Shown piece by piece: positions 1 to 64,000 of a DNA stretch of 64,000 nt. The stretch comes from a bacterium (GTDB lineage: Bacteria > Zhuqueibacterota > QNDG01). The notes under the pieces were generated by a model, which worked only from the letters and a program-made list of their open reading frames with translations, did no database searches and was not told where the DNA came from. Within the stretch, counting starts at the first letter, position 1. Every line of letters starts with the position of its first letter. The stretch covers positions 6,757-70,756 of the forward strand of contig JAGGVB010000065.1 of the NCBI GenBank assembly GCA_021158245.1, read 5' to 3'. Both the position numbers and the translations under genes were made by a program.

Positions 1-606
1 CATGAGGCCAGGTATTACCTTGGATATGCATATATTAAACTGGATCAAAGAGCAGATGCGTTAACCCAGCTTGAATTTTGCGCAAATTCAAACAGCAGGT
101 TCAAACAAAAAGCCCTGATTGCATTAATAGAATTTTACCGTAAAATAGGACTTAATAAAGAGTGTATCCGTACAGCAAAGAAATATCTGGAATTAAATAC
201 AAAAAACTACTTAACAACCGTATATTTTCATCTTGGATGTGCACTATCTGAGGAACAAAATTTTTCAGAAGCAGATTCTGCTTTTCAAAAATCATTAGCC
301 TGCTCTAACCTGCCGCTTATTAAAGGGATTTACTTTTACAGAGGTTTGAATTCACACAAACAGCAGGAATATATCAAAGCCATAAATTACTATAAAAAGG
401 CTGTTACATTAAACCCGGACGATCCTTACACCTATTACAATCTCGCAATTGTTTATGATGAGTTTTACAAAGATAAAAAACCTGCAATAAAATACTATCA
501 GAAATTTCTTGACTATTGCAAAAACAAAGACGACAACTCTGTTCTGGTTCAGGCTGCAATAAACAGAATCAAATCCCTTAAACAAAAACTCTATTTTAAA
601 AAATAG
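1..606 (+). CDS. TPR repeat protein, C-terminal portion (5' end lies outside the window)
   Basis: Frame 1 is open from base 1 to the stop at 604-606. The TPR-like repeat signature (YYNLAIVY, AINYYKKAVTLNPDD) is present. The 86-aa ORF in the track is just the last Met-initiated piece of this frame. Confidence 0.6.
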   Translation, partial: HEARYYLGYAYIKLDQRADALTQLEFCANSNSRFKQKALIALIEFYRKIGLNKECIRTAKKYLELNTKNYLTTVYFHLGCALSEEQNFSEADSAFQKSLACSNLPLIKGIYFYRGLNSHKQQEYIKAINYYKKAVTLNPDDPYTYYNLAIVYDEFYKDKKPAIKYYQKFLDYCKNKDDNSVLVQAAINRIKSLKQKLYFKK

Positions 607-792
607 ACACGGCTTTAAGAGATGATTGCAATTGTTTTCATGATTGTAGATAATTGGTCTTACAAAGACTTTACCTTGATTTTTTCTTATTACTTTTTAC
701 TATCTTATATTCGGTTGATCCCTGCACCCTTTATTACCAGTAAAAACCATTAGACCGAATAAAAAATACACACATCTGATAAGAGGTGAAAT

Positions 793-1812
793 ATGGGACA
801 AAAAGATAGAAGGCATTTCAAAATATTTATTTTTATTACACTAATCCTTTATTTCCCGATAGTGTCTGTTACTTTTGCTCAGATAGAACAGACATCAGGA
901 TTTTTTTCTCTGAGGAGCCAGTCTCCCATTCAACAGTTACGTGTTGGCCTTCAGCACCATCCTCCCTGGATTGTTCCTGAAGGACAGTGGGCGCTTAATA
1001 TCCAGCATACCTGGAAAAATATGTGGCTGTATAAAGAGGATCTCTACCGCATTGACGGTGAAATTCATGAAACAGTTTTCCGCGGGGCCTATGGTGTGAC
1101 TCCACGCCTTGAAGTAATGGCAGAGGTAGCAGTGCGCCACATCGGAGGCGGTATATTAGATGCACTGAGCGAAGGATTTCACAATACATTCGGCTACACT
1201 CAGGCAGGAAGAGACAAATTTCCCCGCAATCAATTCGCAGTTGAAATTTACCTTCCGGATAAAGATACGACCTTTACTCTAGGTTCCTCAGCTACGGGCT
1301 GGCAAGTCGGGAATCTGATACTTTCAGGCACTTATGCTCTGATAAAAAACCGCAGTAGTAAATTTCATGCTGTAATAACCGGAAATGTTAAACTCCCTAC
1401 TGCCACTACAAAACAACTTTTCGGAAGCCAGAAAATTGATCTGGGGCTTGCTCTGGGACTGGGATATTCAATTTCTCCTCTTCATCTCTATTATAATACT
1501 GGTTTTCTGTACTACGGAGATAAAGAAATTATGGGCCTTGAATTACGCCAATGGCATCTCAGCACTTTGATTGCCTTTGAATATCACCGTCCCGGAACCA
1601 GCCATTCCTGGATTTTTCAGGGACTTGTAGAGAGCGGCGTTGCCAAATACTATAATGAATTTGACAAGCGCACCTTTGAAATAGTACTGGGATACAAACA
1701 CTACTTTAAATCAGGCTGGACATTCGGCGTCGGTATTTTGGAGAATATTTTTTATTATGATAACAGCCCGGACGTAGCGTTTCATTTTGAATTAACCCGA
1801 TTATTTAAGTAA
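793..1812 (+). CDS. hypothetical secreted protein, possible outer-membrane beta-barrel
   Basis: Good SD (AGAGGTGA) 6 nt upstream of the ATG. N-terminal signal peptide (hydrophobic stretch ending VTFAQ). Composition is beta-rich with alternating aromatic and Gly residues. No recognisable catalytic motif. Confidence 0.5.
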   Translation: MGQKDRRHFKIFIFITLILYFPIVSVTFAQIEQTSGFFSLRSQSPIQQLRVGLQHHPPWIVPEGQWALNIQHTWKNMWLYKEDLYRIDGEIHETVFRGAYGVTPRLEVMAEVAVRHIGGGILDALSEGFHNTFGYTQAGRDKFPRNQFAVEIYLPDKDTTFTLGSSATGWQVGNLILSGTYALIKNRSSKFHAVITGNVKLPTATTKQLFGSQKIDLGLALGLGYSISPLHLYYNTGFLYYGDKEIMGLELRQWHLSTLIAFEYHRPGTSHSWIFQGLVESGVAKYYNEFDKRTFEIVLGYKHYFKSGWTFGVGILENIFYYDNSPDVAFHFELTRLFK

Positions 1813-1973
1813 AACACTAATAAAGGTATAATCTACGAAATAAGAAATAATCGCTCTTAGGTCTGTCTGAAAACTAAGTTACTACATTCCCATGCCTTAT
1901 TTGTATAAACAGCACTGATGATTTACACGGAAACTTTATTCTGAAATTCAACAAATAATTATGGGTTAATTTT

Positions 1974-3080
1974 ATGAGAAAATCACACCTGTACAACAGC
2001 ATTATATTCCTTCCCCTCTTGTTCCTGATTCTGCTTCTTTCATATTGTGATTTGTTCCAGGGAGATTCCGATGACAATACAGACGATGGACTAAACTGGA
2101 TCACCGGGACATCATCATCTGTTGAAAAAGAGACATACTATGTCTCTGTAAGCGGAGATGACAGTTCAGACGGGAAAAGTATAGACAGACCGCTAAAGAC
2201 TCTTGCTGCTGCCTTAAGAAAAATTAAACCTGGCGGAAAAATCTTAATCCTGCCCGGAACATTTTATGAAAGCCTCGGTATGCAGAATTTTGGCAGCAAA
2301 ATTGATACAATTACAATTGCAGGGTTCAATGGACTGCCTGTTATAGATGGCGGAAATAAAAAGACCATGGGTATTTTTGCAACAGATTGCATAAATCTGA
2401 TTTTTCAGAACCTCCTGTTCCGGAATTTTACCGATGCGGGACTGGTTGTATCTGCATGTGACGGCATTATAATAAAGGATGTTATTGTAAAGGATAACGG
2501 ACATGCAGTAAAGTTGATTGATTGGGAATTTGAAGGATACGGAATTCATGTGGAAAATTCAAAACATGTGCTGATAGAAGGAGTCGAAGCGTATGGAAAC
2601 GGTCCTCATCCGAAAAAGACAAAAGATATTTTACTTGGCACAGGGATAAATACATACGGAAATGAGGATATAATCATACGAAATAATTCAAGTCATCACA
2701 ATACTGGCGGAGGTTTGTTGATTGAAGACAGTTATGACGTTTTGGCGGAAGGCAATATTCTATACGATAATGACTGTGATGCCAGCGCGGATGAATGGTG
2801 GGATGCAGGTTTATGGTTAGACGGCGGTAAAAACGTGACACTAAGGAACAATCTCTGCTATAATAATCTTGGCGCAGGTATTGAGGTCAGTGACGAAGAC
2901 CGGCAGTCTCCCACAGGATATGTTCTGGAAAACAATATTTGCAGAAATAACTATTTTGGTATATTTGTCTGGAATTTTGGTACGTTGGACTGGCCGGATC
3001 AAGAGGTGATTAAACTGTCAGGGAATCAGTTTTCAGATAATTTACGGAAAGATGTATGGATAGTGGACTGGATGGAATAG
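1974..3080 (+). CDS. right-handed parallel beta-helix repeat protein, pectin-lyase fold, probable lipoprotein
   Basis: N-terminal signal with a Cys (LLLSYC) followed by an Asp-rich linker. Repeated N-x-x-x-N and G-x-G-I motifs (NNSSHHNTGGGLLIED, NNLCYNNLGAGIEVSD) are typical of PbH1 repeats. Confidence 0.55.
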   Translation: MRKSHLYNSIIFLPLLFLILLLSYCDLFQGDSDDNTDDGLNWITGTSSSVEKETYYVSVSGDDSSDGKSIDRPLKTLAAALRKIKPGGKILILPGTFYESLGMQNFGSKIDTITIAGFNGLPVIDGGNKKTMGIFATDCINLIFQNLLFRNFTDAGLVVSACDGIIIKDVIVKDNGHAVKLIDWEFEGYGIHVENSKHVLIEGVEAYGNGPHPKKTKDILLGTGINTYGNEDIIIRNNSSHHNTGGGLLIEDSYDVLAEGNILYDNDCDASADEWWDAGLWLDGGKNVTLRNNLCYNNLGAGIEVSDEDRQSPTGYVLENNICRNNYFGIFVWNFGTLDWPDQEVIKLSGNQFSDNLRKDVWIVDWME

Positions 3081-3125
3081 TTAAAATACATCAATAAATG
3101 TAAACCAGTTATTCTTAATAATCAG

Positions 3126-3146
3126 ATTGTTCTTTTATAGAACAAT
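3126..3146 (+). terminator. weak AT-rich hairpin downstream of the beta-helix gene
   Basis: attgttct-tttat-agaacaat forms a perfect 8-bp stem followed by only TT. It is a low-stability candidate terminator. Confidence 0.2.
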
Positions 3147-3380
3147 TTAAGAATCAACCCGCTTTATTAAGGCATTCAATTATTTCCGTTTTCTTAAAAT
3201 AATTTCTCCGGAGTTTGCAAAATCTTCCTATTAAAATACAGTAGAACGATATTTGAAAATATCTGCTTTTACTCTGAATTTATTCCCGATTTTTTAATAT
3301 TTTTATATCTTTTATGCAAAAAATTTCTTACCTTAACCAGCTTGAAAATTAATGAGTTTTAGAAGACAGAAAAGGATCTA

Positions 3381-5186
3381 ATGAGAAAAAAGAATATTCG
3401 TAATATAGCGATAATTGCACATGTGGATCACGGAAAAACCACACTTGTTGACGGAATGTTAAAACAGAGCGGCATATACCGTGACAATGAGACAATTACC
3501 GAACGGGTTATGGATTCCATGGATCTTGAACGTGAGAGAGGTATCACAATTATGGCTAAAAATACTGCTGTGCGGTATGGCAGTATTAAGATTAACATTG
3601 TTGACACACCTGGCCATGCGGACTTTGGCGGAGAAGTTGAACGGAGCCTCAATCTCGTTGACGGAGCAATACTCCTTGTTGATGCCAGCGAGGGCCCTCT
3701 GCCTCAAACACGTTTTGTTGTTAAAAAAGCTCTTGATAAAAAACTGCCGATCATTCTTGTAATTAACAAAATTGACCGCTCAGACCAGCGTATTGAAGAA
3801 GTAATTAATGAAGTTTATGACTTGTTTATTGATTTGGATGCTTCTGAAGATCAGATAGATTTTCCTGTTCTATACACCAATGCCAAGGCGGGAATAGCAC
3901 ATTTAAAGCACGGAGATGATTCAGAAAACCTCAAGCCGCTGTTTGAAACCATTATCAGTAAAATCCCCGGTCCGGAGACGGATGATGAGGCGATTCCCCA
4001 ATTTCTTGTCACAAACCTGTCTTATGATTCATATGTGGGCCAGATTGCAGTAGGCCGTCTTTTTAATGGTACTCTGGAACTGGGTAAGCAGTACAGCCAT
4101 TGTACAAAAAAGGAAGTAGTGAAAGGTGTCAAATTTTCAGCTCTCTATACTTTTGAAAATCTCAAACGCAAGGACACACAAAAAGCTGAAGCCGGTGATA
4201 TTATTGCTCTTGCAGGTGTTGATAATATTGAAATCGGTGATACTATCAGCGACCTGGAGAATCCAAAGCCTTTGGAGCGCATTCATATAGACGAACCTAC
4301 ACTCTCAATGATTTTTTATGTTAATAAAAGCCCTTTTGCCGGAACCGAAGGCCAATTCCTGACCTCACGCCATATCAGAGAAAGACTGTACAGAGAGACA
4401 CTTGGAAATATGGCCATAAATGTAGAAGATACTGAACGCCATGATGCATTTGAGGTTTTCGGCAGAGGCGAACTTCAGATGGCTGTACTTATTGAGACAA
4501 TGCGGCGTGAAGGATATGAATTTGCAGTATCAAAGCCCAAGGTCGTTACAAAAATAATTGACGATAAAAAATGCGAACCTGTAGAACATGTGTTTATTGA
4601 TGTTCCTGAAGTTTATGTGGGTGTAATAACTGAAAAACTCGCCGTACGTAAAGGCCGTATGATTAACATGGTTAACCACGGCCACGGCCGTTATGATCTT
4701 GAGTTCCTGATCCCCGCAAGAGGGCTCATAGGCTTCCGCAGCCAATTTCTAACAGACACCAAAGGTTCCGGTATAATGAATTCAATTCTTAACGGTTACG
4801 AACCCTGGTTCGGGCCAATACCGCAACGAACAACAGGCGCTCTTGTTGCTGACAGAGTAGGCCGTGTAACTAATTACGCCAGGTTGGCAATGGTAGACAG
4901 AGGCACCCTGTTTGTAAAAACAGGAACGCAAGTCTACGAGGGAATGATTATAGGCGAACGAAACCGCACTGCAGACCTGTACGTTAATATAACAAAAGAG
5001 AAAAAACTGACCAACATGCGCAGTTCAACTTCTGAAGCCACAGTAACATTAAGGCCTCCTACTATGCTGTCCCTTGATCAGGCAATTGAATTCATTGCAG
5101 AAGATGAGCTTGTAGAAGTTACACCGCAGAATATAAGGCTTGCAAAAATGATTCGGGAAAGAAAAAAACGAGGGCCAAAAATATAA
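3381..5186 (+). CDS. typA: translational GTPase TypA/BipA
   Basis: G1 motif [18 protein letters not shown] and NKIDR motifs, length 601 aa, and a C-terminal region typical of BipA. Confidence 0.95.
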
Positions 5187-5304
5187 ATCCTAACTTCAAC
5201 GCACATTAAAAATTAATTTGAATAGCAATTTTCTTTTGACAATGTAAATAAAAATTCACAACTCAGATTCCAATAAGCAATAACTAAAAAACGAAAAATC
5301 CATG

Positions 5305-5892
5305 TTAAAACGCCCTAAAATATTTTTTATCTGCAATATCTAACATTTGCTTATCGCCTTTACTGTCACCATATACATAAATACTGTTATATTCGGAAAG
5401 ATTATATTTTTCCTTAATTCTATTCAATTTTTCATTACCATAGCAATTTTTACCAGCAAGCTTCCCTGTTATTCTGTTTTTTTTTACTTCAAGCATAGTT
5501 GAAATAAGATCAATATCGTTCTTGCTGCACCATGCTTTTAAATAACACTCCAACGAAGCAGAAACAATCACAACTTTATGATTTTTCTGCTTATGCCACT
5601 TAATTTTTTCTATCGCCCTGCTATTTACAATTTTATCTATTTCATTTATTGAATATTGATTGGCTATGTTCTGTAAATAATCTATTTCCCAATTTTTAAA
5701 AAAATAGGCAATCAATTTTTCTTTTGCAATAAAATTCGGGATTATTTTCAGCTTATATGCTGCAAGCACAGGAGTCAATAAAATTAAACCTGAATAATAA
5801 TTCTTTTTGCCAACTGAATACTTTATAAAATCAGGGAAACTATCTTTCCCCGTTACAGTACCATCAAAATCAAAAAATGCTATATCTGTCAT
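5305..5892 (-). CDS. HAD-IB family phosphatase
   Basis: HAD motif I DFDGT at residues 8-12 and motif IV GDSKGD near the C-terminus. Last gene of the arabinose-type operon. Confidence 0.7.
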   Translation of the reverse strand: MTDIAFFDFDGTVTGKDSFPDFIKYSVGKKNYYSGLILLTPVLAAYKLKIIPNFIAKEKLIAYFFKNWEIDYLQNIANQYSINEIDKIVNSRAIEKIKWHKQKNHKVVIVSASLECYLKAWCSKNDIDLISTMLEVKKNRITGKLAGKNCYGNEKLNRIKEKYNLSEYNSIYVYGDSKGDKQMLDIADKKYFRAF

Positions 5893-5894
5893 GC

Positions 5895-7334
5895 CTACTT
5901 CTTTAGGTTATTCTTTTTATCGTCTTCCGGAGTATAGGAATACAATACACCGCATGCCTCATAATGGCTTATTTTATAAACCTGCCGCAGACCCTTATTT
6001 TTCAGTAACTCAGATTGTGCTATATTATCTCCATGTGCATCAAGCACCCAGAAAGAGTCAGGTAAAAAACCGCTGTTGTAATCCGACTGCAGGCTGTCAA
6101 TACTATATATATGAAAATCCATACCCAACATATCTGCATAAGTACTATACCCATACCCGTTGAAAACAATATCAAACATGGGTATTTTGTTATTAATTTT
6201 ATTGGCATCTACAAAAACTTCACGCCATTGCTCCTTGTTTATCTTATTATAATAGCCCATATAATATAATTGGAATATTGATAAAAAAACGATTATTGCA
6301 ACTATTATTTCGCCTTGTTTTTTTGTTCCAATTAAATAAACTCCAAATGCAAGGAACACTATGATTGCTGGAACGACAATAATGGTGTTTCTTACTGTCA
6401 GGATAGGGACTGATATGACGCTCTCTAAATAGGGCAAAATATACCCGCTCCCAATCCAGATTAAAAGTATTATTGTTTTAAATTTAAAATCTGTTTTATC
6501 ACGTTTATTAAACAGGGAAAAGAGACTAATTAATGAAACATAAAAATAAACTATAATTAAATAAACATTTCTAAAATAATACTTTATATAATACACAACA
6601 AAGGCAGGGGGAGGACAAATAATCCAAAAACTCTTTCTTGATAAATTTCTAAGTAAATTCTTTCTTAGTGGAAGCAAAGAAATAATAATTGCTAATAATG
6701 CAATTCCAGCAACTACAATTAAGTATTTTTGTTTTTCTTTTAATTTAACCCAATAAAGTGTATAAATAAAAAACTGCGCAATTAAAACATAAAACCCAAA
6801 ATAGTGCGTATAAATCATTAAAATAGTAATTAATAAATATAATGAAATATACTTTCTCTTAAATTTTTTGATAAATTTAAAGAAATATATAAAAGATAAA
6901 ACCGTTAGCAAAAACAATAAACTATAAGATCTTACTTCCTGAGAAAAATAGATTAAAAATACATTCGTTGAGGCAATAATTAATGAATATAAACCCACTT
7001 TCTTATTATAGATTTCTTTTCCCAAAAAATACATACAAATAACACCTAATGAACCAATAAAAGTGGACAAACTCCTTCCTGAAAATTCGGAAAATCCAAA
7101 AATTTTATACCAGCCATAAAGTATCAATTGATATAACGGTGGATGCACTCCAACGTTAACTAGTTCCTTCCACACACTTAATAATGTTTTATCCGGATTA
7201 CTTACAGTTGCACTATACAACTCATCTAACCAGTAACTTTGAAAAGTCAGACCTTTAAATCTTAGAATAATACCAAGAAATATAAAAATAAATAGAATTA
7301 TACTATTTTTTTTATCTTGTATAAATTTTGTCAT
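5895..7334 (-). CDS. GT-C fold membrane glycosyltransferase (ArnT/PMT, GT83/39-like); candidate lipid-linked arabinofuranosyltransferase
   Basis: About 12 TM segments. An acidic motif in the first periplasmic loop (YWLDELYSA) and an HPPLY motif are characteristic of the ArnT/PMT_2 family. Sits directly downstream of the DprE2-like gene. Confidence 0.65.
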   Translation of the reverse strand: MTKFIQDKKNSIILFIFIFLGIILRFKGLTFQSYWLDELYSATVSNPDKTLLSVWKELVNVGVHPPLYQLILYGWYKIFGFSEFSGRSLSTFIGSLGVICMYFLGKEIYNKKVGLYSLIIASTNVFLIYFSQEVRSYSLLFLLTVLSFIYFFKFIKKFKRKYISLYLLITILMIYTHYFGFYVLIAQFFIYTLYWVKLKEKQKYLIVVAGIALLAIIISLLPLRKNLLRNLSRKSFWIICPPPAFVVYYIKYYFRNVYLIIVYFYVSLISLFSLFNKRDKTDFKFKTIILLIWIGSGYILPYLESVISVPILTVRNTIIVVPAIIVFLAFGVYLIGTKKQGEIIVAIIVFLSIFQLYYMGYYNKINKEQWREVFVDANKINNKIPMFDIVFNGYGYSTYADMLGMDFHIYSIDSLQSDYNSGFLPDSFWVLDAHGDNIAQSELLKNKGLRQVYKISHYEACGVLYSYTPEDDKKNNLKK

Positions 7335-7357
7335 TACATTAGAAATTCTAAATTCTC

Positions 7358-8089
7358 CTAAATGTTCATTTTCTTAAATTGGGACTCAGGAATTAACTTA
7401 ATAACAAACATTATCCACTTCCAAAGCCATTTAGTATATAGAATGTTTGCACCTTTTTGCTGTGCCCGGAAAATATCCTTTGCAACATCTAAAGGTTCAG
7501 CTGTAATGGCCGCTGGCAAATCCATTCCTGCAGTCATCTTTGTGTTAACAAATCCGGGTTTTACTGTAAGTACCTGAACATTCGCTTCACAGAGCCTGTT
7601 TCGAAGCCCTGATAAATATGCAGTAAAACCTGCCTTAGCAGAACCATATGTATAATTGCTTTTCCTGCCTCTGTCACCTGCAACAGAACTTATACCGACA
7701 ATGAACCCTTTTTGCCGTTTTTCAAAATCATTGGCAATAATATTAAAAAGCCCGACAATACCCGTAAAATTAGTGCCAATAATAGTACGGACTTCATCAA
7801 AATTTTCCTGGGATTTTCCCTGGTCACCAAGATATCCGACTGCAGAAATTACCCCTTCGGGCTTTTCAGGCAAGCCCTCATAAAAACCGGATAAAGCACC
7901 ATATTTCAGCACATCAAATTCAATTAGCTTAACATTAACCTGCCATCGTATTTTTATATCTTTTGAAAATGGTTCCAGCTCATGCACATTTCGGGCAGCA
8001 AGATATAGATTGTATCCATTACTGGCATATGTGCGTGCAACTGCTTTTGCAATATCACTCTTAGCACCAACTATTAATATATAGCTCAT
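7358..8089 (-). CDS. SDR family oxidoreductase, DprE2-like (decaprenylphospho-2-keto-ribose reductase homolog)
   Basis: Rossmann motif IVGAKSDIAKAV and S...YxxxK (ISSVAGDRGRKSNYTYGSAKAG). The C-terminal tail resembles Rv3791. Start moved to the internal ATG at 8087-8089, which abuts the stop of the upstream gene (8091-8093). Confidence 0.75.
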   Translation of the reverse strand: MSYILIVGAKSDIAKAVARTYASNGYNLYLAARNVHELEPFSKDIKIRWQVNVKLIEFDVLKYGALSGFYEGLPEKPEGVISAVGYLGDQGKSQENFDEVRTIIGTNFTGIVGLFNIIANDFEKRQKGFIVGISSVAGDRGRKSNYTYGSAKAGFTAYLSGLRNRLCEANVQVLTVKPGFVNTKMTAGMDLPAAITAEPLDVAKDIFRAQQKGANILYTKWLWKWIMFVIKLIPESQFKKMNI

Positions 8090-8090
8090 A

Positions 8091-9389
8091 TTAAATACCC
8101 ACTCTTTTTGATTGTAGAGAATTAAATTTTTCATCAAGGCCGTATTTCTCCCGAACAGCCCTGAACTTATCAATGTGGGGATATCCTTTCTCAAATATTT
8201 CCCGGGTCACTCGTACATCCTTTGTAAGATAAATCCTTCCGCCATATTCAACAACTATTTTATCAAGCTCGTCCAACAGATCAAACAACCCTTTTTCAAT
8301 TTTAAAATCCAGTGCAAGACTGTATCCCTCAACAGGAAATGACAGATAATTTTCATTAGCTTTTCCATACAACTTCAACACCGCCAGAAAAGATCCTTTC
8401 CCTGATTTTGCAATGGTCCCGAGAATTCTTTCAAGGCCCTCATAACTTTTAGATTTTGGTAAAATAAACTGATACTGCGTAAATCCTTTTTTCCCATAAA
8501 TCCGATTCCAATTACGTATTGCATCCAATGGATAAAAAAATGTATCAACATCAACTGTTACTGGCTTTTTATGCTGCATAGCTTTTAAATAATAAAACCA
8601 GTTGAATGCTTTTACAGTATAGCGGTTAAGGGCAAATGACGGGAACATAAACGGAACATTTAGACTGAAAGGAGGTTTATAATCCAATTTGCCGTCTTTT
8701 TTAAAATCGCCTGCCATAAGAACACATCTACCGATTTTCTTCCCTTTTGCAAGGCAGTCTATCCACGCCACAGAATAGGGTACAGAATGATATTTCTCGA
8801 ATGCATCAAAGGTTTCTTTTAGATTTTTAGTCTTTACTGTTATCTGATCTATATATTTTGACTGCACTTTTTTTAATACAATTTCAGCATCTATAATAAT
8901 GCCTGTAAGGCCCATTCCTCCGCACGTAGCATTAAATAATTCAACATTCTGCTCTCTTGAACAAGTAACTATTTCACCTGTAGCAATCATCAAATTAAAC
9001 TCTTTTACACATGAACTGAAACATCCTTCCACATGGTGATTCTTTCCATGCACATCACTGGCAATGGCTCCTCCCACTGTTATTAATTTGGTGCCCGGGG
9101 TAACTGAAAGGAACCATCCCCGGGGAAGAAACACAGAAATGATATCCGCAAGAAGGACACCTGCCTGGCACCGCAGGACACCTGTATTCTCATCAAAATC
9201 CAGCATCAAGTTAAATAATCTTGTATCAATAACATTTTTACTGAGTGCACTATCGCCATAGCTCCTTCCATTACCATAGGGCATAATTTCATCATTATTA
9301 ATTACAATGTTTTTAAGGCCCTCAATATCCTCAAATGCAAATGCAGTGTTATCTATTGAGGGATAATTACCCCAGCTTCCAAGACTCAT
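8091..9389 (-). CDS. FAD-binding oxidase, DprE1-like (decaprenylphosphoryl-ribose 2'-oxidase homolog)
   Basis: Strong motif match to DprE1: YGNGRSYGDSA, PGTKLITVGGAIASDVHGKNHH, GFTQYQFILP and GGRIYLTKDVR. Confidence 0.8.
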   Translation of the reverse strand: MSLGSWGNYPSIDNTAFAFEDIEGLKNIVINNDEIMPYGNGRSYGDSALSKNVIDTRLFNLMLDFDENTGVLRCQAGVLLADIISVFLPRGWFLSVTPGTKLITVGGAIASDVHGKNHHVEGCFSSCVKEFNLMIATGEIVTCSREQNVELFNATCGGMGLTGIIIDAEIVLKKVQSKYIDQITVKTKNLKETFDAFEKYHSVPYSVAWIDCLAKGKKIGRCVLMAGDFKKDGKLDYKPPFSLNVPFMFPSFALNRYTVKAFNWFYYLKAMQHKKPVTVDVDTFFYPLDAIRNWNRIYGKKGFTQYQFILPKSKSYEGLERILGTIAKSGKGSFLAVLKLYGKANENYLSFPVEGYSLALDFKIEKGLFDLLDELDKIVVEYGGRIYLTKDVRVTREIFEKGYPHIDKFRAVREKYGLDEKFNSLQSKRVGI

Positions 9390-9787
9390 ACTTTCTCTTC
9401 CTTTCCGAAAACAATCCTTTTATCCATCCAATACTTAGCCAAATATCCAACACTCAACCCAACAACAGCACCGTAGTATTTGGCAGAACTATTCTTCAAT
9501 ACTAAATCAAAGCCTATTTCAGTGCACCAAAAAACGCCTGTTGTAACAACACCGTTAAGGGAATACAATATAAATTTTTTTACTGTATCAAAATGACTCC
9601 TTGAAGTGTAGTAAAATATATACCGTTTATCAAGTATATATTTAATAACAAAACCGGCAATTGTACCGCACGCCATTGCAGTATACAGACTGTACGCGCC
9701 GCCATAAGCCAATAGGACTAAATGCTGGGTTAAAATATTTACACCCATGGAGATAATAGCAAAAAATATATATTTAGCTACAATCAT
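9386..9787 (-). CDS. GtrA family membrane protein (lipid-linked sugar translocation; Rv3789-like)
   Basis: 133 aa with 4 predicted TM segments and the GtrA-like motif LDKRYIF. 4-bp overlaps with both neighbours. Confidence 0.6.
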   Translation of the reverse strand: MIVAKYIFFAIISMGVNILTQHLVLLAYGGAYSLYTAMACGTIAGFVIKYILDKRYIFYYTSRSHFDTVKKFILYSLNGVVTTGVFWCTEIGFDLVLKNSSAKYYGAVVGLSVGYLAKYWMDKRIVFGKEEKV

Positions 9788-10662
9788 AAATAGATAATCC
9801 AGATAAATGTTGCTATCCAGATCACCAGAGTTATCTGCATAAATCTATCTTTAAAAAGTACTTTGGTAGGCGACCCGCTGTCTTTAAAAACAAATGTAAT
9901 CTGCATGTAGCGCATTATTCCAAGTACTACAAAAAGGGCCGTCAAATATAAATGATTGCTGCCAAACCGCTCTATCACTTCAGTGGAAGTAGTATATAAT
10001 GTATAGGCCACAATCACTACCGAAGCCATTATAATCATGGTTGCGTTAATGAATTCAAGATTATAACCATCATTAGCCTTACGCATACTTTGGCCAGTAT
10101 CATTCAAAATCAACAGATCATCGCGGCGTTTTGCCAAGGCAATAAATAAGGCCAAAAGAAAAGTTAAAACTACAATCCATTTGGATAGCATAATTCCCGT
10201 AACAGCAGAACCTACAAAAAGCCGAAGCACAAAACCGATAGCAATTATTGTTACATCCATGATTGCTATTTTCTTAATATACAGGCTGTAGGCAATATTC
10301 ATAATGACATATACCCACAATATTATACAGGCATTCCATGACAGAGCAGCCATTACAACACTTCCCACACAAAAAAGCAGCACCATAAGCACAAATGCGT
10401 GTGCCGTTTTCACCGAACCTAATGCCAGGGGGCGGTATCTTTTGGTTGGGTGACGGCGGTCTTCTTCAATATCAAGATAGTCATTTAAGATATATATTGA
10501 ACTTGCTGCTAGTGAAAAAGCAGCAAATGCTACTATTGAATAAATAAATGAAATCTGATGTGTTATTTTAGCAGCAAAAAACAGGGGTAAAAAGATAAAC
10601 AAATTTTTAATATAGTGTTTAACTCTCAGCAGGCTTACATACTGTGACATTTTTTCTTTCAT
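9784..10662 (-). CDS. UbiA-family prenyltransferase; candidate decaprenyl-phosphate 5-phosphoribosyltransferase (Rv3806c-like)
   Basis: 292 aa polytopic membrane protein. Asp-rich motifs (NDYLDIEEDRRHP and KRRDDLLILND) are typical of the UbiA superfamily. First gene of the operon. Confidence 0.75.
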   Translation of the reverse strand: MKEKMSQYVSLLRVKHYIKNLFIFLPLFFAAKITHQISFIYSIVAFAAFSLAASSIYILNDYLDIEEDRRHPTKRYRPLALGSVKTAHAFVLMVLLFCVGSVVMAALSWNACIILWVYVIMNIAYSLYIKKIAIMDVTIIAIGFVLRLFVGSAVTGIMLSKWIVVLTFLLALFIALAKRRDDLLILNDTGQSMRKANDGYNLEFINATMIIMASVVIVAYTLYTTSTEVIERFGSNHLYLTALFVVLGIMRYMQITFVFKDSGSPTKVLFKDRFMQITLVIWIATFIWIIYL

Positions 10663-10976
10663 GTAATACCATTACTTGTTTATATATTATACACAACACA
10701 AACTATACCCATATTCAAGTTTGCTTCTATTATACTGGCGTCTATATAAAGTAGCTTATTGTATAAAACACAATTATAAATACAGAACAATGAAAGAATA
10801 TACTGTTTTTCGTGTTCATAAGCAACCAAATAGTACTATTCTCCGTGCATATATAACGTACACCGAGTTCACATCCACAACATAGTCATGAATTCGTGAG
10901 AATTGAAAGCTGGTTTCACACAAAGAAGATTAGGATACAATCTGTGTTGCATGAATATCCGTAATATCCGTTACTC

Positions 10977-12170
10977 TTATCCTTTATCAATAGCAGCATA
11001 ACATAACTGTTCTAACTCCTGAGCCTTGCGGTGCCATGAATACTGCTTCCCAATTTTTTTAAATGCTGCCATACCCATACGTTCAATACTATTTTTATCC
11101 GCTGCTAATTCTTTGACTGCCATGATCATTTCCCGGATACTTCCGGGTGTACATAATATGCCATCTCTGCCGTTTTCAATAACTTCAGCAATCTGACCTA
11201 TACGTGATGTTATAACCGCTTTACCGCACGCCATGTATTCGAAAATCTTAACCGGAGAATAATAAAAAAAATCAAGCGCAGGATAGGGAGCAATCACAAT
11301 ATCCATTGATGAAATATATGCCGGTACCAGCGTATGCTCTACATAACCGGTAAGAAATATCCTGTTTTCAAGGCGCTCGGTCCTTATAAAGGTTTTCAGA
11401 TCATCAAGCATAGGCCCTCCTGAACCAACCAGCAAGAATACCACATCCCGATTATCGGCAACCACCGCCTTGATAAGTTCAATCAGCTCGCTGACGCCAT
11501 GCCAATAATGAAACGACCCTACGAATCCTACTACTGTTTTACCCTGCAGCGGAAACCTGCGCTGCACTGCAGCAGGTGAAATAAATGGATTAAACCTCTT
11601 AAGGTCCGCCCCATTTGTAATCACATGCAGGTGATTTTCCGGAACCCCCCGTCCTACAAAGTATTGTTTCAAAGTATTTGATACACAAAAAGATATATCT
11701 GCGCTATTGATAAAATCGATTTCAAGCTTTTCAGCAAGCCCCCGTATACGCCTATACCGGGGACCGAAATTGTCAAGCTCGTATACAACAGGGCTATCAG
11801 CTTCAGCAATAATGGGGATATTTGCTTTTTTCCCAATTAAACGAGGAGAAAAAAGATACGACTCCATCCTTGCAATTAATATATCCGGTATATCCTTCTT
11901 AATTATGCTGCATTCTTCCCTGTAAAATCTGACATTTTTTACTATCTGATTAGTTTCATGCAGATAGCGGTGCAGATGTTTTTTAATAATAGTTCTAACA
12001 GGCTGCTCATTCCCCTCTTGTGCCGGAGAAGGCTCATGTTTTAGCCGCCAATATTTCTTTACAAAATGCCCTCTTGCTTCAAGGGCATTCATCAACTCCA
12101 GGCCTTTAATATATGACCCGATTGATATTCCTTTCAAGTCGTAAAGATAATTAAAATAATCTATTTTCAT
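10977..12170 (-). CDS. glycosyltransferase family 4 (GT-B)
   Basis: C-terminal GT4 signature (VGFVGSF... CGKAVITSRIGQIAEVIENGRDG). Confidence 0.75.
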   Translation of the reverse strand: MKIDYFNYLYDLKGISIGSYIKGLELMNALEARGHFVKKYWRLKHEPSPAQEGNEQPVRTIIKKHLHRYLHETNQIVKNVRFYREECSIIKKDIPDILIARMESYLFSPRLIGKKANIPIIAEADSPVVYELDNFGPRYRRIRGLAEKLEIDFINSADISFCVSNTLKQYFVGRGVPENHLHVITNGADLKRFNPFISPAAVQRRFPLQGKTVVGFVGSFHYWHGVSELIELIKAVVADNRDVVFLLVGSGGPMLDDLKTFIRTERLENRIFLTGYVEHTLVPAYISSMDIVIAPYPALDFFYYSPVKIFEYMACGKAVITSRIGQIAEVIENGRDGILCTPGSIREMIMAVKELAADKNSIERMGMAAFKKIGKQYSWHRKAQELEQLCYAAIDKG

Positions 12171-13198
12171 TTATAATGATCTTTGTTTTTTTCAGTATCG
12201 GATATTTTTACTGCAACAGCCCGCAAATAAACGCCATTGCTGCTGTATTGAAAATCTCTGTTTGACAATACATTAAAAATACTATAGCCCGTAAACGGTT
12301 TATATATTCTTCTTATAGCTTTCTTTATAAACAAAGGAAGTAACCCTGAAATAAATTTGCGAAATATTGCGATCCTGCCCGGATAAGATAATTTCTTTTG
12401 TTCATTCCACCATTCCTCTGTTGAACGGCCCGCTCTTCCCATAAATTTTATTTCAAAGCCTGCATTCTTCAGAGATAGAGTAAAAGCTTTTTCAGTAAAG
12501 TGAGAGAGATGGGGTATTGCTGCATTTCTTTGTTCAAGGTGTTTATTAACATCTTCCACAGGCACTTCACAGACAAATATGGAATTATCATACATTAAAT
12601 CTTTGATGTGTGTTAACACTCCGTGAATATCCTCTGAATTATAATGCTCAAGAACATGGGACATCAAAATACAATCAAATTTTCTATTATCAAGATCAGG
12701 AATGGGTTCACTACTAAAAAATCCATCATATAGGTGTACTCCAAGAGATTGGAGAAAACCACGGGAATGTTCATCAGGTTCTACTACGAACAGAGAAATT
12801 CCAGGGCAAATATTTTTTACAGCATAAGATGAAAATCCATTACCCCCGCCGATATCAAGGAAAGAATCTCCTTCTCTAAATTCTCTGAACATTTTTGCAA
12901 GAAGTATCTGCGACAGAGATCGTGTTTCAATTAAAAATTTATCAAAAACAATTGATCTGGACTTTATTCCATACTTTTCTCCTGAATTCCGGTATAAACT
13001 TTTATAATACAGGTTTAAATCATTCTGCTCTATTGACGGAATAACAAAGCCAAAACCACAATTTTCACAAAAAATAAGCTCTCTGGAATCAAAAATATCC
13101 CTGCTTACTTCAGAAAATCTTTCCTCAATATTAAGGTACGAAACACGTATGCTCGTATCTACCTTTGAAGAACATACAGGACAGGTTATCTCTTTCAT
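12167..13198 (-). CDS. class I SAM-dependent methyltransferase with N-terminal zinc-ribbon
   Basis: SAM motif I LDIGGGNGFSS. N-terminal CxxC...CxxC (CPVCSSK ... CENCGF). Confidence 0.75.
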   Translation of the reverse strand: MKEITCPVCSSKVDTSIRVSYLNIEERFSEVSRDIFDSRELIFCENCGFGFVIPSIEQNDLNLYYKSLYRNSGEKYGIKSRSIVFDKFLIETRSLSQILLAKMFREFREGDSFLDIGGGNGFSSYAVKNICPGISLFVVEPDEHSRGFLQSLGVHLYDGFFSSEPIPDLDNRKFDCILMSHVLEHYNSEDIHGVLTHIKDLMYDNSIFVCEVPVEDVNKHLEQRNAAIPHLSHFTEKAFTLSLKNAGFEIKFMGRAGRSTEEWWNEQKKLSYPGRIAIFRKFISGLLPLFIKKAIRRIYKPFTGYSIFNVLSNRDFQYSSNGVYLRAVAVKISDTEKNKDHYK

Positions 13199-13213
13199 AT
13201 CACTTTCTTATAT

Positions 13214-15139
13214 TTATTCTAATCTGATTACTTTTACTCCTGTGGGAGCTTCAGGCGGAGTTATATCTGAATCCCCAAGAGGCCCTCTGTAAACAAACTT
13301 TATTGCATCCGAAATAACCACACCGCTCGTATTGTTTGTTATTTTAACATATGCCTCCTTGCCTCTTGCAAAAGGCAAAATACCAAGGCTGTTCCACCTG
13401 CCGAAATTGGTTGTCTGATCAATATAAATAGTTGTATCAATTCCTGTACTCGCAGTATGAATAATTGCAGGCACATGGTTTGCAAGCTGCTGACTTGAAG
13501 GGTCCGTGCCCATATAACCGTGCCACTCATAAATTTCATACCTTCCTGCAAGCCCTATTGCAGGAGTATATGTTGCAACTTCTTCACCGCTTCCCGGAGC
13601 ACTCCATGCAAATCCGTTTTTCTGATATGGGCCATAATCTCTGTTATCATAAACCGCATAAAATTTTTTCCCATTAGTTGACATAACCCACCCTCCTGTA
13701 TAACTGACAGGATCAGATCCCGGTGATGTCTGATTGTCGGGATTATTATCAACAATTATGGGCGTTACAAAAACTTTTTTACTTCTGAAAAGCATAGTAC
13801 CGTCACCAAATACTTCCAGTTCAGGCCAACCTGCTTTTGCTGCATCTCCCCAAAGGACCAGAGGATTACTGTCAGTGATCTCCTCTCCGTTATTAAAAAC
13901 AGGATCCTGGCCTCCCTTGATTCTGTAATATCTGGATCCGGCAATAGGATCAAGAGCAGATAGATCAGATGCTGTAATTGTCTGCTGTACACCTGACGAA
14001 TTTACAACAGAAACGCCGTTATCAAAAAATCTTATCCACACACCGTCAGCATAAGGAGTTGCCGCAACAGGCTTACCTTCAATTTTCAACATATCACTCC
14101 TCGGATAACCAAGCTGGCCTTTTGCTTCAAACTCATCATAAAAATAAATATTTCCGTGGTGGCCTATCTGATTGCCCTCATCAACATAAAAATATGCTGA
14201 TGTCAAAAGACAGCTTGCAAAACCATATCTTACAGCTCTATAATTATTTTTATACGGAGTTACAGGAAAATTCCTGTTATAAAAAGAATGAGAAGAATTG
14301 AAAAGCATTATTTTCGGCTCTTTGGTATTTGTTTTAGTATCATTATAATTCGTTCTCCACCACTTCCACGGGCCGTTATAAATTGGCCAGTCTTCAAAAC
14401 ATGCACCATTAATATTCGACCAAAGATCCCAGCCTTTTCCTCCTATCTGAACAACTACATACTTTACTCCCGGAATTTGATACTCTCTTTTATGGAAATC
14501 TTTTAACCCCATTTCCCATAAAGTCTGAACCGAATCAGCTCCCCACTCCTGAGTGTCTACAATACCATTACCGTTCAAATCACCTTTTGTTCTTACATTA
14601 TACCCGGGGCCGATCCACCACCAATCATGGAAAACACCATCATAAACTGAAAAATCAATATCATTCGGCAAAAATCTTAGAATATAATCAACATAAGTCT
14701 GAAGGCCATTCCCGTCACCAAGATCAACTTTCGGACAAAGTGGAGTAATATTCATAATATGTGCATTATCCCATAGTTCACATCTGTTACCATCCACATC
14801 ATGCCAATACCACTCTTCAGGCAAATCTCCGAGAGTATGCCCTCTGTTAAAATCAATAATGCAGTCGCTTGTTGCCAGTAAAATCACATTTGGATTTGCC
14901 GCTTTGTAATCATGGGCTCTGCTGTTGCCCGGAGGATATGCTATAATATCAAAATCTTTTAATATATCCACGCAAGCCTCAGTCTGTCCGCTGAAAGTAA
15001 AAATGCCAAGTCTGGGATATGGCGGGTTTAAATCCTGTGTAAAAGCAGTGCTATTGGAAAACAATACCGCTCCAACAGTAATAAATACAATTATATTTGA
15101 TAGAATGATATGATTCTTATAATTCTTCTGGCGGTACAT
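13214..15139 (-). CDS. large secreted hypothetical protein, possibly glycan-active
   Basis: N-terminal signal/anchor, 641 aa, Trp-rich, no identifiable catalytic motif. The C-terminus ends DITPPEAPTGVKV, a motif shared with the neighbouring 615-aa protein. Confidence 0.5.
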   Translation of the reverse strand: MYRQKNYKNHIILSNIIVFITVGAVLFSNSTAFTQDLNPPYPRLGIFTFSGQTEACVDILKDFDIIAYPPGNSRAHDYKAANPNVILLATSDCIIDFNRGHTLGDLPEEWYWHDVDGNRCELWDNAHIMNITPLCPKVDLGDGNGLQTYVDYILRFLPNDIDFSVYDGVFHDWWWIGPGYNVRTKGDLNGNGIVDTQEWGADSVQTLWEMGLKDFHKREYQIPGVKYVVVQIGGKGWDLWSNINGACFEDWPIYNGPWKWWRTNYNDTKTNTKEPKIMLFNSSHSFYNRNFPVTPYKNNYRAVRYGFASCLLTSAYFYVDEGNQIGHHGNIYFYDEFEAKGQLGYPRSDMLKIEGKPVAATPYADGVWIRFFDNGVSVVNSSGVQQTITASDLSALDPIAGSRYYRIKGGQDPVFNNGEEITDSNPLVLWGDAAKAGWPELEVFGDGTMLFRSKKVFVTPIIVDNNPDNQTSPGSDPVSYTGGWVMSTNGKKFYAVYDNRDYGPYQKNGFAWSAPGSGEEVATYTPAIGLAGRYEIYEWHGYMGTDPSSQQLANHVPAIIHTASTGIDTTIYIDQTTNFGRWNSLGILPFARGKEAYVKITNNTSGVVISDAIKFVYRGPLGDSDITPPEAPTGVKVIRLE

Positions 15140-15154
15140 AACAGATCACCTCCA

Positions 15155-16270
15155 TTATAATATATTTTTATATAGGCTGACAAATTGGCCGACTTCTCTT
15201 TGCCATGAAAAGTATTCTTCTGCTCTTATTCTTCCACTTTCCCCATATTTTTTCATCATCTTTTTATTATTACATAACTTAAGAATAGCTTCCGCAAGAA
15301 CATCCGAATTCTCTGGACAGACAAGTAACCCCGTCTCATTCTGTAAGACTGCTTCAGGAGTACCGTCTACAGCAGTAGCAATAACAGGAAGCCCTGCGGC
15401 CATTGCTTCAAGTACTGCATTAGGCAGCCCCTCATAAAGAGAAGGCAGCACAAAAACATCAAAAGAGTTCAAAAGTCTGTCAACATCCGTACGGAAGCCA
15501 AGAAGATGAAAATGTTTTTCAATACCCAGATCTTTAATCATAATTTCTATCTCTTCTCTCAAAGGACCGTCACCAACAAGCACAAAATGTGCTGACTTGT
15601 TTCTCTTAATTACGCTATGTGCAGCTTTAATCAGATATCTGTGCCCCTTCTGCTTTGTAAACCTTGCAACAGTTCCAAAAACAATATCTTCTCTTCTAAA
15701 CCCCAAACTCTTTCGCAATTCAAAATCAGCACAAGGGTAGAATCTGCTTAAATCCACTCCATAATGAATTGTCATTGTTTTTCGTTTAGGAACTTTATAC
15801 TCATTCTGTACCTTCTTTTCAATAGCTTTTGATACTGCTACTGATTTTGTGTAAAGTATAGAAGCAATCCTGTAAGCTATTAAATGCCTTAGCTCATAAT
15901 GTTCAGTAACTGCTTCCCACGAGATTATTTTTTTCACACCTGCAATTCTTGCTGCTACCGCTCCTATTACATCAGCATAGAAAAGTGTTGTATGAACGAT
16001 ATCCGCTTTTTCTTCATGTATAAGCTGTGCTACTTTTTTGATAAGAGAAAAATCAAAAGACCGCTTTTTGTTAAATACAACTATCTTAACACCAAGATTA
16101 CTAAATTTTTCATAAAGAGGGCCGCTCTGGCCGACACTGCACACTACCGGCTCAAATTCGTCTTTATGCCAAAGATTCAGGCCTTTTACAAGATCAAGTA
16201 CCTTGAGCTCTCCTCCCCCTATGGCAAACCCATTAACAATAAAAAGAATTTTTATCCTATCCAAAAACAT
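15155..16270 (-). CDS. glycosyltransferase family 4
   Basis: Canonical GT4 C-terminal motif EGLPNAVLEAMAAGLPVIATAVDG. Confidence 0.8.
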   Translation of the reverse strand: MFLDRIKILFIVNGFAIGGGELKVLDLVKGLNLWHKDEFEPVVCSVGQSGPLYEKFSNLGVKIVVFNKKRSFDFSLIKKVAQLIHEEKADIVHTTLFYADVIGAVAARIAGVKKIISWEAVTEHYELRHLIAYRIASILYTKSVAVSKAIEKKVQNEYKVPKRKTMTIHYGVDLSRFYPCADFELRKSLGFRREDIVFGTVARFTKQKGHRYLIKAAHSVIKRNKSAHFVLVGDGPLREEIEIMIKDLGIEKHFHLLGFRTDVDRLLNSFDVFVLPSLYEGLPNAVLEAMAAGLPVIATAVDGTPEAVLQNETGLLVCPENSDVLAEAILKLCNNKKMMKKYGESGRIRAEEYFSWQREVGQFVSLYKNIL

Positions 16271-16287
16271 GCCTTTATTTTAACCTC

Positions 16288-18135
16288 CTATTCCTGTTTT
16301 TGATTTGCAGTAACACCAGTAGGAATCCTCGGAGGTGTATTGTCAGCAGGAGCATTACTTAAAGTTTTAGTCCAATTGTCAAAATCATACTCAATCTGTT
16401 TCCCGTGTTTTCTAACAATCATCTTATCTCCTGACCAGCGCACCAAATATTTACCATTATTATCAATTGCTTCAAGGCGTTTAAAAGGAAAAGTGAATAC
16501 AAATCCAAAATCACCAATGCCGCCCTTTTTCACAATAGAAACAAAGGTATCAGTACCCGGAAGCCTATTATAGCCAATCCAGTCACCCTTGCTTGTAATA
16601 TACTTACCTGTTCCAAGATCAGCATTCGCAAATATTGCCGCTTCAAAATCATCAAGGCTGGCATAATCCACACCTTCTATGGCTACTTCTAACGCACTGG
16701 TATTAACATCAGTACGAATCCTAATGGCAACCATTGTCCTTCCCTCTTTTAAAAATCTCCAATTACCAATAGTTTGATCTACATCAAAAGCATTGCTGCG
16801 CAGGGCAACATGAAAAAAGGTGGCCTTAATAAACATTGCATTTTTGTACTGGAACCCCTGTTCTCCTGTTGTAAGATAGTTCATGTAATAAACTGGATGT
16901 GAGACATCCTCCCCTACGTCTTTTGTATTTATCCACAATCTGAAAGGTATTCCAGGCCTGCCGTAGCTTCCCGGTTCATCATCGGATTTAATACATAGCT
17001 GCCAATTCGATGTTGCACCGCCGCCCAGGGAATAAAATTTTGTAACATAATCCCATTTACCCGTATTTACGGCCCTTGTAATACTCCTGTTATATTCCAT
17101 ATTTATATGATAATAATTATCCGGTTCATCACTTAAATCACCAATATCAAAGATAATATCAGGTAACCTGTAATCAGAAAAATAAATACTCCTTGAAGGT
17201 TCATGTGAAGGCCTTGGCCCCCCCCAGAATATATCCCAGTAAAATCGGCCCCACCCTTTTCTGTAAACTTCCTCATATGATCGTCCAAGCTCACCACCCC
17301 ACTGCTGACCACCATAATCCATTACTGAATCAATAAGATAGAAATCAATAAATATCTCAGCTTTACGCTTCATAACAGGGTCTTCCGAAAACTTTTGAAG
17401 AGCACTTATGCTGTGAATAATACACCAGGAATAAACAGGGCTGTCAAATTCATTATTACCAGATTTTACCCATTTATCAAGAAGATAATTAATATAAGCT
17501 TCACTTAACTCAAATTCATTGTATCTCTCGCCTATAGAATAAAGTTTTCCATTCCACATAAAAGGAATAACATTTTGACTGGGTGGAGGATCAGTTGAAT
17601 AGTTGATATAAATATTTTTATGATATTGGCTGTATAGATATCTTGCAACCCAATCTGCAATTTGACTATTTGGAGCACCTGGTGCAACATTGTTTGATCT
17701 GTACACTCCATCATATAAATTTTGTATAAATTGCTTATCACTCGGATAGATAACATCACCATAATCGTAGAGAATCCATAAAAGCATTACAGAAGATTGC
17801 CATTCTCCATAATGCCAGGCATGCGCATATGGGGCATAACCTTCAGATGTCCACAATGACCCCCAGCTTATGATTATATTATGTACAATATCAAGTGCTG
17901 GTTTTGAAACACCATCAATATCTGTAACATAGTAGGTATTGCCGTCCAGTGTACCATTCTTCATTTTTTCCAGCCACGCCCATATTCTTTCATGAAAACT
18001 ACGGCACTGTTCACCCATTGTATCAAGATATTCCTGCTTTTTCTGATCAAAAACTGTCTGAGCAGGTAATGAACCTGTAATGATGAATAGAAGGAACAAA
18101 ATAATTATCAGCAAAAATTTCCTTTTCTTAAACAT
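16288..18135 (-). CDS. large secreted hypothetical protein
   Basis: Type I signal peptide (SLPAQ|T), 615 aa. C-terminus DNTPPRIPTGV. Contains an in-frame G8 tract. Confidence 0.5.
   Translation of the reverse strand: MFKKRKFLLIIILFLLFIITGSLPAQTVFDQKKQEYLDTMGEQCRSFHERIWAWLEKMKNGTLDGNTYYVTDIDGVSKPALDIVHNIIISWGSLWTSEGYAPYAHAWHYGEWQSSVMLLWILYDYGDVIYPSDKQFIQNLYDGVYRSNNVAPGAPNSQIADWVARYLYSQYHKNIYINYSTDPPPSQNVIPFMWNGKLYSIGERYNEFELSEAYINYLLDKWVKSGNNEFDSPVYSWCIIHSISALQKFSEDPVMKRKAEIFIDFYLIDSVMDYGGQQWGGELGRSYEEVYRKGWGRFYWDIFWGGPRPSHEPSRSIYFSDYRLPDIIFDIGDLSDEPDNYYHINMEYNRSITRAVNTGKWDYVTKFYSLGGGATSNWQLCIKSDDEPGSYGRPGIPFRLWINTKDVGEDVSHPVYYMNYLTTGEQGFQYKNAMFIKATFFHVALRSNAFDVDQTIGNWRFLKEGRTMVAIRIRTDVNTSALEVAIEGVDYASLDDFEAAIFANADLGTGKYITSKGDWIGYNRLPGTDTFVSIVKKGGIGDFGFVFTFPFKRLEAIDNNGKYLVRWSGDKMIVRKHGKQIEYDFDNWTKTLSNAPADNTPPRIPTGVTANQKQE
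17228..17235 (-). repeat. G8 homopolymer tract (C8 on plus strand) inside a coding region
   Basis: Eight consecutive C at 17228-17235, which on the coding strand read TGG GGG GGG CCA (W-G-G-P). Confidence 0.9.
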
Positions 18136-18163
18136 AAGCCTTCACCTCCTGATGTAAATTTTC

Positions 18164-19420
18164 TCAGCTTGAATGTATTTCAACACCAGCTGCTTGATAA
18201 AAAGATATCATTTTGTTGTAATGCATATCAGGATCAAATATCTTTTCCGCCTTTACACGTGCTGCTTTACCCAAAGCAGCAAGATGTGTTTTATCACCTA
18301 TCATACGGCCAAGCAGCTCCATCAGCTCATCAACATTCCCTTGTTCGAATATATATCCATCCTCGCCGTTTTTAATTAACTCTGGAATCCCACCCATATT
18401 TGAGCCTATTACAGGTTTACCCATTGCCAAAGACTCATACATTACAAGAGGGGAATTATCATACCACTCTGAAGGAACTACGACAAACTGAGCACCGGAG
18501 ACTATTTTCTTGAGTTCATCACCGTAAACCGGGCCTGTAAATTCAACCCACTTATTAAGTCCCAACTCTTCGGACAGCTTCTTTAAATTTTTCTCTTCAG
18601 GGCCTGTACCTATTATTTTCAGCTTCTGCTTTTTCACTTTTGAAAATGCTTTTAAAAGAACCGGTACTCCCTTTTCAGCAGAAAGTCTCCCGTAATATAC
18701 AAAATAATCATCACTGTCATATCGGACAGGGTAGGAGTTCAAATCAATTGTATAAAAAAGATGATGTATTTTATCCTTCTCAATACCTCCCTGCACAAGT
18801 TTCTGCCCCATAAACATAGATGGCACATGATACAAATCTATGTTTTTTGTGTACAGCCCCAGCCATTTATGAACATACATCTCAAAAGCAAGCATAAAAG
18901 ATGCTGCATATGATCCCTTATGACATTTTTCAATTATTGCGTGATAGTAGTTTCCATCAAGGCATTTCTCACAAATTTCATTTTTCCCCATATTATACAG
19001 TCTGTAACTCGGGCACACAGGTTTGTACGTATGTACAGTCTGAATCACTGGTATTCCCCTTGATTTCAGAACAGGAAGAATTGAAGGTGATATCTGATGA
19101 TCTATCATGTGAAGATGAGCCACATCAGGTTTTACTTTATCAAGGAGTCTCTCCATCCGTTTTTTTGCCTGAATGGAATATGTAATTCGGACCATTGACC
19201 TGATTCCTGTTACAACTTTTTGGAATTTTGATTCAGGATTAAAATCAATATTATCTACAAAATATTTTTCCCATGAAGTTTCATAATTTTGAGGATGTTT
19301 CATCGAAAAAGGAATCACTTCATGGCCTTTGGACTCAAAAATCTTTGCAAGTTCAAAAAAGTACCTTTCAGCACCGCCCTTGATAAAATAATACTTGTCA
19401 ATCATTAAAATCTTCAACAA
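18164..19420 (-). CDS. glycosyltransferase family 4
   Basis: GT4 motif (GGIPELIKNGEDGYIF) and an N-terminal GT-B domain. Confidence 0.75.
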   Translation of the reverse strand: MLKILMIDKYYFIKGGAERYFFELAKIFESKGHEVIPFSMKHPQNYETSWEKYFVDNIDFNPESKFQKVVTGIRSMVRITYSIQAKKRMERLLDKVKPDVAHLHMIDHQISPSILPVLKSRGIPVIQTVHTYKPVCPSYRLYNMGKNEICEKCLDGNYYHAIIEKCHKGSYAASFMLAFEMYVHKWLGLYTKNIDLYHVPSMFMGQKLVQGGIEKDKIHHLFYTIDLNSYPVRYDSDDYFVYYGRLSAEKGVPVLLKAFSKVKKQKLKIIGTGPEEKNLKKLSEELGLNKWVEFTGPVYGDELKKIVSGAQFVVVPSEWYDNSPLVMYESLAMGKPVIGSNMGGIPELIKNGEDGYIFEQGNVDELMELLGRMIGDKTHLAALGKAARVKAEKIFDPDMHYNKMISFYQAAGVEIHSS

Positions 19421-19431
19421 CCTGCTCCCTG

Positions 19432-21207
19432 CTATTCTCTTTTAGATCCTTTTTCTTCCACCAGAAAACCTCCGATGGCAAGATACTCAAGATGCCCCAT
19501 GTTAAAGGCTCGTACAGCATCATCAGGAGAACATACTATGGGTTCTTCATGCATATTAAAACTTGTATTAATGATTGTTGGTATACCAGTACGTTTTTCA
19601 TAAGCCTTTAATATCATATAATAGCTTTCATTAACTTCTCTTCTTATAAGCTGCGGACGTGCTGTTTTATCAACATGAACAGTTGCAGGGCATGTATTTT
19701 CCATCTTGTCTGTACAATCAAAAGTAATAGTCATATATTCAGCAGGAAAATAATTTTCTTTAAGATTCCTGTACTGCTTTTCTGCTTCCTCATAAATTGT
19801 TACCGGTGCAAACGGCATAAATTCTGTACGTTTGAGCTTATGATTCAGCCAGTCATTAACAGTAGGATCTGTAGACTGATAAAGAATGGATCGATTCCCC
19901 AATGCCCTTGGCCCGTACTCCATTCTTCCGTTAAAACGCGCAACAACTTTGCCCTGTGCCAGCAGTTCACCTATCTTGTCTTCGATATTATCATAGAACT
20001 TGTATGGATTTTTTGAGTTCTGCAGACTCTTTTCAATATCCTCCCTGGAATATTCAGGGCCGAGATATACGTCTTCAATTTTTCTATTCTCTATTTCATT
20101 CCATTCTCCGGGATTCTGCTCATAATATGACCACAATGCAGCACCTGCACTCAATCCGCCATCGCCCATAGACGGGAAAATAAAAACAGAAGAAACTCCA
20201 TCCAGCTCTGCTACTCTTTGATTAACCTTTACATTGGCAAAAACGCCTCCTGCCATACGAACATCAATTTCATTACGATCTTTGAGTTCCTGATCCACAT
20301 AAAATTTAACAAATTCTGCAACTGACTTTTCAGTAATATCCTGAATACCCGCAGCGATATCTTCCCGCGAATAATTTTCTAACAGACCATCCATTGCTTT
20401 AACTAATTTTGGATAGTTACTCCTCTGCGGATAGGCATGTTGTAAAACTTTTTTAGAAAGCTCATAATTGAATTCATGGCCTTCCATTCTAAAAAATTTT
20501 CTGTAAATATCCTCTGTATTATGCGGATTTCCATAAGCAGCCAGCCCTGTTATTTTACCCTCATGCCGGTTAGGCTTAAATCCGAGCATCCAGGTAATAA
20601 GGTTATAAAACAAACCGATACTGTGAAAACTTGGCACTTTTGCACGCTGCTCCAATTTTCCGTCCCTACCCCGGAAAATTGTTCCGGCAAGTCCGTCCCC
20701 CTGTCCATCAAGTGTAACAACAAGAGCATCTGATTTCCCGCCTGTATAAAAGGCTGATGCAGCATGAGCTGTATGGTGATTTACCAAATCAATCGGCTTA
20801 TCATCCAACCCGTATTTTTTTAATAACTTCTTTAGCTTTATAATCCTCCTTTGATTATAAAAATAGGGATAGAACAAAAAATACTTGTCCCACCTTATTG
20901 ATTTACTAAACAAAGAATGAATAATCCATCTCGGTTCTTTCTCTTTTAAAAATAAATCCTTAAGAACATATTTCAAAAGATCGGCCGGACGCTCAATTGC
21001 AATTGCAATTCTATCAATATTAGTACTGTCAGATCCAGTCATTTCTAAGACTTTCTCTATGCTTCTCCACGGAGGTCCGTCTGATGTATTCCCATTGTGA
21101 AACTTAATCCGCGAAAGCCTCTCTTCTTCTATAGCTGCAATAATTCTGCCATCTTCTACAACTGCGCTGCTGCAATTGTGATCATCAAAAATACCGAGAA
21201 TTCTCAA
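19432..21207 (-). CDS. carbamoyltransferase, NodU/CmcH family
   Basis: N-terminal MRILGI...HNCSSAVVEDGRIIAAIEEERLSRIKFH and length 591 aa are typical of the O-carbamoyltransferase family. Confidence 0.8.
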   Translation of the reverse strand: MRILGIFDDHNCSSAVVEDGRIIAAIEEERLSRIKFHNGNTSDGPPWRSIEKVLEMTGSDSTNIDRIAIAIERPADLLKYVLKDLFLKEKEPRWIIHSLFSKSIRWDKYFLFYPYFYNQRRIIKLKKLLKKYGLDDKPIDLVNHHTAHAASAFYTGGKSDALVVTLDGQGDGLAGTIFRGRDGKLEQRAKVPSFHSIGLFYNLITWMLGFKPNRHEGKITGLAAYGNPHNTEDIYRKFFRMEGHEFNYELSKKVLQHAYPQRSNYPKLVKAMDGLLENYSREDIAAGIQDITEKSVAEFVKFYVDQELKDRNEIDVRMAGGVFANVKVNQRVAELDGVSSVFIFPSMGDGGLSAGAALWSYYEQNPGEWNEIENRKIEDVYLGPEYSREDIEKSLQNSKNPYKFYDNIEDKIGELLAQGKVVARFNGRMEYGPRALGNRSILYQSTDPTVNDWLNHKLKRTEFMPFAPVTIYEEAEKQYRNLKENYFPAEYMTITFDCTDKMENTCPATVHVDKTARPQLIRREVNESYYMILKAYEKRTGIPTIINTSFNMHEEPIVCSPDDAVRAFNMGHLEYLAIGGFLVEEKGSKRE

Positions 21208-21261
21208 CTCATAACTCCTTTTCTTCCAATTACTATAGCCAAAATATCTATAAATTTTATT

Positions 21262-22629
21262 TTATTGCTTATTCAATATCTTTTTCTTCTTCAGGTGTTC
21301 TATTTTCATCCTTTTTTCTGCTCTAACCTGAAGCTTTTCAGCCGATAGAATAATTCCTGTTGATAAGCCAAGCTGATACAATATTTGATATGCATGTATA
21401 TCAGGACTGAATGTAAAAACTATTATTATTGCTAAAATACCCCCCAAAACACCAAGAACCGTATTTATTATAAAACTTGAATATAGCTTACGTGTCAAAA
21501 TCCTAATCCCTACAACAAATATGCTGATTAAATACCATATAATAAGGATTGCTCCTATAAGACCCATTTCTGCTGCAATTAAAAGATATGAGTTATGAAC
21601 CATAAATGCAAAAACCTTTGCATAATCATTAGCTTTTTCTGTATTTGTCATGTAATCCCATGAAACAAGTTCATAATGCCCCAAACCAACTCCTAACACC
21701 GGATGTGCTTTAATTATTCGTCCCGCAATTCGAAACTGCGGAAATCGAACTTCATAAGAAGCGTCCCTTTGCGCACCGAACTGACTGATAATTTTATCAC
21801 CATAACGAATTGTAAAAGCCATAAAAAATATCAGGATTACAGGGAAAGCCCATTTAATTTGACTTTTAAACCTCTTGTTAAAAAGACTAATGACAAATAA
21901 TAGCCCCAACGTAATACTAAAAGCAATCCACGGAGCCCTTCCGTATGTAGTAAAAAATGCAATGGTTCCCAGGATAAATGCACTGCCTGCAATAAAATAA
22001 ATTTTTCTTTTCTCCGGTTTGTAATAGAGAAAAAGCCTGAAGGCCACCGGCAGAGTCATAGCAAGATAATTAGCATAAAAGCTAGTCACGAAAAAGGTGC
22101 CCATGGTTCTCCATTTGATTCTGGCAAACGAGCGTTCTCCAAGATACCAAATTCCTATTGCGCCAAACCTCCATTGATATATCCCTATTAAACTCTCAAC
22201 AATAATCCCGATAATCATCGCATAAACTATTATTTTAAAATCTTTTAATGAGTGTACATTATTTACAACTGCAATAATAACAAGATACAGCCTCAAATAT
22301 TTTGATAACTCCGCGAGTACCCACCCATGTTGAAGAGCAAAAAACGATGATACAATTCCTGCAATCAGGAATAAAATCAAGGGTAAAGTCACTGGCATTA
22401 CTGAATATTTGAATTTATATTTTGAAACTATTCCTGTAAGAAGAAGACTGATTACCGGTAAATCCGCAAGCATGAGTCCTGTATAATGATAGAATATCCA
22501 CCCTGAAGAAAATATGTACAGAAACCCTACGAGAAATAGAAAATATTTTCCTCTGTCTCTGACAAATAACGGCACTATACCAAAAAATACAGTTGAAATA
22601 AAAACAAATACTAACTTTGCAGAACTCAT
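21262..22629 (-). CDS. O-antigen ligase/polymerase family membrane protein (Wzy/WaaL-like)
   Basis: 455 aa with about 10-12 TM segments and a large periplasmic loop. Typical neighbour of Wzx in Wzy-dependent loci. No sharper motif. Confidence 0.55.
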   Translation of the reverse strand: MSSAKLVFVFISTVFFGIVPLFVRDRGKYFLFLVGFLYIFSSGWIFYHYTGLMLADLPVISLLLTGIVSKYKFKYSVMPVTLPLILFLIAGIVSSFFALQHGWVLAELSKYLRLYLVIIAVVNNVHSLKDFKIIVYAMIIGIIVESLIGIYQWRFGAIGIWYLGERSFARIKWRTMGTFFVTSFYANYLAMTLPVAFRLFLYYKPEKRKIYFIAGSAFILGTIAFFTTYGRAPWIAFSITLGLLFVISLFNKRFKSQIKWAFPVILIFFMAFTIRYGDKIISQFGAQRDASYEVRFPQFRIAGRIIKAHPVLGVGLGHYELVSWDYMTNTEKANDYAKVFAFMVHNSYLLIAAEMGLIGAILIIWYLISIFVVGIRILTRKLYSSFIINTVLGVLGGILAIIIVFTFSPDIHAYQILYQLGLSTGIILSAEKLQVRAEKRMKIEHLKKKKILNKQ

Positions 22630-23900
22630 ACTTTTATATGCTCTCTTTTAAATCGTATTACTTTATAAACTCCAAACGCCGACAGAACAGCTAAAAACGG
22701 ATAAAGGGGCATCCTATATCTTGGCACTGCAACAGTCAAAGAATGAATAACACCTGAGTATAAAAATAATGTGAAAATAATAATATATTGACGCCACTCT
22801 TTTCTGGAAATCACAACTCCTATGGCAGTAAAAAACAACATCAGATAGTAACTTGCAGTAAGTGTAAAAAATATCATGAAATTTGTAGATCTTGGCCTCC
22901 CATTTGGAATATTTCTATATGCCTTAAAATAATACAAAAAAAACTTTTTAGCTGATAAAGAAAAATAGGTCCATGGATGCTGAATAATTGTCTGCATAGC
23001 CTTACTGAATAGGACATTATCTCTTTGAACAAGATTATCAACACTGCCTGCTTCTTTCACAATCCTTTCCATAGTTTCAGAATAACGAAATTCTCCATTA
23101 TAGGGCAGATAACTGCCAACCCACAATCCCGAACGAGCCCCTCTTGCAATAGGTATAAATTCATGGAACTGTATATAATTTCTTATTATCCATGGGGAAA
23201 CAACTGCATAGCATACTACTGCCATAACAATTGTTCCTTTCAGATTGGTACGCATAGATTTAAAAACATAGAATGTAATAACTATAAAAACAGGAAACAT
23301 GATTAATATATGACGTGTAAGTAAGCCTAATCCAAGTAAAAGTCCGCTCCAAACCCACAGCCATAAACTAAATTTTTGTTTATACCCCTTTATCATAAAA
23401 TAAAAAGCAGTTGTACTAAAAACCATATAAAGAGTTTCTGTATAGAGATAAGAAGGAATGACAATAAGTTCCGGAAAAACTGCCGCAATTCCAGCGCCTA
23501 TCAATCCTGTCTTTTCATTGAAAAGTAATTTCCCTATCTTAAAGACAATTATTATTGTTGAAGCACTTAAAAAGGCTTGTATCAGTTTAACAATTAATAT
23601 GTTTTTCCCAAAAACGGCAAAAATACCTGCAAGAAAAGTAGGATAAAGCGGTGGTGCAAAAGCAGACGGTCTCCGTATGTACTCACAAAAACCTCTTCCC
23701 TGTAAAATATGAACAGCCGTTTTTTGATATCTTTGTGAATCCATTAATGCCCCCTCACCTATATCAGGAAACATTATTATAAACATAACCCTTAATACCA
23801 AGCCTGTAATAACTATCGCTAATAAAAGATGCTTTGTATCCCTAAAATATTTTATACCATTTTTAAGAATATGAATCATTATGTTTTTTAAACCTGCCAT
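22626..23900 (-). CDS. GT-C fold membrane glycosyltransferase (PMT_2/ArnT-like)
   Basis: Polytopic. Acidic motif in the N-terminal loop (DIGEGALMDSQRY). Architecture matches the dolichyl-phosphate-mannose transferase-like family. Confidence 0.6.
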   Translation of the reverse strand: MAGLKNIMIHILKNGIKYFRDTKHLLLAIVITGLVLRVMFIIMFPDIGEGALMDSQRYQKTAVHILQGRGFCEYIRRPSAFAPPLYPTFLAGIFAVFGKNILIVKLIQAFLSASTIIIVFKIGKLLFNEKTGLIGAGIAAVFPELIVIPSYLYTETLYMVFSTTAFYFMIKGYKQKFSLWLWVWSGLLLGLGLLTRHILIMFPVFIVITFYVFKSMRTNLKGTIVMAVVCYAVVSPWIIRNYIQFHEFIPIARGARSGLWVGSYLPYNGEFRYSETMERIVKEAGSVDNLVQRDNVLFSKAMQTIIQHPWTYFSLSAKKFFLYYFKAYRNIPNGRPRSTNFMIFFTLTASYYLMLFFTAIGVVISRKEWRQYIIIFTLFLYSGVIHSLTVAVPRYRMPLYPFLAVLSAFGVYKVIRFKREHIKV

Positions 23901-24024
23901 TTCTTTATGCCCTTTCTAATAAAATACAATTACAAAAGTTTGTAATTAATTAATTCTTGTCAATGTCTTTAAACTATAAGCCAAAATTGTAGTTCAAAAT
24001 TATTTATATTATAACTCCAGAATA

Positions 24025-24246
24025 TCACTTAAATATCTCTTCAACTGCCTTTTTACCCTCCCCCTCTATGAACAATCCGGTATACTCAAAATCATTCTTT
24101 ACAAAAGCCGGATGGAATGCATCACTAAAACTATAAGACCCCTTGCAAAAAGGCACATATACATCAGGAGGTTGCATAAAATATTCAAAAAATGAAATTA
24201 CCCCTGATTCAGGAACACCTACAATTAAATAATTCGGCAAAGCCAT
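24025..24246 (-). pseudogene. 73-aa ORF resembling the N-terminal PAPS-binding loop of a sulfotransferase; possible gene remnant
   Basis: LIVGVPESG resembles the sulfotransferase 5'-PSB motif (L-I-V-G-x-P-K-S-G-T). The ORF stops after 73 aa and no continuation appears in other frames of the 124-bp downstream gap. Confidence 0.2.
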
Positions 24247-24254
24247 TAACCTCT

Positions 24255-25301
24255 CTATGAAATGATTTCATGTTTATTTGTCTTCAAAATTTCATAAACC
24301 AGAAATACTCCTCCGAGAAGGCTCATTAACACAGTAAGAAATGACTGCATCAATCCCAAAGACAAAGCCTCTGTTCTCATGAAACCAAATTTTGTCAAAA
24401 ATACTACAAAACTAATTTCTCTTATACCCACACCGTTAAAAGATATTGGAACCATAAGAATTATCCTTAACAACGGCATAAAACTTATAATATACAAAAA
24501 AGGCAGATTCAACTCAAGGCTTCTGCTTAAAATCCATAAAGAAAAAAAACCCATTATATGGCCGGTAAAATTTAGAAGCATGAGAAAAAGAAAAAATTTA
24601 AAATCCTGGCCAATAACAATGTGTTTATTTATGAGCCTGAGTAATATTTTCTTGATAAATGTACTACTATTATTATCCTTGTATACAAATTCTGATCTGC
24701 AATACAGTGCAACAAATAAAATGTAACTCAGACAAAGAACCAGAACTAAAATACCTGCAAAAATTACTCTGCTGCCTAAACCAAGCAGGTCTCCAAACAG
24801 TACAAGAGATATTCCTGCTAATATAAACAAAGTGAGAACCATTAGATAACGCGTAATTAATATTGAAAAAGTTGTATTAAATTTACTTTTCGTTATGCTG
24901 TTCAATTTTACACCGCGATAAATATCTCCGCCTATAAAAGTTAATAAATTATTAACAAACAGCGCTTGAAAAGAAAAAAATACTACTTCTCGAAAAGAAA
25001 CCCTCATGTTTAATTTCTTAACTACAAAAAACCAAACTGCAAAATATATCGGCTGTGCGGCAACAAGTACAATAAAGCTTATTATCAACCTTGACAGATC
25101 AATATCTGAAATCAGCTTAATTACTCTGCTAAAATCAGTTTTATGTATTAAATATACAAATATAACAATAGTTATAATAATCTGCAACAGTCGTGTTACA
25201 ATTTTAACAATTTTATTATTCATTCTTAAAGCCATAATTAATTGTTCCTGCCTTTCAAAGATACGACAAAATATTGCTGCAATACAACTCGATTGTCTCA
25301 T
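24255..25301 (-). CDS. flippase-like / lysylphosphatidylglycerol-synthase TM-region family membrane protein
   Basis: 8-TM protein of 348 aa. Its position immediately upstream of a GT2 gene is typical of this family. The true start may be an internal Met. Confidence 0.5.
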   Translation of the reverse strand: MRQSSCIAAIFCRIFERQEQLIMALRMNNKIVKIVTRLLQIIITIVIFVYLIHKTDFSRVIKLISDIDLSRLIISFIVLVAAQPIYFAVWFFVVKKLNMRVSFREVVFFSFQALFVNNLLTFIGGDIYRGVKLNSITKSKFNTTFSILITRYLMVLTLFILAGISLVLFGDLLGLGSRVIFAGILVLVLCLSYILFVALYCRSEFVYKDNNSSTFIKKILLRLINKHIVIGQDFKFFLFLMLLNFTGHIMGFFSLWILSRSLELNLPFLYIISFMPLLRIILMVPISFNGVGIREISFVVFLTKFGFMRTEALSLGLMQSFLTVLMSLLGGVFLVYEILKTNKHEIIS

Positions 25302-25603
25302 TTAAAACATCTATTATCCTGTTTTTAAAATAAGAAGATTCAATTAGACAGGAAGACAGTCACATTCCACTACAGTCATCAATAATACGATTCTACTGAA
25401 CAAATTTCTTTTTCAATCTTACCTTATTATAAAAAGCAAAAACTTTAAAACATTATTTTATCTTTCAGCAAAGCCACCTCCTGAAATATTAAAAAACAAT
25501 AACCCCAAATCAATGACTACAATAGGCGATATCAGGAGGAAATACTGCCCGAATAATTTTTAATCAATGCCAGATACCTGTTACGCTCAAGGGCCTGCAT
25601 CTT

Positions 25604-26323
25604 TCATGGACTTTTATCCTGACGTTCAAAATCGTACTTGTGCCATACAAAAATATCTGCACATAGAACAACTCTCATTCTCATTAGATGTGTACGCCAG
25701 GATAAATCCACATCCTCCATGTATGCAAAATAATCTTCGTCAAACCCGCCTGCTTTTAGATAGAACTCCTTTTTAATCAGCAAACATGCACCGCTTGCAG
25801 CGACAATATCTCTGTCTTCATTATTTTTTTCCGAATCGATTTCTTTGAAATGTGTCATATAGCCGAAGCCGAGATAGTTTATCTCATTGCCAAGAGTATT
25901 TATCAGTTTATCTTTCTTCTTGTTAAAAAGGTATAGTTTGGGCTGAACCAGAGCAATGGAACTGCTGCTGAATCCCGTATGTACCATTTTTTGTATTAAA
26001 AAAACATCATCAATTGCCATATCCGAATTCATCACAATAACAGCGTCACATTTTTGCAAATTAAACTTTTTATACATCTCTTTATTGAATGCTGCAGAGA
26101 ACCCAAGATTCTTTTTGTTCGTAACTGTTTCCACTTCAGGGAATTGCTTTTTGACAAAATCCGAAGAGCCGTCTGACGACGAATTATCAATAAATGTTAC
26201 TGAAAAATTACCATATTGTTGTTTTAGAATATCAGTAAAAAGAACATTAAGACATCCAATGTCATTGTATCCCAAAACAAGCACGGCAACTCTCGGAAGG
26301 AATTCTCTTCTCTTCCCGGTCAT
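25604..26323 (-). CDS. glycosyltransferase family 2
   Basis: N-terminal VAVLVLGYNDIG and DxD-type GT-A fold, 239 aa. Confidence 0.75.
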   Translation of the reverse strand: MTGKRREFLPRVAVLVLGYNDIGCLNVLFTDILKQQYGNFSVTFIDNSSSDGSSDFVKKQFPEVETVTNKKNLGFSAAFNKEMYKKFNLQKCDAVIVMNSDMAIDDVFLIQKMVHTGFSSSSIALVQPKLYLFNKKKDKLINTLGNEINYLGFGYMTHFKEIDSEKNNEDRDIVAASGACLLIKKEFYLKAGGFDEDYFAYMEDVDLSWRTHLMRMRVVLCADIFVWHKYDFERQDKSP

Positions 26324-26354
26324 TCAAAATACTCTCTGTATTCTTCTTTCCTCA

Positions 26355-26720
26355 TTAAGAAAGGCTGTCCATTCTGTCATTTAAACTTTTTATTTCTGTA
26401 CCAAGAATAGCAACTTTCTGAGCAAGTGTATTATTCTCCTTTGTCAGCTTTGATATCACAACTGAGAAATGGAGCGCAATTACCATCCCGCAAAAAATTG
26501 CCAGCACAAACAGAGCAGACGGGGGATAATAAATCCCGATCAAATGTGATATCTTTTCAAGGAGCCCTCTCCAGGCTGCCATTATAAAAAGCAAGACAGC
26601 CGAAGCGATCCATAGAAGAGAATACTGCTCAAGTAATCTGTTTTTACGAATAAGCTGAAATATTACAAGGAGTAGTATAACTCCCATCAGCATAGTAAGT
26701 ATTTGAATACGAATCTGCAT
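26355..26720 (-). CDS. DUF2304-family small membrane protein
   Basis: 121 aa with 3 TM segments and a C-terminal coiled-coil tail. Its position between two GT2 genes and next to a GT-C matches the conserved GT2-DUF2304-GT-C module. Confidence 0.6.
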   Translation of the reverse strand: MQIRIQILTMLMGVILLLVIFQLIRKNRLLEQYSLLWIASAVLLFIMAAWRGLLEKISHLIGIYYPPSALFVLAIFCGMVIALHFSVVISKLTKENNTLAQKVAILGTEIKSLNDRMDSLS

Positions 26721-26735
26721 TAAATTCTCCGCATT

Positions 26736-27449
26736 TTAAATTTGCCTTTTTTTAAAAAGATCAACGAATATTGCAAGAAAAACCTTTATCATATAATAAG
26801 CCGCTTTAAATGACGATATTGAAGATTTGCCATGCTCTCTCTCCCTCATCTCAACCGGTACTTCAACCAGGCCGAAACCGTTTTTTTTAAGGATTATTAC
26901 AGATTCAGGTTCAGGATAATCACTTGGATAATTTTCCGAAAGGAATTCAAGGGCTTTACGGTTGTAAGCTCTGAATCCGGAAGTATTGTCTGTAATTTTC
27001 TGTCCGATCGCAAGAGAATTTACAAACTTGAACATGCCTATGCCGATCTGCCTTGCAGCTGAACTTTTAAAACCTCTCTGGTTTAAAAATCTGGATCCTA
27101 TTGCTACATCCGCTTCGGAACCCTCCAGCGCATCCAATAACTTATGTATTTCCGATGCAATATGCTGGCCGTCCCCGTCCACCTGAACTGCAATGTCATA
27201 ACCGAATTCAACTGCATACTTAAATCCGGTCTGCACAGCTCCTCCTATACCAAGATTAAACGGCAGAGTTATCACTTCTGCTCCGCTTTTTCTTGCAGAG
27301 TCGGAAGTTCTGTCCGTAGACCCGTCATCAACAACAACAATATCTATTGGTACGGAAATATCTTGTATCTCCCGAATAACATTTGAAATTGCTCCCTGCT
27401 CATTAAACGCAGGAACAATTGCGAGATATTTTTTGTGCATCGAGTTCAC
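26736..27449 (-). CDS. GT2 polyprenyl-phosphate glycosyltransferase (DPM1/GtrB-like)
   Basis: LAIVPAFNEQG...VVVDDGSTDRT, 237 aa. Resembles dolichyl-phosphate beta-glucosyl/mannosyl transferases. Confidence 0.75.
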   Translation of the reverse strand: MNSMHKKYLAIVPAFNEQGAISNVIREIQDISVPIDIVVVDDGSTDRTSDSARKSGAEVITLPFNLGIGGAVQTGFKYAVEFGYDIAVQVDGDGQHIASEIHKLLDALEGSEADVAIGSRFLNQRGFKSSAARQIGIGMFKFVNSLAIGQKITDNTSGFRAYNRKALEFLSENYPSDYPEPESVIILKKNGFGLVEVPVEMREREHGKSSISSFKAAYYMIKVFLAIFVDLFKKRQI

Positions 27450-29177
27450 TTATTCTGCCTCTTTAATGCTCTTTTTGTACAATATCTTATACACAACTGC
27501 ACGAACACCGTCCGGGTCTGTCCTGTCATAGACCAGCCGAATATCTTCCGGCATCATATCCGGACTCAGAAATGGATATGCATTTTTAAACCATACCACA
27601 TATCTGGAACTGAACACAACGTACTCACACTGTTTGTATCGTGCATAATCTAAAATTTTTGATACGGAATCATAAGAAAATGAGGCTCCTTTTTTCATAT
27701 CATACTGCCCTGCATAAAAATCTGCCGCTTTGTTTATACTTAAAAGAATCGGCGGATGATCAGTATGATTTTTGAGCCAGATCCCGGCTTCCTTAATTTC
27801 AACAGGCTCTCCCCATAATCCCGGCATATACTTTTTTATGGCAAAAATCCTGCCTGACTCAAGAATAAAACAGAAAAGAATTAAAATACTGATAACAGTC
27901 GTTTTACTAATAACAGCCTTCTTTTTGCTAATAATTGAATCTTTTTCAGATACATCTTCTATTGCATCTTCCGTCCAGTTAATTAAATAAATTACACCTC
28001 TTGATATCCATATAAAAAATATGGGAAAGAGGGGTATAAGATACCTGGGATTAACATGGAAAAGAGGTATAACAACAAACCAGAAAAACACTATATTTAA
28101 AGACAGGTAAAAAATAAGGTGCCACTTTTTCCTGGAATAAAATTGAGCAAGGAATCCTGCAGTTGCAAAAATCAGCAATATCACTGTAACTACCCTTGGA
28201 ACGGCCTCCTTTAAAACTTTATTTAAATTTTTTGCGTACTTTTCAGCATATTCTCTGATACTTATTGATACAAATCTATTCCGCCCTTCCTGAAATTTGG
28301 TTAAATCCTGAATATTACCATAAAGATATGCCATATCAGCAGGAAGGTGCTTATTGTCAGAAGTAACGTGGTAAAAAGGATCTTTAATATTCTTCGGATT
28401 GAATTCAACAGCTGCTTCAAGCTGCTGATTAACCATGCCTTTTGTGCTGAAAGTCCACACGCCTGTTACTTTTTTTAGATAGATTAGATACGGCGAAGAT
28501 ATAATTAAAAAGCCAAACACTGTTATAGAAATCCACACTACAAAGGTAGTTTTTTTATCCTTCGTTAACCGGAATAATGCTGACAGGAACAAAAATCCAA
28601 AAGCCACTATTAAAAAGCCGACACCTTCCGGCCTGACAAGATAACTCAAAGCCCATAATACCCCTGCAAAGAAAAAGAAAATTCTCTTTTTTTGCAAAAA
28701 TGCATTATAAAAAAGCAATACTCCTGCAAGCCCGAGAAGAGTATAAAGCGGTTCCGTACCAACATCTGTTGACTCGTATGCGATAGGCGGATAGAAAAGT
28801 ATGAACAGCGCGCTGATTCTTGCAGTATTTCTGTCAAAAATCTTTTTTGTAAGAGTATAAATAATTATAGAAACCCCTGCACTTGCAAGAATATTTACAG
28901 CCCGGCCTGCTGATTCAAGACTTTTTAGAACAAGGCTGAAAATTGCTGTAACAGCAGGGTACAGAGGAGGCCAGTAAGGATGAAGAAGCCCGTGGATACC
29001 ATTCTGTAAAAAACTTCCTGCAAGACGCAGGTTGTGTGCTTCATCAAAGCTCACTGCAAATTGGCGGGTTACAATAAGAAAAATACGTGCTATTATGCCG
29101 ACAACAACTGCAGCGGCAAGAAACCAATCCCATTTCGGATAATTTGCAGCTTGTTCTGACTTTTTACTTTGTCTCAT
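27450..29177 (-). CDS. GT-C fold membrane glycosyltransferase (ArnT/PMT-like)
   Basis: 575 aa polytopic protein with SFDEAHN and HPYWPPLY motifs in the N-terminal loops. Large C-terminal periplasmic domain. Confidence 0.65.
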   Translation of the reverse strand: MRQSKKSEQAANYPKWDWFLAAAVVVGIIARIFLIVTRQFAVSFDEAHNLRLAGSFLQNGIHGLLHPYWPPLYPAVTAIFSLVLKSLESAGRAVNILASAGVSIIIYTLTKKIFDRNTARISALFILFYPPIAYESTDVGTEPLYTLLGLAGVLLFYNAFLQKKRIFFFFAGVLWALSYLVRPEGVGFLIVAFGFLFLSALFRLTKDKKTTFVVWISITVFGFLIISSPYLIYLKKVTGVWTFSTKGMVNQQLEAAVEFNPKNIKDPFYHVTSDNKHLPADMAYLYGNIQDLTKFQEGRNRFVSISIREYAEKYAKNLNKVLKEAVPRVVTVILLIFATAGFLAQFYSRKKWHLIFYLSLNIVFFWFVVIPLFHVNPRYLIPLFPIFFIWISRGVIYLINWTEDAIEDVSEKDSIISKKKAVISKTTVISILILFCFILESGRIFAIKKYMPGLWGEPVEIKEAGIWLKNHTDHPPILLSINKAADFYAGQYDMKKGASFSYDSVSKILDYARYKQCEYVVFSSRYVVWFKNAYPFLSPDMMPEDIRLVYDRTDPDGVRAVVYKILYKKSIKEAE

Positions 29178-30633
29178 TATTTTTTCCTGCTTTTATTTTT
29201 TTAACATGGAGAAGCTCATTAAAATCAATACCTTTTATTATTAAAAGAACTATAAAGTAGATGGTTACAGCGAAGACAAATCTGAGAACAAACGCAATAT
29301 GCACAAACGATATAAACAGTGCCATAAAAGATGTGGAAACCATTCCCTTCCAGAAAAAATTCTTTTGATTAAGCCGGCAAACAGACTTATGTGTTATTAC
29401 AAGTGTTACTGCAAGTACAGACCCGTATGATACAAATGTTGCGATGCTTGCTCCTATTTGTGCATACTTTGGTATTAGAATAAAATTAATGACAAGGTTT
29501 AACAAGAGACCGCCAATTTGTACTTTCAGTACATCCTTCTGTCTGTTACTTGCTATTAATAATCCGCCTGTAAAAATATTAAAAAAATTAAATCCCGCAG
29601 CAAAAATCACAATTCTGAGAACTATAACTGATGGTACAAAATCAGGCCCAAAAAGAGACATTATATCAGGTGCTAAAAACAGCGTGCCAACAACTACCGG
29701 GAAAGCAATATAGAATAAATATTTAAACCCAATCGTATAAATTTTTTCCACATACGCTTTATCTGAAATATAACTTCTCGACAATCTGGGAAAAGTGCTT
29801 GTAAACAGAACAGTAGGTATAACTTCGAGAAAAAGCAGTATCTTGTATGGTGCTGCATACCAGCCCGCTACACCGTCGCCTTTCATTGCAGAAAGCAGAA
29901 GAACATCAATGCGGGCATGAGCTTGTGCAAGAAACATAAAAAATCCTAAAATAACAGCTGCCTTGAATATCCCCTTCATAAAAAAAATGTTTACCGGCGC
30001 TCTTTTAATTTTAAATCTTGTTCTTACTAATATAAGATTTATTCCAAGGCTTATTACACCGGACAAAACAAATACAGATCCAAAAGCAACAATGCCCATA
30101 CCATTAACAAGCACATAAATCCCGGCTGAAGTTACAATTATTTTCTCAATTATTACCACGAACATTTCATACTGCATCTTCTCAAATCCGCGGTACACTC
30201 CCGAACAAAGCTGATTAAAAGAGTACAAAATACCGTAAATACCAAATAAAAAAATGAGGATTGTTTTATCCCGTGGAAAAGAAAAAAAGCTCAGGTATGA
30301 TCCCAGGAAAAGCGCACTTGCAGCAATAAGAATAATTTTCAGTACTGCCGAGTTCGTAAAATACTTTCCTGCTTCCTGCCTGTTCCTTGCTACTTCTCTC
30401 GTAAATAAAGTTACTATTCCAAAATCATCAAAAAGAAATACAAAATAGTACAGAACCGTTGCAAATGCGTATTTGCCGAACCCCTCATCACCAAGATATC
30501 TTCCTGCCATGATATTCAGTGCGAGTGCAAGAATAAGGTTAAAAGCCTGGCTTGCAGCAATAAAATAGGTATTTGTTTTAACACCGCTTACAGAAGAGGA
30601 ATTTATTTTTTTTTTGTCTAAACTCAAAATCAA
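29164..30633 (-). CDS. wzx: Wzx-like oligosaccharide flippase (MOP superfamily)
   Basis: 489 aa with 12-14 TM segments. Topology is typical of polysaccharide biosynthesis protein (Polysacc_synt). Confidence 0.75.
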   Translation of the reverse strand: MILSLDKKKINSSSVSGVKTNTYFIAASQAFNLILALALNIMAGRYLGDEGFGKYAFATVLYYFVFLFDDFGIVTLFTREVARNRQEAGKYFTNSAVLKIILIAASALFLGSYLSFFSFPRDKTILIFLFGIYGILYSFNQLCSGVYRGFEKMQYEMFVVIIEKIIVTSAGIYVLVNGMGIVAFGSVFVLSGVISLGINLILVRTRFKIKRAPVNIFFMKGIFKAAVILGFFMFLAQAHARIDVLLLSAMKGDGVAGWYAAPYKILLFLEVIPTVLFTSTFPRLSRSYISDKAYVEKIYTIGFKYLFYIAFPVVVGTLFLAPDIMSLFGPDFVPSVIVLRIVIFAAGFNFFNIFTGGLLIASNRQKDVLKVQIGGLLLNLVINFILIPKYAQIGASIATFVSYGSVLAVTLVITHKSVCRLNQKNFFWKGMVSTSFMALFISFVHIAFVLRFVFAVTIYFIVLLIIKGIDFNELLHVKKIKAGKNNETK

Positions 30634-30716
30634 ACCCTGTATATATTTACAAAAGTATACACTGCCGCATCACTTGATATTTATAAAATCAAGAAAATTA
30701 TGCTATCCGAAATGCA

Positions 30717-32033
30717 TCACAATTTCTTCATAAACTCTCTTACACTCGCTGTCACAAAATTCATTTTCTCAGAAGTAATACCCGGATAAATACCCATAAA
30801 AAAGCTGTCGCGTAAAATTTTATCAGCATTTGATAAATTTCCGATCGTTCTAAAATACAGGCCCAGATAGGCCGGATGACGTATAATATTTCCTGCAAAA
30901 AAGAGGCGCGTTTCAATATTCCTCTGTTCAAGAAATGAAAGGAAATCCCTGCGTGTAAAAACAGCATTATTCCGAATTGTAAGCGGGAATGCAAACCATG
31001 CAGGTTCTGCTTTCGGTAAAGATTCAGGAAGAATAAAGAACTCTTCATAATCTTTAAAGGTGTCATAAAGCTGTTTAAAATTTGCATTCCTTTTTGCAAT
31101 AAATTCAGGAACTCTCTTCAGCTGCACTCTTCCCATTGCAGCTTGGAACTCCATCGGTTTTAAGTTATATCCTATATTTGTATAAACATAGCGGATATCA
31201 TATCCTTCAGGAAGAATACCGCTTTTTGTTTTAAAAGGGCATGGTTTATCCGGATTTTTTACAACCTCGCAAATAGGACATGCACACGCCCTCCCCCAAT
31301 CACGAATTGACCTGCAGATTAAATTTAACCCGTTATCATTAACTGCAATCGCGCCGCCTTCTCCCATAGTCATATGATGTGCGACATAAAATGAAAATGT
31401 TGCCATGTCTCCGAAAGTACCAACCAGCTTACCGTCATATTTTGACCCAAGCGCATCACAAGTATCTTCAATGACTATTAAATCATGTTGCTTTGCTAAT
31501 GCCATTATTTCTGACATAGGATTAGGGTTGCCAAGCTGATGCAGAATGACAATGGCTTTTGTTTTAGGAGAAATTGCACGCTCAATCTGTTCAATGTCAG
31601 GATTGTAAGTACCAAGGTCAACATCAACCAGAACCGGAGTAAATCCGTTTTGAACAATAGGATTAAAAGTAGTAGGGAAAGTAACTGCCTGTGTAATTAT
31701 CTCATCACCAGGTTCAATTTTTCTCCTGAATTCATTGGATTTAAGAGCAGACAAAGCAATAAGATTTGCAGACGATCCGGAATTTGTTACCAGCGTATTT
31801 CCTGTACCAAGAAAGGATGCAAATTCCTGTTCAAATTTGCGCGCCTGGTTGCCAACACCGAACCAGCCGTCAAGTATTGAACCAACCATTGCTTTGATTT
31901 CATCTGCTCCGTATACGGGCCCGGCATATTGCACTTTGTTTTTTACAGGAGTAAAGCTCTTCATTCTCTCTTTTTCTTCAATAAAATCAGTTAAGAGCCC
32001 ATTAATCTGATCTCTTATATCATCAATTTTCAT
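30717..32033 (-). CDS. DegT/DnrJ/EryC1/StrS family PLP/PMP enzyme, RfbH(E1)-like sugar 3-dehydrase/aminotransferase
   Basis: 438 aa, the same length class as RfbH. Has a Cys-rich insert (CACPIC...C). Confidence 0.75.
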   Translation of the reverse strand: MKIDDIRDQINGLLTDFIEEKERMKSFTPVKNKVQYAGPVYGADEIKAMVGSILDGWFGVGNQARKFEQEFASFLGTGNTLVTNSGSSANLIALSALKSNEFRRKIEPGDEIITQAVTFPTTFNPIVQNGFTPVLVDVDLGTYNPDIEQIERAISPKTKAIVILHQLGNPNPMSEIMALAKQHDLIVIEDTCDALGSKYDGKLVGTFGDMATFSFYVAHHMTMGEGGAIAVNDNGLNLICRSIRDWGRACACPICEVVKNPDKPCPFKTKSGILPEGYDIRYVYTNIGYNLKPMEFQAAMGRVQLKRVPEFIAKRNANFKQLYDTFKDYEEFFILPESLPKAEPAWFAFPLTIRNNAVFTRRDFLSFLEQRNIETRLFFAGNIIRHPAYLGLYFRTIGNLSNADKILRDSFFMGIYPGITSEKMNFVTASVREFMKKL

Positions 32034-32082
32034 TTAATCCTCCGTAAACAATTTACAGCTTTCCTTATCTGAAACACTATAA

Positions 32083-32988
32083 TTATTTGTGATAATTTAT
32101 CATTTGTTGTTTTATTTTTTCAAGGCCTTTTCTTGCAGATGAAAAACAAAAGCCCGTATCCCTCTCTAATTTCTCCGTTAAAAGCCCCCCTTTTAACGGA
32201 CGTTCAGCCTGCTGTTTTAAATCAGAAGTTATTACTTTATTTATTAACGACCTGTCCAGATCAAACACACTTGCAATTTCCAGGGCAAATTCATAACGGC
32301 TAATCCATGTACTGCCCACAGTGTTGTACACTCCATGCAGGTCTGCCGTACATAAAAGAAGGCATGCCTCGGCAAGATCATCAGCAAGAGTCGGGTTGCC
32401 AAATTGATCAGCAACCACATTAATGCTGTTATTTGCTGAAAGCTGTTCCACCACCCATGTCACAAAATTTTTTCTGGCCCCTGAAGAAAAACCATAAAGT
32501 ACAGTTGTTCGTGCTATTATTAGATTATCAATTATTGAAGCTGCTTTTATCTCACTTTCCAACTTGGTTTTTCCGTAATAACTTACCGGATTTGTTATGT
32601 CGTTTTCCGTATAAGGCCCTGATTTGCCATCAAAAACATAATCGGAAGAAAGATGAATCATCTTACTTTCAGATTGTACACACAATGATGCAATATTCTT
32701 TGTCCCTTTAACATTTACTTCATATGCTTTTTCACGCTCTTTCTCACAATTATCCACATTAGTATACGCAGCTGTATGAATCACATAATCAGGATAAGCT
32801 GCTCCAAGTGCTTCACACTGTTTTTTATCTGTAATATCTGCCTGAATATACTTGACACCCGGAACATCAACACGATACGCTGGCTGCATATCTGTGGCGA
32901 CGACTTGAAATCTGCCTGCAGCTAATTCTGTAATCTTGGCACCAAGCAGACCGTTTGCCCCTGTAACAAGTAATATTTTCCCGGACAT
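32083..32988 (-). CDS. RmlD-like NAD(P)-dependent sugar reductase
   Basis: GANGLLG Rossmann motif and YGKTK catalytic motif, 301 aa. Confidence 0.7.
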   Translation of the reverse strand: MSGKILLVTGANGLLGAKITELAAGRFQVVATDMQPAYRVDVPGVKYIQADITDKKQCEALGAAYPDYVIHTAAYTNVDNCEKEREKAYEVNVKGTKNIASLCVQSESKMIHLSSDYVFDGKSGPYTENDITNPVSYYGKTKLESEIKAASIIDNLIIARTTVLYGFSSGARKNFVTWVVEQLSANNSINVVADQFGNPTLADDLAEACLLLCTADLHGVYNTVGSTWISRYEFALEIASVFDLDRSLINKVITSDLKQQAERPLKGGLLTEKLERDTGFCFSSARKGLEKIKQQMINYHK

Positions 32989-32998
32989 TAAAACATCT

Positions 32999-33985
32999 CT
33001 ACCAATAGTGTTCTCTAAATTTTCTATAGAAATTTATTGTTTTCTCCATACCTTTTTTAAACGGGGTTTTAGGTCTCCAACCCAGTTCATCATGTATTTT
33101 ATTGAAATCAGCTACGTAATCTCCTGTTTCTATGAGCTTTCTGTCCTCAGGCCATTCAACAAATTCAAGCTTGCCTGATCCTGCAATTTCAATAACGGTT
33201 TTCACCATTTGTCTGAAAGATATAGGATCGCCGCTGCCGAGATTGTATATCTGTCCGTCACTTCTGTCAATTTCACCTGCCATCAAGAAAGCACGGGAAA
33301 CATCATCTATAAAATTAAAATCTCTAAGCTGTGACCCATCTCCGTAAATAGTAATTGTCTCATCATCAAGTGCAAGTCTCACTACCCAATTTTGAATACC
33401 GTACTTGCCATGTTTCATTTGATGCCTGGGTCCGTACGTATTTGATATTCTGAGAGATACTGTTCTTATTCCATGTACTTTATGGTATATTATATGATAT
33501 TTTTCACCGGCATTTTTATTAACACCGTATATATCCGTAGGTGAAAGCTGTGCATCTTCTGTTACAGGAGTTGTACTTACTGCACCGTATTGGCCGCGGG
33601 TACCTGCATAAACAATTTTTACATCAGGGTTAACTTGCCTGCAGGCTTCAAGAAAAATCAGATTTCCCCTGCAGTTTATATCAACATCAAGCAGAGGATC
33701 CGTCATGCTGTCAACATGGCTCGTCTGGCCTCCTATATGAAAGATTACATCTTTATTCCGGACAAGAGCCCTCATTGCGCCCTCGTCTCGTATATCAGCA
33801 AAATTAATATTTACCTTATCTTCAATACCGTTGATATTAAAGAGATTGCCTCCGTATAACGGCAGCATTGAATCAATAAGAGTTACATCTGCCCCAAGGT
33901 AAACAAGCTCATGAGCAAGATTGCTTCCCAGGAACCCAAGGCCTCCTGTAATTGCGATATTTTTACCTTTGTACCAATTATACAC
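32999..33985 (-). CDS. NAD-dependent epimerase/dehydratase (extended SDR)
   Basis: ITGGLGFLGSNL and YxxxK (YGVNK). Confidence 0.7.
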   Translation of the reverse strand: MYNWYKGKNIAITGGLGFLGSNLAHELVYLGADVTLIDSMLPLYGGNLFNINGIEDKVNINFADIRDEGAMRALVRNKDVIFHIGGQTSHVDSMTDPLLDVDINCRGNLIFLEACRQVNPDVKIVYAGTRGQYGAVSTTPVTEDAQLSPTDIYGVNKNAGEKYHIIYHKVHGIRTVSLRISNTYGPRHQMKHGKYGIQNWVVRLALDDETITIYGDGSQLRDFNFIDDVSRAFLMAGEIDRSDGQIYNLGSGDPISFRQMVKTVIEIAGSGKLEFVEWPEDRKLIETGDYVADFNKIHDELGWRPKTPFKKGMEKTINFYRKFREHYW

Positions 33986-35088
33986 TATGTTCTCCTCCCG
34001 GTTATCCTTTTAAACAATGTTTCGTATTGAGAGGTTACTGCATCCCATGAATACTTTTCTTTAACACGCTTTACAACAGCAGACCGCAAATGATCTGCCT
34101 CTTCCGGATGATCTATATAGTATTGCATTTTCTGCGTCAGAGTCTCAACGGAAGACACATTAAAATATACTCCTGTCTCGCCAAGTACTTCTCTGTGCTG
34201 CACTACATCATTAGCCAGAATAAAACTGCCTCTCCCCATTGCTTCGACAAGTGCAGGTTGAGTGCCGCCTGCTTCTGTTGCCTGAATATAGGCGAAAGCA
34301 TGTGACTGAAATTCTCTGTAGCCTTTCCCAAAAACATATCCTGTAAAAATGATCCTTTTATCCTTTGTACTCTTTAATCTTTTAATATATTCTGTACTGT
34401 AAGGTGCATCACCAACAATAATCAACTTATAATCCGTATTTACTTTTTCAAATGCTTCTACAACAACATGAGCATTATTTTCAGGCTCTAATCTGCTCAC
34501 ATAGAGCAGATATTTACCGGGCATTACTCCAAAACGGTCCAGTGCTTCAGTGCTTGATTCCCTTCCAATATGAGCGCCATAAGGAATCAACAAGCTGGAT
34601 TTATTAAATTTTCTTTTATAATAACTGCACACCTCTTTTGCATCTGTCACAATAAAATCAGGTACAAATGTTGATAAAAATTCAGATATTCTATATACTG
34701 CTCTTCCGAATTTACCCCATTTTTCACGTTTCCACTCCAATCCGTCAACATTTAAAACAACCGGAGTGCTTTTTAGCCTGAACGGTAACGTAAATAACAC
34801 ATTAGCACTATTACAATATAAAACAACATCATACTTTTTTAAAAAAGCATGTATGGTTGACAATATCGTATTAAAAGGTGTATCAAAATATTTATGCCTG
34901 ACACCCTGAGTTACAATAACTCTTACTCCTTTGTAAAACTTTTGATTTTTTGATATATAGTGTGACCGTCCGTAAACAGTAACATCATGTCCTCTTTTTA
35001 CGAGATGTGTTGAAAGTTCTTCTGCAAAAGTCTCAAATCCTCCGTAATTCGCCGGAATACCTCGTGTACCCAGAATTGCTATACGCAT
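33985..35088 (-). CDS. glycosyltransferase family 4 with DUF1972-like N-terminal domain
   Basis: N-terminal MRIAILGTRGIPANYGGFETFAEEL is typical of DUF1972-GT4 proteins. C-terminal GT-B domain. Confidence 0.7.
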   Translation of the reverse strand: MRIAILGTRGIPANYGGFETFAEELSTHLVKRGHDVTVYGRSHYISKNQKFYKGVRVIVTQGVRHKYFDTPFNTILSTIHAFLKKYDVVLYCNSANVLFTLPFRLKSTPVVLNVDGLEWKREKWGKFGRAVYRISEFLSTFVPDFIVTDAKEVCSYYKRKFNKSSLLIPYGAHIGRESSTEALDRFGVMPGKYLLYVSRLEPENNAHVVVEAFEKVNTDYKLIIVGDAPYSTEYIKRLKSTKDKRIIFTGYVFGKGYREFQSHAFAYIQATEAGGTQPALVEAMGRGSFILANDVVQHREVLGETGVYFNVSSVETLTQKMQYYIDHPEEADHLRSAVVKRVKEKYSWDAVTSQYETLFKRITGRRT

Positions 35089-35264
35089 TCTTCTTTACTC
35101 CTGCCCTCTTTCTTATGCCAGCTTTAAGTCAATTATTGTATTTTTTCCAGTATTTATTTCTTTTCCTGATACTTTATACAGCAGGGCCCGGAAATCTTGC
35201 AAGCCGGACATTTATTCCATATCCGGTAATTAACAAGACTCTCCGCCAGATTAAAAGAAACGAC

Positions 35265-36965
35265 TTATCTCTTTTCAGTATTTCCGCCTTTGTCTGCTGC
35301 CTCTCCCCACGAGTAGATTAAAAGGCTGTAATTTTTTGTTTCAATCGGTTTTTCAAAATGATTTTTAACATATTCCCGGATTTCACCGCTTGTATAGGCA
35401 TCTGTATTAAAAAGATATTTTTCAAGAACAATCCAGCCACTTTTATGAGTACTAATAATTTTTTTCAAATCTTCAAGATTTTCAATACATGGAACTCCTT
35501 CGTATATATCCACCCATCTGCCGTTCTTGTTTGCGTCTTTGAATCTCATTGATTGCCGAAGCAACCCGAAATTCAAAGTATAATCAGTAGCAGGGCAGTA
35601 AAACGAGCTTATTTGCGGAAGATTTGAAATAACAATATCTCCTTTCTGCATATTTTCACGCAGATACTTTCCAGCCGCCTTCCATTCACCGGGAGTTACT
35701 GCCATATTTGTTTTTCCGTCTTCTATCTTAGGAATATTGAGGCTGATTCTCATCCACGGTGAAACAAGAAAAACAACTGCCACTGAGAGAGAAATCAAAT
35801 ATCTAAGATAGGGTGCTAACTTCTTAACCCTCATTTTTATTTCATTTTTCACGGAATTCTCAGACTCAACAGAGGCTGTTTTCACAAACCATACAAGAGA
35901 ATATGCTGCAAGAAATATGAAGAAGGGATAAACATTAAAGAGATACATAGGGACTCTGTGAGTAAAAACAAATGACAGCATGAACAATTGGAATGTAAAC
36001 AGTATGAAAGAAAATATGCCTCTCTTATTACCCTTGAATATTACAAGTACTGCACCTGCAAAAAATAACGCACCCATTGGAAATCTGTAAACTGACATAA
36101 TGAAATCAAAAAGAAGCAGTCTGTACTTTGCGCCCACATCTCCTTTTACCCATTCAGGTGTATATGCCAGATAATACTTCAGGTTTGCCCTTATCCATGG
36201 TATAAAGATAACTGCAGCTGCAGTTAAAATTATAGCAGCGGCAGATATTAACATATATTTATTAAAAAATCTTTCTCTTCCATTTAAAAAAATAAATTTG
36301 ATAACGGCCATAACCAAAACGTACACAAAAAGCCCTAAAATAAAAATTGCAAATATTCTGTGAACTTTATAAAATGTATACGCACCGAGCAGCAATGTTG
36401 CTGCTATCCAGATAAGGGAAAAATCCCATTTTTTCTCAATGGAGGGCAGTATCAGAAATCTCTTTTTGCCTTTTTCAGGCTCAAACCCGAGAATAAAAGA
36501 GTACGCAACGGCCAATGTTAAAAATTGCAGCATAGTATACATCTTTGCTGTTCTTGACCACCCTACTGCAAAATGCGAAAATGCAAGAAGCAGAGCAGCT
36601 ACAAGAGCCGTCTTTCGATCAAACATCCTTGCACCGATAACATAGATTAACCACACACCGAGTATTCCGAAAATTGCGGAAGGAAGCCTTGTTGCAACTT
36701 CTCCCGGTCCGATTATTTTTGAAAATAACGCTGCGCAATAAGTGTAAACAGGTGCCCGGCCGTATAAAAACCCTGAAGGCATATTCAAGCCTTCGCCGGC
36801 ATTAAAAGATTGTGCTGCATAATACACATTGATTTCATCAACCCAAAAGCTCTGCCTTCCCAAATGAGATAATCTTAAAAATGATGCAGCAGCCAAAATT
36901 ACAGCAAGAATAATCCAGTATCTGAACTTGTCTTTATTTATTTTTTCGCCTGATTGATAATCCAT
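35265..36965 (-). CDS. GT-C fold membrane glycosyltransferase (ArnT/PMT-like)
   Basis: 566 aa with FWVDEINVYY and GRAPVYTY motifs in N-terminal loops. C-terminal soluble domain. Confidence 0.65.
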   Translation of the reverse strand: MDYQSGEKINKDKFRYWIILAVILAAASFLRLSHLGRQSFWVDEINVYYAAQSFNAGEGLNMPSGFLYGRAPVYTYCAALFSKIIGPGEVATRLPSAIFGILGVWLIYVIGARMFDRKTALVAALLLAFSHFAVGWSRTAKMYTMLQFLTLAVAYSFILGFEPEKGKKRFLILPSIEKKWDFSLIWIAATLLLGAYTFYKVHRIFAIFILGLFVYVLVMAVIKFIFLNGRERFFNKYMLISAAAIILTAAAVIFIPWIRANLKYYLAYTPEWVKGDVGAKYRLLLFDFIMSVYRFPMGALFFAGAVLVIFKGNKRGIFSFILFTFQLFMLSFVFTHRVPMYLFNVYPFFIFLAAYSLVWFVKTASVESENSVKNEIKMRVKKLAPYLRYLISLSVAVVFLVSPWMRISLNIPKIEDGKTNMAVTPGEWKAAGKYLRENMQKGDIVISNLPQISSFYCPATDYTLNFGLLRQSMRFKDANKNGRWVDIYEGVPCIENLEDLKKIISTHKSGWIVLEKYLFNTDAYTSGEIREYVKNHFEKPIETKNYSLLIYSWGEAADKGGNTEKR

Positions 36966-36966
36966 G

Positions 36967-37926
36967 TCATAATCTCCCCTTTTCTGTTGAAAGGCCGGAC
37001 CTGTAAGGCCCGCGGATAAATCCCCAGGTATACGCTATTAATCCTAAAAATATCAAGGGATAGTGAAAAATAAAGCTTAAAAACAGTTTATAATCTGACT
37101 GAACTAACCGTTTGCTTATTATCAAAGTTCTGTAAACAGGAATAAACACAATTAAAGGAGGATATTTAAGAAGAAAATATCCATGCCGTTTTGTCCTTCT
37201 TCGCGTCTCATTTGCACCTTCTCCCAAAGCAACCTGATTTTTAATAAAATGATTAAACCCTGTTCTGTTTCTGTGAGTTATTGATGCATCCGGTAAAAAA
37301 TAAATATTGTATCCGGATGTCACAATATTATCACAAAGTATTGTATCTTCACCCTTCATAAAATCCGGGAAAAATCCGACACTCTCAAGTAAATCTTTAC
37401 TTACACATAAATTACATGAAGGCAGAGCTCCCACGTCTCCCATTTTTGCCATTGGATTCATCTCATTAAATTCAAGCAGATATTCCGCAGTACCCACATA
37501 ACTGTCAGGAGTGCCATTTGCAACACCCCCTCCTGCTGCTTTGTATCCTGCCTGCAGTTTTTTCCAAAGTAATTTCAGCCAGTCAGGGCTTGCTATGCAG
37601 TCACTATCAATAAAGAACACAAAACTGCCGCGAGCCAAACGCGCGCCCTCTGATCTGGCAAGGCCAGGCAGAGTCCTTCTGTTGAGATGCAGAACTTTTA
37701 CCTCTGTGAAACACTCTTTCACATCCTGTGTAATATCTTCAGGTGAACTGTCAACTACTATAACTTCATAGGGCATATCTATTGTCTGATTCATAACAGA
37801 TTCAAGACAAAGAAATAGATCCCTTCCTGATTTATAAGAGGGAATAACAATGGAAATTTCCGGTGCTACACTATTATTATTTTTTATCTGCATTTCTCTA
37901 TTTTCCTGCCAATGTTTCAATTGCAT
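36967..37926 (-). CDS. glycosyltransferase family 2
   Basis: ISIVIPSYKSGRDL, DxD (FIDSDC). Confidence 0.75.
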   Translation of the reverse strand: MQLKHWQENREMQIKNNNSVAPEISIVIPSYKSGRDLFLCLESVMNQTIDMPYEVIVVDSSPEDITQDVKECFTEVKVLHLNRRTLPGLARSEGARLARGSFVFFIDSDCIASPDWLKLLWKKLQAGYKAAGGGVANGTPDSYVGTAEYLLEFNEMNPMAKMGDVGALPSCNLCVSKDLLESVGFFPDFMKGEDTILCDNIVTSGYNIYFLPDASITHRNRTGFNHFIKNQVALGEGANETRRRTKRHGYFLLKYPPLIVFIPVYRTLIISKRLVQSDYKLFLSFIFHYPLIFLGLIAYTWGFIRGPYRSGLSTEKGRL

Positions 37927-39028
37927 CTATCATTCCGTTCCAATCTCTGTTTTTTCTATCCAAAGCATAATTTTTAAGAAATTCAGAATCTTTTTTTATT
38001 TTGCCTGCCATGAACTCTCTCATTGATTCTGCAAGAGCATCAACATTATCGGGTTCAATTACAACGCCATGTGTTTCAGATATAACATTCTCGGCAAGGC
38101 CGCCAACATCAGTTACTATTACAGGTCTTCCCATTGTAAATGCAAGCTGAGGTACTCCGCTCTGAGTTGCATCTCTGTAAGGAAGAACAACAACATCAGC
38201 AGCTGAAAAAAACAGTTCGAATTCATCCTCGGATACGTATCTGTCAACAATAGTTATTTGTTTATTCAGGCCCTTATCTTTGATGAGAGTATTGTAAAAA
38301 TCTCTTTTACCCCAAAACTCTCCGGCAATTAAAAGATGTGCGGATTCATTATCAATCAGGGAAAGAGCATCTATTAATAAATCCAACCCTTTGTAATAAC
38401 GCACAAATCCAAAAAAGAGAAAAACAATCTTATCAGAAGGAATACCAAGAGATTGCCTTGCCTCGTAATTATTAATCCCTTTGATTACCGGCTCAGGATG
38501 AGGTGCAATCGGGAGGGCCTCAACATCTTTTCCCGGACAGATTTCCATTAATTTCTTTTTATCCGATTCGCTGTGCACTGTAAATCCCTGAGAGGATCTC
38601 AGAGCCCATTTCGTAATTGTTTCCCATATAACCCCGTTCTCATGAGGGAGAACATTATGGCATACATAAACAGTTTTTACTCCTATACGCTTTCTTACAA
38701 TATTTGATATAAATTTCCAGCAAAACGCAAAAAACGGGACCCACCATATAAAAACAATAATATCCGGTTTATATGATACTATACTCTCGGCAGTATATGC
38801 CCACGTCGCAGGATTTAATGAATCTATTATATAACTACACTCTTTAAATTTCCTGATTTTACCTGGTTCTCTGTCTGTGCTGCCCGGAAATAAAAATGAC
38901 GGATACTGCCTTTTAAAAGAAATAAAATAAACCTCGTGCCTCTTTTTAAGAAATTTCCACAAGAGAGTTGTGTGCTGAGCAATGCCGCCTCTAAAAGGGA
39001 ATGTCGGGCCTATAAGAACAATCCGCAT
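37898..39028 (-). CDS. glycosyltransferase family 4
   Basis: GT4 motif in the C-terminal half. Start set to the internal ATG at 39026-39028 (MRIVLIGP), which removes the overlap with the upstream gene ending at 39033. Confidence 0.75.
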   Translation of the reverse strand: MRIVLIGPTFPFRGGIAQHTTLLWKFLKKRHEVYFISFKRQYPSFLFPGSTDREPGKIRKFKECSYIIDSLNPATWAYTAESIVSYKPDIIVFIWWVPFFAFCWKFISNIVRKRIGVKTVYVCHNVLPHENGVIWETITKWALRSSQGFTVHSESDKKKLMEICPGKDVEALPIAPHPEPVIKGINNYEARQSLGIPSDKIVFLFFGFVRYYKGLDLLIDALSLIDNESAHLLIAGEFWGKRDFYNTLIKDKGLNKQITIVDRYVSEDEFELFFSAADVVVLPYRDATQSGVPQLAFTMGRPVIVTDVGGLAENVISETHGVVIEPDNVDALAESMREFMAGKIKKDSEFLKNYALDRKNRDWNGMIDAIETLAGK

Positions 39029-39032
39029 TTTT

Positions 39033-39980
39033 TTATTTATCCCCTTTAATATCACTCTTTTTCAAACGATACAAAACTTCCTCTATCAGTCTTCTATTGG
39101 CTGAAATAATGTCAGCAAGTAATCCTATCATACCTACCTGAAATCCCACAATCATAAAAACCGCAGAAAGAATCAATGACTGTATATGGCCCTCACCCTG
39201 ATGAGTAAGGAAAAAATAAAGGAATCTCATAGATACAAGAAAACCTACACCAAAAATAAATCCGCCAATATATAAAAAAGTCTTTAAAGGCTCATAAAGA
39301 GCATAAATTCTGGCAATTGTTGCACCTGACTGATTTATATATGCAAAAATACTTTTAAAAAGTCTTGAAGGCCTTGTTGGTTTATTTGTCCTTATTGATA
39401 CATGGGCTATCGGGATACCCTTTTTACCAGCCTGAATTATTGTGTCAAGTGTATATGTAAATTGTGATATCACATTCATCCTTAATGCTGCTTCCCTGCT
39501 GAATGCTCTGAACCCGCTTGTTACATCAGGAACAGTTGTATTTGAAATATGCCGAACAACCCAGCTTCCCAGTTTTTGAAGCAGCTTTTTGATAAATGAA
39601 AAGTGCTCTACCTGCATTACTTCCCTGTCTCCGACCACCATATCAGCACTTCCTGCAAGTATCGGGTCAATTAATTTTTGAATATCCTCAGCTCTGTATT
39701 GGTTGTCTCCATCAGTGTTTACAATAATATCTGCTCCGAATCTGAGAGAAGAATCAAGGCCTGCCGAAAAGCTGACTGCAAGCCCTCTGTTGCTTGTAAG
39801 ACGTACAATATGATCTACTCCCAGCTCTCTTGCCTTTTCCACAGTCCTGTCTGTACTTCCGTCATCAATTACCAGAAGTTCAACAATATCAATGCCATCA
39901 AATTTTCGGGGAATTGCCTTTATTGTTGCAGGCAAAGTCCTCTCTTCATTATAACAGGGTATCTGAATTATAAGCTTCAC
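39033..39980 (-). CDS. GT2 polyprenyl-phosphate glycosyltransferase (DPM1/GtrB-like) with C-terminal TM helices; GTG start
   Basis: IQIPCYNEE...VIDDGSTDRT...DGDNQ, 315 aa. Start codon GTG at 39978-39980, preceded by a G8 tract. Confidence 0.75.
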   Translation of the reverse strand: MKLIIQIPCYNEERTLPATIKAIPRKFDGIDIVELLVIDDGSTDRTVEKARELGVDHIVRLTSNRGLAVSFSAGLDSSLRFGADIIVNTDGDNQYRAEDIQKLIDPILAGSADMVVGDREVMQVEHFSFIKKLLQKLGSWVVRHISNTTVPDVTSGFRAFSREAALRMNVISQFTYTLDTIIQAGKKGIPIAHVSIRTNKPTRPSRLFKSIFAYINQSGATIARIYALYEPLKTFLYIGGFIFGVGFLVSMRFLYFFLTHQGEGHIQSLILSAVFMIVGFQVGMIGLLADIISANRRLIEEVLYRLKKSDIKGDK

Positions 39981-39982
39981 AA

Positions 39983-39990
39983 CCCCCCCC
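39983..39990 (-). repeat. G8 homopolymer tract (C8 on plus) forming the entire RBS/intergenic spacer
   Basis: Minus strand reads TAG-C-GGGGGGGG-TT-GTG. The 11-nt intergenic region between two GT2 genes is essentially a poly-G run. Confidence 0.9.
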
Positions 39991-39991
39991 G

Positions 39992-40942
39992 CTAGTTAAT
40001 TATTTCTTCTATATTATATTCAGTAACATCGCCTGCGTGAGTAAAAATAATCATCTCACCAAGCAGGCCTATTGATATCATCTGAATACCGATTACAAGT
40101 AAAAGAGCACCGAGAATTAAAAGCGGCCTTCCTGCAATAGGCCCCATGCCAAGAATTCTGTAAATGAACAGATAAACTTCAATTGCAAGACCTGCTGCAC
40201 TGAAAAATGAACCCACAAACCCCAGAAAATGAATTGGTTTTTTCGAATAACGGGTAAGAAAAATTACCGTTATTATATCAAGCATACGCTGGACATACTC
40301 CCTTGGATAACGGGAATTACGGAAACTCCCGGGCAGCTGAGCTATTTTCTCTTCAGAAACCTTATACCCCTGCCCTGCAGCAAGAACAGGAATAAAATTG
40401 TACAAATCTCCGTAAAATGATATTTTATTAAGCACTTCTCTTTTTGTAACAAGAATACCGCTGTTGATATCGTGCAGCCGCCTCTTTAAAAACCAGCTTG
40501 CAAGAAGATTAAAAACTTTTGAGACACTTCTGTTAAGAACGGAATCTCTGCGGGGTGAACGCCATCCTGCAACAAGATCACTTTCCCCGTCAAGCTTTTC
40601 AAGAAATGCCGGAATGCCGTAAGGATCAATATTGACTCTTCCCGAAATATAAACGATAATATCTCCCATAGAGTACTTAAGGCCGGCATCAAGGCATGCA
40701 GCTTCACCGAAAGTAGAACGCATACGAACAATATGAATTTTATCATCATTTTTCATCAGCATGTGCAGCTTTTCAAAAGTGCTGTCATTAGACGCATCAT
40801 CTATAAAAATATACTCTATCGATTTGCTGACACTCTTCACAGCATCTGCCAAAGAAGTGTAAAAATCTTCAATATTTTTCTCTGCATTAAAAATTGAAAC
40901 TATTACCGATACCTCTGCATGGGAACTGTCACTCTTTCTCAT
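39992..40942 (-). CDS. GT2 polyprenyl-phosphate glycosyltransferase (ArnC-like)
   Basis: VSVIVSIFNAEKNI...FIDDASNDST...AGWR and 2 C-terminal TM helices. Paralogous to the next gene. Confidence 0.75.
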   Translation of the reverse strand: MRKSDSSHAEVSVIVSIFNAEKNIEDFYTSLADAVKSVSKSIEYIFIDDASNDSTFEKLHMLMKNDDKIHIVRMRSTFGEAACLDAGLKYSMGDIIVYISGRVNIDPYGIPAFLEKLDGESDLVAGWRSPRRDSVLNRSVSKVFNLLASWFLKRRLHDINSGILVTKREVLNKISFYGDLYNFIPVLAAGQGYKVSEEKIAQLPGSFRNSRYPREYVQRMLDIITVIFLTRYSKKPIHFLGFVGSFFSAAGLAIEVYLFIYRILGMGPIAGRPLLILGALLLVIGIQMISIGLLGEMIIFTHAGDVTEYNIEEIIN

Positions 40943-41909
40943 ACCAGTCCTCGTATTTATCAGTTAAAAGTGGAGAGAGAGTAAGGCCTCTCCTATCCCC
41001 TGTTTTCACAATGAGGCTTGCAACAAGCCCTAAAAAGAAAAACTGCAGTCCTGTTACAAAAAACAGGAATACAAGAGTAATAACAATATTAAGCTCAGCA
41101 GCATCAAGAGTTTTTCCTGCAAAAAGAAACAGAAACCATAAAAGTGCAAGGATCCCAAGAGCAATAACTCCCGCACCTAATTTGCCGAAAAATCTTAAAG
41201 GAGCACGAAGATATTTAAGAAAAAGATTAAGAGAAGACAAATCCATAAGTACACGGAATGTCCTCGTAAGATTGTACTTTGATTTTCCGAACTTTCTGGC
41301 ATGATGGTTTACAGGTATTTCCGCAATCCTTGCTCCTTCAATTTTTGTCAGTGCCGGAAGGAATCTGTGCATCTCCCCATAAAGCCTTATCCCCTGTATT
41401 GCTTCCCTTCTGTATGCCTTAAGTGCACATCCCGTATCATGAAGATCAACATGGGTAACAGAGCAGATAAGCCTGTTTGCAATAAAAGAAGGTACTTTTC
41501 TTATAAATAGCTTATCCTGTCTGTTTTTACGCCACCCGCTCACAACATCATAGCCCTCTTCCAATTTTGAAAGAAGTTTCGGTATATCTGCCGGATCATT
41601 CTGCAGGTCTCCATCCATAGTTACAAGAACATCCCCTGTAGATATTGAGAATCCTGCTGCCATTGCAGCAGACTGGCCAAAATTCTTACGTAAAAAAATA
41701 GCTCTGAAATCCGGATCTGCAGCGGCAATCTCCTTAAGTTTATCTCGTGTTCCGTCTGTACTGCCGTCATCAATAAAAATTATCTCTGTCAGCAAATCAA
41801 GATTGTCCACAGCTTTCTTAATTGCGGAATAAAGCAAAGGTACATTCTGTTCTTCATTAAAAACAGGTACTACAACTGAAAGGCCTGTAATGTTATTTGT
41901 TAAATTCAT
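40929..41909 (-). CDS. GT2 polyprenyl-phosphate glycosyltransferase (ArnC-like)
   Basis: LSVVVPVFNEEQNV...FIDDGSTDGT...SGWR and C-terminal TM helices. Confidence 0.75.
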   Translation of the reverse strand: MNLTNNITGLSVVVPVFNEEQNVPLLYSAIKKAVDNLDLLTEIIFIDDGSTDGTRDKLKEIAAADPDFRAIFLRKNFGQSAAMAAGFSISTGDVLVTMDGDLQNDPADIPKLLSKLEEGYDVVSGWRKNRQDKLFIRKVPSFIANRLICSVTHVDLHDTGCALKAYRREAIQGIRLYGEMHRFLPALTKIEGARIAEIPVNHHARKFGKSKYNLTRTFRVLMDLSSLNLFLKYLRAPLRFFGKLGAGVIALGILALLWFLFLFAGKTLDAAELNIVITLVFLFFVTGLQFFFLGLVASLIVKTGDRRGLTLSPLLTDKYEDWYEKE

Positions 41910-41911
41910 AT

Positions 41912-44011
41912 TTATAGATCAACCTGCTTCCACACCGAATCCATTATTTCCATAGAGAGACGGCCGTTATCAAGACTGACAGGCATTTCCGTGCCGTCTA
42001 AAATTGACTTATAGAAAAGATTAATTAATATCTCATTACCTTTAAACAGCGTGTGCTTGCCGGTAAACACCTTTATCTCGTTGCTCAATCCTTTAAAATA
42101 CATTTTCCTGCCGTTGCGTTTAAGCACCATGTTTCTGCTTAAAACCTTGGGAGCCATAGGCACATCTTTGTTTAAGAGAGTGGTGTTGTACATAAAATCA
42201 ACAGTCAGGCTGCCTTTGGTTCCGTAGAGCCTTAAGAAACATAAACGCGGTGTTGCATTAAAAGACAGAACAATGGATGCAAGAACTTTACCGGATTTCA
42301 TTGATATTCTGAGTTCATCACTCTTCATAAAAGGTACAACTTTGTGATATGCGGAAGAGACATTAATATCAGAAACATCATCAACAATATCAAGTAAAAC
42401 ACTTAAGGGATGAGAAATAAAATTTTGGAAAAGGGAGCCCGGAAGATCGTAAACCCAGTGGTTTCTCGCCTGCCACCTTAGATAGGGGCTGCCTGTATTT
42501 GAACTGTAGGATGTCCCGAACCAGCTCTCAACCTGCACAATATTGCCTATTGCTCCGCTGTTCAGTATCTCCCTTGCTTCAATCATTGCAGGATCATAAA
42601 GAAGAGAATGTTCAACACACAGTTTAACATTGTTCTCTTTTGAAGTGCGGATCATCTCCCCGGCCTCCTCTGCATTAACAGCCATTGGTTTTTCCACAAG
42701 TACATGACACCCTTTTTTCATTGCTGCGATTGATACCGGGGCATGAGTCTGTGCTGAAGATACGACATGAACAACATCAAGATTCTCTTTGTCAAGCATT
42801 TCCAAATAATCGGAATAGATATTTTCAACACCGAATTTTTCCGAAAGTCTCTTTGCAGCATCAACATTTGTATCACAAAGCGCAGTAACATTTGCATTTG
42901 GAATCTTTTTAAGGATTGACAGATGTGTTTTTGAAAATGAACCGCATCCGACAATTCCGACATTTAGTTTTTTCTTCGAATTTATTACAATCCGCTTTTC
43001 AGGTACAAGGTGATGACATACAGGTTTCTGCTGATCTTTATGCCACTCCATAACCTCTTTAACAGCTTCTCTGACATTAGGAACCGGCACCCAATCCAGA
43101 TCTTCTTTTGCACGTGTATTTGGATATTTAAGGGAAAGTGTAAATAATTTAAGATATTGAGGGCTAAGGCGTGAAGGGGCCGCCTTACCCATTATACCGA
43201 ACATTTTTCTAAGCATAAACGCTAGAACCTTTACAATTGGAAACAGTATTCTGATTATTTTAAATTTCGGATTCAAAATACTCTTCAGTATCTTAAGATA
43301 CTCTATTTTGCTGACAGATTTGTCTTCAGTAAGATTATAAGCTTTACCTGCACATTTTTCACAAGTAAGTGATTTGGCCACTGCATCTGCAACAGTACGA
43401 ACATGCGTTAGGGTCAATTCCGATTTTCCGCTGCCTACAATTATATATCCGTTTGCTCCTGCTGCTATACCAAGACGTGCGGGATAGAGAAGGCCTCCGG
43501 GCCCGTAAAGCGCCGCAGGCCGAAGTACAACTGTTTCCAGTCCTTCTTTTTCATGAAACTCTTTTATAAGGTTCTCAGCCTCAATTTTTGAACGTGAATA
43601 ATGATTTGTATATTCCTGTTCAAAAGGAGAATCCTCAGGAAATGATGATCCGTTCTTGACGTTTGAATGGTCGTATACAACAACAGAGCTGATAAATATA
43701 AATCTCTTAACTTTGTGTTTTACCGCTTCTTTTAAAATCCGCTCGGTTGAAAGCACATTCTCTTCGTAAAAATTCTCCCACGGGCCTCCCTTTGATGTTG
43801 CAGCGTGTACAATTGCATCTGCACCCTTAATCGAATCAAGCCAGGAAGTTTCGCGGATATTCCCAATAACATAATTTAAGTTGTACTCATCAAGATGACT
43901 GATATTACTTGTCGGCCTTATGAGTGCTGTAATCTCATGCCCCTGCTCTTTTAAAGCTTTGACAAGGTGCTGGCCAAGAAAACCTGAAACTCCTGTCATA
44001 AATATTTTCAT
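41912..44011 (-). CDS. bifunctional fusion: N-terminal NAD-dependent epimerase/dehydratase (extended SDR) plus C-terminal Gfo/Idh/MocA oxidoreductase
   Basis: Residues 1-330: TGVSGFLGQHL with YSRSK (YxxxK). Residues about 350-699: VGIVGCGSFSKTHL...GCHVLVEKPMA, the classic Gfo/Idh/MocA N-terminal motifs. Confidence 0.7.
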   Translation of the reverse strand: MKIFMTGVSGFLGQHLVKALKEQGHEITALIRPTSNISHLDEYNLNYVIGNIRETSWLDSIKGADAIVHAATSKGGPWENFYEENVLSTERILKEAVKHKVKRFIFISSVVVYDHSNVKNGSSFPEDSPFEQEYTNHYSRSKIEAENLIKEFHEKEGLETVVLRPAALYGPGGLLYPARLGIAAGANGYIIVGSGKSELTLTHVRTVADAVAKSLTCEKCAGKAYNLTEDKSVSKIEYLKILKSILNPKFKIIRILFPIVKVLAFMLRKMFGIMGKAAPSRLSPQYLKLFTLSLKYPNTRAKEDLDWVPVPNVREAVKEVMEWHKDQQKPVCHHLVPEKRIVINSKKKLNVGIVGCGSFSKTHLSILKKIPNANVTALCDTNVDAAKRLSEKFGVENIYSDYLEMLDKENLDVVHVVSSAQTHAPVSIAAMKKGCHVLVEKPMAVNAEEAGEMIRTSKENNVKLCVEHSLLYDPAMIEAREILNSGAIGNIVQVESWFGTSYSSNTGSPYLRWQARNHWVYDLPGSLFQNFISHPLSVLLDIVDDVSDINVSSAYHKVVPFMKSDELRISMKSGKVLASIVLSFNATPRLCFLRLYGTKGSLTVDFMYNTTLLNKDVPMAPKVLSRNMVLKRNGRKMYFKGLSNEIKVFTGKHTLFKGNEILINLFYKSILDGTEMPVSLDNGRLSMEIMDSVWKQVDL

Positions 44012-45843
44012 TTATCCGCTCCGATCTTATTCCAGTTTTTATTTACATTTTCTAACCACAATTCCAGAATAACGAGGGCCCACAGCCTGTGTGAATGATT
44101 GAACTGTTTTAACTCATGTTCCCTTATCATCTTTTCAACAGCTTTGTAATACACTATACCCCGCCTGCTGATTCTTGCTTCAGATAAAATGTCTCTTATA
44201 AAACCATTTACTGTTTTATTATCTCTCATCCAGTTTTTAAGAGGTACACTGTGCCCCAATTTATCTTTTCTGTGTGTAATCTCAAAAGGCAGAAGAGGTT
44301 CAACTGCAACTCTTTCAATATACTTGGTGTCTGAAAATCCTTTTATCTTAAGTTTGGAATCTATTTTCGAGCAAAGGCTCACTATTTCAGGGTCAAGCAT
44401 CGGCGTTCTCGGAACCAGGCCGAATCCCCTTACCACATCCATACGCCTCAGATAAAATTGTACAACTGTCTGATAATCGCTGTACAAAGATCTGCCGAGA
44501 GAATCTTCAGCTTTCGCCCTGCTGTTAATACTGAGTACATCTTTAAACACATCATCAGGATCTGCGGAATTAAAAATATCTCCTGCTACGATATCTGAAA
44601 GAGAACCGGGCTGATAATAGACACGCCATCTGTGAGTGCCAAGTTCTTTTGGGAAAAAATAACTTTCTGAGAAACGTTTGAGCTTGACTTTAAGGTCTTT
44701 CTTTTTTTCCGAATCGTGAAGCCGCCTGCCCATACTGAAAAACGGGTTGAGAATAAAATCCGGAATAACTGAAAAAATCTCTGCAGTCTTATCCGCAATG
44801 TACACAGGATGCCCTGCAAAAAGCTCGTCCCCTCCGTCTCCGGTAAAAATGTCTTTAACTTTTGAACCTGCCTCTGAGGCGAGAAGATATGTAGCAATGT
44901 TTATCCCCACGTCGCTGAACGGTTCATCCATAAGCGTTGTCATGGAAGCAGCCTTAAGCACACTCTCAGGCGTGTATTCAATCACTCTGTGTTCTGTTTT
45001 AAAAGCATCGGCAACTATCCTGGCAAATGGAGACTCATCAAAAGATTCTCCTCTGCACCTGAATGAAAATGTTGATACACGGCCAGCCCCGTTTTTATCA
45101 AGGAGGGACACAACACTCGACGAATCGAGCCCGCCTGAAAGGAAAGCGCCTGTCTTATCCGGCTCTTTTAAACGGAGTTTTACAGCTTTTGCAAGTTCTT
45201 CGCGAATCATCACAGCTGCATCTTTTTCCGATTTGATTTCATTCGTAAAACTGATATCCCAGTACTGCTTCTCTTTTATCCCTTTATCGCTCCATGTAAG
45301 ATAGTGCGCAGGCCGGATTTTTTTTATTCCATTGAAGAAAGTTTCCGTTCCGGGATTATAGCAAAAAACAAGATATCTTAAAAGTGTGGAATAATTGATC
45401 TCCCCTGTTCTGTCAAGAACAACTGCAAGAGCTTTAAGGGAAGTGGAAAAAACAAGGCCGTCATCTTTCTCGGCAAAAAACAGTGTGCCTGCCCCGATTC
45501 TGTCTCGTACAAGTACTAATTTATTTTCTTTTCTGTTCCAGGCTGCTGCTGTAAAATCGCCGTTTATACCTGCCCACATCGCATCCTGCTGATTTTCATA
45601 TAATTCGTATAGCTTTCCCGCATCAAGTTTATCATCCCTTCCATTAACAGAGTATATTTCTCCGTCAATAAATACAGGGCTGTTTTTATCGCCTGAAAGA
45701 GCAGAATCCTTATCAGAAAAAAATATAAAAAGGTTATCCTTTTCAAATAAGATGCCTTTATGCAACAAATCCCCGCTTGCAAGTTGTTGGAAACGAGGTT
45801 TAATATCCCTTACTGCTGATTTGCCTGCCGCGCCTATGAGCAT
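44008..45843 (-). CDS. asparagine synthetase-like amidotransferase lacking the N-terminal catalytic Cys
   Basis: PP-loop SGGLDSS and an AsnB C-terminal domain. The N-terminus is MLIGAAG instead of MCGIAG, so Cys2 is replaced by Leu. Confidence 0.8.
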   Translation of the reverse strand: MLIGAAGKSAVRDIKPRFQQLASGDLLHKGILFEKDNLFIFFSDKDSALSGDKNSPVFIDGEIYSVNGRDDKLDAGKLYELYENQQDAMWAGINGDFTAAAWNRKENKLVLVRDRIGAGTLFFAEKDDGLVFSTSLKALAVVLDRTGEINYSTLLRYLVFCYNPGTETFFNGIKKIRPAHYLTWSDKGIKEKQYWDISFTNEIKSEKDAAVMIREELAKAVKLRLKEPDKTGAFLSGGLDSSSVVSLLDKNGAGRVSTFSFRCRGESFDESPFARIVADAFKTEHRVIEYTPESVLKAASMTTLMDEPFSDVGINIATYLLASEAGSKVKDIFTGDGGDELFAGHPVYIADKTAEIFSVIPDFILNPFFSMGRRLHDSEKKKDLKVKLKRFSESYFFPKELGTHRWRVYYQPGSLSDIVAGDIFNSADPDDVFKDVLSINSRAKAEDSLGRSLYSDYQTVVQFYLRRMDVVRGFGLVPRTPMLDPEIVSLCSKIDSKLKIKGFSDTKYIERVAVEPLLPFEITHRKDKLGHSVPLKNWMRDNKTVNGFIRDILSEARISRRGIVYYKAVEKMIREHELKQFNHSHRLWALVILELWLENVNKNWNKIGADK

Positions 45844-45857
45844 TACTTTTATGTCCC

Positions 45858-47624
45858 TTAATTAATAAATCTTTTTACAAGCACCCAGTAAATTTTTAGA
45901 ACTGCATTCATAATACCAGTACCCATCTTGATGATTTTTGACTGGCTCCCTTCTCCTATGAGATCTATTGAAGCACCTGTTAACACATCTTTATCCCTCA
46001 CTCTTTTAATCTTCATCACCTCACGTCTTTTGCGAAGAACAAGAGGGAGTGACCATAGTGCTGCAAATCCTCCTTTAATTACAGGCCAGCCCTGCCCCTT
46101 GAGAAGCATACCGAAAAAAACCGCTCCCTGGTAAAGAAAAATTGCAGGCAGAGTAAAAAACAGAGTACGCAGATTGTAAGTTTTCAGTACAAACCACCAG
46201 CGGTTTCTTACCTGATAAAAGACCCACGGCATTCCTTTTTTCTCTTTCAAATGGAAGACCCTGGCTCCTGCAACATTTAGACAGGGATAACCTGCTATCG
46301 TCATTCTGAAAGAAAAATCTCCGTCTGCCCATCCGTAAAAAAAGTCTTCGTCAAAATACCCTATCTCTTCAGCCTTTGCCTTGTCAACAAGCATTGCGCC
46401 TGCAGGTACTGCAGCAACAGGCCGGGGGACATCAAACATAAATCTGTTCATAACAGCCCCGCCTGCAAAATGAATATGTGCTCCGTTGTACTGAATTTTT
46501 TCCGGGCTGTTAAAAAACCGAATTTGAGCGCTTGCTACTCCTGCATCAGGATTTGAATCAAGGGCCATGTTCAGTTTTGACAGGGCATCAGGTGCAAGTA
46601 CAATATCATTGTCCACAAGAAGTACCCGCGGAGCCGCGGCCTCTTTTAAAATCAGATTTCTTGACGGATTAGGCCCTCTGTTTTCCATTGATATGATTTT
46701 GACATCGGGGAATTTCGATTTAAGGACATCAAGGCTGTTATCTGTTGACGAATTATCTACTGCTATTATTTCCGAAATACCATGACAATCCTGCTTATAA
46801 ATTGCATCCAGCGTCTTTCCCAGTACTTTCTCACCGTTGTAATTTATAATTCCTATTGTCACAGGTACCGGAGGAGTACCCTCCTCAGGCGGTTCCCGCT
46901 TTTTAAGTACTTTTGCAGGGCTTCCGACAGCAACTGCATAATCAGGTAGGTCTTTATTTACAACAGAACCAGCTCCTACAATAACGTTCCTGCCGATATT
47001 CACGCCGTCAAAAACAGATACATGCGCACCAAGCCACCCCCCCGGGCCTATGGTTATTCCTTCGGAAGAACGGCTCTGATGCAGTACAGGTATTGAGGGA
47101 TTATCAAAGTGATGAGTTCCGCCTACAAGATAAGTATATGCTGCAAACAGATTGCTGGCGCCTACCCTTACCCTGCTTGCAGAAAAAATGTGGCAATTCG
47201 CGCTTATGTTAACTTCGTCCTCAAGTATTATATCACCATTCTTGCAATTGAGGATTGTATTTCTTCCTATAAAAACGCCATTACCTATGTAGATTCCATG
47301 GTTGCCTGTTCCTTTTGCATCAAGAACGCAATTATCATCTATAACAACATTGCTTCCTATAAAAATCTTTTCCGGATGGCGTAAAACAACATTCTGCCCG
47401 AAAGTAACATTTCTGCCTGCGGAGCCCAGCAGTTTCGGATAAAGGGATTTACGCAAAACAAGGCCCAAAGCTCCCGGCATCCAACTTGCAATACCTATTA
47501 TTGTTTCATATTTAAGGAGCTTAAATATTCCCTTTGTCCCGAGCACAAGATCCTGGTACTTTGCCAGATTCCCCTTGCTGCTGAACAGCTCTTTTTGAAT
47601 TTCTATGGTTTGATTCTGATCCAT
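45858..47624 (-). CDS. fusion: N-terminal hexapeptide-repeat (LbH) acyltransferase plus C-terminal GT2 glycosyltransferase
   Basis: Hexapeptide repeats in the first ~230 aa (IGSNVVIDDNCVL... IGRNVIVGAGSVV), then VTIGIINYNGEKVL...AVDNSSTDNS, a GT-A fold, and C-terminal TM helices. Confidence 0.7.
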   Translation of the reverse strand: MDQNQTIEIQKELFSSKGNLAKYQDLVLGTKGIFKLLKYETIIGIASWMPGALGLVLRKSLYPKLLGSAGRNVTFGQNVVLRHPEKIFIGSNVVIDDNCVLDAKGTGNHGIYIGNGVFIGRNTILNCKNGDIILEDEVNISANCHIFSASRVRVGASNLFAAYTYLVGGTHHFDNPSIPVLHQSRSSEGITIGPGGWLGAHVSVFDGVNIGRNVIVGAGSVVNKDLPDYAVAVGSPAKVLKKREPPEEGTPPVPVTIGIINYNGEKVLGKTLDAIYKQDCHGISEIIAVDNSSTDNSLDVLKSKFPDVKIISMENRGPNPSRNLILKEAAAPRVLLVDNDIVLAPDALSKLNMALDSNPDAGVASAQIRFFNSPEKIQYNGAHIHFAGGAVMNRFMFDVPRPVAAVPAGAMLVDKAKAEEIGYFDEDFFYGWADGDFSFRMTIAGYPCLNVAGARVFHLKEKKGMPWVFYQVRNRWWFVLKTYNLRTLFFTLPAIFLYQGAVFFGMLLKGQGWPVIKGGFAALWSLPLVLRKRREVMKIKRVRDKDVLTGASIDLIGEGSQSKIIKMGTGIMNAVLKIYWVLVKRFIN

Positions 47625-47627
47625 GTA

Positions 47628-48611
47628 TCAGATAAGCCCCTCTTTTTTATACCACTCTGCAGTTTTTTTCAGACCGTCATAAATTGATACATTAGGATTG
47701 TATCCCAACACCTTCTTTGCTTTTGATATGTCAAATGCTCTGTCCTTAATAAAAAAATCAACTCTTCTTCTGTAAACCGGAGGAGAGATTCTCAGGGGAG
47801 TACAAACAAATTCACACAACGCGCCTGCAAGCCACAAAGGCCAAACCGGGTAGTGAAGCTTCCTGATGTTAACATTTAATACTTTTGCAATTGTCTCAAC
47901 AAATTCATTCAGGGTTGTATATCTTTCTCCTGCAATTGTAAATATCTCTCCCTCTACTCCGGGGGTTTCCCCCACAAGAATTATTCCGTCAACAAGATCA
48001 TCAATATAAGTAAGATGATAGAGCACATTACCGGATCCGAACATTCTGAATTTTCTGTTGCCTATGAATTTAAAAAGTTTCAGAAACCTTGTGTCACCAG
48101 GGCCATAAATACCCACAGGCCTGAAAACAACACCGGGAAGCCCCCTGTTTTTAAAAAAATCCAAAGCAAGAAGTTCCCCCTCCATTTTGGATTCCTGATA
48201 GTAATCACCCGGATTGTACCTGGTATTTTCAGATGCAGGAGGATTCTCTATCTCACCCTGCACACCTACAGTGCTGCAGTGTACAAATCTCTTTATTCCG
48301 GTTTCGGCTGAAGCTTCAAGAAGATTTTTTGTGCCTTCTACATTCACTTCCCAGAAACGTTTTCTCGGAATATTCTGCTCTCTGTAAACAGCTGCTATGT
48401 GATAGACAATATCTATTCCATTAAGAGCAGGAACAAGGCTTTTCTTATCAGTTAAATCTCCAACAGCTAATTCCATTCCAAGAGATTCAAGCCCGGCACC
48501 TTTTTCTTTTGACCGGACAAGACACCTTACCTGATAACCTTTTTTATTAAGTGCACGTGCAAGATGGCCGCCTGTAAACCCCGTTGCTCCTGTAACAAAA
48601 ACTTTTATCAT
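47628..48611 (-). CDS. NAD-dependent epimerase/dehydratase (extended SDR)
   Basis: VTGATGFTGGHL and YxxxK (YQESK). Confidence 0.75.
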   Translation of the reverse strand: MIKVFVTGATGFTGGHLARALNKKGYQVRCLVRSKEKGAGLESLGMELAVGDLTDKKSLVPALNGIDIVYHIAAVYREQNIPRKRFWEVNVEGTKNLLEASAETGIKRFVHCSTVGVQGEIENPPASENTRYNPGDYYQESKMEGELLALDFFKNRGLPGVVFRPVGIYGPGDTRFLKLFKFIGNRKFRMFGSGNVLYHLTYIDDLVDGIILVGETPGVEGEIFTIAGERYTTLNEFVETIAKVLNVNIRKLHYPVWPLWLAGALCEFVCTPLRISPPVYRRRVDFFIKDRAFDISKAKKVLGYNPNVSIYDGLKKTAEWYKKEGLI

Positions 48612-48623
48612 TCAAATATCTCC

Positions 48624-50291
48624 TTAAGACCATTGAGTATAAATTTTATCAACTTCGTCAATCTCATTCTGCTTACGGTTTTCCGGCCAGTTGAGCTCTT
48701 TTGCCATTATGTCTGCACAGCGGTTCAATGCTTCTTTTCCGGGGTGTCCCATTGACCCGAGATCAGTCCGGCGCAGAATAACATCGGAAAGTTTCTGTGC
48801 GGCTTCTTCCCTGACAGCAAAAATAATTTCTGCCTCAAGTACTTCTTTTGAACCGGGCACAAGGCCGCCTTTTGTCTGTTCGTGTATTTCAAATATTGAT
48901 TTGTATTCAGTACCGTAGCTTAGTCCAAGGTGTTTACTTACTTCACCGGGAATATTATCAGGAGTATTTCTGACAACTTCTTTTTCAAAATTGTCAAAAG
49001 AAGAGATGTCTCCACCATACAATTTTGTGGTTTTGGAAACAGACTTTAACGCTTTTTTGCCCAATTTTCCGGTTACAAGATTAACCATCTTTTCAGCTAC
49101 GTCCCTTGCTGTTGTATATTTAACGCCAACCACACTCAGCAGGCCGTCAATCCTGTCTCTTTTTTTATGATCGGTAATTCTGTAATGCTTTGTTAACAGC
49201 ACTTCTCCCGTATTCCTGCTTATTCCATCCATAGGCAAAAATCCCTTTTGGACGAATGTAACATCTTCCGGTTTAATGTCTGCTGCAGGAACAGCGCTGT
49301 TTACCTCTTTTAAAAAGCTCTCAACTTCCTCTCTGTTTACTGAAAGAGAAGCGTGCTCTTTTTTGTACGGCCTGTGGAAAGTACCGATTATTGTTCTTCC
49401 TCTCCATGGTGTTGCAAAAAGCACTCTCCTTCCTGATTTTGTCCCTCTGCCAGGAACATCATACCTGTAATGTCCGTAAATTCCGGCCGCAATTTCCGGG
49501 AAGAGATTACGGGACAACACAAGATTCATAGCTGTTGAAAGTTTAAACATGGAAGAAGATTGTTTTTCTTCCGGCAATATGGAGTTAATCCATGCTCCGC
49601 TGGAATTAACAACAACCTTTCCTCTTATTTCAAGTTCTTCGTTATCTACCAAATCTATAGCCTTTACTCCGACAGCTTTGCTGTTTTTAATAATAAGGCT
49701 CTCTGCCTTAACATAATTTGCAGTAACTGCTCCTTTGAAAGATGCTGATTTTACAAATGCAAGAAGAAGCCTCTCGGAACTGTACATCTGCGCATCTGTC
49801 CATACTGCGCCGCCTGTAACATTACTGCTGTCAATTCCGGGCAGAATATATAGACAGCTCTTTCTGTTAACAACCCTGCAGTTCGGTATTGTCCGCAGCG
49901 GATCAACTCCTCTGTTTCTGTCAAAACTTAAAATATCGTTTAACAGCATACCGCAGAACATAACCTCAGGACCCTTAATTAGGTGGCCGTAACATGGCAG
50001 TATACTTGGCAACGGCTGTACAAGGTGAGGAGCAATTGTAAGCATTATTCTGCGTTCACGTACAGATTCACGAACCCTTTTTACATCAAGCTGCTGAAGA
50101 TAACGCAGCCCGCCGTGAACTATTTTAAGACTATTGGAAGATGTACCGCTTCCGAAGTCCCCCCTTTCCACAAGAGCTACAGACAGCCCTCTCAATGATG
50201 CATCCCATGCAATTGCAGCACCGTAAATTCCTGCCCCGACAACTATAAGATCAAATTCTTTTTCTGTAAGTGCTTTGACATTCCTTTTCAT
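48624..50291 (-). CDS. FAD-dependent oxidoreductase, glycerol-3-phosphate dehydrogenase/oxidase (GlpD/GlpA)-like
   Basis: DLIVVGAGIYGAAIAWDASLRGLSVALVE and GTSSNSLKIVHGGLRYL are typical of the DAO/GlpD family. Start placed at the ATG at 50289-50291 (TAATG junction with the upstream gene). The track ORF extends to 50327. Confidence 0.65.
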   Translation of the reverse strand: MKRNVKALTEKEFDLIVVGAGIYGAAIAWDASLRGLSVALVERGDFGSGTSSNSLKIVHGGLRYLQQLDVKRVRESVRERRIMLTIAPHLVQPLPSILPCYGHLIKGPEVMFCGMLLNDILSFDRNRGVDPLRTIPNCRVVNRKSCLYILPGIDSSNVTGGAVWTDAQMYSSERLLLAFVKSASFKGAVTANYVKAESLIIKNSKAVGVKAIDLVDNEELEIRGKVVVNSSGAWINSILPEEKQSSSMFKLSTAMNLVLSRNLFPEIAAGIYGHYRYDVPGRGTKSGRRVLFATPWRGRTIIGTFHRPYKKEHASLSVNREEVESFLKEVNSAVPAADIKPEDVTFVQKGFLPMDGISRNTGEVLLTKHYRITDHKKRDRIDGLLSVVGVKYTTARDVAEKMVNLVTGKLGKKALKSVSKTTKLYGGDISSFDNFEKEVVRNTPDNIPGEVSKHLGLSYGTEYKSIFEIHEQTKGGLVPGSKEVLEAEIIFAVREEAAQKLSDVILRRTDLGSMGHPGKEALNRCADIMAKELNWPENRKQNEIDEVDKIYTQWS

Positions 50292-51067
50292 TATTTTTCT
50301 CCGAAGCCCATTAAATGCCACCCCCATTTTTTCACAATGGGTTTTGGTATAATTTTAAATGCTCCTACAAACAGTGTATTAAACAGTACTCCTTTTAATC
50401 CTCCGTGCAGCCTGGAGCGCACAGGAAAACGCTCGGGAACGATCTTCACATTAATAAACGGAGATAATATCTCTCTGAATTCATCAATCGTATATTTTTC
50501 AAGAACAGGCGCATCCTCATGTTCCAAAGAGACTTTAAAAACCCTGGACATAAAATTAAGCCACCCTTTTCTGTTGTAAACCATGGCAATAAACTGACCT
50601 CCGGGTTTTAAAACTCTATAAGCTTCTTCCGCCATTTTAACTGCATTTTCCGTATACTGAAGGACACCGTGAGCATAAACAACATCAAAAGTGTTGTCAG
50701 CAAAACTCATGGCTTCCCCGTCCATAATTTTAAAGTCACCACTTAATCCGAGATGGGAAAAATATTTCCCTGCAAGATCAATTGCTGTTTGTGAAAGATC
50801 AATCCCTGTAACAAGAGCACCGCCTGCAGCAAACTCGGCAAGGTCAATTCCAACACCGCAGCCGATCTCAAGTATTTTTTTGCCTTTGAATCCTTTAAAA
50901 TCAACAATCTTCGGCAGATAGTTCAGTTTATCGAATCTGTACTCTGCAAGTTCTTCAAAAAATTCACGTGATCCAACAGGATGCTTTGCTATCTCAAGAT
51001 CGTGAATACGGCTGTTCCAGTAAGATGCTATCTCTTTTTTCAAGTTTTTGTTTTCCATTTTAATCAT
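50291..51067 (-). CDS. class I SAM-dependent methyltransferase
   Basis: Motif I ILEIGCGVGIDL. Confidence 0.75.
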   Translation of the reverse strand: MIKMENKNLKKEIASYWNSRIHDLEIAKHPVGSREFFEELAEYRFDKLNYLPKIVDFKGFKGKKILEIGCGVGIDLAEFAAGGALVTGIDLSQTAIDLAGKYFSHLGLSGDFKIMDGEAMSFADNTFDVVYAHGVLQYTENAVKMAEEAYRVLKPGGQFIAMVYNRKGWLNFMSRVFKVSLEHEDAPVLEKYTIDEFREILSPFINVKIVPERFPVRSRLHGGLKGVLFNTLFVGAFKIIPKPIVKKWGWHLMGFGEK

Positions 51068-51097
51068 CCTTAAAATTTATAAGAATATCAATAAAAA

Positions 51098-52984
51098 TCA
51101 ACTATTTCCGTAAATATCGTACCACTGTTCAAATACCATAAGAGCCCATAATTTATGGCTGTGATTTGCCCTTCCGTCAATGTGTTCTTTCATCATTCTT
51201 TCAACAAAGTCTGTTTTGAAAAATCCCTGCTGCTCAAGCCTTGTACTGTCAAGAAGATCTGTCATCATATTTTTTAAATCTTTACGTATCCAGTTTTTAA
51301 TAGGTATGCTGAATCCCTGTTTGTCCCGATTCCTGATTTCATCAGGGAGATTGTTCCAGAAAGTTTTGTTAAGTATCACTTTTGTTGCAGCATTTCCCAT
51401 TTTAAACTGCGGAGGAATTGAGAATGCAAATTCAACAACTCTGTGATCAAGATACGGGACTCTCGCTTCAAGTGAATTCGCCATTGACATACGGTCAACC
51501 TTTACAAGTATATTATCAATCAGATATGTGTTGAGATCAATAAAACCGATGCGTGTGACATCATCAATATCCATTGAACTGCAATTGAATTTACGGATAA
51601 AATCGTAACGGTCTGTTTGTGCAAGCTCAGACAGAATTCCTTCTGACAGAAGGCCTGCTCTCTCCTTTTCCCTGAGAAATACCATCCATCTCGCCTGATA
51701 CAGGTCTTCCGGCAATAGTGTCCCTTCAACAAATCTTTTAAAAGCATTAATAGCTCCCTTTTTCTTTTTCGTAGGAGGGAATACATTTGCAGCAGGGGCT
51801 ATTAAATTTTTTCTGATAAAACCCGGAATTTTACTGTAATAGTTCCGGGCAAACATGTGTGCTCTGTAAGTATCATACCCTCCGAAAAGCTCGTCTCCTC
51901 CGTCTCCGGATAAACTTACAGTAACATACTCTCTTGCCATTTTTGATACAAGATAAGTGGGGAATATGGAAAAATCCCCGAATGGTTCATCAAGCTGCTT
52001 TATGAGTTTTTCAGTCAGTTCAAGGGCATCCGGCTGAATAATAAATTCATGATGCTCGGTATTGTACTTTTTTGCAACCGCTCTTGCATAATTCAATTCA
52101 TTGTAGGAAGCCTCTTTAAATCCTATAGAAAATGTTTTTACCCGGTTTCTGCCTGCTTTTGCCATAAGAGAGACAAGTATCGAAGAATCGAGCCCCCCTG
52201 ATAAAAATGCCCCGAGAGGGACATCTGATAAAAGCCTGAGTTTTACTGAATCCGCGAGAAGATAAGAAAGCTTTTCTTCTGCCTGGCTCATCGTCATATT
52301 TTCTTCCCGGGGTATAACCTGCCAGTATCTGTTGCCTGATATTCTTCCATTTTCATATTTCATCCAGTGAGCAGGTTCTAACTTTCGGATTTTACGGAAT
52401 ATTGATCGCGGTGCAGGTATGTATTCAAATGCAAGGAAATTATCCAGAGCCTGAAGATCTATTTCACGGTCAACTTCAGGATGCTTAAGTATGGCTTTAA
52501 TTTCCGAAGCGAAAAGTATTTTATTTCCATCTTCGTAGACATAAAAAGGTTTAATCCCCATCCTGTCCCTTGCAAGAAAAAGGGATTCGTTTTTTCTGTC
52601 CCATATTGCAAAAGCAAACATACCGTTAAGCTTTGAACATACTTCTTCGCCCCACTCTTCGTATCCGTGAATGATTGCTTCAGTATCGCTTTTTGTCCTG
52701 AAAATATGCCCTTTTGCTTCAAGCTCCTGTCTCAGTCCATTGTGATTATAGATTTCACCGTTAAAAACAATTGTTTTTGACCCGTCTTCATTTGATATAG
52801 GCTGGTGCCCTGTAGAGAGATCAATAATAGAAAGCCTGCGCATCCCCAGGCCGACATTTTCCGAAACAGAAATACCCTGATCGTCAGGGCCTCTGTGCAC
52901 GATTGTACTGCACATTAAAGCAAGAATCGCTTTGCCTGCCTGTTTATTCCTGTCCTTGTAAAGAACTCCGCAAATTCCGCACAT
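51098..52984 (-). CDS. asnB: asparagine synthase (glutamine-hydrolysing), canonical
   Basis: N-terminal MCGICG (Cys2 nucleophile), SGGLDSS PP-loop, 628 aa. Confidence 0.85.
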   Translation of the reverse strand: MCGICGVLYKDRNKQAGKAILALMCSTIVHRGPDDQGISVSENVGLGMRRLSIIDLSTGHQPISNEDGSKTIVFNGEIYNHNGLRQELEAKGHIFRTKSDTEAIIHGYEEWGEEVCSKLNGMFAFAIWDRKNESLFLARDRMGIKPFYVYEDGNKILFASEIKAILKHPEVDREIDLQALDNFLAFEYIPAPRSIFRKIRKLEPAHWMKYENGRISGNRYWQVIPREENMTMSQAEEKLSYLLADSVKLRLLSDVPLGAFLSGGLDSSILVSLMAKAGRNRVKTFSIGFKEASYNELNYARAVAKKYNTEHHEFIIQPDALELTEKLIKQLDEPFGDFSIFPTYLVSKMAREYVTVSLSGDGGDELFGGYDTYRAHMFARNYYSKIPGFIRKNLIAPAANVFPPTKKKKGAINAFKRFVEGTLLPEDLYQARWMVFLREKERAGLLSEGILSELAQTDRYDFIRKFNCSSMDIDDVTRIGFIDLNTYLIDNILVKVDRMSMANSLEARVPYLDHRVVEFAFSIPPQFKMGNAATKVILNKTFWNNLPDEIRNRDKQGFSIPIKNWIRKDLKNMMTDLLDSTRLEQQGFFKTDFVERMMKEHIDGRANHSHKLWALMVFEQWYDIYGNS

Positions 52985-52985
52985 T

Positions 52986-54167
52986 CTATAATCCTTTTTT
53001 CAATGCATTTTCAACTGAGCTCTCTAATTTTTTCCTGTAGATTTTATAACTGTACTTTTCATCAGCAAGTTTTTTTGCATTCATTGCAAGCTCTTTGCCC
53101 AACGACGGATTATTTATGAGGCCTGTAATACCCTGTGCAAAATCTTCCGGTATAGGATCTTTGAGAACTGCTACACTTTCATCCATAACCTGTGTATGCG
53201 TAAGCATTCTGGTTGCAACAATTGGTATACCGGATTTAAGATAAGAATATATTTTTAAAGGTGTGTTTGTCCCCCTGGTACGGGGAGATAAAAGAATTTG
53301 TGCACACATCATGTAGCTTTTTATCTTGTCAGGAGAAACCTGGCCTGTAAAAATAAAATTCCTTTCAACTCCTCTGTCTGCCGCCATTTTTTTATACTGG
53401 TCCACCTGATCCTCATGTCCTCCCACAACAAGAAAAACAATCTCTTTCTTATCTTTTAAAACAAGCCCGGCACTTTTTATTAAAAGGTCAATACCCTGAT
53501 AGGGCTCAAGAGTGCCTGCATAAAGAGCTGTTACTTTGCCCTGTAATCCATGCTTTTTCTTTATCTCTTCGGAAAAATCTTTTTCTCCGAATATCAGTTC
53601 GTAATCAACTACATTTTCTATAAGAAACGATCCCTTTTCAGGCTCAATGGAAAGCACATGATTATACAGATCAGGACAGATCGTTATTATAGAATCTGCA
53701 TTGGACAGCACTAAGTTTTCAAGCCTTTCAAAAACAGAAACAAGAAAACGAGATTTGGAAAACTGGAAATTGGAAAGCTGCTGCGGCAGGCTGGAGTGCA
53801 TATCATAAATATGGGGGACCCTGAATATCTTTGCAAAAAGAGTTCCCCAAAATCCTGCCTCTTCATGGGTGTGGATTAAATCATAATGCCCTGTCATAAT
53901 AAATCTAAAAGAATATGCCGCAAGTACAATATCAAGGGGTACCTTTTTAATTGACGGGCCGATTTTTATTTTTTTTATTCCGGGCATTCGGGGAATCCGT
54001 ATAATACGGACTCCCGGGAAATTAACCTCTTCTCCGATAGGGTAGGTTAAAAGGTCCACCTTGTAACCCATATCGGAATAAGTTTTTAACCTTCCGACCA
54101 CACTAAAGGGTGTGCCTCTCGGTTCAAAAATAGGTTCAGGTGCTATCATCAATATTTTTTTACTCAT
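52986..54167 (-). CDS. glycosyltransferase family 4
   Basis: GT-B fold, 393 aa. C-terminal GT4 motif region (YMMCAQILLSPRTRG...GIPIVAT). Confidence 0.75.
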   Translation of the reverse strand: MSKKILMIAPEPIFEPRGTPFSVVGRLKTYSDMGYKVDLLTYPIGEEVNFPGVRIIRIPRMPGIKKIKIGPSIKKVPLDIVLAAYSFRFIMTGHYDLIHTHEEAGFWGTLFAKIFRVPHIYDMHSSLPQQLSNFQFSKSRFLVSVFERLENLVLSNADSIITICPDLYNHVLSIEPEKGSFLIENVVDYELIFGEKDFSEEIKKKHGLQGKVTALYAGTLEPYQGIDLLIKSAGLVLKDKKEIVFLVVGGHEDQVDQYKKMAADRGVERNFIFTGQVSPDKIKSYMMCAQILLSPRTRGTNTPLKIYSYLKSGIPIVATRMLTHTQVMDESVAVLKDPIPEDFAQGITGLINNPSLGKELAMNAKKLADEKYSYKIYRKKLESSVENALKKGL

Positions 54168-54244
54168 TTATTTGACAGGCCGGCTTTATTTTTCACCGGC
54201 CTCCTCCGAAATTTTATTCCGTATCGGTTTTCTCCTGAATAAAA

Positions 54245-55702
54245 TCACACTGCCCCGTACCCTGTAAGCACTACAAACACGGTACGAATAAGTATTTTAA
54301 AATCGAGCCACAGAGAGAAATTGTCTATATACTTCATATCCATTTCCATCCATCTCTCAAAATCTATCTTATTTCTGCCGCTCACCTGCCATATACATGT
54401 TAAGCCGGGTTTCATACTCAGACGCCTTCTGTGCCACACTTCATAAAGCTCAACTTCTGCAGGCAGAGGCGGCCGCGGGCCTACAAGGCTCATATCTCCT
54501 CTAAGTACATTTAAAAGCTGCGGGAGTTCATCAATACTCAGCCTGCGCATAAATCTTCCAAAAGGTGTTACTCTCGGGTCTCTCTTCATTTTAAAAACAG
54601 GGCCCTTCATCTCATTCTGTTCCTGCAGTTTTCTCTTTCTCATTTCCGCACCTACAATCATGGAACGAAATTTATAAAGCACAAATCTCCTGCCGTTCTG
54701 GCCGCATCTGATCTGTTTATAAAACACAGGCCCTTTAGAGCTCAACTTGATCACTGCTGCAGTGAAAAAAAATACAGGGGACAGAATAATCAATGATAAA
54801 GAAGAGACTGTAATATCCAAAACCCGTTTTAAAAAAAGCTGCCACTCTTCAGCAACTGTGGTTTGCAGCAATATAAGGGGTATCCCTGCAAAATCAGATA
54901 ATCTGAGCCTTGCAACCTTAGGTTCAAACAGATCAACCGTAATTGCTGTTACAACCCCTTCATCTTCACAATGATGAATCGCATCTTCAACCCGATTGAG
55001 CCATAATCTCGGCACAACAAAAATAACCCTGTCAATCACAGATTCTCTTAAAATCCTCGGAATATCTCTTATTCGCCCTATTACCTCATAACCCATTACA
55101 CTCGTTCCGAGCAGTTTAGGGTCATCATCAACAAGCCCGACAATCTTCAGCCCCCACTTGGCGTGATCGTGAACACTTTTAATAAATTTCTGCGCTCTCG
55201 GGCCGGTACCTACAATAAGCATATTTACAAGATTATAACCCTGGTTGAATGAGTAGTCAAGTATCCAGCGCCAAAATGCTTTTTCAAATCCCAGAAAAAA
55301 GAAAGCTGTAACTGCAAAAACTCCTACATAAAACCTGCTTGTAAGAGTCATCTTTAAAAGGAATATTCCGCTGCCCATTACTACAATGGAGAGCAGCCCC
55401 GTACGAAATACCCTCCACATTATTTCTACAAATGGCTTAGTACGAAAATTCATATAAACGCCGTCAGCAGACATAAGCCATACCCAGGCAGGAACGGATA
55501 TAAGCACAAGCCAGAGATGATTTCTTAAAAAATAAAATGCACCATTCAAAGTCATGTCAGGGGCGAATGCCATTGGCCCTAAATCCATGTACTGCCTGAA
55601 TCCCATGGTTATAAAAAATGCAGCTCCGAAAGCTATTATAATTGCAACAGCATCAGAAAGCTTCATTAATCTTATAAGAAAAATTTCCTTATCTCTTACC
55701 AT
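54245..55702 (-). CDS. polyprenyl-phosphate hexose-1-phosphate transferase (WbaP/CpsE-like initiating sugar transferase)
   Basis: 5 TM segments, a CoA-binding-like middle domain, and the C-terminal bacterial sugar transferase motif (YKFRSM...[21 protein letters not shown]). Confidence 0.85.
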
Positions 55703-55705
55703 GGG

Positions 55706-56662
55706 TTATTTCCCGGTCAAAGTCTTCTTAAACCACTCTGCGAACCTAACTATTCCTTCTTCTATTGGAACAGACGGATTATATCCCAATTCTTTTTTAG
55801 CTTTTGACACATCAGCATAAGTCAAATCCACATCGCCAGGCTGCATGGGAAGATACTCAATATTTGCCTTTTTACCAACAGCATTTTCAATGAGAGAAAT
55901 AAGATAGCCAAGTTCAACAGTACGTGATTCTCCAAGGTTGTAAATATTATAGCCCTTGCATTTATCAAGGGAACGTACTATGCCGTCAACTATATCTGAA
56001 ATAAAAGTATAATCCCTTTTTGTTGTTCCGTCTCCATAAATAGGTATCCTTTTACCTTCGCTTATAAGCCTTGTAAATTTGTGTATTGCCATGTCAGGGC
56101 GCTGTCTCGGGCCGTATACGGTAAAAAAACGCAGGCATGAGACTGATATTGAATAAATGGAGTGATAAGTATATGCAAGAAGCTCACACGCTTTTTTTGT
56201 TGCAGCATAGGGAGAAATCGGGAAATCAACATTATCTGATTCCGAAAAAGGGTGTTTTTTATTATTTCCGTAAACAGAAGAAGATGAAGCCAAAACAAAT
56301 TTATTTACATTATATCGCACACTTGCATCAAGCAGAGTAACAGTACCTTCAATATTTACTTTCTGATAAAGCTTTGGATTCTCAATAGAAGGCCTGACAC
56401 CCGCCCTCGCAGCAAGATGAATTACCGAATCAAACTTATGTTTGTTAAAAATATCTTCAATAAAAGAAACATCACAAATATCACCTTCTTCAAGAAGATA
56501 ATTTCCGCTGCCCATAGCGTTTTTAATGTTGTGCCGTTTTATTAAAGGATCGTAATAATTATTGAAATTGTCAATGCATACAACAAAATGCCCTTCTTTA
56601 AGAAGATACTCTGTTAAATGCGATCCAATAAACCCTGCACCTCCGGTGACAAGAATTTTCAT
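55706..56662 (-). CDS. NAD-dependent epimerase, UDP-glucuronate 4-epimerase-like
   Basis: VTGGAGFIGSHL followed by DNFNNYYDPLIKRHNI (the DNxNDYYD...K..R pattern of UDP-GlcA epimerases), and YxxxK (YAATK). Confidence 0.75.
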   Translation of the reverse strand: MKILVTGGAGFIGSHLTEYLLKEGHFVVCIDNFNNYYDPLIKRHNIKNAMGSGNYLLEEGDICDVSFIEDIFNKHKFDSVIHLAARAGVRPSIENPKLYQKVNIEGTVTLLDASVRYNVNKFVLASSSSVYGNNKKHPFSESDNVDFPISPYAATKKACELLAYTYHSIYSISVSCLRFFTVYGPRQRPDMAIHKFTRLISEGKRIPIYGDGTTKRDYTFISDIVDGIVRSLDKCKGYNIYNLGESRTVELGYLISLIENAVGKKANIEYLPMQPGDVDLTYADVSKAKKELGYNPSVPIEEGIVRFAEWFKKTLTGK

Positions 56663-56674
56663 TAATCGGCCTCT

Positions 56675-58990
56675 TTAATATCTGTAATAACTGTATCCTT
56701 CATGAGCCACATCAACACCTGCACAATTTAATATTGCTCCCACTATTGTTGTTTCTACGGTTTCGAACAGCTCTAATTTTCTTTTTATATTTTCCTTATT
56801 CGTCATTCCAGACCTTATAAGTACGGCCACTCCGTCAACAAGAGTACCGATTATAACCGCGTCTGTAGCAGCCATCAGCGGGGGGGTGTCAAAAATGATA
56901 AAATCAAAATCTTTTGATACCTCTTCGATAAAATCTTTCATCTGCTGGGATCCTAATAATTCCGAAGGATTAGGGATAAGCGTTCCGCATGTAATAAGTG
57001 AAAGATTAGGTATGTACGTCTCATGCATAACATTTGACAGAGTTGCAATCCCAGTAAGATAGTTTGTCAATCCGGGTTTTTTTGAACAGTCGAAAGTGTT
57101 ATGAAGCACGCCGCGCCTTAAATCAGCATCAATTAAAAGTGTTTTTGATTTCTGTTGTGCTGTTGTAATTGCAAGATTGGCCGCTGTAAAAGACTTACCC
57201 TCCCCTGGTGCTGCACTGCCTATAACGAGGCTCTTAATTCTACCGAATTTTTTAGAATAAAACAAACTTGTACGAAGGCTCCTGTATGCCTCCCCAACCG
57301 GCGTGGGTGAATAATCATGCGTAACTATCTGGGAGCTGATACTCTTTGCCTTTTCGTCATCGGGCAGCTGAAAATCTTTAAATTTAACTGTAGGTATAAC
57401 ACCCAATATAGACAAATTCAGATAACGTTTTACATCTTCAGGGTATTTAATGCTTTTGTCGAGAATCTCCTTTGTCAAGACTATTCCGATACCAAGAAAG
57501 AACCCGAGCAGAACACCGATTATTGCTTTAAGCTTTTTACTTCCTGTTATCGGGGCTGTAGGAGGCACAGCCGGGTCAAGAACAGAAACCTGTTCGGAAA
57601 CACTTACAGCAGAGATCTGAGCCTCTTTATACCTTTTATAAACCATATTGTAAAGTTCTTCATTTGTATTTCTTTCCCGTGTAAGTTTTATTAATTCTAT
57701 CTCTTCAGCAGGAAGTGATTCCAACAGACTCTTCAGCTTCTGAATATTTGCATTCATCTCCTTATTTTGCCGGTCCAGATCTTTAACCTTTTTTTCCGCA
57801 AGTTCATAAATCCGGTTCTCAAGATTTGATATACGGCCGCTTATTTCAATAACATAGGGATTCTGTACCGGAGCACCGTTTTTTATCAGTTCACCTCTCG
57901 CTCTGTCAGAATCTAGAAGCTGCTGGTTTATCATTGACATTGCCGGATCATTCTGGAATACCGGAAGCTGAGGTATCTGTCTGTAAACATAACGTGCTGA
58001 GACACCGGTTGTAATATCAGTAACATTCGGATCAAGCTTTTGCAAAAGCATCTCAAGCTCTCTTTTAGCCAGGTTATTTTGTTTTATTTTAACAGCAAGA
58101 TCGTTAAGTGTGCTTACAGTATTTTCATTCTGTTTTGTAAGGCTTATCGGGTGCTGTATTCTAAACCGTTTTAAAGTATAATCGGATTTGTTTAACTCTG
58201 CTTTAGCCACCTTCAGCTCTTTTTTAAGGTGGCTGCTGATAAGTGTTGACTCCTCCCTGTTCATTGCCATACTTTTTTCAACAAAAATATTTGCCAGCCT
58301 GTTAACAGTCTGGCTTACAAGTACAGGATTAGTATCACGTAATATAATTTTCATTACATTGCCTGACCTGCTGTTTATTATCTTTTCTCTTGATCTTAAA
58401 TTATTAACTGTGGACTGAAACGGATTTATATAAAAATGAATAACTGACCTCCTGCCCACTATATCCTCTTTCAGTGAAAATCTTAACCCGTTATAAAATA
58501 CCGTATCCTGAATAAAAGATGAGGCATGCAGGCTGTCAAGCCGAACTCCATTGTAATAGAAAGAACAATATCCGGAAGGATAAAAAATTAATTTATAATC
58601 TCCGGGGACAGGCCTCCTTGTTGTTGAAAAATGGGAAAAGACTTCATGCCGTTTTAAAGGTGCCAGATGGTCTGATTTTTCCATCTTTAAAGTAAGCCCT
58701 AAATCCGCTGTTACTTCCTCTGCAAACCTCCTGCTTTTAAGTCTTAAAATTCTATTGTCTATTTTAGTAGAAGAAATATTTTTTACATTATCAAAAGTTA
58801 TCAAAGCTGTAGTTTCATAAAGAGGCGGCTGCTTTTTTACATAGATAAGCCATGGCACGGATACCAATATTGTAACAAGGCCTATAAACCACCATCCCTT
58901 TACAAGAGCCGAAATATATCTTTTTAGATCTACACCACCCTGCTCAGCCTGCTGTTCTTCAAAAAAATCTTCCATAAAAACTGTCTCCAT
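56675..58990 (-). CDS. polysaccharide co-polymerase / tyrosine autokinase (Wzc-like)
   Basis: N-terminal TM, periplasmic coiled-coil domain, second TM, and a C-terminal P-loop ATPase (GSAAPGEGKSFTAANLA). Confidence 0.8.
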   Translation of the reverse strand: METVFMEDFFEEQQAEQGGVDLKRYISALVKGWWFIGLVTILVSVPWLIYVKKQPPLYETTALITFDNVKNISSTKIDNRILRLKSRRFAEEVTADLGLTLKMEKSDHLAPLKRHEVFSHFSTTRRPVPGDYKLIFYPSGYCSFYYNGVRLDSLHASSFIQDTVFYNGLRFSLKEDIVGRRSVIHFYINPFQSTVNNLRSREKIINSRSGNVMKIILRDTNPVLVSQTVNRLANIFVEKSMAMNREESTLISSHLKKELKVAKAELNKSDYTLKRFRIQHPISLTKQNENTVSTLNDLAVKIKQNNLAKRELEMLLQKLDPNVTDITTGVSARYVYRQIPQLPVFQNDPAMSMINQQLLDSDRARGELIKNGAPVQNPYVIEISGRISNLENRIYELAEKKVKDLDRQNKEMNANIQKLKSLLESLPAEEIELIKLTRERNTNEELYNMVYKRYKEAQISAVSVSEQVSVLDPAVPPTAPITGSKKLKAIIGVLLGFFLGIGIVLTKEILDKSIKYPEDVKRYLNLSILGVIPTVKFKDFQLPDDEKAKSISSQIVTHDYSPTPVGEAYRSLRTSLFYSKKFGRIKSLVIGSAAPGEGKSFTAANLAITTAQQKSKTLLIDADLRRGVLHNTFDCSKKPGLTNYLTGIATLSNVMHETYIPNLSLITCGTLIPNPSELLGSQQMKDFIEEVSKDFDFIIFDTPPLMAATDAVIIGTLVDGVAVLIRSGMTNKENIKRKLELFETVETTIVGAILNCAGVDVAHEGYSYYRY

Positions 58991-59025
58991 TCAGTACAAA
59001 CATAATATTAACAGGAATCAACATT

Positions 59026-59739
59026 TTAATAATTTCTGGATTTTAACCTTAAATACAACAGCAGTACCGATGCTGCCAAATTTATAATACCAACTAAAAA
59101 TGCTATACTAAGCTCATTCTTCCTTGGTGCAATAATCTGATCTCCGGATTCAATACCAACCTCTTCAAGAGAAATCCCTGCCTCAAAACTTTCAAGAAGT
59201 TTTTTAATAACAACCTTCCCCCCCCTCTCAGCTCTTAAACCCTCAAGATTGCAGTTGCTTGTCGGGCCTCCTGCCAAAGCAACAACATCCCACAAAGAAC
59301 TTGAAGGGTCAACTCTGTACGCTCCAGGCCTGTTAAAAGCACCCTGAAGAGTAAGGCGTATTAACGGCCTGATACTGACATAAGGATGGTTCAATTGAGA
59401 GGAGTATTTATCAATCAGAATCTGTTCAAGTTCATAAACAGTAAGCCCCTTAATCCTTACCTGTCCGATAAGTGGCATGATTATATTGCCGTCTGGTTTA
59501 ATCGTATAATCTCCGCTGATATCTCTGTTCTGTTTTTGCCCCTGGAAAAGTTCCCATATTTGAATTCGGACTGCATCGCCTGGCTGAAAAATTGTCAATG
59601 ATCGGGCAGAATTCCTCCACTGTGAACTCCTCTCCGCCTGTGCAAACAGAGCACTTGCATTTATAAACAATAGTACACCTATTATCAGCATAACTCTTTT
59701 AATAACAAGGCTGTTACATGTCTTAAATTTCATATTCAT
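59026..59739 (-). CDS. Wza-like outer-membrane polysaccharide export protein
   Basis: Signal peptide (LLFINASALFAQA), Poly_export and SLBB-like motifs (YTIKPDGNIIMPLIGQVRIKGLTVYELEQ). Start placed at the Met at 59739/59733, because the track ORF's 5' extension runs through the terminator hairpin. Confidence 0.75.
   Translation of the reverse strand: MNMKFKTCNSLVIKRVMLIIGVLLFINASALFAQAERSSQWRNSARSLTIFQPGDAVRIQIWELFQGQKQNRDISGDYTIKPDGNIIMPLIGQVRIKGLTVYELEQILIDKYSSQLNHPYVSIRPLIRLTLQGAFNRPGAYRVDPSSSLWDVVALAGGPTSNCNLEGLRAERGGKVVIKKLLESFEAGISLEEVGIESGDQIIAPRKNELSIAFLVGIINLAASVLLLYLRLKSRNY
59218..59225 (-). repeat. G8 homopolymer tract inside the wza-like coding region
   Basis: Eight consecutive C on plus. 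The coding strand reads GAG AGG GGG GGG AAG (E-R-G-G-K). Confidence 0.9.
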
Positions 59740-59833
59740 CAATCTATCCTTTCTATCCACAATCCAAACTTTTTCTAAATAAGAATAAAATTGCAAATAA
59801 CATACCATCATTACAATCTTGACAATTTGTTCA

Positions 59834-59859
59834 TAAAAAAGCATCCGCTCTGCGGATGC
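59834..59859 (-). terminator. rho-independent terminator
   Basis: On the minus strand, GCATCCGC-AGA-GCGGATGC is a perfect GC-rich 8-bp stem with a 3-nt loop, followed by TTTTTTAT. It lies 27 nt downstream of the STAS gene stop. Confidence 0.65.
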
Positions 59860-59886
59860 TGATAAAACTATCAATACATATTGCTT

Positions 59887-60594
59887 CTACCTTGAACGAT
59901 AGAAGCGGTAACGTTTCTCCTTCGTTTCCAGATTTAAATTTTTAAGTATGGAACGGAGTTTAAACAGTCCAATCCTGATATTGCTGTATTTCCCTGATCT
60001 GAGCGTATCTCTGATATGCCAAATACTTGCCAATGGCTGCTCAACAACAATCTCTTTTATTTTTTGTTCCAGGGGAGAATCACTATTCATATCATGAAAA
60101 CCAGCACCCTGCTTTGAAGATTGTTCCGCAAAATCCAAATCTTCCGAATGCCTCTTTTGAAGTCTGCTCAACAGATCCTTTTCAGTTGCAATAACAGGTT
60201 CACCTGCTTCTGAAATATCTATCCCGCGAATAATATCAAACTCATCAACCGCTTCTTCAACTGTCTCATACGAATTGAGAATCTTGTTAAATTCAAGCAT
60301 TTCAAAAACTTCAAACACCTCGGGCATCATTTGTGCAACTTTTAAATCTCCGCCATTTTGACGGATATTTTTAATCTCTCCCACAAAGACACCCCATCCT
60401 GCACTGCTGATATATGACACATTGCTTAAATCAGAAACAATAAGATAACGATTCTTGTCGTACAATGACTGGAATACTCCGGCAAGTTCCTGACATGTTG
60501 CAGTATCCACACAACCTTTGATTTCCATTAATGCTATATCAAGACGCGAGCCGACAAAAGAGACTGAAACTTCAATACCCTGAGCTTCCATCAT
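59887..60594 (-). CDS. STAS-domain protein (anti-sigma-factor antagonist-like) with C-terminal extension
   Basis: N-terminal ~110 aa fit the SpoIIAA/STAS fold pattern (DLSNVSYISSAGWGVF). The ~120-aa C-terminal region has no assigned function. Confidence 0.6.
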   Translation of the reverse strand: MMEAQGIEVSVSFVGSRLDIALMEIKGCVDTATCQELAGVFQSLYDKNRYLIVSDLSNVSYISSAGWGVFVGEIKNIRQNGGDLKVAQMMPEVFEVFEMLEFNKILNSYETVEEAVDEFDIIRGIDISEAGEPVIATEKDLLSRLQKRHSEDLDFAEQSSKQGAGFHDMNSDSPLEQKIKEIVVEQPLASIWHIRDTLRSGKYSNIRIGLFKLRSILKNLNLETKEKRYRFYRSR

Positions 60595-60632
60595 ATCAAA
60601 ACTCTCCTTGCCGGTGCAAAATAATATTAAAC

Positions 60633-62126
60633 TTATTGCTTTTCATTAACACACTTTTCATACAGCGATACATATCTTGTTGCAGCAATCTCCCATGAGC
60701 TGTTTCTCTGCATACACCTCTTTTGTATATTTTTCCATTCTTCTTTATTTGCCCAAAATTTCAAAGCACTGTTTATCCCTTTTAAAAGGCCTGTAGCACT
60801 GTACTTTTCAAAAGTAAAACCTGTTCCTTCACCTTTCTTGTTAGTTACAGGAATAATCGTATCAACAAGGCCTCCTGTTAACCTTACAATCGGTACTGTT
60901 CCGTAGCGCATACAATAGAGCTGGGTAAAACCGCACGGTTCATAAAGAGAAGGTATAAGCACCATATCCGACCCTGCAACAACAAGATGCAATTTATCCT
61001 TTGCAAAAGAGTTAATAAACCTGATACGGCCTTTCCATTTTTTCTCAGCCTTTGTAAAAAACGTTTCAAACTCCTGAGTACCGCTTCCCATAACAATAAG
61101 GCCTATCGGATTCTTCATTAACTTTTCAAGACTTTCTTTTACAAGATCAATCCCTTTTCTGCTTTCGAGTTCAGTAATCATACAAACAACAGGACTTTCA
61201 ATGCCTGTTTTTAAGGATAGCTCTTCTCTCAAAGCTTTTCTGTTTTCCTCCCTGCCTTCAATCTCCTCAGAGGAAAAAGCAGAAGAAATCAATGAATCAT
61301 TTTGCGGATTCCACTCAGTATAATCTATCCCGTTAACAGCGCTGGCGAAATGACCTTTTCTCTCTTTAACAACATCATAAACTTTTTTAACAGAATCACA
61401 CCCGTTTAAAACATCCTTGAGATACGTATCACTTAATGTATTGATAAAATCCGCATGAGCTACGCCTCCACGAAGGAAACTGCAATCTCCTTTTAAATTG
61501 AGTGAACTATTTTCAAAGCTGAAATTATTATCAGAAGACAGAAATTCCGCACATGATTTATCAAAAACACCCGACTCGGCAAAATCATAAACAGTAAATA
61601 GCGTTGAACACTTGTCAAAAAACGGATTTGTATTATAAATTGTCTTTAAAAACCAGGGGATCAACCCTGCCTGCCATCCATGGCAGTGAATCACATCAGG
61701 CTGCCATTGAAGCCTGATAAGGGTCTCAAGCACACTCTTGGAAAACAGAATAAATCTCTTTGCATTGTCCTTAAAAGGTACACCGCTTTTATGGTCTTTA
61801 TAAAGTCCGATACGTGCGAAAAACGGTTTATAATCAATAAAGTATACTTGTATTTTGGAATTCGGCAAAAATGAAGATTTTACATTAATCGTTACCTTCT
61901 CTCCACCAAGAGGTATTTCAATATCCTGCAGACGTATTACATCCCTCAAAATGTAACGTCTTTCATCAATAACTCTGTACTGGGGAGTAATCAGCCGGAT
62001 ATCATGCCCGAGATCCTTTAATTCTTTGGGGATAGAACCTCCGAGATCACTGAGTTCTCCGGTTCGGGTAAACGGACTAATCTCCGGTAAAGCCATTAAT
62101 ATTTTATATTTTCTACTCATATCCAA
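60633..62126 (-). CDS. GT5 glycosyltransferase, glycogen/starch synthase (GlgA)-like
   Basis: N-terminal KILMALPEISPFTRTGELSDLGGSIPKEL matches the GlgA K-x-G-G-L ADP-sugar binding region, 497 aa. Confidence 0.7.
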   Translation of the reverse strand: MDMSRKYKILMALPEISPFTRTGELSDLGGSIPKELKDLGHDIRLITPQYRVIDERRYILRDVIRLQDIEIPLGGEKVTINVKSSFLPNSKIQVYFIDYKPFFARIGLYKDHKSGVPFKDNAKRFILFSKSVLETLIRLQWQPDVIHCHGWQAGLIPWFLKTIYNTNPFFDKCSTLFTVYDFAESGVFDKSCAEFLSSDNNFSFENSSLNLKGDCSFLRGGVAHADFINTLSDTYLKDVLNGCDSVKKVYDVVKERKGHFASAVNGIDYTEWNPQNDSLISSAFSSEEIEGREENRKALREELSLKTGIESPVVCMITELESRKGIDLVKESLEKLMKNPIGLIVMGSGTQEFETFFTKAEKKWKGRIRFINSFAKDKLHLVVAGSDMVLIPSLYEPCGFTQLYCMRYGTVPIVRLTGGLVDTIIPVTNKKGEGTGFTFEKYSATGLLKGINSALKFWANKEEWKNIQKRCMQRNSSWEIAATRYVSLYEKCVNEKQ

Positions 62127-62207
62127 CCCCTCTTCAGGTTGTAAGATCTTCTTTTATGTCCCCGGCAATTAGCCTGATAAGGAGATCAATAAGACTGAAC
62201 CGGAAAT

Positions 62208-63005
62208 TTATTTAATCTGAGCAATAAATCTCTGAGCAACACTTACATATTCGCTTGTAGGATAGTTATCTATTAATTTCTGGAACTCTTCTTTGGCCTT
62301 TGCTTTATTATTCAGCCTGAGTTGACACAAGCCTAATTTCAACTGCGCATCATCATCTTTATTTGAGTTTGAAAAAGAAAAAACTTTCTCAAATGAGAGT
62401 GCGGCTTCTTCATACTTTCCCAAACCATAATAGCATTCGCCTATCCAATACTGGCAATTATCAGAAAGTGAATTATAACTTCCCGAGTCAAGCAGGTTTT
62501 CAAATTTCTGTATTGCATCCATAAAATGCCTGCTCCTGTAAGTCTGCAAAGCTTCCTGATACCTGTCAGCAAAAGAGCGGCCCTTCCATGATACGGGTGT
62601 TGTTTTATCAGCAGTCGCAGAATTCAAGTTTGAAATAGACTTTTCCTGTGTGTTCACTATATTCTGCAGCTTATTTTTCTCAGCTTCAGTACTCTTATTT
62701 TCAGCTTCAAGTGTGTTTAATTTCTGCTGCAGGTTAGCAGCACCGGTATCAGACTTGACTGCTTTACTGTCTCCTTTTTCCCCGACTCCCAAAAGCCGGA
62801 GCACGTCATCTTCGCCTAAAGTCTCATTGCTCTTTTTCTGCGTGTCCTCTTCAACAAGGCCTAATAGTTCATCGATATTTGCCGAATCACCTGAAACCGC
62901 TTCTTCCCTTCTGTTTTTGCTCGTTGATGCACAACCGGCAAAAATCAAAAAAGAAAGCAAAAAAACAGCTACAAGGAAACAAAGAATAAATCTGTCCCTA
63001 TTCAT
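62208..63005 (-). CDS. TPR-domain lipoprotein with central coiled coil (CpoB/YbgF-like architecture)
   Basis: Lipobox IFAGC. Coiled-coil QQKLNTLEAENKSTEAEKNKLQN. C-terminal TPR repeats. Confidence 0.6.
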   Translation of the reverse strand: MNRDRFILCFLVAVFLLSFLIFAGCASTSKNRREEAVSGDSANIDELLGLVEEDTQKKSNETLGEDDVLRLLGVGEKGDSKAVKSDTGAANLQQKLNTLEAENKSTEAEKNKLQNIVNTQEKSISNLNSATADKTTPVSWKGRSFADRYQEALQTYRSRHFMDAIQKFENLLDSGSYNSLSDNCQYWIGECYYGLGKYEEAALSFEKVFSFSNSNKDDDAQLKLGLCQLRLNNKAKAKEEFQKLIDNYPTSEYVSVAQRFIAQIK

Positions 63006-63170
63006 AAGGTGCCCCTCTTTTTAAGAATTATTCTTGAATAATAAATTTACTGAAAATAATTAAAAAAATCAAGCATTTTAATAATTGTTATCACAATAAC
63101 TTATCCGGCCTCCTTAAAATTATTTTAAATCCCGTCTGCGCTTCACAGTACACATTAACCGATTTTCGTT

Positions 63171-64000
63171 CTAATAGATAAATCTTTTTACAGAAATATT
63201 GGATACCAGCCCCATAAGTATAAAAAGCATAACAAGGGACGAACCTCCGTAGCTTAAAAAAGGCAGTGCCATACCTGTAACCGGAAACAGGCCTACTGCC
63301 ATACCGCTGTTTATCACTATCTGTGAAACAATCAAACCGAAAACACCTGCAGAAACAAGGCTGTCAAAATCATCCCTTGCAAGGCGTGCAACAGATATTA
63401 ACGATGCAAGTAAAAGGAAATAGAAAATAAAAACAACTGTTATACCCAAAAATCCAAATTCTTCACCGAGAAGTGAAATAATAAAATCAGTATGTTGCTC
63501 AGGAAGGAACCTTAGCTGTGATTGAGAACCGTGCAGGAAGCCTTTGCCCAAAAACCCTCCTGACCCGATTGCAACCTTTGACTGGATTACCTGATATGCT
63601 GATCCGTGTGGGTCAGATTTTATTCCGAGAAATATTAATATCCGTTCCTGCTGGTAAGCTGCAAGTTTTGACCAGAAAAATCCGGAAAAAACTCCTGCAA
63701 CTCCACAGAAAACAGAATACAAAGATGCAGCCCACCATTTTTTCAGCCATACAAAGGCCCAGACTGTTATTCCCGCAGCAACAATAATAAATGCAGGCAG
63801 ATAAAATCCTGATAAGAGAACTGCAAAAGGTGCAACAAGTAAAAATATCCAGTTCAGAGAAATTCCCGCCCAAACTGCCATAACCGCCCAGATAAAAAGG
63901 AAAAGTATTGCAGTGCCCATATCAGGTTCTTCTGCAATCAGGAGAAAATACGGAACTACAATCAAAAGGCTCACAAACATTCTTTTCCACTCCGGTGTTC
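63171..64000 (-). CDS. SEDS family peptidoglycan glycosyltransferase (RodA/FtsW), C-terminal ~275 aa; N-terminus lies beyond the window
   Basis: Motifs PDMGTAIL, AIGSGGFLGKGFLHGSQSQLRFLPEQHTDFI and LPFLSYGGSS. The frame stays open to base 64000. Confidence 0.7.
   Translation of the reverse strand, partial: TPEWKRMFVSLLIVVPYFLLIAEEPDMGTAILFLFIWAVMAVWAGISLNWIFLLVAPFAVLLSGFYLPAFIIVAAGITVWAFVWLKKWWAASLYSVFCGVAGVFSGFFWSKLAAYQQERILIFLGIKSDPHGSAYQVIQSKVAIGSGGFLGKGFLHGSQSQLRFLPEQHTDFIISLLGEEFGFLGITVVFIFYFLLLASLISVARLARDDFDSLVSAGVFGLIVSQIVINSGMAVGLFPVTGMALPFLSYGGSSLVMLFILMGLVSNISVKRFIY

Follow-up and report, generated by a model that had tools for sequence, protein, structure and literature searches.

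Described pentofuranose systems and the six-gene set

Three-component pentofuranose side-chain systems, the prototype of which is ORF12-15 of Citrobacter youngae O1/O2, combine a UbiA-type polyprenyl-phosphoribose synthase and a HAD-family 5'-phosphatase with two components that act after polymerization, namely a small transporter in the membrane and a transferase of GT-C(A) fold (PMC11127046). They are attached to polysaccharide loci, and auxiliary epimerases fix the pentose, a role taken by DprE1/E2 homologues in the case of arabinofuranose (Araf). A HAD-UbiA enzyme has been shown biochemically to make polyprenyl-P-Ribf for a GT-C, and Araf-containing Gram-negative glycans are accompanied by DprE1/E2 homologues (Kelly et al. 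2024, PMC11127046). In the Pseudomonas aeruginosa Pa5196/PA7 system (PsPA7_6245-6249 plus TfpW/TfpX), UbiA-GtrA-DprE1-DprE2 is required for pilin glycosylation with D-Araf and has been reconstituted in E. coli (10.1101/2020.04.19.049825). The mycobacterial decaprenyl-phospho-arabinofuranose (DPA) pathway (Rv3806c, Rv3807c, DprE1 Rv3790, DprE2 Rv3791, Rv3789 and Emb/Aft) follows the reaction logic proposed below for the window genes. Also similar are Gtr (GtrA/GtrB/Gtr*) O-antigen glucosylation and ArnC/ArnEF/ArnT lipid A modification, in which a polyprenyl-monophosphate sugar donor from the cytoplasm is likewise used with a GtrA/SMR-type small membrane protein and a periplasmic GT-C.

The locus described here is built from similar components. 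In the window (the whole 64,000-nt stretch of DNA analysed), six ORFs occupy the minus strand from 5305 to 10662, where a preliminary description had placed them. In order of transcription, their predicted products are a UbiA-superfamily polyprenyl-phosphate 5-phosphoribosyltransferase (PPPRS, Rv3806c-like; 9784-10662, 292 aa), a GtrA-family small membrane protein (9386-9787, 133 aa), a DprE1-like FAD-dependent polyprenyl-P-ribose 2'-oxidase (8091-9389, 432 aa), a DprE2-like short-chain dehydrogenase/reductase (SDR; 7358-8089, 243 aa), a GT-C(A)-fold, PMT_2/ArnT-like membrane glycosyltransferase (5895-7334, 479 aa) and a soluble HAD-IB phosphatase (5305-5892, 195 aa). For the SDR, the mechanical ORF list runs on to a TTG at 8194; we took the ATG at 8089 as the start because with it the family models match from the first residue, in agreement with gene calls on public contigs. 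The core order UbiA-GtrA-DprE1-DprE2 is that of the P. aeruginosa system, which is also Gram-negative, with a donor made in the cytoplasm and a GT-C active in the periplasm.

The genes are as tightly packed as had been claimed, and the UbiA/GtrA and GtrA/DprE1 junctions are 4-bp ATGA overlaps, so that the GtrA gene overlaps both neighbours; the supposed 1-nt overlaps, however, proved to be a 1-nt spacer between DprE1 and the SDR. Spacers of 23 nt (SDR/GT-C) and 2 nt (GT-C/HAD) complete the set. At four of the five junctions the genes are likely to be translationally coupled, and the six genes most likely form one transcription unit. A convergent BipA/TypA gene follows downstream. On the 5' side, a non-coding gap of 314 bp (10663-10976, GC 31.8 %) separates the UbiA gene from the upstream GT4 gene and is presumably the promoter region of the unit. 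A sigma-70 consensus scan of the gap scored no better than shuffles; an Rfam search of it returned no match.

Our preferred reading, to which we assign a probability of roughly 0.7, is that this operon serves to decorate an exported cell-surface glycan with a pentofuranose, most probably D-arabinofuranose. The UbiA protein would join PRPP to polyprenyl phosphate, giving polyprenyl-P-ribose-5-P; the HAD-IB phosphatase would remove the 5'-phosphate to leave the P-ribose; the DprE1-like flavoenzyme would oxidize C2' to the 2-keto form; and the DprE2-like SDR would reduce this to the arabino configuration, yielding polyprenyl-P-D-Araf. With the help of the GtrA protein the donor would be moved or handed across the membrane, where the GT-C could pass Araf on to a periplasmic acceptor, most likely the polysaccharide of the adjoining Wzx/Wzy locus. 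The donor would derive from PRPP by way of a UbiA enzyme, with epimerization following on the lipid, whereas the Gtr and Arn systems start from a nucleotide sugar and a GT2 enzyme. The earlier name 'decaprenyl' is doubtful, as undecaprenyl phosphate is the expected carrier in such bacteria (PMC11127046); as the host is not an actinobacterium, its lipid is probably C55, as opposed to C50 in mycobacteria.

Predicted enzymes of donor synthesis

The UbiA protein (Pfam UbiA, 75.5 bits) scored 227 bits against the NCBIfam model for decaprenyl-phosphate phosphoribosyltransferase (NF008977, cut-off 234) and at most 31 bits against the UbiA/CyoE models for quinone and heme prenyltransferases. Its sole matches in the PDB are the Rv3806c structures 8j8j/8j8k (128 bits, 30 % identity); the motif NDYLDIEEDRRHPTKRYRP aligns to NDVRDVEADREHPTKRFRP, and NDxxDxxxD and HPTKRxRP are in alignment with Rv3806c. 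Judged by these similarities, it is most likely a polyprenyl-phosphate 5-phosphoribosyltransferase catalysing the first committed step. In the Pseudomonas-type loci recovered, the UbiA gene is instead divergently transcribed and its product only ~31 % identical to that of the window.

The DprE1-like protein returned 396.8 bits against the NCBIfam DprE1 model (NF053785, cut-off 500), the next family reaching 64 bits, and aligned across 409 residues with a solved DprE1 structure in the PDB (262 bits, 37 % identity). It retains HGKNHH, QYQ and the catalytic lysine equivalent to Lys418 (GGRIYLTKD). The position of Cys387 in mycobacterial DprE1 is occupied by Ala (GYSLALDF), which means that the residue targeted by benzothiazinones is missing, and that of Asn385 by Ser. 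The SDR keeps the Ser-Tyr-Lys motif and has DprE2 as its top PDB match (21gq_C, 90 bits, 30 % identity; second match 62 bits), yet it scored 157 bits against the DprE2 model (NF053786, cut-off 250) and 346 bits against PRK07102 (cut-off 267). As it belongs to this separate family, the stereochemistry of the reduction is an assumption.

Family and structure matches therefore point specifically to Rv3806c, DprE1 and DprE2 of the mycobacterial DPA pathway, and the placements that the preliminary description had proposed to check all came out in its favour: the UbiA protein groups with phosphoribosyltransferases rather than MenA/UbiA quinone enzymes, the oxidase matches the DprE1 model far better than any other family, and DprE2 is the best solved relative of the SDR. 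The motifs it quoted are all present and alignable with the mycobacterial proteins, with stretches of 33 and 11 letters matching DprE1 and ISSVAGDRGRKSNYTYGSAKAG matching DprE2. Homology to the mycobacterial pathway thus extends to four steps, counting the GtrA-family protein. Nevertheless, the UbiA, DprE1 and DprE2 proteins all miss the NCBI equivalog cut-offs (227/234, 397/500 and 157/250) and, by these scores, are homologues in sister clades rather than strict orthologues.

The HAD protein (Pfam HAD PF12710, 114 bits; TIGR01490, 125 bits, cut-off 98.3) carries catalytic motifs I (FFDFDGTVT, DxDGT) and IV (GDSKGD, GDxxxD). In other loci, HAD(PF12710)-UbiA fusion proteins replace the separate gene, lending support to the earlier idea that it substitutes for Rv3807c. 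A pairwise search detected no similarity between the HAD protein and the fused phosphatase domain, the link being made only by profile-profile comparison of the stand-alone family with that domain (hhalign, probability 97.4 %, E 1.2e-11). We regard the HAD protein as a candidate polyprenyl-P-ribose-5-P 5'-phosphatase that would correspond in function to Rv3807c and to the PRP part of C. youngae ORF15, the latter being an N-terminal domain rather than a separate gene. The corresponding mycobacterial enzyme is of the PAP2 type, and P. aeruginosa 6245 is an Rv3807c homologue rather than a HAD protein.

Distribution of the cassette and probable identity of the sugar

Such gene sets had been thought only sporadic outside Actinobacteria. 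The searches contradict this: matches to the DprE1 homologue came from at least 595 species-representative genome stretches, spread over many phyla other than Actinobacteria, and from 1,810 clusters at 50 % identity. The module is common in Gram-negative bacteria, and Kelly et al. (PNAS 2024, PMC11127046) had already described the system type as widespread, DprE1/E2 homologues being present where the sugar is Araf.

Among 80 loci from many phyla, the DprE1 homologue is adjoined by an SDR in 74 (in 69 less than 200 nt downstream), by UbiA in 62, by a HAD gene within the operon in 29 and by GtrA, at the same position as in the window, in 28. DprE1-SDR fusion proteins were also found, and these and the HAD-UbiA fusions link the partners. 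The identical six-gene cassette recurs in a syntenic relative, and again in an EPS locus that is unrelated. The cross-phylum gene order, together with the fusions, argues against a neighbourhood in which a prenyltransferase for quinone or heme, a flavoenzyme of the vanillyl-alcohol-oxidase type, a reductase resembling FabG and some unrelated phosphatase would have come together by chance, with no pathway in common. The large size and many functions of all six Pfam families, and the three proteins that miss curated cut-offs, would suit such an explanation, but specific models score far above generic ones (227 vs 31 and 397 vs 64 bits) and the SDR has DprE2 as its best solved match, so we consider it effectively refuted.

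A sugar other than D-Araf is improbable. Under this alternative, the DprE1-like/SDR pair would make another 2'-modified or epimeric sugar, or would use another substrate while polyprenyl-P-ribofuranose served as the true donor. The membership of the SDR in PRK07102, outside the DprE2 equivalog, and the changed active-site neighbours in DprE1 (Asn385 to Ser, Cys387 to Ala) are compatible with this, as is the C. youngae GT-C, which takes a Ribf or Xylf donor, an unrelated SDR epimerase deciding the sugar. However, oxidation at C2' followed by reduction can yield only ribo or arabino, a return to ribo being futile, and DprE1 and the SDR are kept as neighbours or fused in most loci. DprE1/E2 homologues accompany the known Araf-bearing glycans of Gram-negative bacteria, a different epimerase being found in Xylf systems, and the P. 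aeruginosa homologues, of the same clade (~50 % identical to the window DprE1-like protein in the Pseudomonas loci recovered), yield D-Araf.

Proposed export, transfer and acceptor glycan

The GtrA protein (NCBIfam gtrA_1, 145.8 bits, cut-off 50; Pfam GtrA_DPMS_TM, 32 bits) is proposed to act as a flippase or scaffold for the lipid-linked pentofuranose, as a counterpart of Rv3789 and PsPA7_6247; the transporter candidate of C. youngae, ORF14, is instead ArnE/F-like. The flippase role of GtrA is disputed even for model systems.

A confident structural model of the GT-C has a GT-C(A) fold with an Asp-Glu pair conserved just past the first helix. The protein shows no sequence similarity to solved arabinofuranosyltransferases, and none of Emb, AftA, AftB and AftD is related to it by sequence; in fold the model is nearer to PMT, ArnT (among its best structural matches) and OST than to Aft/Emb. 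It is annotated as PMT_2/'GT39' and lacks the C-terminal CBM of C. youngae ORF12. The P. aeruginosa GT-C, TfpW (646 aa, TPR domain), is encoded elsewhere, beside the pilin gene, and has a protein acceptor. Distant homologues (<=34 % identity) accompany GtrB-type hexose systems or stand alone, and one at 41 % identity has no cassette nearby, so that belonging to this family is not enough to define the donor. From its gene context, the GT-C is a candidate periplasmic arabinofuranosyltransferase.

All genes from 5305 to 59874 lie on the minus strand, and Pfam scans of 10977-59874 revealed a Wzx/Wzy-dependent locus for a capsule or exopolysaccharide, encoding Wza (59026-59874), Wzc (56675-58990), a WbaP-like initiating transferase (54245-55702), Wzx (29164-30633), Wzy (21262-22629), many GT2/GT4 and sugar-modifying enzymes and three further PMT_2 GT-C proteins (22626-23900, 27450-29177 and 35265-36965). 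The surface-glycan locus earlier put at ~50 kb is thus borne out at ~55 kb, with the six-gene set at its end, and is the probable source of the acceptor glycan. Alternatively, the same donor could serve to arabinosylate a protein (pilin, S-layer or other envelope protein, as with TfpW) or the lipid A/LPS core (as with ArnT or Rgt), which we consider unlikely, albeit less so than a different sugar. The closest solved folds to the GT-C are protein O-mannosyltransferases, oligosaccharyltransferases and ArnT, the cassette is the outermost part of the locus and has a 314-bp upstream gap of its own, pilin glycosylation is the best-studied Gram-negative case, and one related cassette (L088) adjoins SLH-domain proteins rather than a Wzx/Wzy locus. 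Against this, the cassettes of the window and of two other loci (L085 and L087) lie within or directly adjoin Wzx/Wzy/Wzc polysaccharide loci, the window has no adjacent pilin or S-layer gene, and the C. youngae precedent modifies polymerized polysaccharide.

Arabinosylation of the polysaccharide would decorate a presumably non-essential surface glycan, as opposed to the cell-wall arabinan of mycobacteria; its Wzx/Wzy EPS locus also contrasts with the enterobacterial O antigen of C. youngae. The BipA of the window is 76-79 % identical to Calditrichia/KSB1 proteins, in agreement with the non-actinobacterial origin assumed earlier, and the host is an uncultured Calditrichota-like bacterium.

Gene order and setting of the cassette

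Six minus-strand ORFs make up the cassette at 5305–10662, as the preliminary description had it apart from small corrections. Read from the sequence, they encode, in the direction of transcription, a UbiA protein (9784–10662), a GtrA protein (9386–9787), a DprE1-like flavoenzyme (8091–9389), an SDR (7358–8089; the true start is an ATG, the mechanical ORF extending to a TTG at 8194), a GT-C glycosyltransferase (5895–7334) and a HAD phosphatase (5305–5892). Of the overlaps reported earlier, those of 4 bp are present as ATGA at the first two junctions; the 1-nt overlap is not, the remaining genes being separated by spacers of 1, 23 and 2 nt. The 314 bp directly upstream of the UbiA gene are free of coding sequence, and downstream of the cassette a BipA/TypA gene follows in convergent orientation. 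A promoter scan of 5100–11100 returned 28 sigma-70-like sites against the 29.3 expected from shuffled sequences, sigma-70 being possibly not the type used by this host; a terminator search of the same interval found nothing convincing 3′ of the HAD gene, and an Rfam scan of the whole window gave zero matches.

Pfam scans placed the cassette in one Wzx/Wzy-type polysaccharide locus, with all genes from 5305 to 59874 on the minus strand, which bears out the surface-glycan locus proposed earlier. The locus encodes Wza, Wzc, a WbaP-like initiating transferase, Wzx, Wzy and approximately 12 GT2/GT4 enzymes, and contains aminotransferase, dehydratase and epimerase genes, two asparagine-synthase homologues and one carbamoyltransferase. 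Its more unusual accessory enzymes are an NAD-epimerase/GFO_IDH_MocA fusion (41912–44011), the asparagine-synthase homologues (44008–45843 and 48624–50327), for which uronic-acid amidation is a possible role, a GlpD-like FAD oxidoreductase with a DAO_C domain (51098–52984) and the carbamoyltransferase (19432–21207). Between two GT4 genes lies a 615-aa ORF (16288–18135, minus strand) with zero Pfam families at E ≤ 0.01.

Probable enzymes of donor synthesis

The UbiA protein carries a UbiA-superfamily membrane domain (PF01040, 75.5 bits; cut-off 34.2) and scored 227 bits against the NCBIfam decaprenyl-phosphate phosphoribosyltransferase model NF008977, compared with ≤31 bits against the ubiA (4-hydroxybenzoate), cyoE (heme O) and chlG (chlorophyll) prenyltransferase models. 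Its sole solved relative in a PDB search was Rv3806c (128 bits, 30% identity), and by both NCBIfam and PDB it is nearer to the phosphoribosyltransferases than to the quinone, heme or chlorophyll prenyltransferases, lying narrowly under the NCBI equivalog cut-off (227 vs 234 bits, best of three models). The loop II motif NDxxDxxxD is kept, with NDYLDIEED and then RRHPTKRYRP aligned with NDVRDVEADREHPTKRFRP; Rv3806c and ORF15, a protein of the Citrobacter youngae pentofuranose system, depend on this NDxxDxxxD/HPTKRxRP loop for activity (PMC11127046).

The DprE1-like protein contains an FAD_binding_4 domain (PF01565, 60.7 bits) and matched the NCBIfam DprE1 model NF053785 at 396.8 bits, under the equivalog cut-off of 500 bits, with the next family at 64 bits; against solved DprE1 in the PDB it scored 262 bits at 37% identity. 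Aligned with the M. smegmatis enzyme, it keeps HGKNHH, QYQ (FTQYQF) and the catalytic Lys (Lys418 in Mtb numbering). At the position of Cys387 of Mtb DprE1, the covalent benzothiazinone target and dispensable for catalysis, it has an Ala (GYSLALDF vs GWNVCVDF), and because it is without the benzothiazinone-reactive Cys, the homologue is of no relevance to anti-TB drug targets.

The SDR is of the classical type (adh_short, 100.6 bits) and retains the Ser-Tyr-Lys catalytic motif, SSVAG...YGSAKAG aligning with SSAAG...YGSTKAG of DprE2. DprE2 is also its top solved relative (PDB search, 90 bits; next match 62). It scores under the NCBI DprE2 equivalog cut-off (157 vs 250 bits) and passes PRK07102 'SDR family oxidoreductase' (346 bits vs a cut-off of 267). 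Its functional pairing with DprE1 emerges from gene neighbourhood, the two being neighbours in most loci, and from natural fusions of a DprE1-like protein with a C-terminal SDR in public data (P0373, P0388 and P0401; approximately 680–700 aa).

All motifs quoted in the preliminary description were found and align with the mycobacterial enzymes. When its tests for generic clades were run, none of the UbiA, DprE1-like and SDR proteins fell in such a clade, and the view of the cassette as a chance neighbourhood of generic enzymes (MenA/UbiA, VAO, FabG) was rejected on the score margins and conserved context, and is effectively refuted. Since all three proteins miss the NCBI actinobacterial equivalog cut-offs, they are homologues in sister clades, the DprE1-like protein in a non-actinobacterial one.

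The GtrA protein passes its own NCBIfam family model (145.8 bits). The HAD protein is a HAD-IB member (TIGR01490, 125.1 bits, cut-off 98.3; TIGR01488, 89.2 bits, cut-off 45) with intact motif I DxDGT (FFDFDGTVT) and motif IV GDxxxD (GDSKGD). Several loci without a separate HAD gene have an approximately 480-aa UbiA protein with an N-terminal PF12710 HAD domain. Pairwise phmmer returned no significant match between the stand-alone HAD protein and the N-terminal domains of such HAD-UbiA fusions; profile–profile comparison of the stand-alone family with the fused domain using hhalign gave a probability of 97.4% (E 1.2e-11), and both belong to the same Pfam family, PF12710.

The gene set is reminiscent of two described systems. 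In C. youngae, ORF15, in which a HAD phosphatase domain and a UbiA-type synthase are fused, was shown biochemically to make polyprenyl-P-ribofuranose from PRPP, and a GT-C, founder of GT136, puts the pentose on the polymerised O antigen (Kelly, Duong, Nothof, Lowary and Whitfield 2024, PNAS; PMC11127046). The cassette has in common with that system a PPPRS, a HAD-family phosphoribose phosphatase (here stand-alone) and a GT-C fold transferase whose gene accompanies those for the donor, but has a GtrA-family protein, a candidate flippase, where the prototype transporter is ArnE/F-like. Reconstitution in E. coli of the D-Araf pilin glycosylation of P. aeruginosa Pa5196/PA7 depends on 6246 (UbiA), 6247 (GtrA-like), 6248 (DprE1) and 6249 (DprE2), whose order is that of the cassette; the phosphatase of that system, 6245, is of the Rv3807c type, and its DprE1 is located in the cytoplasm (10.1101/2020.04.19.049825). 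With both systems already known, the cassette is a further member of a described type.

Family scores, motifs, the GT-C fold, gene order and gene fusions thus agree with the anatomy and the functional reading of the preliminary description, which had assigned the cassette to a lipid-linked D-Araf donor. That it encodes a lipid-linked pentofuranose pathway is very probable, and for the complete reading, in which D-Araf decorates a surface polymer, we estimate a probability of about 0.7. UbiA would use PRPP and polyprenyl-P, probably C55, to form polyprenyl-P-ribose-5-P, from which the HAD protein would remove the 5′-phosphate to give polyprenyl-P-ribose; the DprE1-like oxidase would then generate a 2′-keto intermediate and the SDR polyprenyl-P-D-Araf, the arabino configuration being assumed. 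The donor would cross the membrane with the help of GtrA as the candidate translocator, and the candidate GT-C would transfer Araf in the periplasm onto the polysaccharide of the adjoining locus. In C. youngae-type systems an auxiliary epimerase alters the pentose; Araf-containing Gram-negative glycans come with DprE1/E2 homologues (PMC11127046). A pentose other than Araf is improbable for the cassette.

The glycosyltransferase and its probable acceptor

The GT-C contains a PMT_2 domain (Pfam; named GT39 by NCBI) and its predicted structure shows a GT-C(A) fold whose first periplasmic loop carries an acidic pair. Although structures of Emb, AftA, AftB and AftD are in the PDB, a search of PDB sequences returned zero matches at E ≤ 1. 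The fold search scored Pmt4 at 29.1, ALG12 at 26.1, AglB at 25.0 and ArnT at 24.6 (Foldseek TM 0.64), with AftA at 20.9, AftB at 17.2, AftD at 16.9 and EmbA at 10.8. Residues conserved among its homologues (W35, D37, E38, the P65-P66 pair, R135 and R371) are consistent with the catalytic site of PMT/ArnT-type enzymes, which is acidic and lies in the first loop. Membership of the mycobacterial Emb/Aft arabinosyltransferase family was ruled out, there being no sequence match and the conserved residues being PMT/ArnT-like; the arabinose role of the GT-C rests on gene context. Membership of CAZy GT136 also seems unlikely, because the protein matches PMT_2/GT39 whereas ORF12, the C. youngae founder of that family, was reported to be without similarity to existing GT families (PMC11127046).

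The exact six-gene cassette recurs in a syntenic relative, L085 (GT-C 48%, DprE1 74% identical), and in an unrelated EPS locus, L087 (GT-C 42% identical), and a third locus (L088) has a GT-C of 37% identity beside UbiA-GtrA-DprE1-SDR. One homologue of 41% identity has no cassette nearby, and those of ≤34% identity stand beside GtrB-type GT2 and GtrA genes, or alone. Among 80 related DprE1 loci, tblastn and phmmer found no orthologue of the cassette GT-C. Elsewhere, unrelated polytopic membrane proteins fill the slot between SDR and HAD, with PMT_2 in L008 and DUF6798 in L010, and the slot ORFs of L006, L011 and L015 are without any Pfam family. Because the slot proteins are unrelated between loci, the transferase appears to be the variable part of the system, and by analogy the GT-C behaves like the acceptor-specific component of Gtr-type systems.

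We tentatively propose, at odds slightly short of even, that the GT-C lineage (at least approximately 37% identity) is a new D-arabinofuranosyltransferase family, separate from Emb/Aft, TfpW and GT136, and forms with the stand-alone HAD-IB a self-contained six-gene Araf cassette that moves horizontally among distant Gram-negative phyla and joins different exopolysaccharide loci. Such a lineage would be a candidate for use in glycoengineering.

As to the acceptor, the EPS of the locus is the rather more probable substrate. A protein or lipid A in its stead is unlikely; in its favour are the PMT, OST and ArnT enzymes among the fold neighbours of the GT-C, the cassette's own upstream gap and the SLH-domain proteins that adjoin one related locus.

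Three more PMT_2-type GT-C genes were detected by Pfam in the EPS locus, all on the minus strand (22626–23900, 27450–29177 and 35265–36965). Their products are ≤30% identical to one another and to the cassette GT-C, solely over the N-terminal 150 or so residues. In mycobacteria several Araf transferases share one donor, and by analogy these three GT-Cs might draw on the same Araf donor. The GT-C at 27450–29177 abuts a GT2 gene (26736–27449) whose top NCBIfam matches are the polyprenyl-phospho-GalNAc synthase PpgS, AglJ and a dolichyl-P hexose transferase; since a PpgS/AglJ-like GT2 adjoins it in a locus of four GT-Cs, the glycan seems to receive several periplasmic decorations. In a Calditrichales genome (L018), a GT-C that most resembles the one at 22626–23900 stands directly after the Araf cassette, and more than one GT-C of the locus might use the Araf donor. 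An LPG_synthase_TM ('flippase-like domain') protein is encoded at 24255–25301, near GT2 and GT-C genes, and L087 has a fragment of this family (2702–3049) before its Araf cassette; the family may provide an alternative lipid-linked sugar translocator.

Distribution, origin and other genes of the window

The module is common. A word-indexed search returned >8,000 relatives of the DprE1 homologue, the best 120 all approximately 70% identical, and an exhaustive search (E ≤ 1e-30) gave 1,810 clusters at 50% identity. The genomes matched in one-genome-per-species contigs include members of Campylobacterota, Desulfobacterota, Alpha- and Gammaproteobacteria (Pseudomonas, Vibrio, Methylococcus, Thiothrix), Bacteroidota (many Chitinophagaceae), Chlorobiota, Ignavibacteriales, Calditrichales, Kiritimatiellales, Anaerolineae, Nitrospirae and Holophagae. 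The earlier claim that such sets are rare outside Actinobacteria therefore fails, with at least 595 matching stretches in one-genome-per-species contigs across many non-actinobacterial phyla and the strategy published as widespread (PMC11127046).

Neighbourhoods were counted for the best 80 of these at least 595 loci. In 74/80 loci an SDR gene with the orientation of the DprE1 homologue lies no more than 5 kb from it, and in 69/80 it lies ≤200 nt downstream; a UbiA homologue lies within 5 kb in 62/80, and HAD and GtrA proteins are present in 29/80 and 28/80, respectively. Since DprE1-SDR and HAD-UbiA fusions exist and the gene order is kept, these features support a single pathway.

Metagenome contigs, JGI 3300016457 among them, match the window, which has a GC content of 38% (37.9%), and its BipA shares 76–79% identity with proteins from Calditrichia, Calditrichaeota and candidate division KSB1; on these BipA relatives and the GC content, an actinobacterial origin was rejected. 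The DprE1-like protein is 69% identical to its top genome matches (Campylobacterota, Desulfobacterota) vs 62% to the Calditrichales genome, and the cassette proteins are 65–69% identical to those of Campylobacterota, Desulfobacterota, Methylococcaceae and Midichloriaceae, compared with 62% for L018 (loci L005–L021). As the cassette is closer to other phyla than to Calditrichales, while BipA puts the host near Calditrichia/KSB1, this comparison points to horizontal spread. The GT-C and HAD genes (28.5 and 28.7% GC) are far more AT-rich than the SDR (38.5%), DprE1 (37.3%) and UbiA (36.4%) genes and the window, suggesting a mosaic origin of the distal third of the operon; the DprE1 relatives and the GT-C/HAD GC content are thus signs of a mobile cassette. 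A second low-GC patch (22001–26000, approximately 32–33%) covers the 5′ end of wzy, a GT-C, the flippase-like protein and a GT2 gene.

If the D-Araf reading is true, an uncultured Calditrichota-like bacterium puts D-Araf, a sugar familiar chiefly from the cell wall of mycobacteria, on a surface polysaccharide by means of a compact, self-contained cassette. This would add a phylum and an architecture (separate HAD, GtrA and an operon-encoded PMT_2 GT-C) to a type of which only two or three examples have been studied biochemically. It opens no new question, the module being common and the concept published in 2024, and the stand-alone HAD phosphatase, the possible new PMT_2-type arabinofuranosyltransferase lineage and the signs of mobility are of modest interest.

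A 641-aa protein (13214–15139, minus strand) has a C-terminal Golvesin_C as its sole domain; it is conserved in the syntenic relative L085 (positions 1–780), there too beside the methyltransferase gene, the GT4 gene and the cassette. Outside the locus, on the plus strand, lie genes for a DUF3187 protein (793–1812) and a right-handed beta-helix (NosD/DUF1565-like) protein (1974–3080). The N-terminus of the latter (…LLLSYC…) resembles a lipoprotein signal, and a role for this beta-helix protein as polysaccharide lyase or hydrolase is conceivable.

Follow-up and report, generated by a model that had tools for sequence, protein, structure and literature searches.

The window analysed here (64,000 nucleotides) contains a Wzx/Wzy-dependent, Wza/Wzc-exported polysaccharide locus of about 54 kb (5305-59874, all on the minus strand) from an uncultured bacterium, probably of candidate division KSB1. 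The core of this locus probably holds four embedded extracytoplasmic glycosylation modules, one of them including a proposed partnership of two ArnC-like proteins, and we consider this the best explanation of the whole. In every module, polyprenyl phosphate would be charged with a sugar by a cytoplasmic-face enzyme, the lipid-linked sugar would cross the inner membrane via a flippase, and a GT-C enzyme would move it onto the glycan at the periplasmic face. The individual modules are of known kinds; the new and so far undescribed element is the pair of ArnC-like genes in module 2, hereafter named a and b. All open reading frames of the initial annotation were recovered in place on the minus strand, and independent JGI gene calls contain the same genes. 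The framework genes of the locus are as follows.

21262-22629, minus strand: Wzy_C-domain polymerase or ligase (PF04932, E = 4e-18; 11 TM segments)
54245-55702, minus strand: initiating phosphoglycosyltransferase (Bac_transf, E = 3.5e-69)
55706-56662, minus strand: epimerase, a host-pathway framework gene
56675-58990, minus strand: Wzc (GNVR/Wzz/AAA_31)
59026-59874, minus strand: Wza (Poly_export and SLBB)

The first of these is the Wzy/ligase-like protein already noticed in the locus; it adjoins the gene for GT-C 22626 (GT-Cs are named by their first position) in the related loci L085 and L086 too. Erosion has touched parts of this copy: only remnants are left of a second Wzx, of a sulfotransferase and of one GT2. 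Module genes are under purifying selection; compared with the closest relative, their dN/dS is 0.05-0.18.

Each module contains one GT-C gene.

5895-7334, minus strand: candidate arabinofuranosyltransferase, module 4 (PMT_2, E = 8.7e-14; about 10 TM segments)
22626-23900, minus strand: short form without a C-terminal periplasmic domain, module 3 (PMT_2, E = 1.6e-16)
27450-29177, minus strand: GT-C with a putative GacL/WpsJ/Rv3779-like role, module 1 (PMT_2, E = 7.7e-13)
35265-36965, minus strand: GT-C of a conserved cassette, with an alpha/beta C-terminal periplasmic domain, module 2 (PMT_2, E = 1.6e-16)

As the initial annotation had proposed, these four ArnT/PMT-like candidates are real GT-C glycosyltransferases; their predicted folds are ArnT/STT3-like. 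All match Pfam PMT_2 at 49-61 bits (E = 8e-13 to 1.6e-16; gathering score 26.1) and have 8-10 hydrophobic segments. The acidic motif after TM1 is invariant inside each ortholog family: it reads FDE across the orthologs of GT-C 27450 and W-x-D-E in 29 homologs of GT-C 35265, and GT-C 5895 carries WLDE at this place. Profile comparisons tie the families to ArnT and to one another. GT-C 27450 aligns with an ArnT-reaching profile (hhalign, 99.7%, E = 1e-25), GT-C 5895 with the 35265-family profile (98.3%, E = 1.7e-14), and the family profile of GT-C 22626 with ArnT 5EZM (E = 2.7e-8), D54/Y58 being aligned to the ArnT DEGRY motif. Confident AF2 models were obtained for GT-Cs 22626 (pLDDT 89.8) and 35265 (pLDDT 87.8), and their PDB neighbours are exclusively GT-C enzymes: the top 35 or so Foldseek matches of the former, and for the latter ArnT 5F15 first (E = 3.7e-10) followed by about 40 others. 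With the acidic loop retained and a GT-C fold, non-glycosyltransferase membrane proteins are ruled out.

Modules 1 and 2 contain four GT2 proteins of the charging-enzyme family, the last three encoded as a tandem trio.

26736-27449, minus strand: TM-less GT2, candidate polyprenyl-P-HexNAc synthase of PpgS/GacI/WpsA type (NCBIfam PpgS, E = 4e-32)
39033-39980, minus strand: trio member c, AglJ/DPMS-like Pren-P sugar synthase (NCBIfam AglJ, E = 8e-35)
39992-40942, minus strand: trio member b, ArnC/GtrB-like paralog without the D-x-D-x-Q triad (full-length ArnC match, E = 2.7e-30)
40929-41909, minus strand: trio member a, canonical ArnC-like Pren-P sugar synthase (ArnC structures, E = 1.8e-55 over residues 8-300)

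All four belong to the ArnC/GtrB/DPMS family of polyprenyl-phosphate (Pren-P) sugar synthases and none is processive. Their best named or solved relatives are such synthases in every case (ArnC, GtrB, DPMS, PpgS, AglJ), and full-length matches to ArnC, GtrB and DPMS include the TM hairpin. Neither QxxRW nor extra TM helices were found in the four proteins, which rules out processive synthases. The C-terminal anchor previously ascribed to all four is present in the trio as a two-helix hairpin; no TM segment is predicted in the GT2 at 26736-27449. The canonical D-G-D-x-Q motif was found in a, c and the PpgS-like GT2. Because the catalytic base and the two metal ligands are missing from b, only three canonical Pren-P synthases are present, one fewer than had been counted. 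GT-C family profiles matched 4 ORFs in the 64-kb window and none in 1.31 Mb from 80 unrelated genomic loci, and a Pren-P-GT2 profile gave 4 strong matches against 2 in the same 1.31 Mb, a crude baseline because the profiles came from the window's own families. The concentration of lipid-carrier-dependent extracytoplasmic glycosylation machinery, of Gtr-like and mycobacterial-like kinds, thus holds.

Module 1 (26355-30633) is completed by two further genes.

26355-26720, minus strand: DUF2304 small membrane protein, activator subunit of GacJ/WpsB/Rv3632 type (PF10066, E = 4e-26; 3 TM segments)
29164-30633, minus strand: Wzx-family flippase in a GacK/WpsG-like position (Polysacc_synt, E = 1.8e-29; 12 TM segments)

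The Wzx, GT-C, TM-less GT2 and DUF2304 activator would form a four-gene set of GacIJKL or PpgS-Rv3632-Rv3779 type. The GacI/J/K/L and WpsA/B/G/J systems, both characterised by experiment, consist of the same four gene types, among them the GacJ-type DUF2304 subunit (10.1101/180810; PMC10821137). Gene order is kept in L085, L086 and L088, and the L085 ortholog of the Wzx, at the same position, is 79% identical. The GT2 (237 aa) matches DPMS 5MLZ (E = 9e-13) and carries the DGD motif. The module probably uses polyprenyl-P-HexNAc as its donor.

Module 2 (35265-41909) is a conserved cassette of a, b, c, a GT4, a GT2 and GT-C 35265. The cassette is kept in L088, L090, L093 and L094, and partly in L091, L092 and L095. 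Its other genes and flanks are listed below.

35177-35278, minus strand: second-Wzx remnant (tblastn, 62% to residues 4-37 of the L090 Wzx2, E = 3.5e-5; 53% to the L088 copy)
36967-37926, minus strand: GT2 with one C-terminal TM, directly upstream of the cassette GT-C (Pfam GT2); orthologs 58-70% identical at the same position in L088, L093 and L094
37898-39055, minus strand: GT4 between the trio and the GT2/GT-C pair (Glycos_transf_1, E = 9e-25); ortholog in L088 and L090
41912-44011, minus strand: SDR and GFO/IDH/MocA fusion oxidoreductase for sugar-nucleotide modification, part of the cassette (Pfam); orthologs in L088, L090, L092 and L093
44008-45843, minus strand: AsnB-like amidotransferase, a recurrent trio neighbour (Asn_synthase, E = 7e-67); orthologs 41-61% identical upstream of the trio in L088 and L091-95

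The C-terminal half of the fusion oxidoreductase resembles UDP-GlcNAc 3-dehydrogenase (NCBIfam). Protein c has a canonical DGD and two C-terminal TM helices, matches DPMS (E = 1e-16) and, full-length, ArnC, and its orthologs in L088 and L093-95 are 66-78% identical. Dedicated flippases are short in the window's copy, because the second Wzx, intact after the GT-C in L088, L090, L093 and L094, is a remnant of about 100 bp and the trio lacks the UPF0104 and YdjM genes that precede it in relatives. Module 2 may therefore be impaired here, or reliant on shared flippases.

Module 3 (22626-26323) would combine a UPF0104 flippase-like protein with the short GT-C, the neighbouring GT2 having decayed in the window's copy.

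24037-24246, minus strand: sulfotransferase remnant, N-terminal 70 aa or so (tblastn, 63% to residues 1-70 of the L085 sulfotransferase)
24255-25301, minus strand: UPF0104/LPG_synthase_TM protein (MprF-flippase-like), candidate lipid-linked-sugar flippase (PF03706, E = 1e-25; 8 TM segments)
25282-26323, minus strand: decayed GT2 (ORF 25604-26323 and frameshifted C-terminal remains)

The sulfotransferase is intact in L085; everything beyond residue 70 is missing in the window. The UPF0104 protein scores 38.1 bits with the TIGR00374 flippase-like domain, under the cutoff of 43.2, and its gene lies beside GT-C 22626 also in L085 and L086. A predicted archaeal triad has the same three components, UPF0104, an AglD-like GT2 and a PMT/STT3-like GT-C (PMC5898192), which are kept in L085 and L086. 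The decayed gene, a fifth GT2 in the region (25604-26323), is 79% identical to residues 1-258 of its L085 ortholog up to an in-frame stop, and the rest lies in two other frames with stops. Its orthologs in L085 and L088 are intact (362-367 aa, 367 aa in L088, with one C-terminal TM), and a non-orthologous GT2 takes its place in L086. It is not GtrB-like; the best match is a rhamnosyltransferase family. The pairing of donors with GT-Cs in modules 2 and 3 is presumptive.

Module 4 (5305-10662) contains a candidate pentofuranose pathway.

5305-5892, minus strand: HAD-family phosphatase, candidate polyprenyl-P-ribose-5-P phosphatase (Pfam HAD, E = 1e-32)
7358-8194, minus strand: DprE2-like SDR reductase (adh_short)
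8091-9389, minus strand: DprE1-like FAD oxidase (FAD_binding_4)
9386-9787, minus strand: GtrA-family small membrane protein, candidate Pren-P-pentose flippase (PF04138 GtrA_DPMS_TM, E = 1.3e-7; 32.2 bits, cutoff 26.1)
9784-10662, minus strand: UbiA-family polyprenyl-phosphate phosphoribosyltransferase, DPPR-synthase-like (UbiA, E = 5e-21)

UbiA, HAD, DprE1 and DprE2 would convert PRPP to polyprenyl-P-ribose and then to polyprenyl-P-arabinofuranose, which the GtrA-like protein would flip and the GT-C transfer. The UbiA/DprE branch recognised earlier is a complete predicted pathway with strong matches, read against the following NCBIfam cutoffs: decaprenyl-phosphate phosphoribosyltransferase, E = 3e-67 and 227 bits (cutoff 234); DprE1, E = 1.6e-118 and 397 bits (cutoff 500); DprE2, 157 bits (cutoff 250), with PRK07102 at 345.8 bits (over its cutoff of 267). 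Gene content is like that of pentofuranose three-component systems, and the place of the HAD gene beside the GT-C and DprE genes suits the role that PMC11127046 gives to HAD-type phosphoribose phosphatases. Three small partner genes, those for the DUF2304 (26355-26720), GtrA-like (9386-9787) and UPF0104 flippase-like (24255-25301) proteins, were absent from the initial annotation.

That annotation had also suggested up to five distinct single-sugar decorations, which is too many and too specific: credible donors number about four, matching the four GT-Cs, and this is the likelier count. Single-sugar transfer was an assumption, as GacI/GacJ-type starters also prime Und-P-oligosaccharides and a Wzx lies beside module 1. 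The lactococcal homologs WpsA/WpsB prime an Und-P-linked repeat unit, which cytoplasmic GTs extend, Wzx flips and a GT-C attaches (PMC10821137). We see it as a tentative possibility that at least one module likewise assembles another oligosaccharide or polymer on a polyprenyl-monophosphate carrier, flipped by Wzx and attached en bloc to the main glycan by the GT-C, as WpsA/B, WpsG and WpsJ do with the polysaccharide pellicle (PMC10821137). The sole intact Wzx gene of the window is contiguous with those for GT-C 27450, the GT2 and DUF2304, and in relatives each of the large GT-C genes is followed by a Wzx gene of its own, making two. Between the trio and GT-C 35265 lie a GT4 and a GT2; the NCBIfam match of this GT-C is an STT3-type oligosaccharyltransferase model, and its fold neighbours include AglB and STT3 besides ArnT. 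However, its top structural neighbour is ArnT, a monosaccharide transferase, and neither a second polymerase nor a chain-length regulator was found. The locus also has one Wzy-like gene and the usual Und-PP initiating phosphoglycosyltransferase, so the window's one Wzx may simply be the repeat-unit flippase. The intervening cytoplasmic GTs and the Wzx genes fit oligosaccharide and single-sugar transfer equally well.

For the a/b pair, we infer that b is a partner subunit of a, which would still bind the lipid phosphate and no longer catalyse transfer. Protein a carries the motif MDGDLQNDP. In b, the position of the triad, which includes catalytic and metal-binding residues, reads S-G-R-V-N, and D-x-D-x-Q is lost in all 120 b homologs, which have (S/T)-G-R instead; residue roles are assigned from work on ArnC, a tetramer (10.1101/2025.01.29.634835). 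It is doubtful that b is itself a working enzyme with a metal-independent mechanism, an invariant Arg standing in for the metal and the trio making three donors. The window's b clade does keep D46, D47, D52, R127 and D158 (118-120 of 120 sequences), all 120 have Arg in place of the second Asp, and dN/dS for b is 0.10. Yet neither the proposed catalytic base (first Asp) nor either metal ligand remains, and in all 9 contexts examined b had a canonical a beside it. Deeper b lineages have other replacements (ASFFQ, PPYLQ and more), only the Pren-P-binding Arg and D158 staying: the Arg equivalent to ArnC R128 and D158 are kept in 45 of 45 DxD-less representatives, in which nucleotide-binding positions decay. 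A point against the partner-subunit reading is that the window's b clade shows no loss of the nucleotide-binding aspartates, so b might retain a non-canonical activity.

We find it improbable that the GT-Cs act elsewhere than on the polysaccharide, in protein O-glycosylation (PMT-like), on pilin (TfpW-like) or on lipid A/LPS core (ArnT-like). PMT_2 covers both ArnT and protein mannosyltransferases, D-Araf from a DPA-like pathway is described as being put on pilins by TfpW in P. aeruginosa (10.1101/2020.04.19.049825; PMC11127046), and a heptosyltransferase-family gene (Glyco_transf_9) is found close to the trio in KSB1 locus L091. Against this, the four GT-Cs lie within a single polysaccharide locus whose genes all point the same way and abut closely or overlap, relatives keep the GT-Cs in the same places with respect to Wzy, Wzx and cytoplasmic GTs, and pilin, ArnA/ArnD and lipid A genes are absent from the window.

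The paralogy of a and b reported earlier stands, and the two are an old adjacent pair. Local duplication and diversification, which had been proposed from it, is very improbable: the neighbouring genes do share a 14-base overlap and encode full-length homologs (30% identity, E = 7e-43), but closer relatives of each occur in distant loci (a 59-67% identical and directly upstream of b; b 59-62%), a precedes b in 9 of 9 contexts, enterobacterial ArnC scores higher with a than with b, and the pair persists in lineages where a and b are just 34-48% identical to the window's copies. Hundreds of b homologs were found elsewhere at 57-66% identity.

The window consists almost entirely of a single co-oriented gene array on the minus strand, with a steadily negative GC skew; independent assemblies of JGI, ENA and Logan data each yielded its contig. 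Between 59874 and 5305 (read downwards, ~54 kb), this array encodes Wza, Wzc, an initiating phosphoglycosyltransferase, one Wzx and a Wzy_C protein. Roughly seven GT4 glycosyltransferases and several of the GT2 type are encoded as well, together with methyltransferases, a carbamoyltransferase, two AsnB-like amidotransferases and many enzymes acting on sugar nucleotides. It is a Wzx/Wzy-dependent exported polysaccharide locus, bordered on one side by BipA, a housekeeping gene, and on the other by glycogen synthase and FtsW. This BipA (NCBI MCD6116151.1) shares 91% identity with that of a candidate division KSB1 MAG, whereas its best counterparts in species-representative genomes reach only about 72%, so that the source is most likely an uncultured KSB1 bacterium. 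Rfam and tRNA scans detected no RNA genes in the window. A STAS-domain protein (59887-60594) heads the locus, next to Wza on its upstream side, and may be a regulatory, anti-sigma-antagonist-like component. The features analyzed here are listed below.

Features of the locus, in window positions
3381-5186, BipA, housekeeping flank
5305-10662, module 4, pentofuranose branch
5895-7334, GT-C 5895 (module 4)
9386-9787, GtrA-family gene (module 4)
22626-26323, module 3
22626-23900, GT-C 22626 (module 3)
24025-24246, sulfotransferase remnant
25282-26323, GT2 pseudogene (ORF 25604-26323)
26355-30633, module 1
26355-26720, DUF2304 protein
26736-27449, GT2 26736, PpgS/GacI-like
27450-29177, GT-C 27450
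29164-30633, Wzx
30717-32033, RfbH-type gene of the DegT family
35177-35278, remnant of a second Wzx
35265-41909, module 2, cassette
35265-36965, GT-C 35265
39033-39980, minus strand, GT2 c
39992-40942, minus strand, GT2 b
40929-41909, minus strand, GT2 a

Homologs of GT-C 22626, GT2 39992 (b) and GT-C 35265 led to related loci and their contigs. The locus was absent from the BipA-anchored loci of 80 genomes, which showed no synteny at that level. Scanning GTDB species genomes with GT-C 35265 returned no relatives, and a metagenome scan returned two loci only.

The initial annotation proposed four ArnT/PMT-like GT-C transferases, and all four are borne out as GT-C enzymes. Each matches PMT_2 at 49-61 bits (Pfam gathering score 26.1) and carries 8-10 hydrophobic segments in a Kyte-Doolittle scan. 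A W/F-x-D-E motif follows directly after TM1 in three of them (WLDE in 5895, FDE in 27450, WVDE in 35265) and is invariant among orthologs. In GT-C 22626, the weakest candidate and the one tested hardest, D54-x3-Y58 aligned to the DEGRY loop of ArnT, and a 25-sequence family profile reached ArnT 5EZM (E 2.7e-8). Single-sequence PDB searches with GT-C 35265 and GT-C 22626 gave no meaningful match, nor did the shallow ortholog profiles A4 and A5 match the PDB; the fold links required deeper profiles, hhalign and structure prediction. The AF2 models of GT-C 22626 (pLDDT 89.8) and GT-C 35265 (pLDDT 87.8), the two enzymes covered by structure comparison, are helical bundles. In Foldseek, the top ~35 PDB neighbours of the former were GT-C enzymes only, and the latter matched ArnT first (E 3.7e-10), followed by ~40 further GT-C enzymes; the neighbours comprised ArnT, STT3/PglB/AglB, PMT, ALG and Aft/Emb. 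GT-C 5895 and GT-C 27450 were linked by hhalign (98.3-99.7% probability). As a crude baseline, the same GT-C profiles gave 0 matches in 1.31 Mb of unrelated loci, the BipA-anchored set. The window enzymes share both fold and DE-type loop with ArnT of the enterobacterial arn system.

Four ArnC/DPM1-like GT2 enzymes with C-terminal TM anchors were also proposed. Homology holds for all four, whose best relatives are ArnC, GtrB, DPMS, PpgS or AglJ. It extends over the full GT-A domain (a, E 1.8e-55; b, 2.7e-30; c, 1e-16 to DPMS and 1.5e-12 to ArnC; 26736, 9e-13), and for the trio a, b and c the alignment with ArnC includes the C-terminal TM hairpin. The D-x-D-x-Q motif is present in a (DGDLQ), c (DGDNQ) and 26736 (DGDGQ), and missing from b (SGRVN). 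Members a and c share with ArnC and GtrB the GT-A domain, the motif and the hairpin. The anchor holds for a, b and c, with two C-terminal TM segments each; GT2 26736 has none and is accompanied by the DUF2304 protein instead. Processive synthases were ruled out, as [QR]xxRW is absent from all four GT2s and none has more than two TM segments. With the acidic loop and fold kept in the GT-Cs and no QxxRW in the GT2s, the candidates are neither other membrane proteins nor processive enzymes, and the initial observation therefore stands. The possibility that a is a true ArnC making Und-P-Ara4FN was rejected, as it scores 206.8 bits against an NCBIfam equivalog cutoff of 529 and, unlike the arn system, the locus has no ArnA or ArnD; neither formyltransferase nor deformylase was found in the window. 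P0213, a 633-aa protein, consists of two canonical (DADLQ) ArnC/GtrB-like units fused head to tail, consistent with enzymes of this kind working as oligomers.

The UbiA/DprE block of module 4 contains a GtrA-family gene that had been overlooked. With this flippase candidate, the parts of a polyprenyl-P-arabinofuranose pathway are complete, as the block also holds a phosphoribosyltransferase, a HAD phosphatase, DprE1, DprE2 and a GT-C. The UbiA-family protein scores 227 bits against the DPPR synthase model (E 3e-67), marginally below the equivalog cutoff of 234. Positions 5305-9787 hold the HAD gene, an FAD oxidase (DprE1 model, E 1.6e-118), an SDR (DprE2 model, E 6e-46), the GtrA-like gene and the PMT_2 gene. 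The mycobacterial DPA pathway (Rv3806c, Rv3807c, DprE1/E2, Rv3789, Aft/Emb) has the same parts, which form one block in the window. The gene content also matches the three-component pentofuranose systems of Citrobacter youngae O1/O2 (Kelly et al. 2024, PMC11127046). However, the phosphatase is a separate HAD protein, whereas it is fused in ORF15, and it is not of the Rv3807c type either; the flippase candidate is GtrA-like rather than MATE. The GT-C of module 4 is classed by its PMT_2 match, and the host is an uncultured KSB1-like bacterium. Unlike in GtrA/GtrB/GtrC systems, the sole GtrA-like gene of the window sits in this pentofuranose branch.

In module 1, the DUF2304 protein, also missed initially, has three TM segments and is encoded by the next gene after GT2 26736, with GT-C 27450 and Wzx directly upstream of that GT2. 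From its genes, 26355-30633 appears to be a complete GacIJKL-type four-component set, and the gene order is kept in three related loci (L085, L086 and L088). Its gene types are a DPMS-like GT2 with DxD and no TM segment, a DUF2304 partner with three TM segments, a Wzx-family protein and a GT-C. They are contiguous in the window and are the same as in GacI/GacJ/GacK/GacL of Streptococcus pyogenes and in the homologous lactococcal WpsA/WpsB/WpsG/WpsJ and mycobacterial PpgS/Rv3632/Rv3779. GacJ, WpsB and Rv3632 are DUF2304-family proteins that bind their TM-less synthases (GacI, WpsA and PpgS) and stimulate them (10.1101/180810, PMC10821137). The best named relative of GT2 26736 is PpgS, a GalNAc-P-polyprenol synthase (E 4e-32; 111 bits against an equivalog cutoff of 370). 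The known systems serve a rhamnan cell-wall polysaccharide or arabinogalactan, whereas the window host is a diderm with a Wza/Wzc-type locus. Gac adds one sugar and Wps primes an oligosaccharide, and module 1, known here from its genes, may resemble either.

In module 3, a UPF0104/LPG_synthase_TM protein that had likewise escaped notice is encoded ahead of GT-C 22626. UPF0104 proteins are predicted flippases found in archaea with AglD-like GT2s and PMT/STT3-like GT-Cs (PMC5898192). As in that archaeal neighbourhood (Makarova et al. 2015, PMC5898192), the UPF0104/PF03706 gene of the window is flanked by a GT2 and a GT-C, an arrangement kept in relatives. The window differs in being bacterial and in its GT2 partner, which varies among relatives and is decayed here. 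The UPF0104 protein can also be likened to the bacterial GpgF (PMC12713373). In all three cases, the flippase role and the substrate, a polyprenyl phosphate (Pren-P)-sugar or a glycolipid, are putative. The GT2 at 25604 was rejected as a fifth Pren-P synthase, being decayed and not GtrB-like.

The trio of module 2 is conserved. The whole arrangement is retained in the closest relative (L085/L090, one 115-kb JGI contig) and in L088. In five loci further removed (L092-L095 and, from a KSB1 genome, L091), the trio recurs in the same order, with 59-67% identity to the window copy for a, 59-62% for b and 26-71% for c. Orthologs of AsnB2, an SDR-GFO oxidoreductase, GT2 36967 and GT-C 35265, with a Wzx directly after that GT-C, are often found alongside. 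In L091-L095, a small membrane hydrolase-like gene of the YdjM family (PF04307) lies directly before a-b-c, frequently accompanied by a UPF0104 gene; the window has neither of them ahead of its trio.

The motif lost in b is functionally defined in ArnC. In the cryo-EM structure, the first Asp of D-A-D-L-Q is the proposed catalytic base and the second Asp and Gln hold the metal, while R128 binds undecaprenyl phosphate and the enzyme is a tetramer (10.1101/2025.01.29.634835). In the b clade, the first Asp is replaced by S, T, G or N and the second by Arg in 120 of 120 homologs. An exhaustive search over 1.8 billion cluster representatives yielded 648 relatives of b at E<=1e-30, and DxD is missing in ~45 of the best 150 of these, mostly replaced by (P/A/S)-x-(Y/F)-x-Q. 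Across this wider DxD-less set, the nucleotide-binding positions decay, while the Arg equivalent to ArnC R128 and D158 are retained in 45 of 45. The only named hosts of b-family homologs are KSB1. All nine contexts examined have the a-then-b arrangement. They include two deeper b lineages, each with a canonical a-like GT2 directly upstream of b; in one locus (L097), a GT-C follows immediately after the pair. The b gene is under purifying selection (dN/dS 0.10).

These features suggest that b may be a non-catalytic partner of a that has kept lipid-phosphate binding. We tentatively propose, as a reading that could well prove wrong, that a and b form a hetero-oligomeric Pren-P glycosyltransferase, in which catalytic a would be obligatorily paired with a b subunit that has lost nucleotide-sugar and metal binding and kept the Pren-P site. 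Such a subunit could be lipid-presenting, product-handling or regulatory. Alternatively, b could be a metal-independent enzyme. We retain this explanation because the nucleotide-binding aspartates are still invariant in the window's own b clade; the decay of these positions in the wider set and the constant pairing with a are more in keeping with the non-catalytic partner. A recent tandem duplication of a and b is rejected, as is the local duplication proposed initially: the two share only 30% identity, whereas b has hundreds of homologs elsewhere at 57-66%, and their order is kept in distant loci, so that the pair is old and did not arise by duplication in this locus.

The arn and gtr operons, as generally described, are not known to carry a DxD-less paralog beside the ArnC-like gene. 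No description of DxD-less or heteromeric GtrB/ArnC-type enzymes was found in the literature searched, and a canonical ArnC-like enzyme paired with a DxD-less paralog falls outside current models, which treat ArnC and GtrB as homotetramers. If it exists, the heteromer would be a widespread, undescribed architecture and a pseudo-enzyme counterpart of GacI/GacJ or DPM1/DPM3. The annotation of the family would then change, because DxD-less homologs are now automatically named "glycosyltransferase", and the pair would offer a testable system for the presentation of Pren-P to enzymes or its removal from them.

The window copy of the locus is partly eroded. The GT2 pseudogene shares 79% identity with an intact 362-aa protein of L085 up to a Trp-to-stop change; its C-terminal third, including the TM segment, persists as frameshifted fragments across two other frames. 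In L088, too, the gene is intact (367 aa). The lowest GC of the window (0.32-0.33) is found around it. The sulfotransferase is reduced to a 73-aa ORF that keeps the N-terminal 70 residues (24037-24246), whereas the gene is intact in L085 (303 aa). The polymer of this relative may be sulfated, and that of the window probably is not. A second Wzx is represented by 34 residues in the 176-bp gap after GT-C 35265 and is intact there in L088, L090, L093 and L094. The UPF0104 gene before the trio in L090 is lost from the window. All remaining GT-C and GT2 genes have dN/dS of 0.05-0.18. With three remnants in the window, functional decorations are fewer than gene counts would suggest. RfbH is a dehydrase of the 3,6-dideoxyhexose pathway; L085 and L088 have no counterpart of the RfbH-type gene of the window (548 bits, equivalog 423) at that position, and further genes of a CDP-sugar pathway were not recognised near it.

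The initial estimate of up to five single-sugar decorations must be lowered, since four donors are credible for the four GT-Cs: polyprenyl-P-Araf from module 4, a polyprenyl-P-HexNAc from GacI-like GT2 26736 with its DUF2304 partner, one donor from a (with b) and one from c. Adjacency makes the donor pairing clear for GT-C 5895 and for GT-C 27450, and the conserved cassette does so for GT-C 35265. There is also room for the attachment of oligosaccharides rather than single sugars: this has a lactococcal precedent (PMC10821137), Wzx genes lie beside both large GT-Cs in relatives, and a GT4 and a GT2 separate the trio from GT-C 35265. Each module is a known kind of system; their concentration in one locus is unusual and the concept is not new. 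The conserved pairing of a canonical with a DxD-less ArnC-like protein is the element beyond known systems. The diversity of surface glycans, the variation of phage receptors and antibiotic resistance stem in large part from extracytoplasmic glycosylation with Pren-P-sugars, as in the Gtr, Arn, Gac and mycobacterial arabinan systems. As predicted from its genes, this locus would place four mechanistically distinct versions side by side, presumably acting on one polymer, in a candidate phylum without cultured representative.

Several other genes of the locus were recorded. A 641-aa protein (13214-15139) with a hydrophobic segment at the N-terminus and a Golvesin_C domain (E 1.7e-16) at the C-terminus is kept in L085 and L086. 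A 615-aa protein (16288-18135) with one N-terminal hydrophobic segment has no Pfam match at E<=0.1; it lies between two GT4 genes in L085 (84% identity) and L086 (52%). The 588-aa product of 45858-47624, with one TM segment, fuses a hexapeptide-repeat acyltransferase to a GT2 domain and is kept in L088 and L090; in L095, a UPF0104 domain replaces the GT2 as fusion partner of the hexapeptide part. A 185-aa TTG-start ORF on the plus strand (44747-45304), antisense inside an AsnB-like gene and not in independent gene calls, is most likely spurious.

Follow-up and report, generated by a model that had tools for sequence, protein, structure and literature searches.

Introduction

Surface-glycan genes are a typical class of contingency loci, and eight guanines is the length at which slipped-strand mispairing becomes appreciable in some bacteria. 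For this reason a G8 tract close to the start of a glycosyltransferase gene invites an explanation in terms of variable expression. Two described leaders bear on the question. In Helicobacter pylori, the leader of tlpB-hp0102 carries a G-repeat upstream of a glycosyltransferase operon which is bound by the small RNA RepG, and the length of the repeat sets a gradual, RepG-mediated control of the glycosyltransferase (PMC8295292). In Mycobacterium tuberculosis, the addition of one G to a poly-G run in the 5' untranslated region of espR raises translation (PMC11898584).

In this study, we analyze a G8 tract lying between two GT2 glycosyltransferase genes in a 64-kb stretch of bacterial DNA, here called the window. 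A preliminary description of this DNA had taken the tract to be the ribosome-binding site of a GTG-initiated polyprenyl-phosphate glycosyltransferase, and had proposed that changes in its length alter expression by translational phase variation. We conclude, with a probability that we put at about 80%, that the tract is an ordinary ribosome-binding site, slightly extended in length and situated at a junction within an operon, and that it is fixed in the species.

Results

Anatomy of the junction and start of the downstream gene

On the minus strand the junction reads ...GAA ATA ATT AAC TAG C GGGGGGGG TT GTG AAG CTT ATA ATT CAG ATA CCC TGT TAT AAT GAA..., and it is composed of the following features.

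39994..39992, minus strand: stop codon TAG of the upstream GT2 gene
39991, minus strand: C between TAG and the G8 tract
39990..39983, minus strand: G8 tract, at -10..-3 relative to GTG, identical in eight same-species contigs
39986..39990, minus strand: GGGGG core of the probable Shine-Dalgarno element, at -10..-6, 5 nt upstream of the start
39983..39985, minus strand: lineage-specific GGG extension, at -5..-3, which is TTT in the closest relative
39982..39981, minus strand: TT between the G8 tract and GTG
39980..39978, minus strand: GTG start codon of the downstream GT2 gene, its position conserved in homologues
39952..39959, minus strand: CCCUGUUA, codons 8-10 (Pro-Cys-Tyr), a possible 3' arm of a hairpin, weak and predicted

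The order TAG-C-G8-TT-GTG is as first described; the tract, however, makes up 8 of the 11 spacer bases between TAG and GTG and not the whole of the spacer. An in-frame TAA at 39998..39996 precedes the downstream gene, and the codons from this TAA to GTG (CTA GCG GGG GGG GTT) include no start codon. Because of this TAA there is no alternative upstream start for the downstream GT2, and a start that would place the tract inside the coding region was ruled out on the same ground. Moreover, the N-terminus M-KLIIQIPCYNEE (M-K-L-I-I-Q-I-P-C-Y-N-E-E) is nearly invariant, and the start codon occupies the same position, in about 80 homologous metagenome loci; the GTG start is therefore well supported. 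Near-clade genes (68-86% identity) all begin with GTG or TTG, and most distant relatives with ATG. The remark in the preliminary description that the gene has no in-frame ATG holds for its N-terminal part but not for the gene as a whole, since the first internal methionine is residue 114, which is too far inside to serve as the start. The two GT2 genes are neither fused nor frameshifted, since both proteins are full length in comparison with their homologues.

Operon context

The window has a G+C content of 38%, with G less frequent than C on the plus strand, and about 58 kb of it forms a single array of roughly 50 minus-strand genes. The genes around the tract are these.

41912..44011, minus strand: epimerase/GFO-IDH-MocA fusion
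40929..41909, minus strand: GT2, ArnC-like
39992..40942, minus strand: upstream GT2, 316 aa, ArnC/PgfS-like, with a C-terminal membrane segment
39033..39980, minus strand: downstream GT2, 315 aa
37898..39055, minus strand: GT4
36967..37926, minus strand: GT2
35265..36965, minus strand: PMT_2 GT-C enzyme

Together they belong to a tightly packed glycan-biosynthesis array comprising three polyprenyl-phosphate-type GT2 genes, a GT4, a further GT2 and a GT-C/PMT_2 gene. The genes around the tract overlap or lie 1-11 nt apart. Within the surrounding 11 kb, promoter-like and terminator-like sequences were no more frequent than in shuffled sequence and none was placed on the coding strand at the junction; a scan of 38000-42000 gave no match to an Rfam family there. 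The tight spacing together with these negative results indicates that the tract lies at an internal operon junction; an internal promoter, a terminator or a known RNA family at this site was accordingly rejected. The C-terminus of the upstream GT2 (...EYNIEEIIN*) is kept in the orthologues.

Two further features of the operon were seen. The mechanical open reading frame of the GT4 gene begins at GTG 39055 (385 aa) and overlaps the GT2 gene by 23 nt; public gene calls place the start at ATG 39028 (376 aa, MRIVLIGPTF...), 4 nt past the GT2 stop, and this ATG is preceded by AAAGGGGAT, a further GGGG-type Shine-Dalgarno motif (39026-39055). In relatives, a gene for LPG_synthase_TM (PF03706) lies directly upstream of the three GT2 genes (1-808 in locus L007; 63-1067 in L008-L010); in the window the epimerase/GFO fusion abuts the first GT2 and the LPG_synthase_TM gene is missing at that position.

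The downstream GT2 protein

Residues 7-165 of the downstream protein match PF00535 (1.4e-22), the N-terminal GT-A catalytic domain of GT2 enzymes. Sequence matches to enzymes of solved structure were to the Pyrococcus DPMS (5mlz, 1e-16), to ArnC (9bhc/8vxh, 1.5e-12 over residues 2-293) and to GtrB (5eke, 3e-8), and the translated sequence has two hydrophobic segments in its C-terminal part. The best NCBIfam model was AglJ (TIGR04182, 8e-35), whose score of 120.6 bits lies far below the cut-off of 325, and the protein reached none of the curated equivalog cut-offs for AglJ, ArnC, PpgS or PgfS. The name polyprenyl-phosphate glycosyltransferase is thus supported at the superfamily level only: the protein is best described as a putative polyprenyl-phosphate glycosyltransferase-like GT2 of the DPMS/AglJ/ArnC/GtrB kind. 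The nearest named genomes are metagenome-assembled genomes (MAGs) of candidate division KSB1, with protein P0007 of GCA_003645915.1 at 79% identity and others at 66-67%.

The family to which the gene at 39033-39980 belongs is unusually conserved, at 53-73% identity with an invariant N-terminus MKLIIQIPCYNEE (loci L014-L173), and the MAGs and genomes that carry it are labelled KSB1, Acidobacteriota, Chloroflexota, Cyanobacteria, Clostridia, Desulfobacterota, Planctomycetota and Actinomycetes. This conservation suggests either a strongly constrained, widespread and unnamed function or frequent horizontal transfer.

A guanine core at a fixed position in orthologous junctions

The same junction was compared in the closest orthologues, with the following result (spacer bases outside the guanine run in lower case).

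Window, reference: TAG c GGGGGGGG tt GTG, gap 11 nt
L007, 86% protein identity: TAG c GGGGG ttttt GTG, gap 11 nt
L008, 79% protein identity: TAA tac GGGGG ctatt TTG, gap 13 nt
L009, L010 and L178, 79% protein identity: TAG taatac GGGGG ttgtt TTG, gap 16 nt
L011-L013, 78% protein identity: TGA gaca GGGGG aagca GTG, gap 14 nt

In every close orthologue (L007-L013, L178) GGGGG stands at exactly -10..-6, while the stop codon, the gap and the flanks vary. That the position of the five guanines is fixed while its surroundings change is the signature of a Shine-Dalgarno element. Distant relatives have at this junction purine-rich Shine-Dalgarno sequences (AGGAAGAGG, GAGAGGGA, AAGGGG, CAGGAGAG) or an overlapping TAATG. 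Within the window, many of the roughly 50 genes are preceded by GGAGG(TGA) or GGAGGTGA and several by GGGG-type motifs, and the organism uses Shine-Dalgarno-led initiation generally. The 5'-most five guanines end 5 nt from GTG, which the model used below treats as an aligned spacing of 4 (Shine-Dalgarno range about 4-10 nt). Pairing of GGGGG with CCUCC would comprise four G-C pairs and one G.U pair, the anti-Shine-Dalgarno sequence being assumed canonical from the GGAGGTGA motifs. The reading of the poly-G as the Shine-Dalgarno element, put forward in the preliminary description, is upheld by this comparison, and the comparison of orthologous intergenic regions proposed there reveals that the relatives carry G5 at the conserved place, of which G8 is an extended form.

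The manner of this extension bears on the idea of phase variation, according to which slippage frequently alters the length of the run, shifts the Shine-Dalgarno spacing and so tunes or switches the supply of one lipid-linked sugar donor, diversifying the surface glycan. The spacer of L007 is cGGGGGtttttGTG and that of the window is cGGGGGGGGttGTG; both are 11 nt long (G5T5 and G8T2), so that G8 appears, from the alignment, to be the conserved G5 with GGG in place of TTT, a length-neutral change that resembles substitution rather than slippage. Furthermore, the five guanines of the orthologues are too short for slippage and give no sign of instability.

We propose that the GGGGG located 5 nt upstream of GTG pairs with the anti-Shine-Dalgarno core CCUCC of the 16S rRNA and that the motif would thereby recruit or retain the 30S subunit. 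The start is a weak GTG situated 11 nt past the preceding TAG, and ribosomes terminating there probably re-initiate, in a form of translational coupling. In this species, replacement of three T would have extended the 3' end of the run, taking it from G5 to G8 with the length of the spacer unchanged; the optimal register would be kept and additional registers gained.

Tract length within the species

The tract is exactly G8 in all eight same-species contigs at the level of the assembly consensus (the window, L001-L006 and L177). These contigs are the window itself, Logan SRR14000037 and SRR14000038, ENA ERZ23499183 and ERZ23499206, JGI 3300016457 (n=2) and JGI 3300017593; they represent at least five samples and at least three haplotypes, and several of the samples may share one study site. 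Among them the downstream protein is 99.7-100% identical and the DNA at least 99.5% identical over the aligned parts. Relative to the window, L001 has 1 SNP, L005 has 3 SNPs, and L002 shows additional SNPs together with a diverged patch. In addition, both L002 and L006 have a 53-nt deletion, bordered by a CTGTTT direct repeat, at about 37081-37139 in the GT2 gene at 36967..37926; it shifts the frame of the C-terminus (311 aa instead of 319 aa) and is a genuine polymorphism between strains. Since SNPs and a 53-nt deletion are recorded in these contigs, the assemblies do capture variation in the operon, and none of it falls at the tract.

Two of the contigs have peculiarities of their own. In L002, a strongly diverged patch of about 70 nt (40743-40810 of the window) breaks the upstream GT2 into two open reading frames of 46 aa and 254 aa; it reflects strain variation or else a chimera formed in assembly. 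L177 (Logan SRR14000038_3973), a 26-kb contig, stops 33 nt downstream of the tract with the G8 intact; as the contig includes all eight guanines, branching over tract length does not account for the break, for which low coverage or a downstream variant are possibilities. A search of the metagenome_contigs collection with the variable-gap pattern AATAATTAACTAG N5-22 GTGAAGCTTATAAT gave no match and is uninformative, as that collection evidently does not contain these contigs.

Homopolymers are error-prone in some sequencing technologies, and the length of the tract might on that account be attributed to sequencing or assembly. The same G8 was, however, recovered in independent assemblies from different runs and pipelines (Logan, ENA and JGI), which makes such an artefact scarcely credible.

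It is also relevant that runs of this length are not enriched. The 64-kb window has three G8 runs, where dinucleotide shuffles give 1.06 +/- 1.54, and 13 of the 100 shuffles contain three or more; the tract is therefore not statistically remarkable per se. All three runs lie on the minus (coding) strand, and the other two are in frame within open reading frames, where they encode WGGP (17218-17225) and RGGK (59218-59225). The respective open reading frames are 16288..18135 and 59026..59874, also on the minus strand. There are G7 runs at 47037-47043, on the minus (coding) strand in the open reading frame 45858..47624, and at 56880-56886, on the plus strand opposite the coding strand of 56675..58990. 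Indels in these two intragenic G8 runs or in the G7 runs would frameshift the open reading frames concerned.

For phase variation it can be said that eight guanines come close to the length usually required for slippage, being borderline for a criterion of about 7-8 or more G/C, that the target is a surface-glycan gene, and that there are precedents for poly-G tracts in 5' leaders in H. pylori tlpB-hp0102 (PMC8295292) and M. tuberculosis espR (PMC11898584). The finding of exactly G8 in all eight same-species contigs, drawn from at least three haplotypes, speaks against it, as do the short run of the orthologues, the substitution-like origin of the extension and, within this one 64-kb window, the lack of enrichment. 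The preliminary description had itself named a fixed tract, free of length heterogeneity, as the observation that would tell against variation, and a fixed tract is what the assembled consensus reveals.

Modelled effect of tract length

The leader was paired in register with ACCUCCUUA by means of ViennaRNA, and a spacing penalty of the Salis-Mirsky-Voigt 2009 form was added; the outcome is a model and not evidence. With a canonical anti-Shine-Dalgarno sequence assumed, the G8 leader of the window scored -9.1 kcal/mol. The same model gave -8.6 to -9.4 kcal/mol for the G5 leaders of the relatives and -8.7 to -9.7 kcal/mol for the best canonical Shine-Dalgarno sequences of the window. Expanded tracts scored -9.9 (G9) and -10.6 kcal/mol (G10), and contracted tracts -7.6 (G7), -4.0 (G6) and -2.3 kcal/mol (G5TT). 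The change relative to G8 is thus -0.8 for G9, +1.5 for G7, +5.1 for G6 and +6.8 kcal/mol for G5, and pairing and spacing together predict that expression would rise about 1.4-fold with G9 and would fall 2-fold with G7 and roughly 10-fold with G6.

Contraction therefore weakens initiation in the model, and tuning by tract length is physically plausible. On the other hand, expansion changes little because the optimal register persists, and a gain or loss of a single G is predicted to alter expression by less than about 2-fold. A severe effect would be expected only on the loss of two or more guanines; the modelled response is graded and no switch is predicted. Re-initiation by ribosomes terminating 11 nt upstream would further buffer the effects of tract length. 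With eight of eight consensus sequences at G8, only G5 in the relatives and small modelled effects of a single G, the proposal of phase variation was not borne out, and we consider phase variation by frequent slippage at this tract to be very improbable.

A putative hairpin and a putative sRNA target

The guanine run could also act through secondary structure. UAGCGGGG (39994..39987), made up of the stop codon and the first guanines, and CCCUGUUA may form a hairpin that encloses the start and sequesters the Shine-Dalgarno element; a ribosome terminating at TAG would melt the stem, and GTG would serve mainly on such occasions, which would enforce coupling. Pairing of the G-run with CCCUG is the minimum-free-energy structure in all near-clade sequences; all of these use CCC for the proline codon involved, although CCC accounts for 14% of proline codons in the window, and nearby relatives without the G-run use CCA. 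The z-score of the 121-nt fold is -2.47, and L011 has a z-score of -2.72. However, 70-nt folds gave z-scores of -1.06, -1.21, +0.56, -0.07 and -1.05 in five of six G-run sequences, mostly not significant against shuffles, and RNAalifold found 0 compensatory changes, the core pairs all being invariant. The association of the G-run with CCC (6/8 versus 31/71, in about 80 loci) does not look significant and is phylogenetically non-independent. We regard the hairpin as unlikely. It is an add-on to the Shine-Dalgarno explanation and not exclusive of it, and with low confidence we suggest that it would reinforce translational coupling.

A different role would be that of a target for a C/U-rich sRNA which, like RepG, sets the expression of the glycosyltransferase post-transcriptionally. 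The sole support for it is the analogy with RepG and tlpB-hp0102 in H. pylori (PMC8295292). No Rfam match was found near the site, the length of the tract is invariant here and strain-variable in H. pylori, and the constant position of the run relative to the start codon is already explained by Shine-Dalgarno function, so that we hold this role to be most improbable.

Discussion

It seems that the G8 tract is a Shine-Dalgarno element whose position is conserved while its flanks are not, and the locus provides an example of this kind of conservation. The practical use of the result is modest: the GTG start and the boundaries of the genes are confirmed for a very widely conserved GT2 family. It also carries a caution, namely that a homopolymer beside a glycan gene is in itself no evidence of phase variation.

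A more modest form of variation may be imagined for this uncultured, KSB1-like environmental bacterium, in which a Shine-Dalgarno element that has become a slippage-prone G8 acts as a low-frequency translational rheostat for one polyprenyl-phosphate sugar donor; minority variants with G7 or G6 would initiate progressively more weakly and would be invisible in consensus assemblies. We find this very improbable as well. If a free-living, uncultured phylum did possess a translational contingency switch, phase variation would reach past host-adapted pathogens and would include a mechanism other than the usual frameshift and promoter ones.

The junction resembles the contingency loci of Campylobacter, Helicobacter, Neisseria and Haemophilus in that a tract of at least eight guanines is associated with a surface-glycan glycosyltransferase. 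It differs from them in that there is no length polymorphism in eight contigs, the relatives have G5 and G8 runs are not enriched. Moreover, the tract is intergenic, so that indels would not shift the frame of the gene, and the host is an uncultured environmental bacterium and not a host-adapted pathogen.

The H. pylori and M. tuberculosis leaders are the closest analogues of the switch idea, and their tracts, unlike the one described here, are demonstrably variable. The repeat of H. pylori lies in the leader of the first gene of its operon, varies in length between strains and acts via an sRNA, whereas the present run is, in our reading, the Shine-Dalgarno sequence itself, located at an internal junction and of fixed length. 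The espR leader of M. tuberculosis shares with this junction an untranslated poly-G run; there a single-G change alters translation efficiency, while no variants were seen here in the consensus of eight contigs.

The closer likeness is to a canonical Shine-Dalgarno sequence acting together with translational coupling. The core is GGGGG instead of GGAGG, which would make one pair a G.U wobble, and in this species it is part of a homopolymer of eight. The element is G-rich and predicted to pair with the assumed CCUCC core, it lies 5 nt upstream of the start at a position kept in the orthologues, and a weak start codon is combined with a Shine-Dalgarno sequence modelled as strong, across a stop-to-start gap of 11 nt, which in relatives is 0-16 nt.
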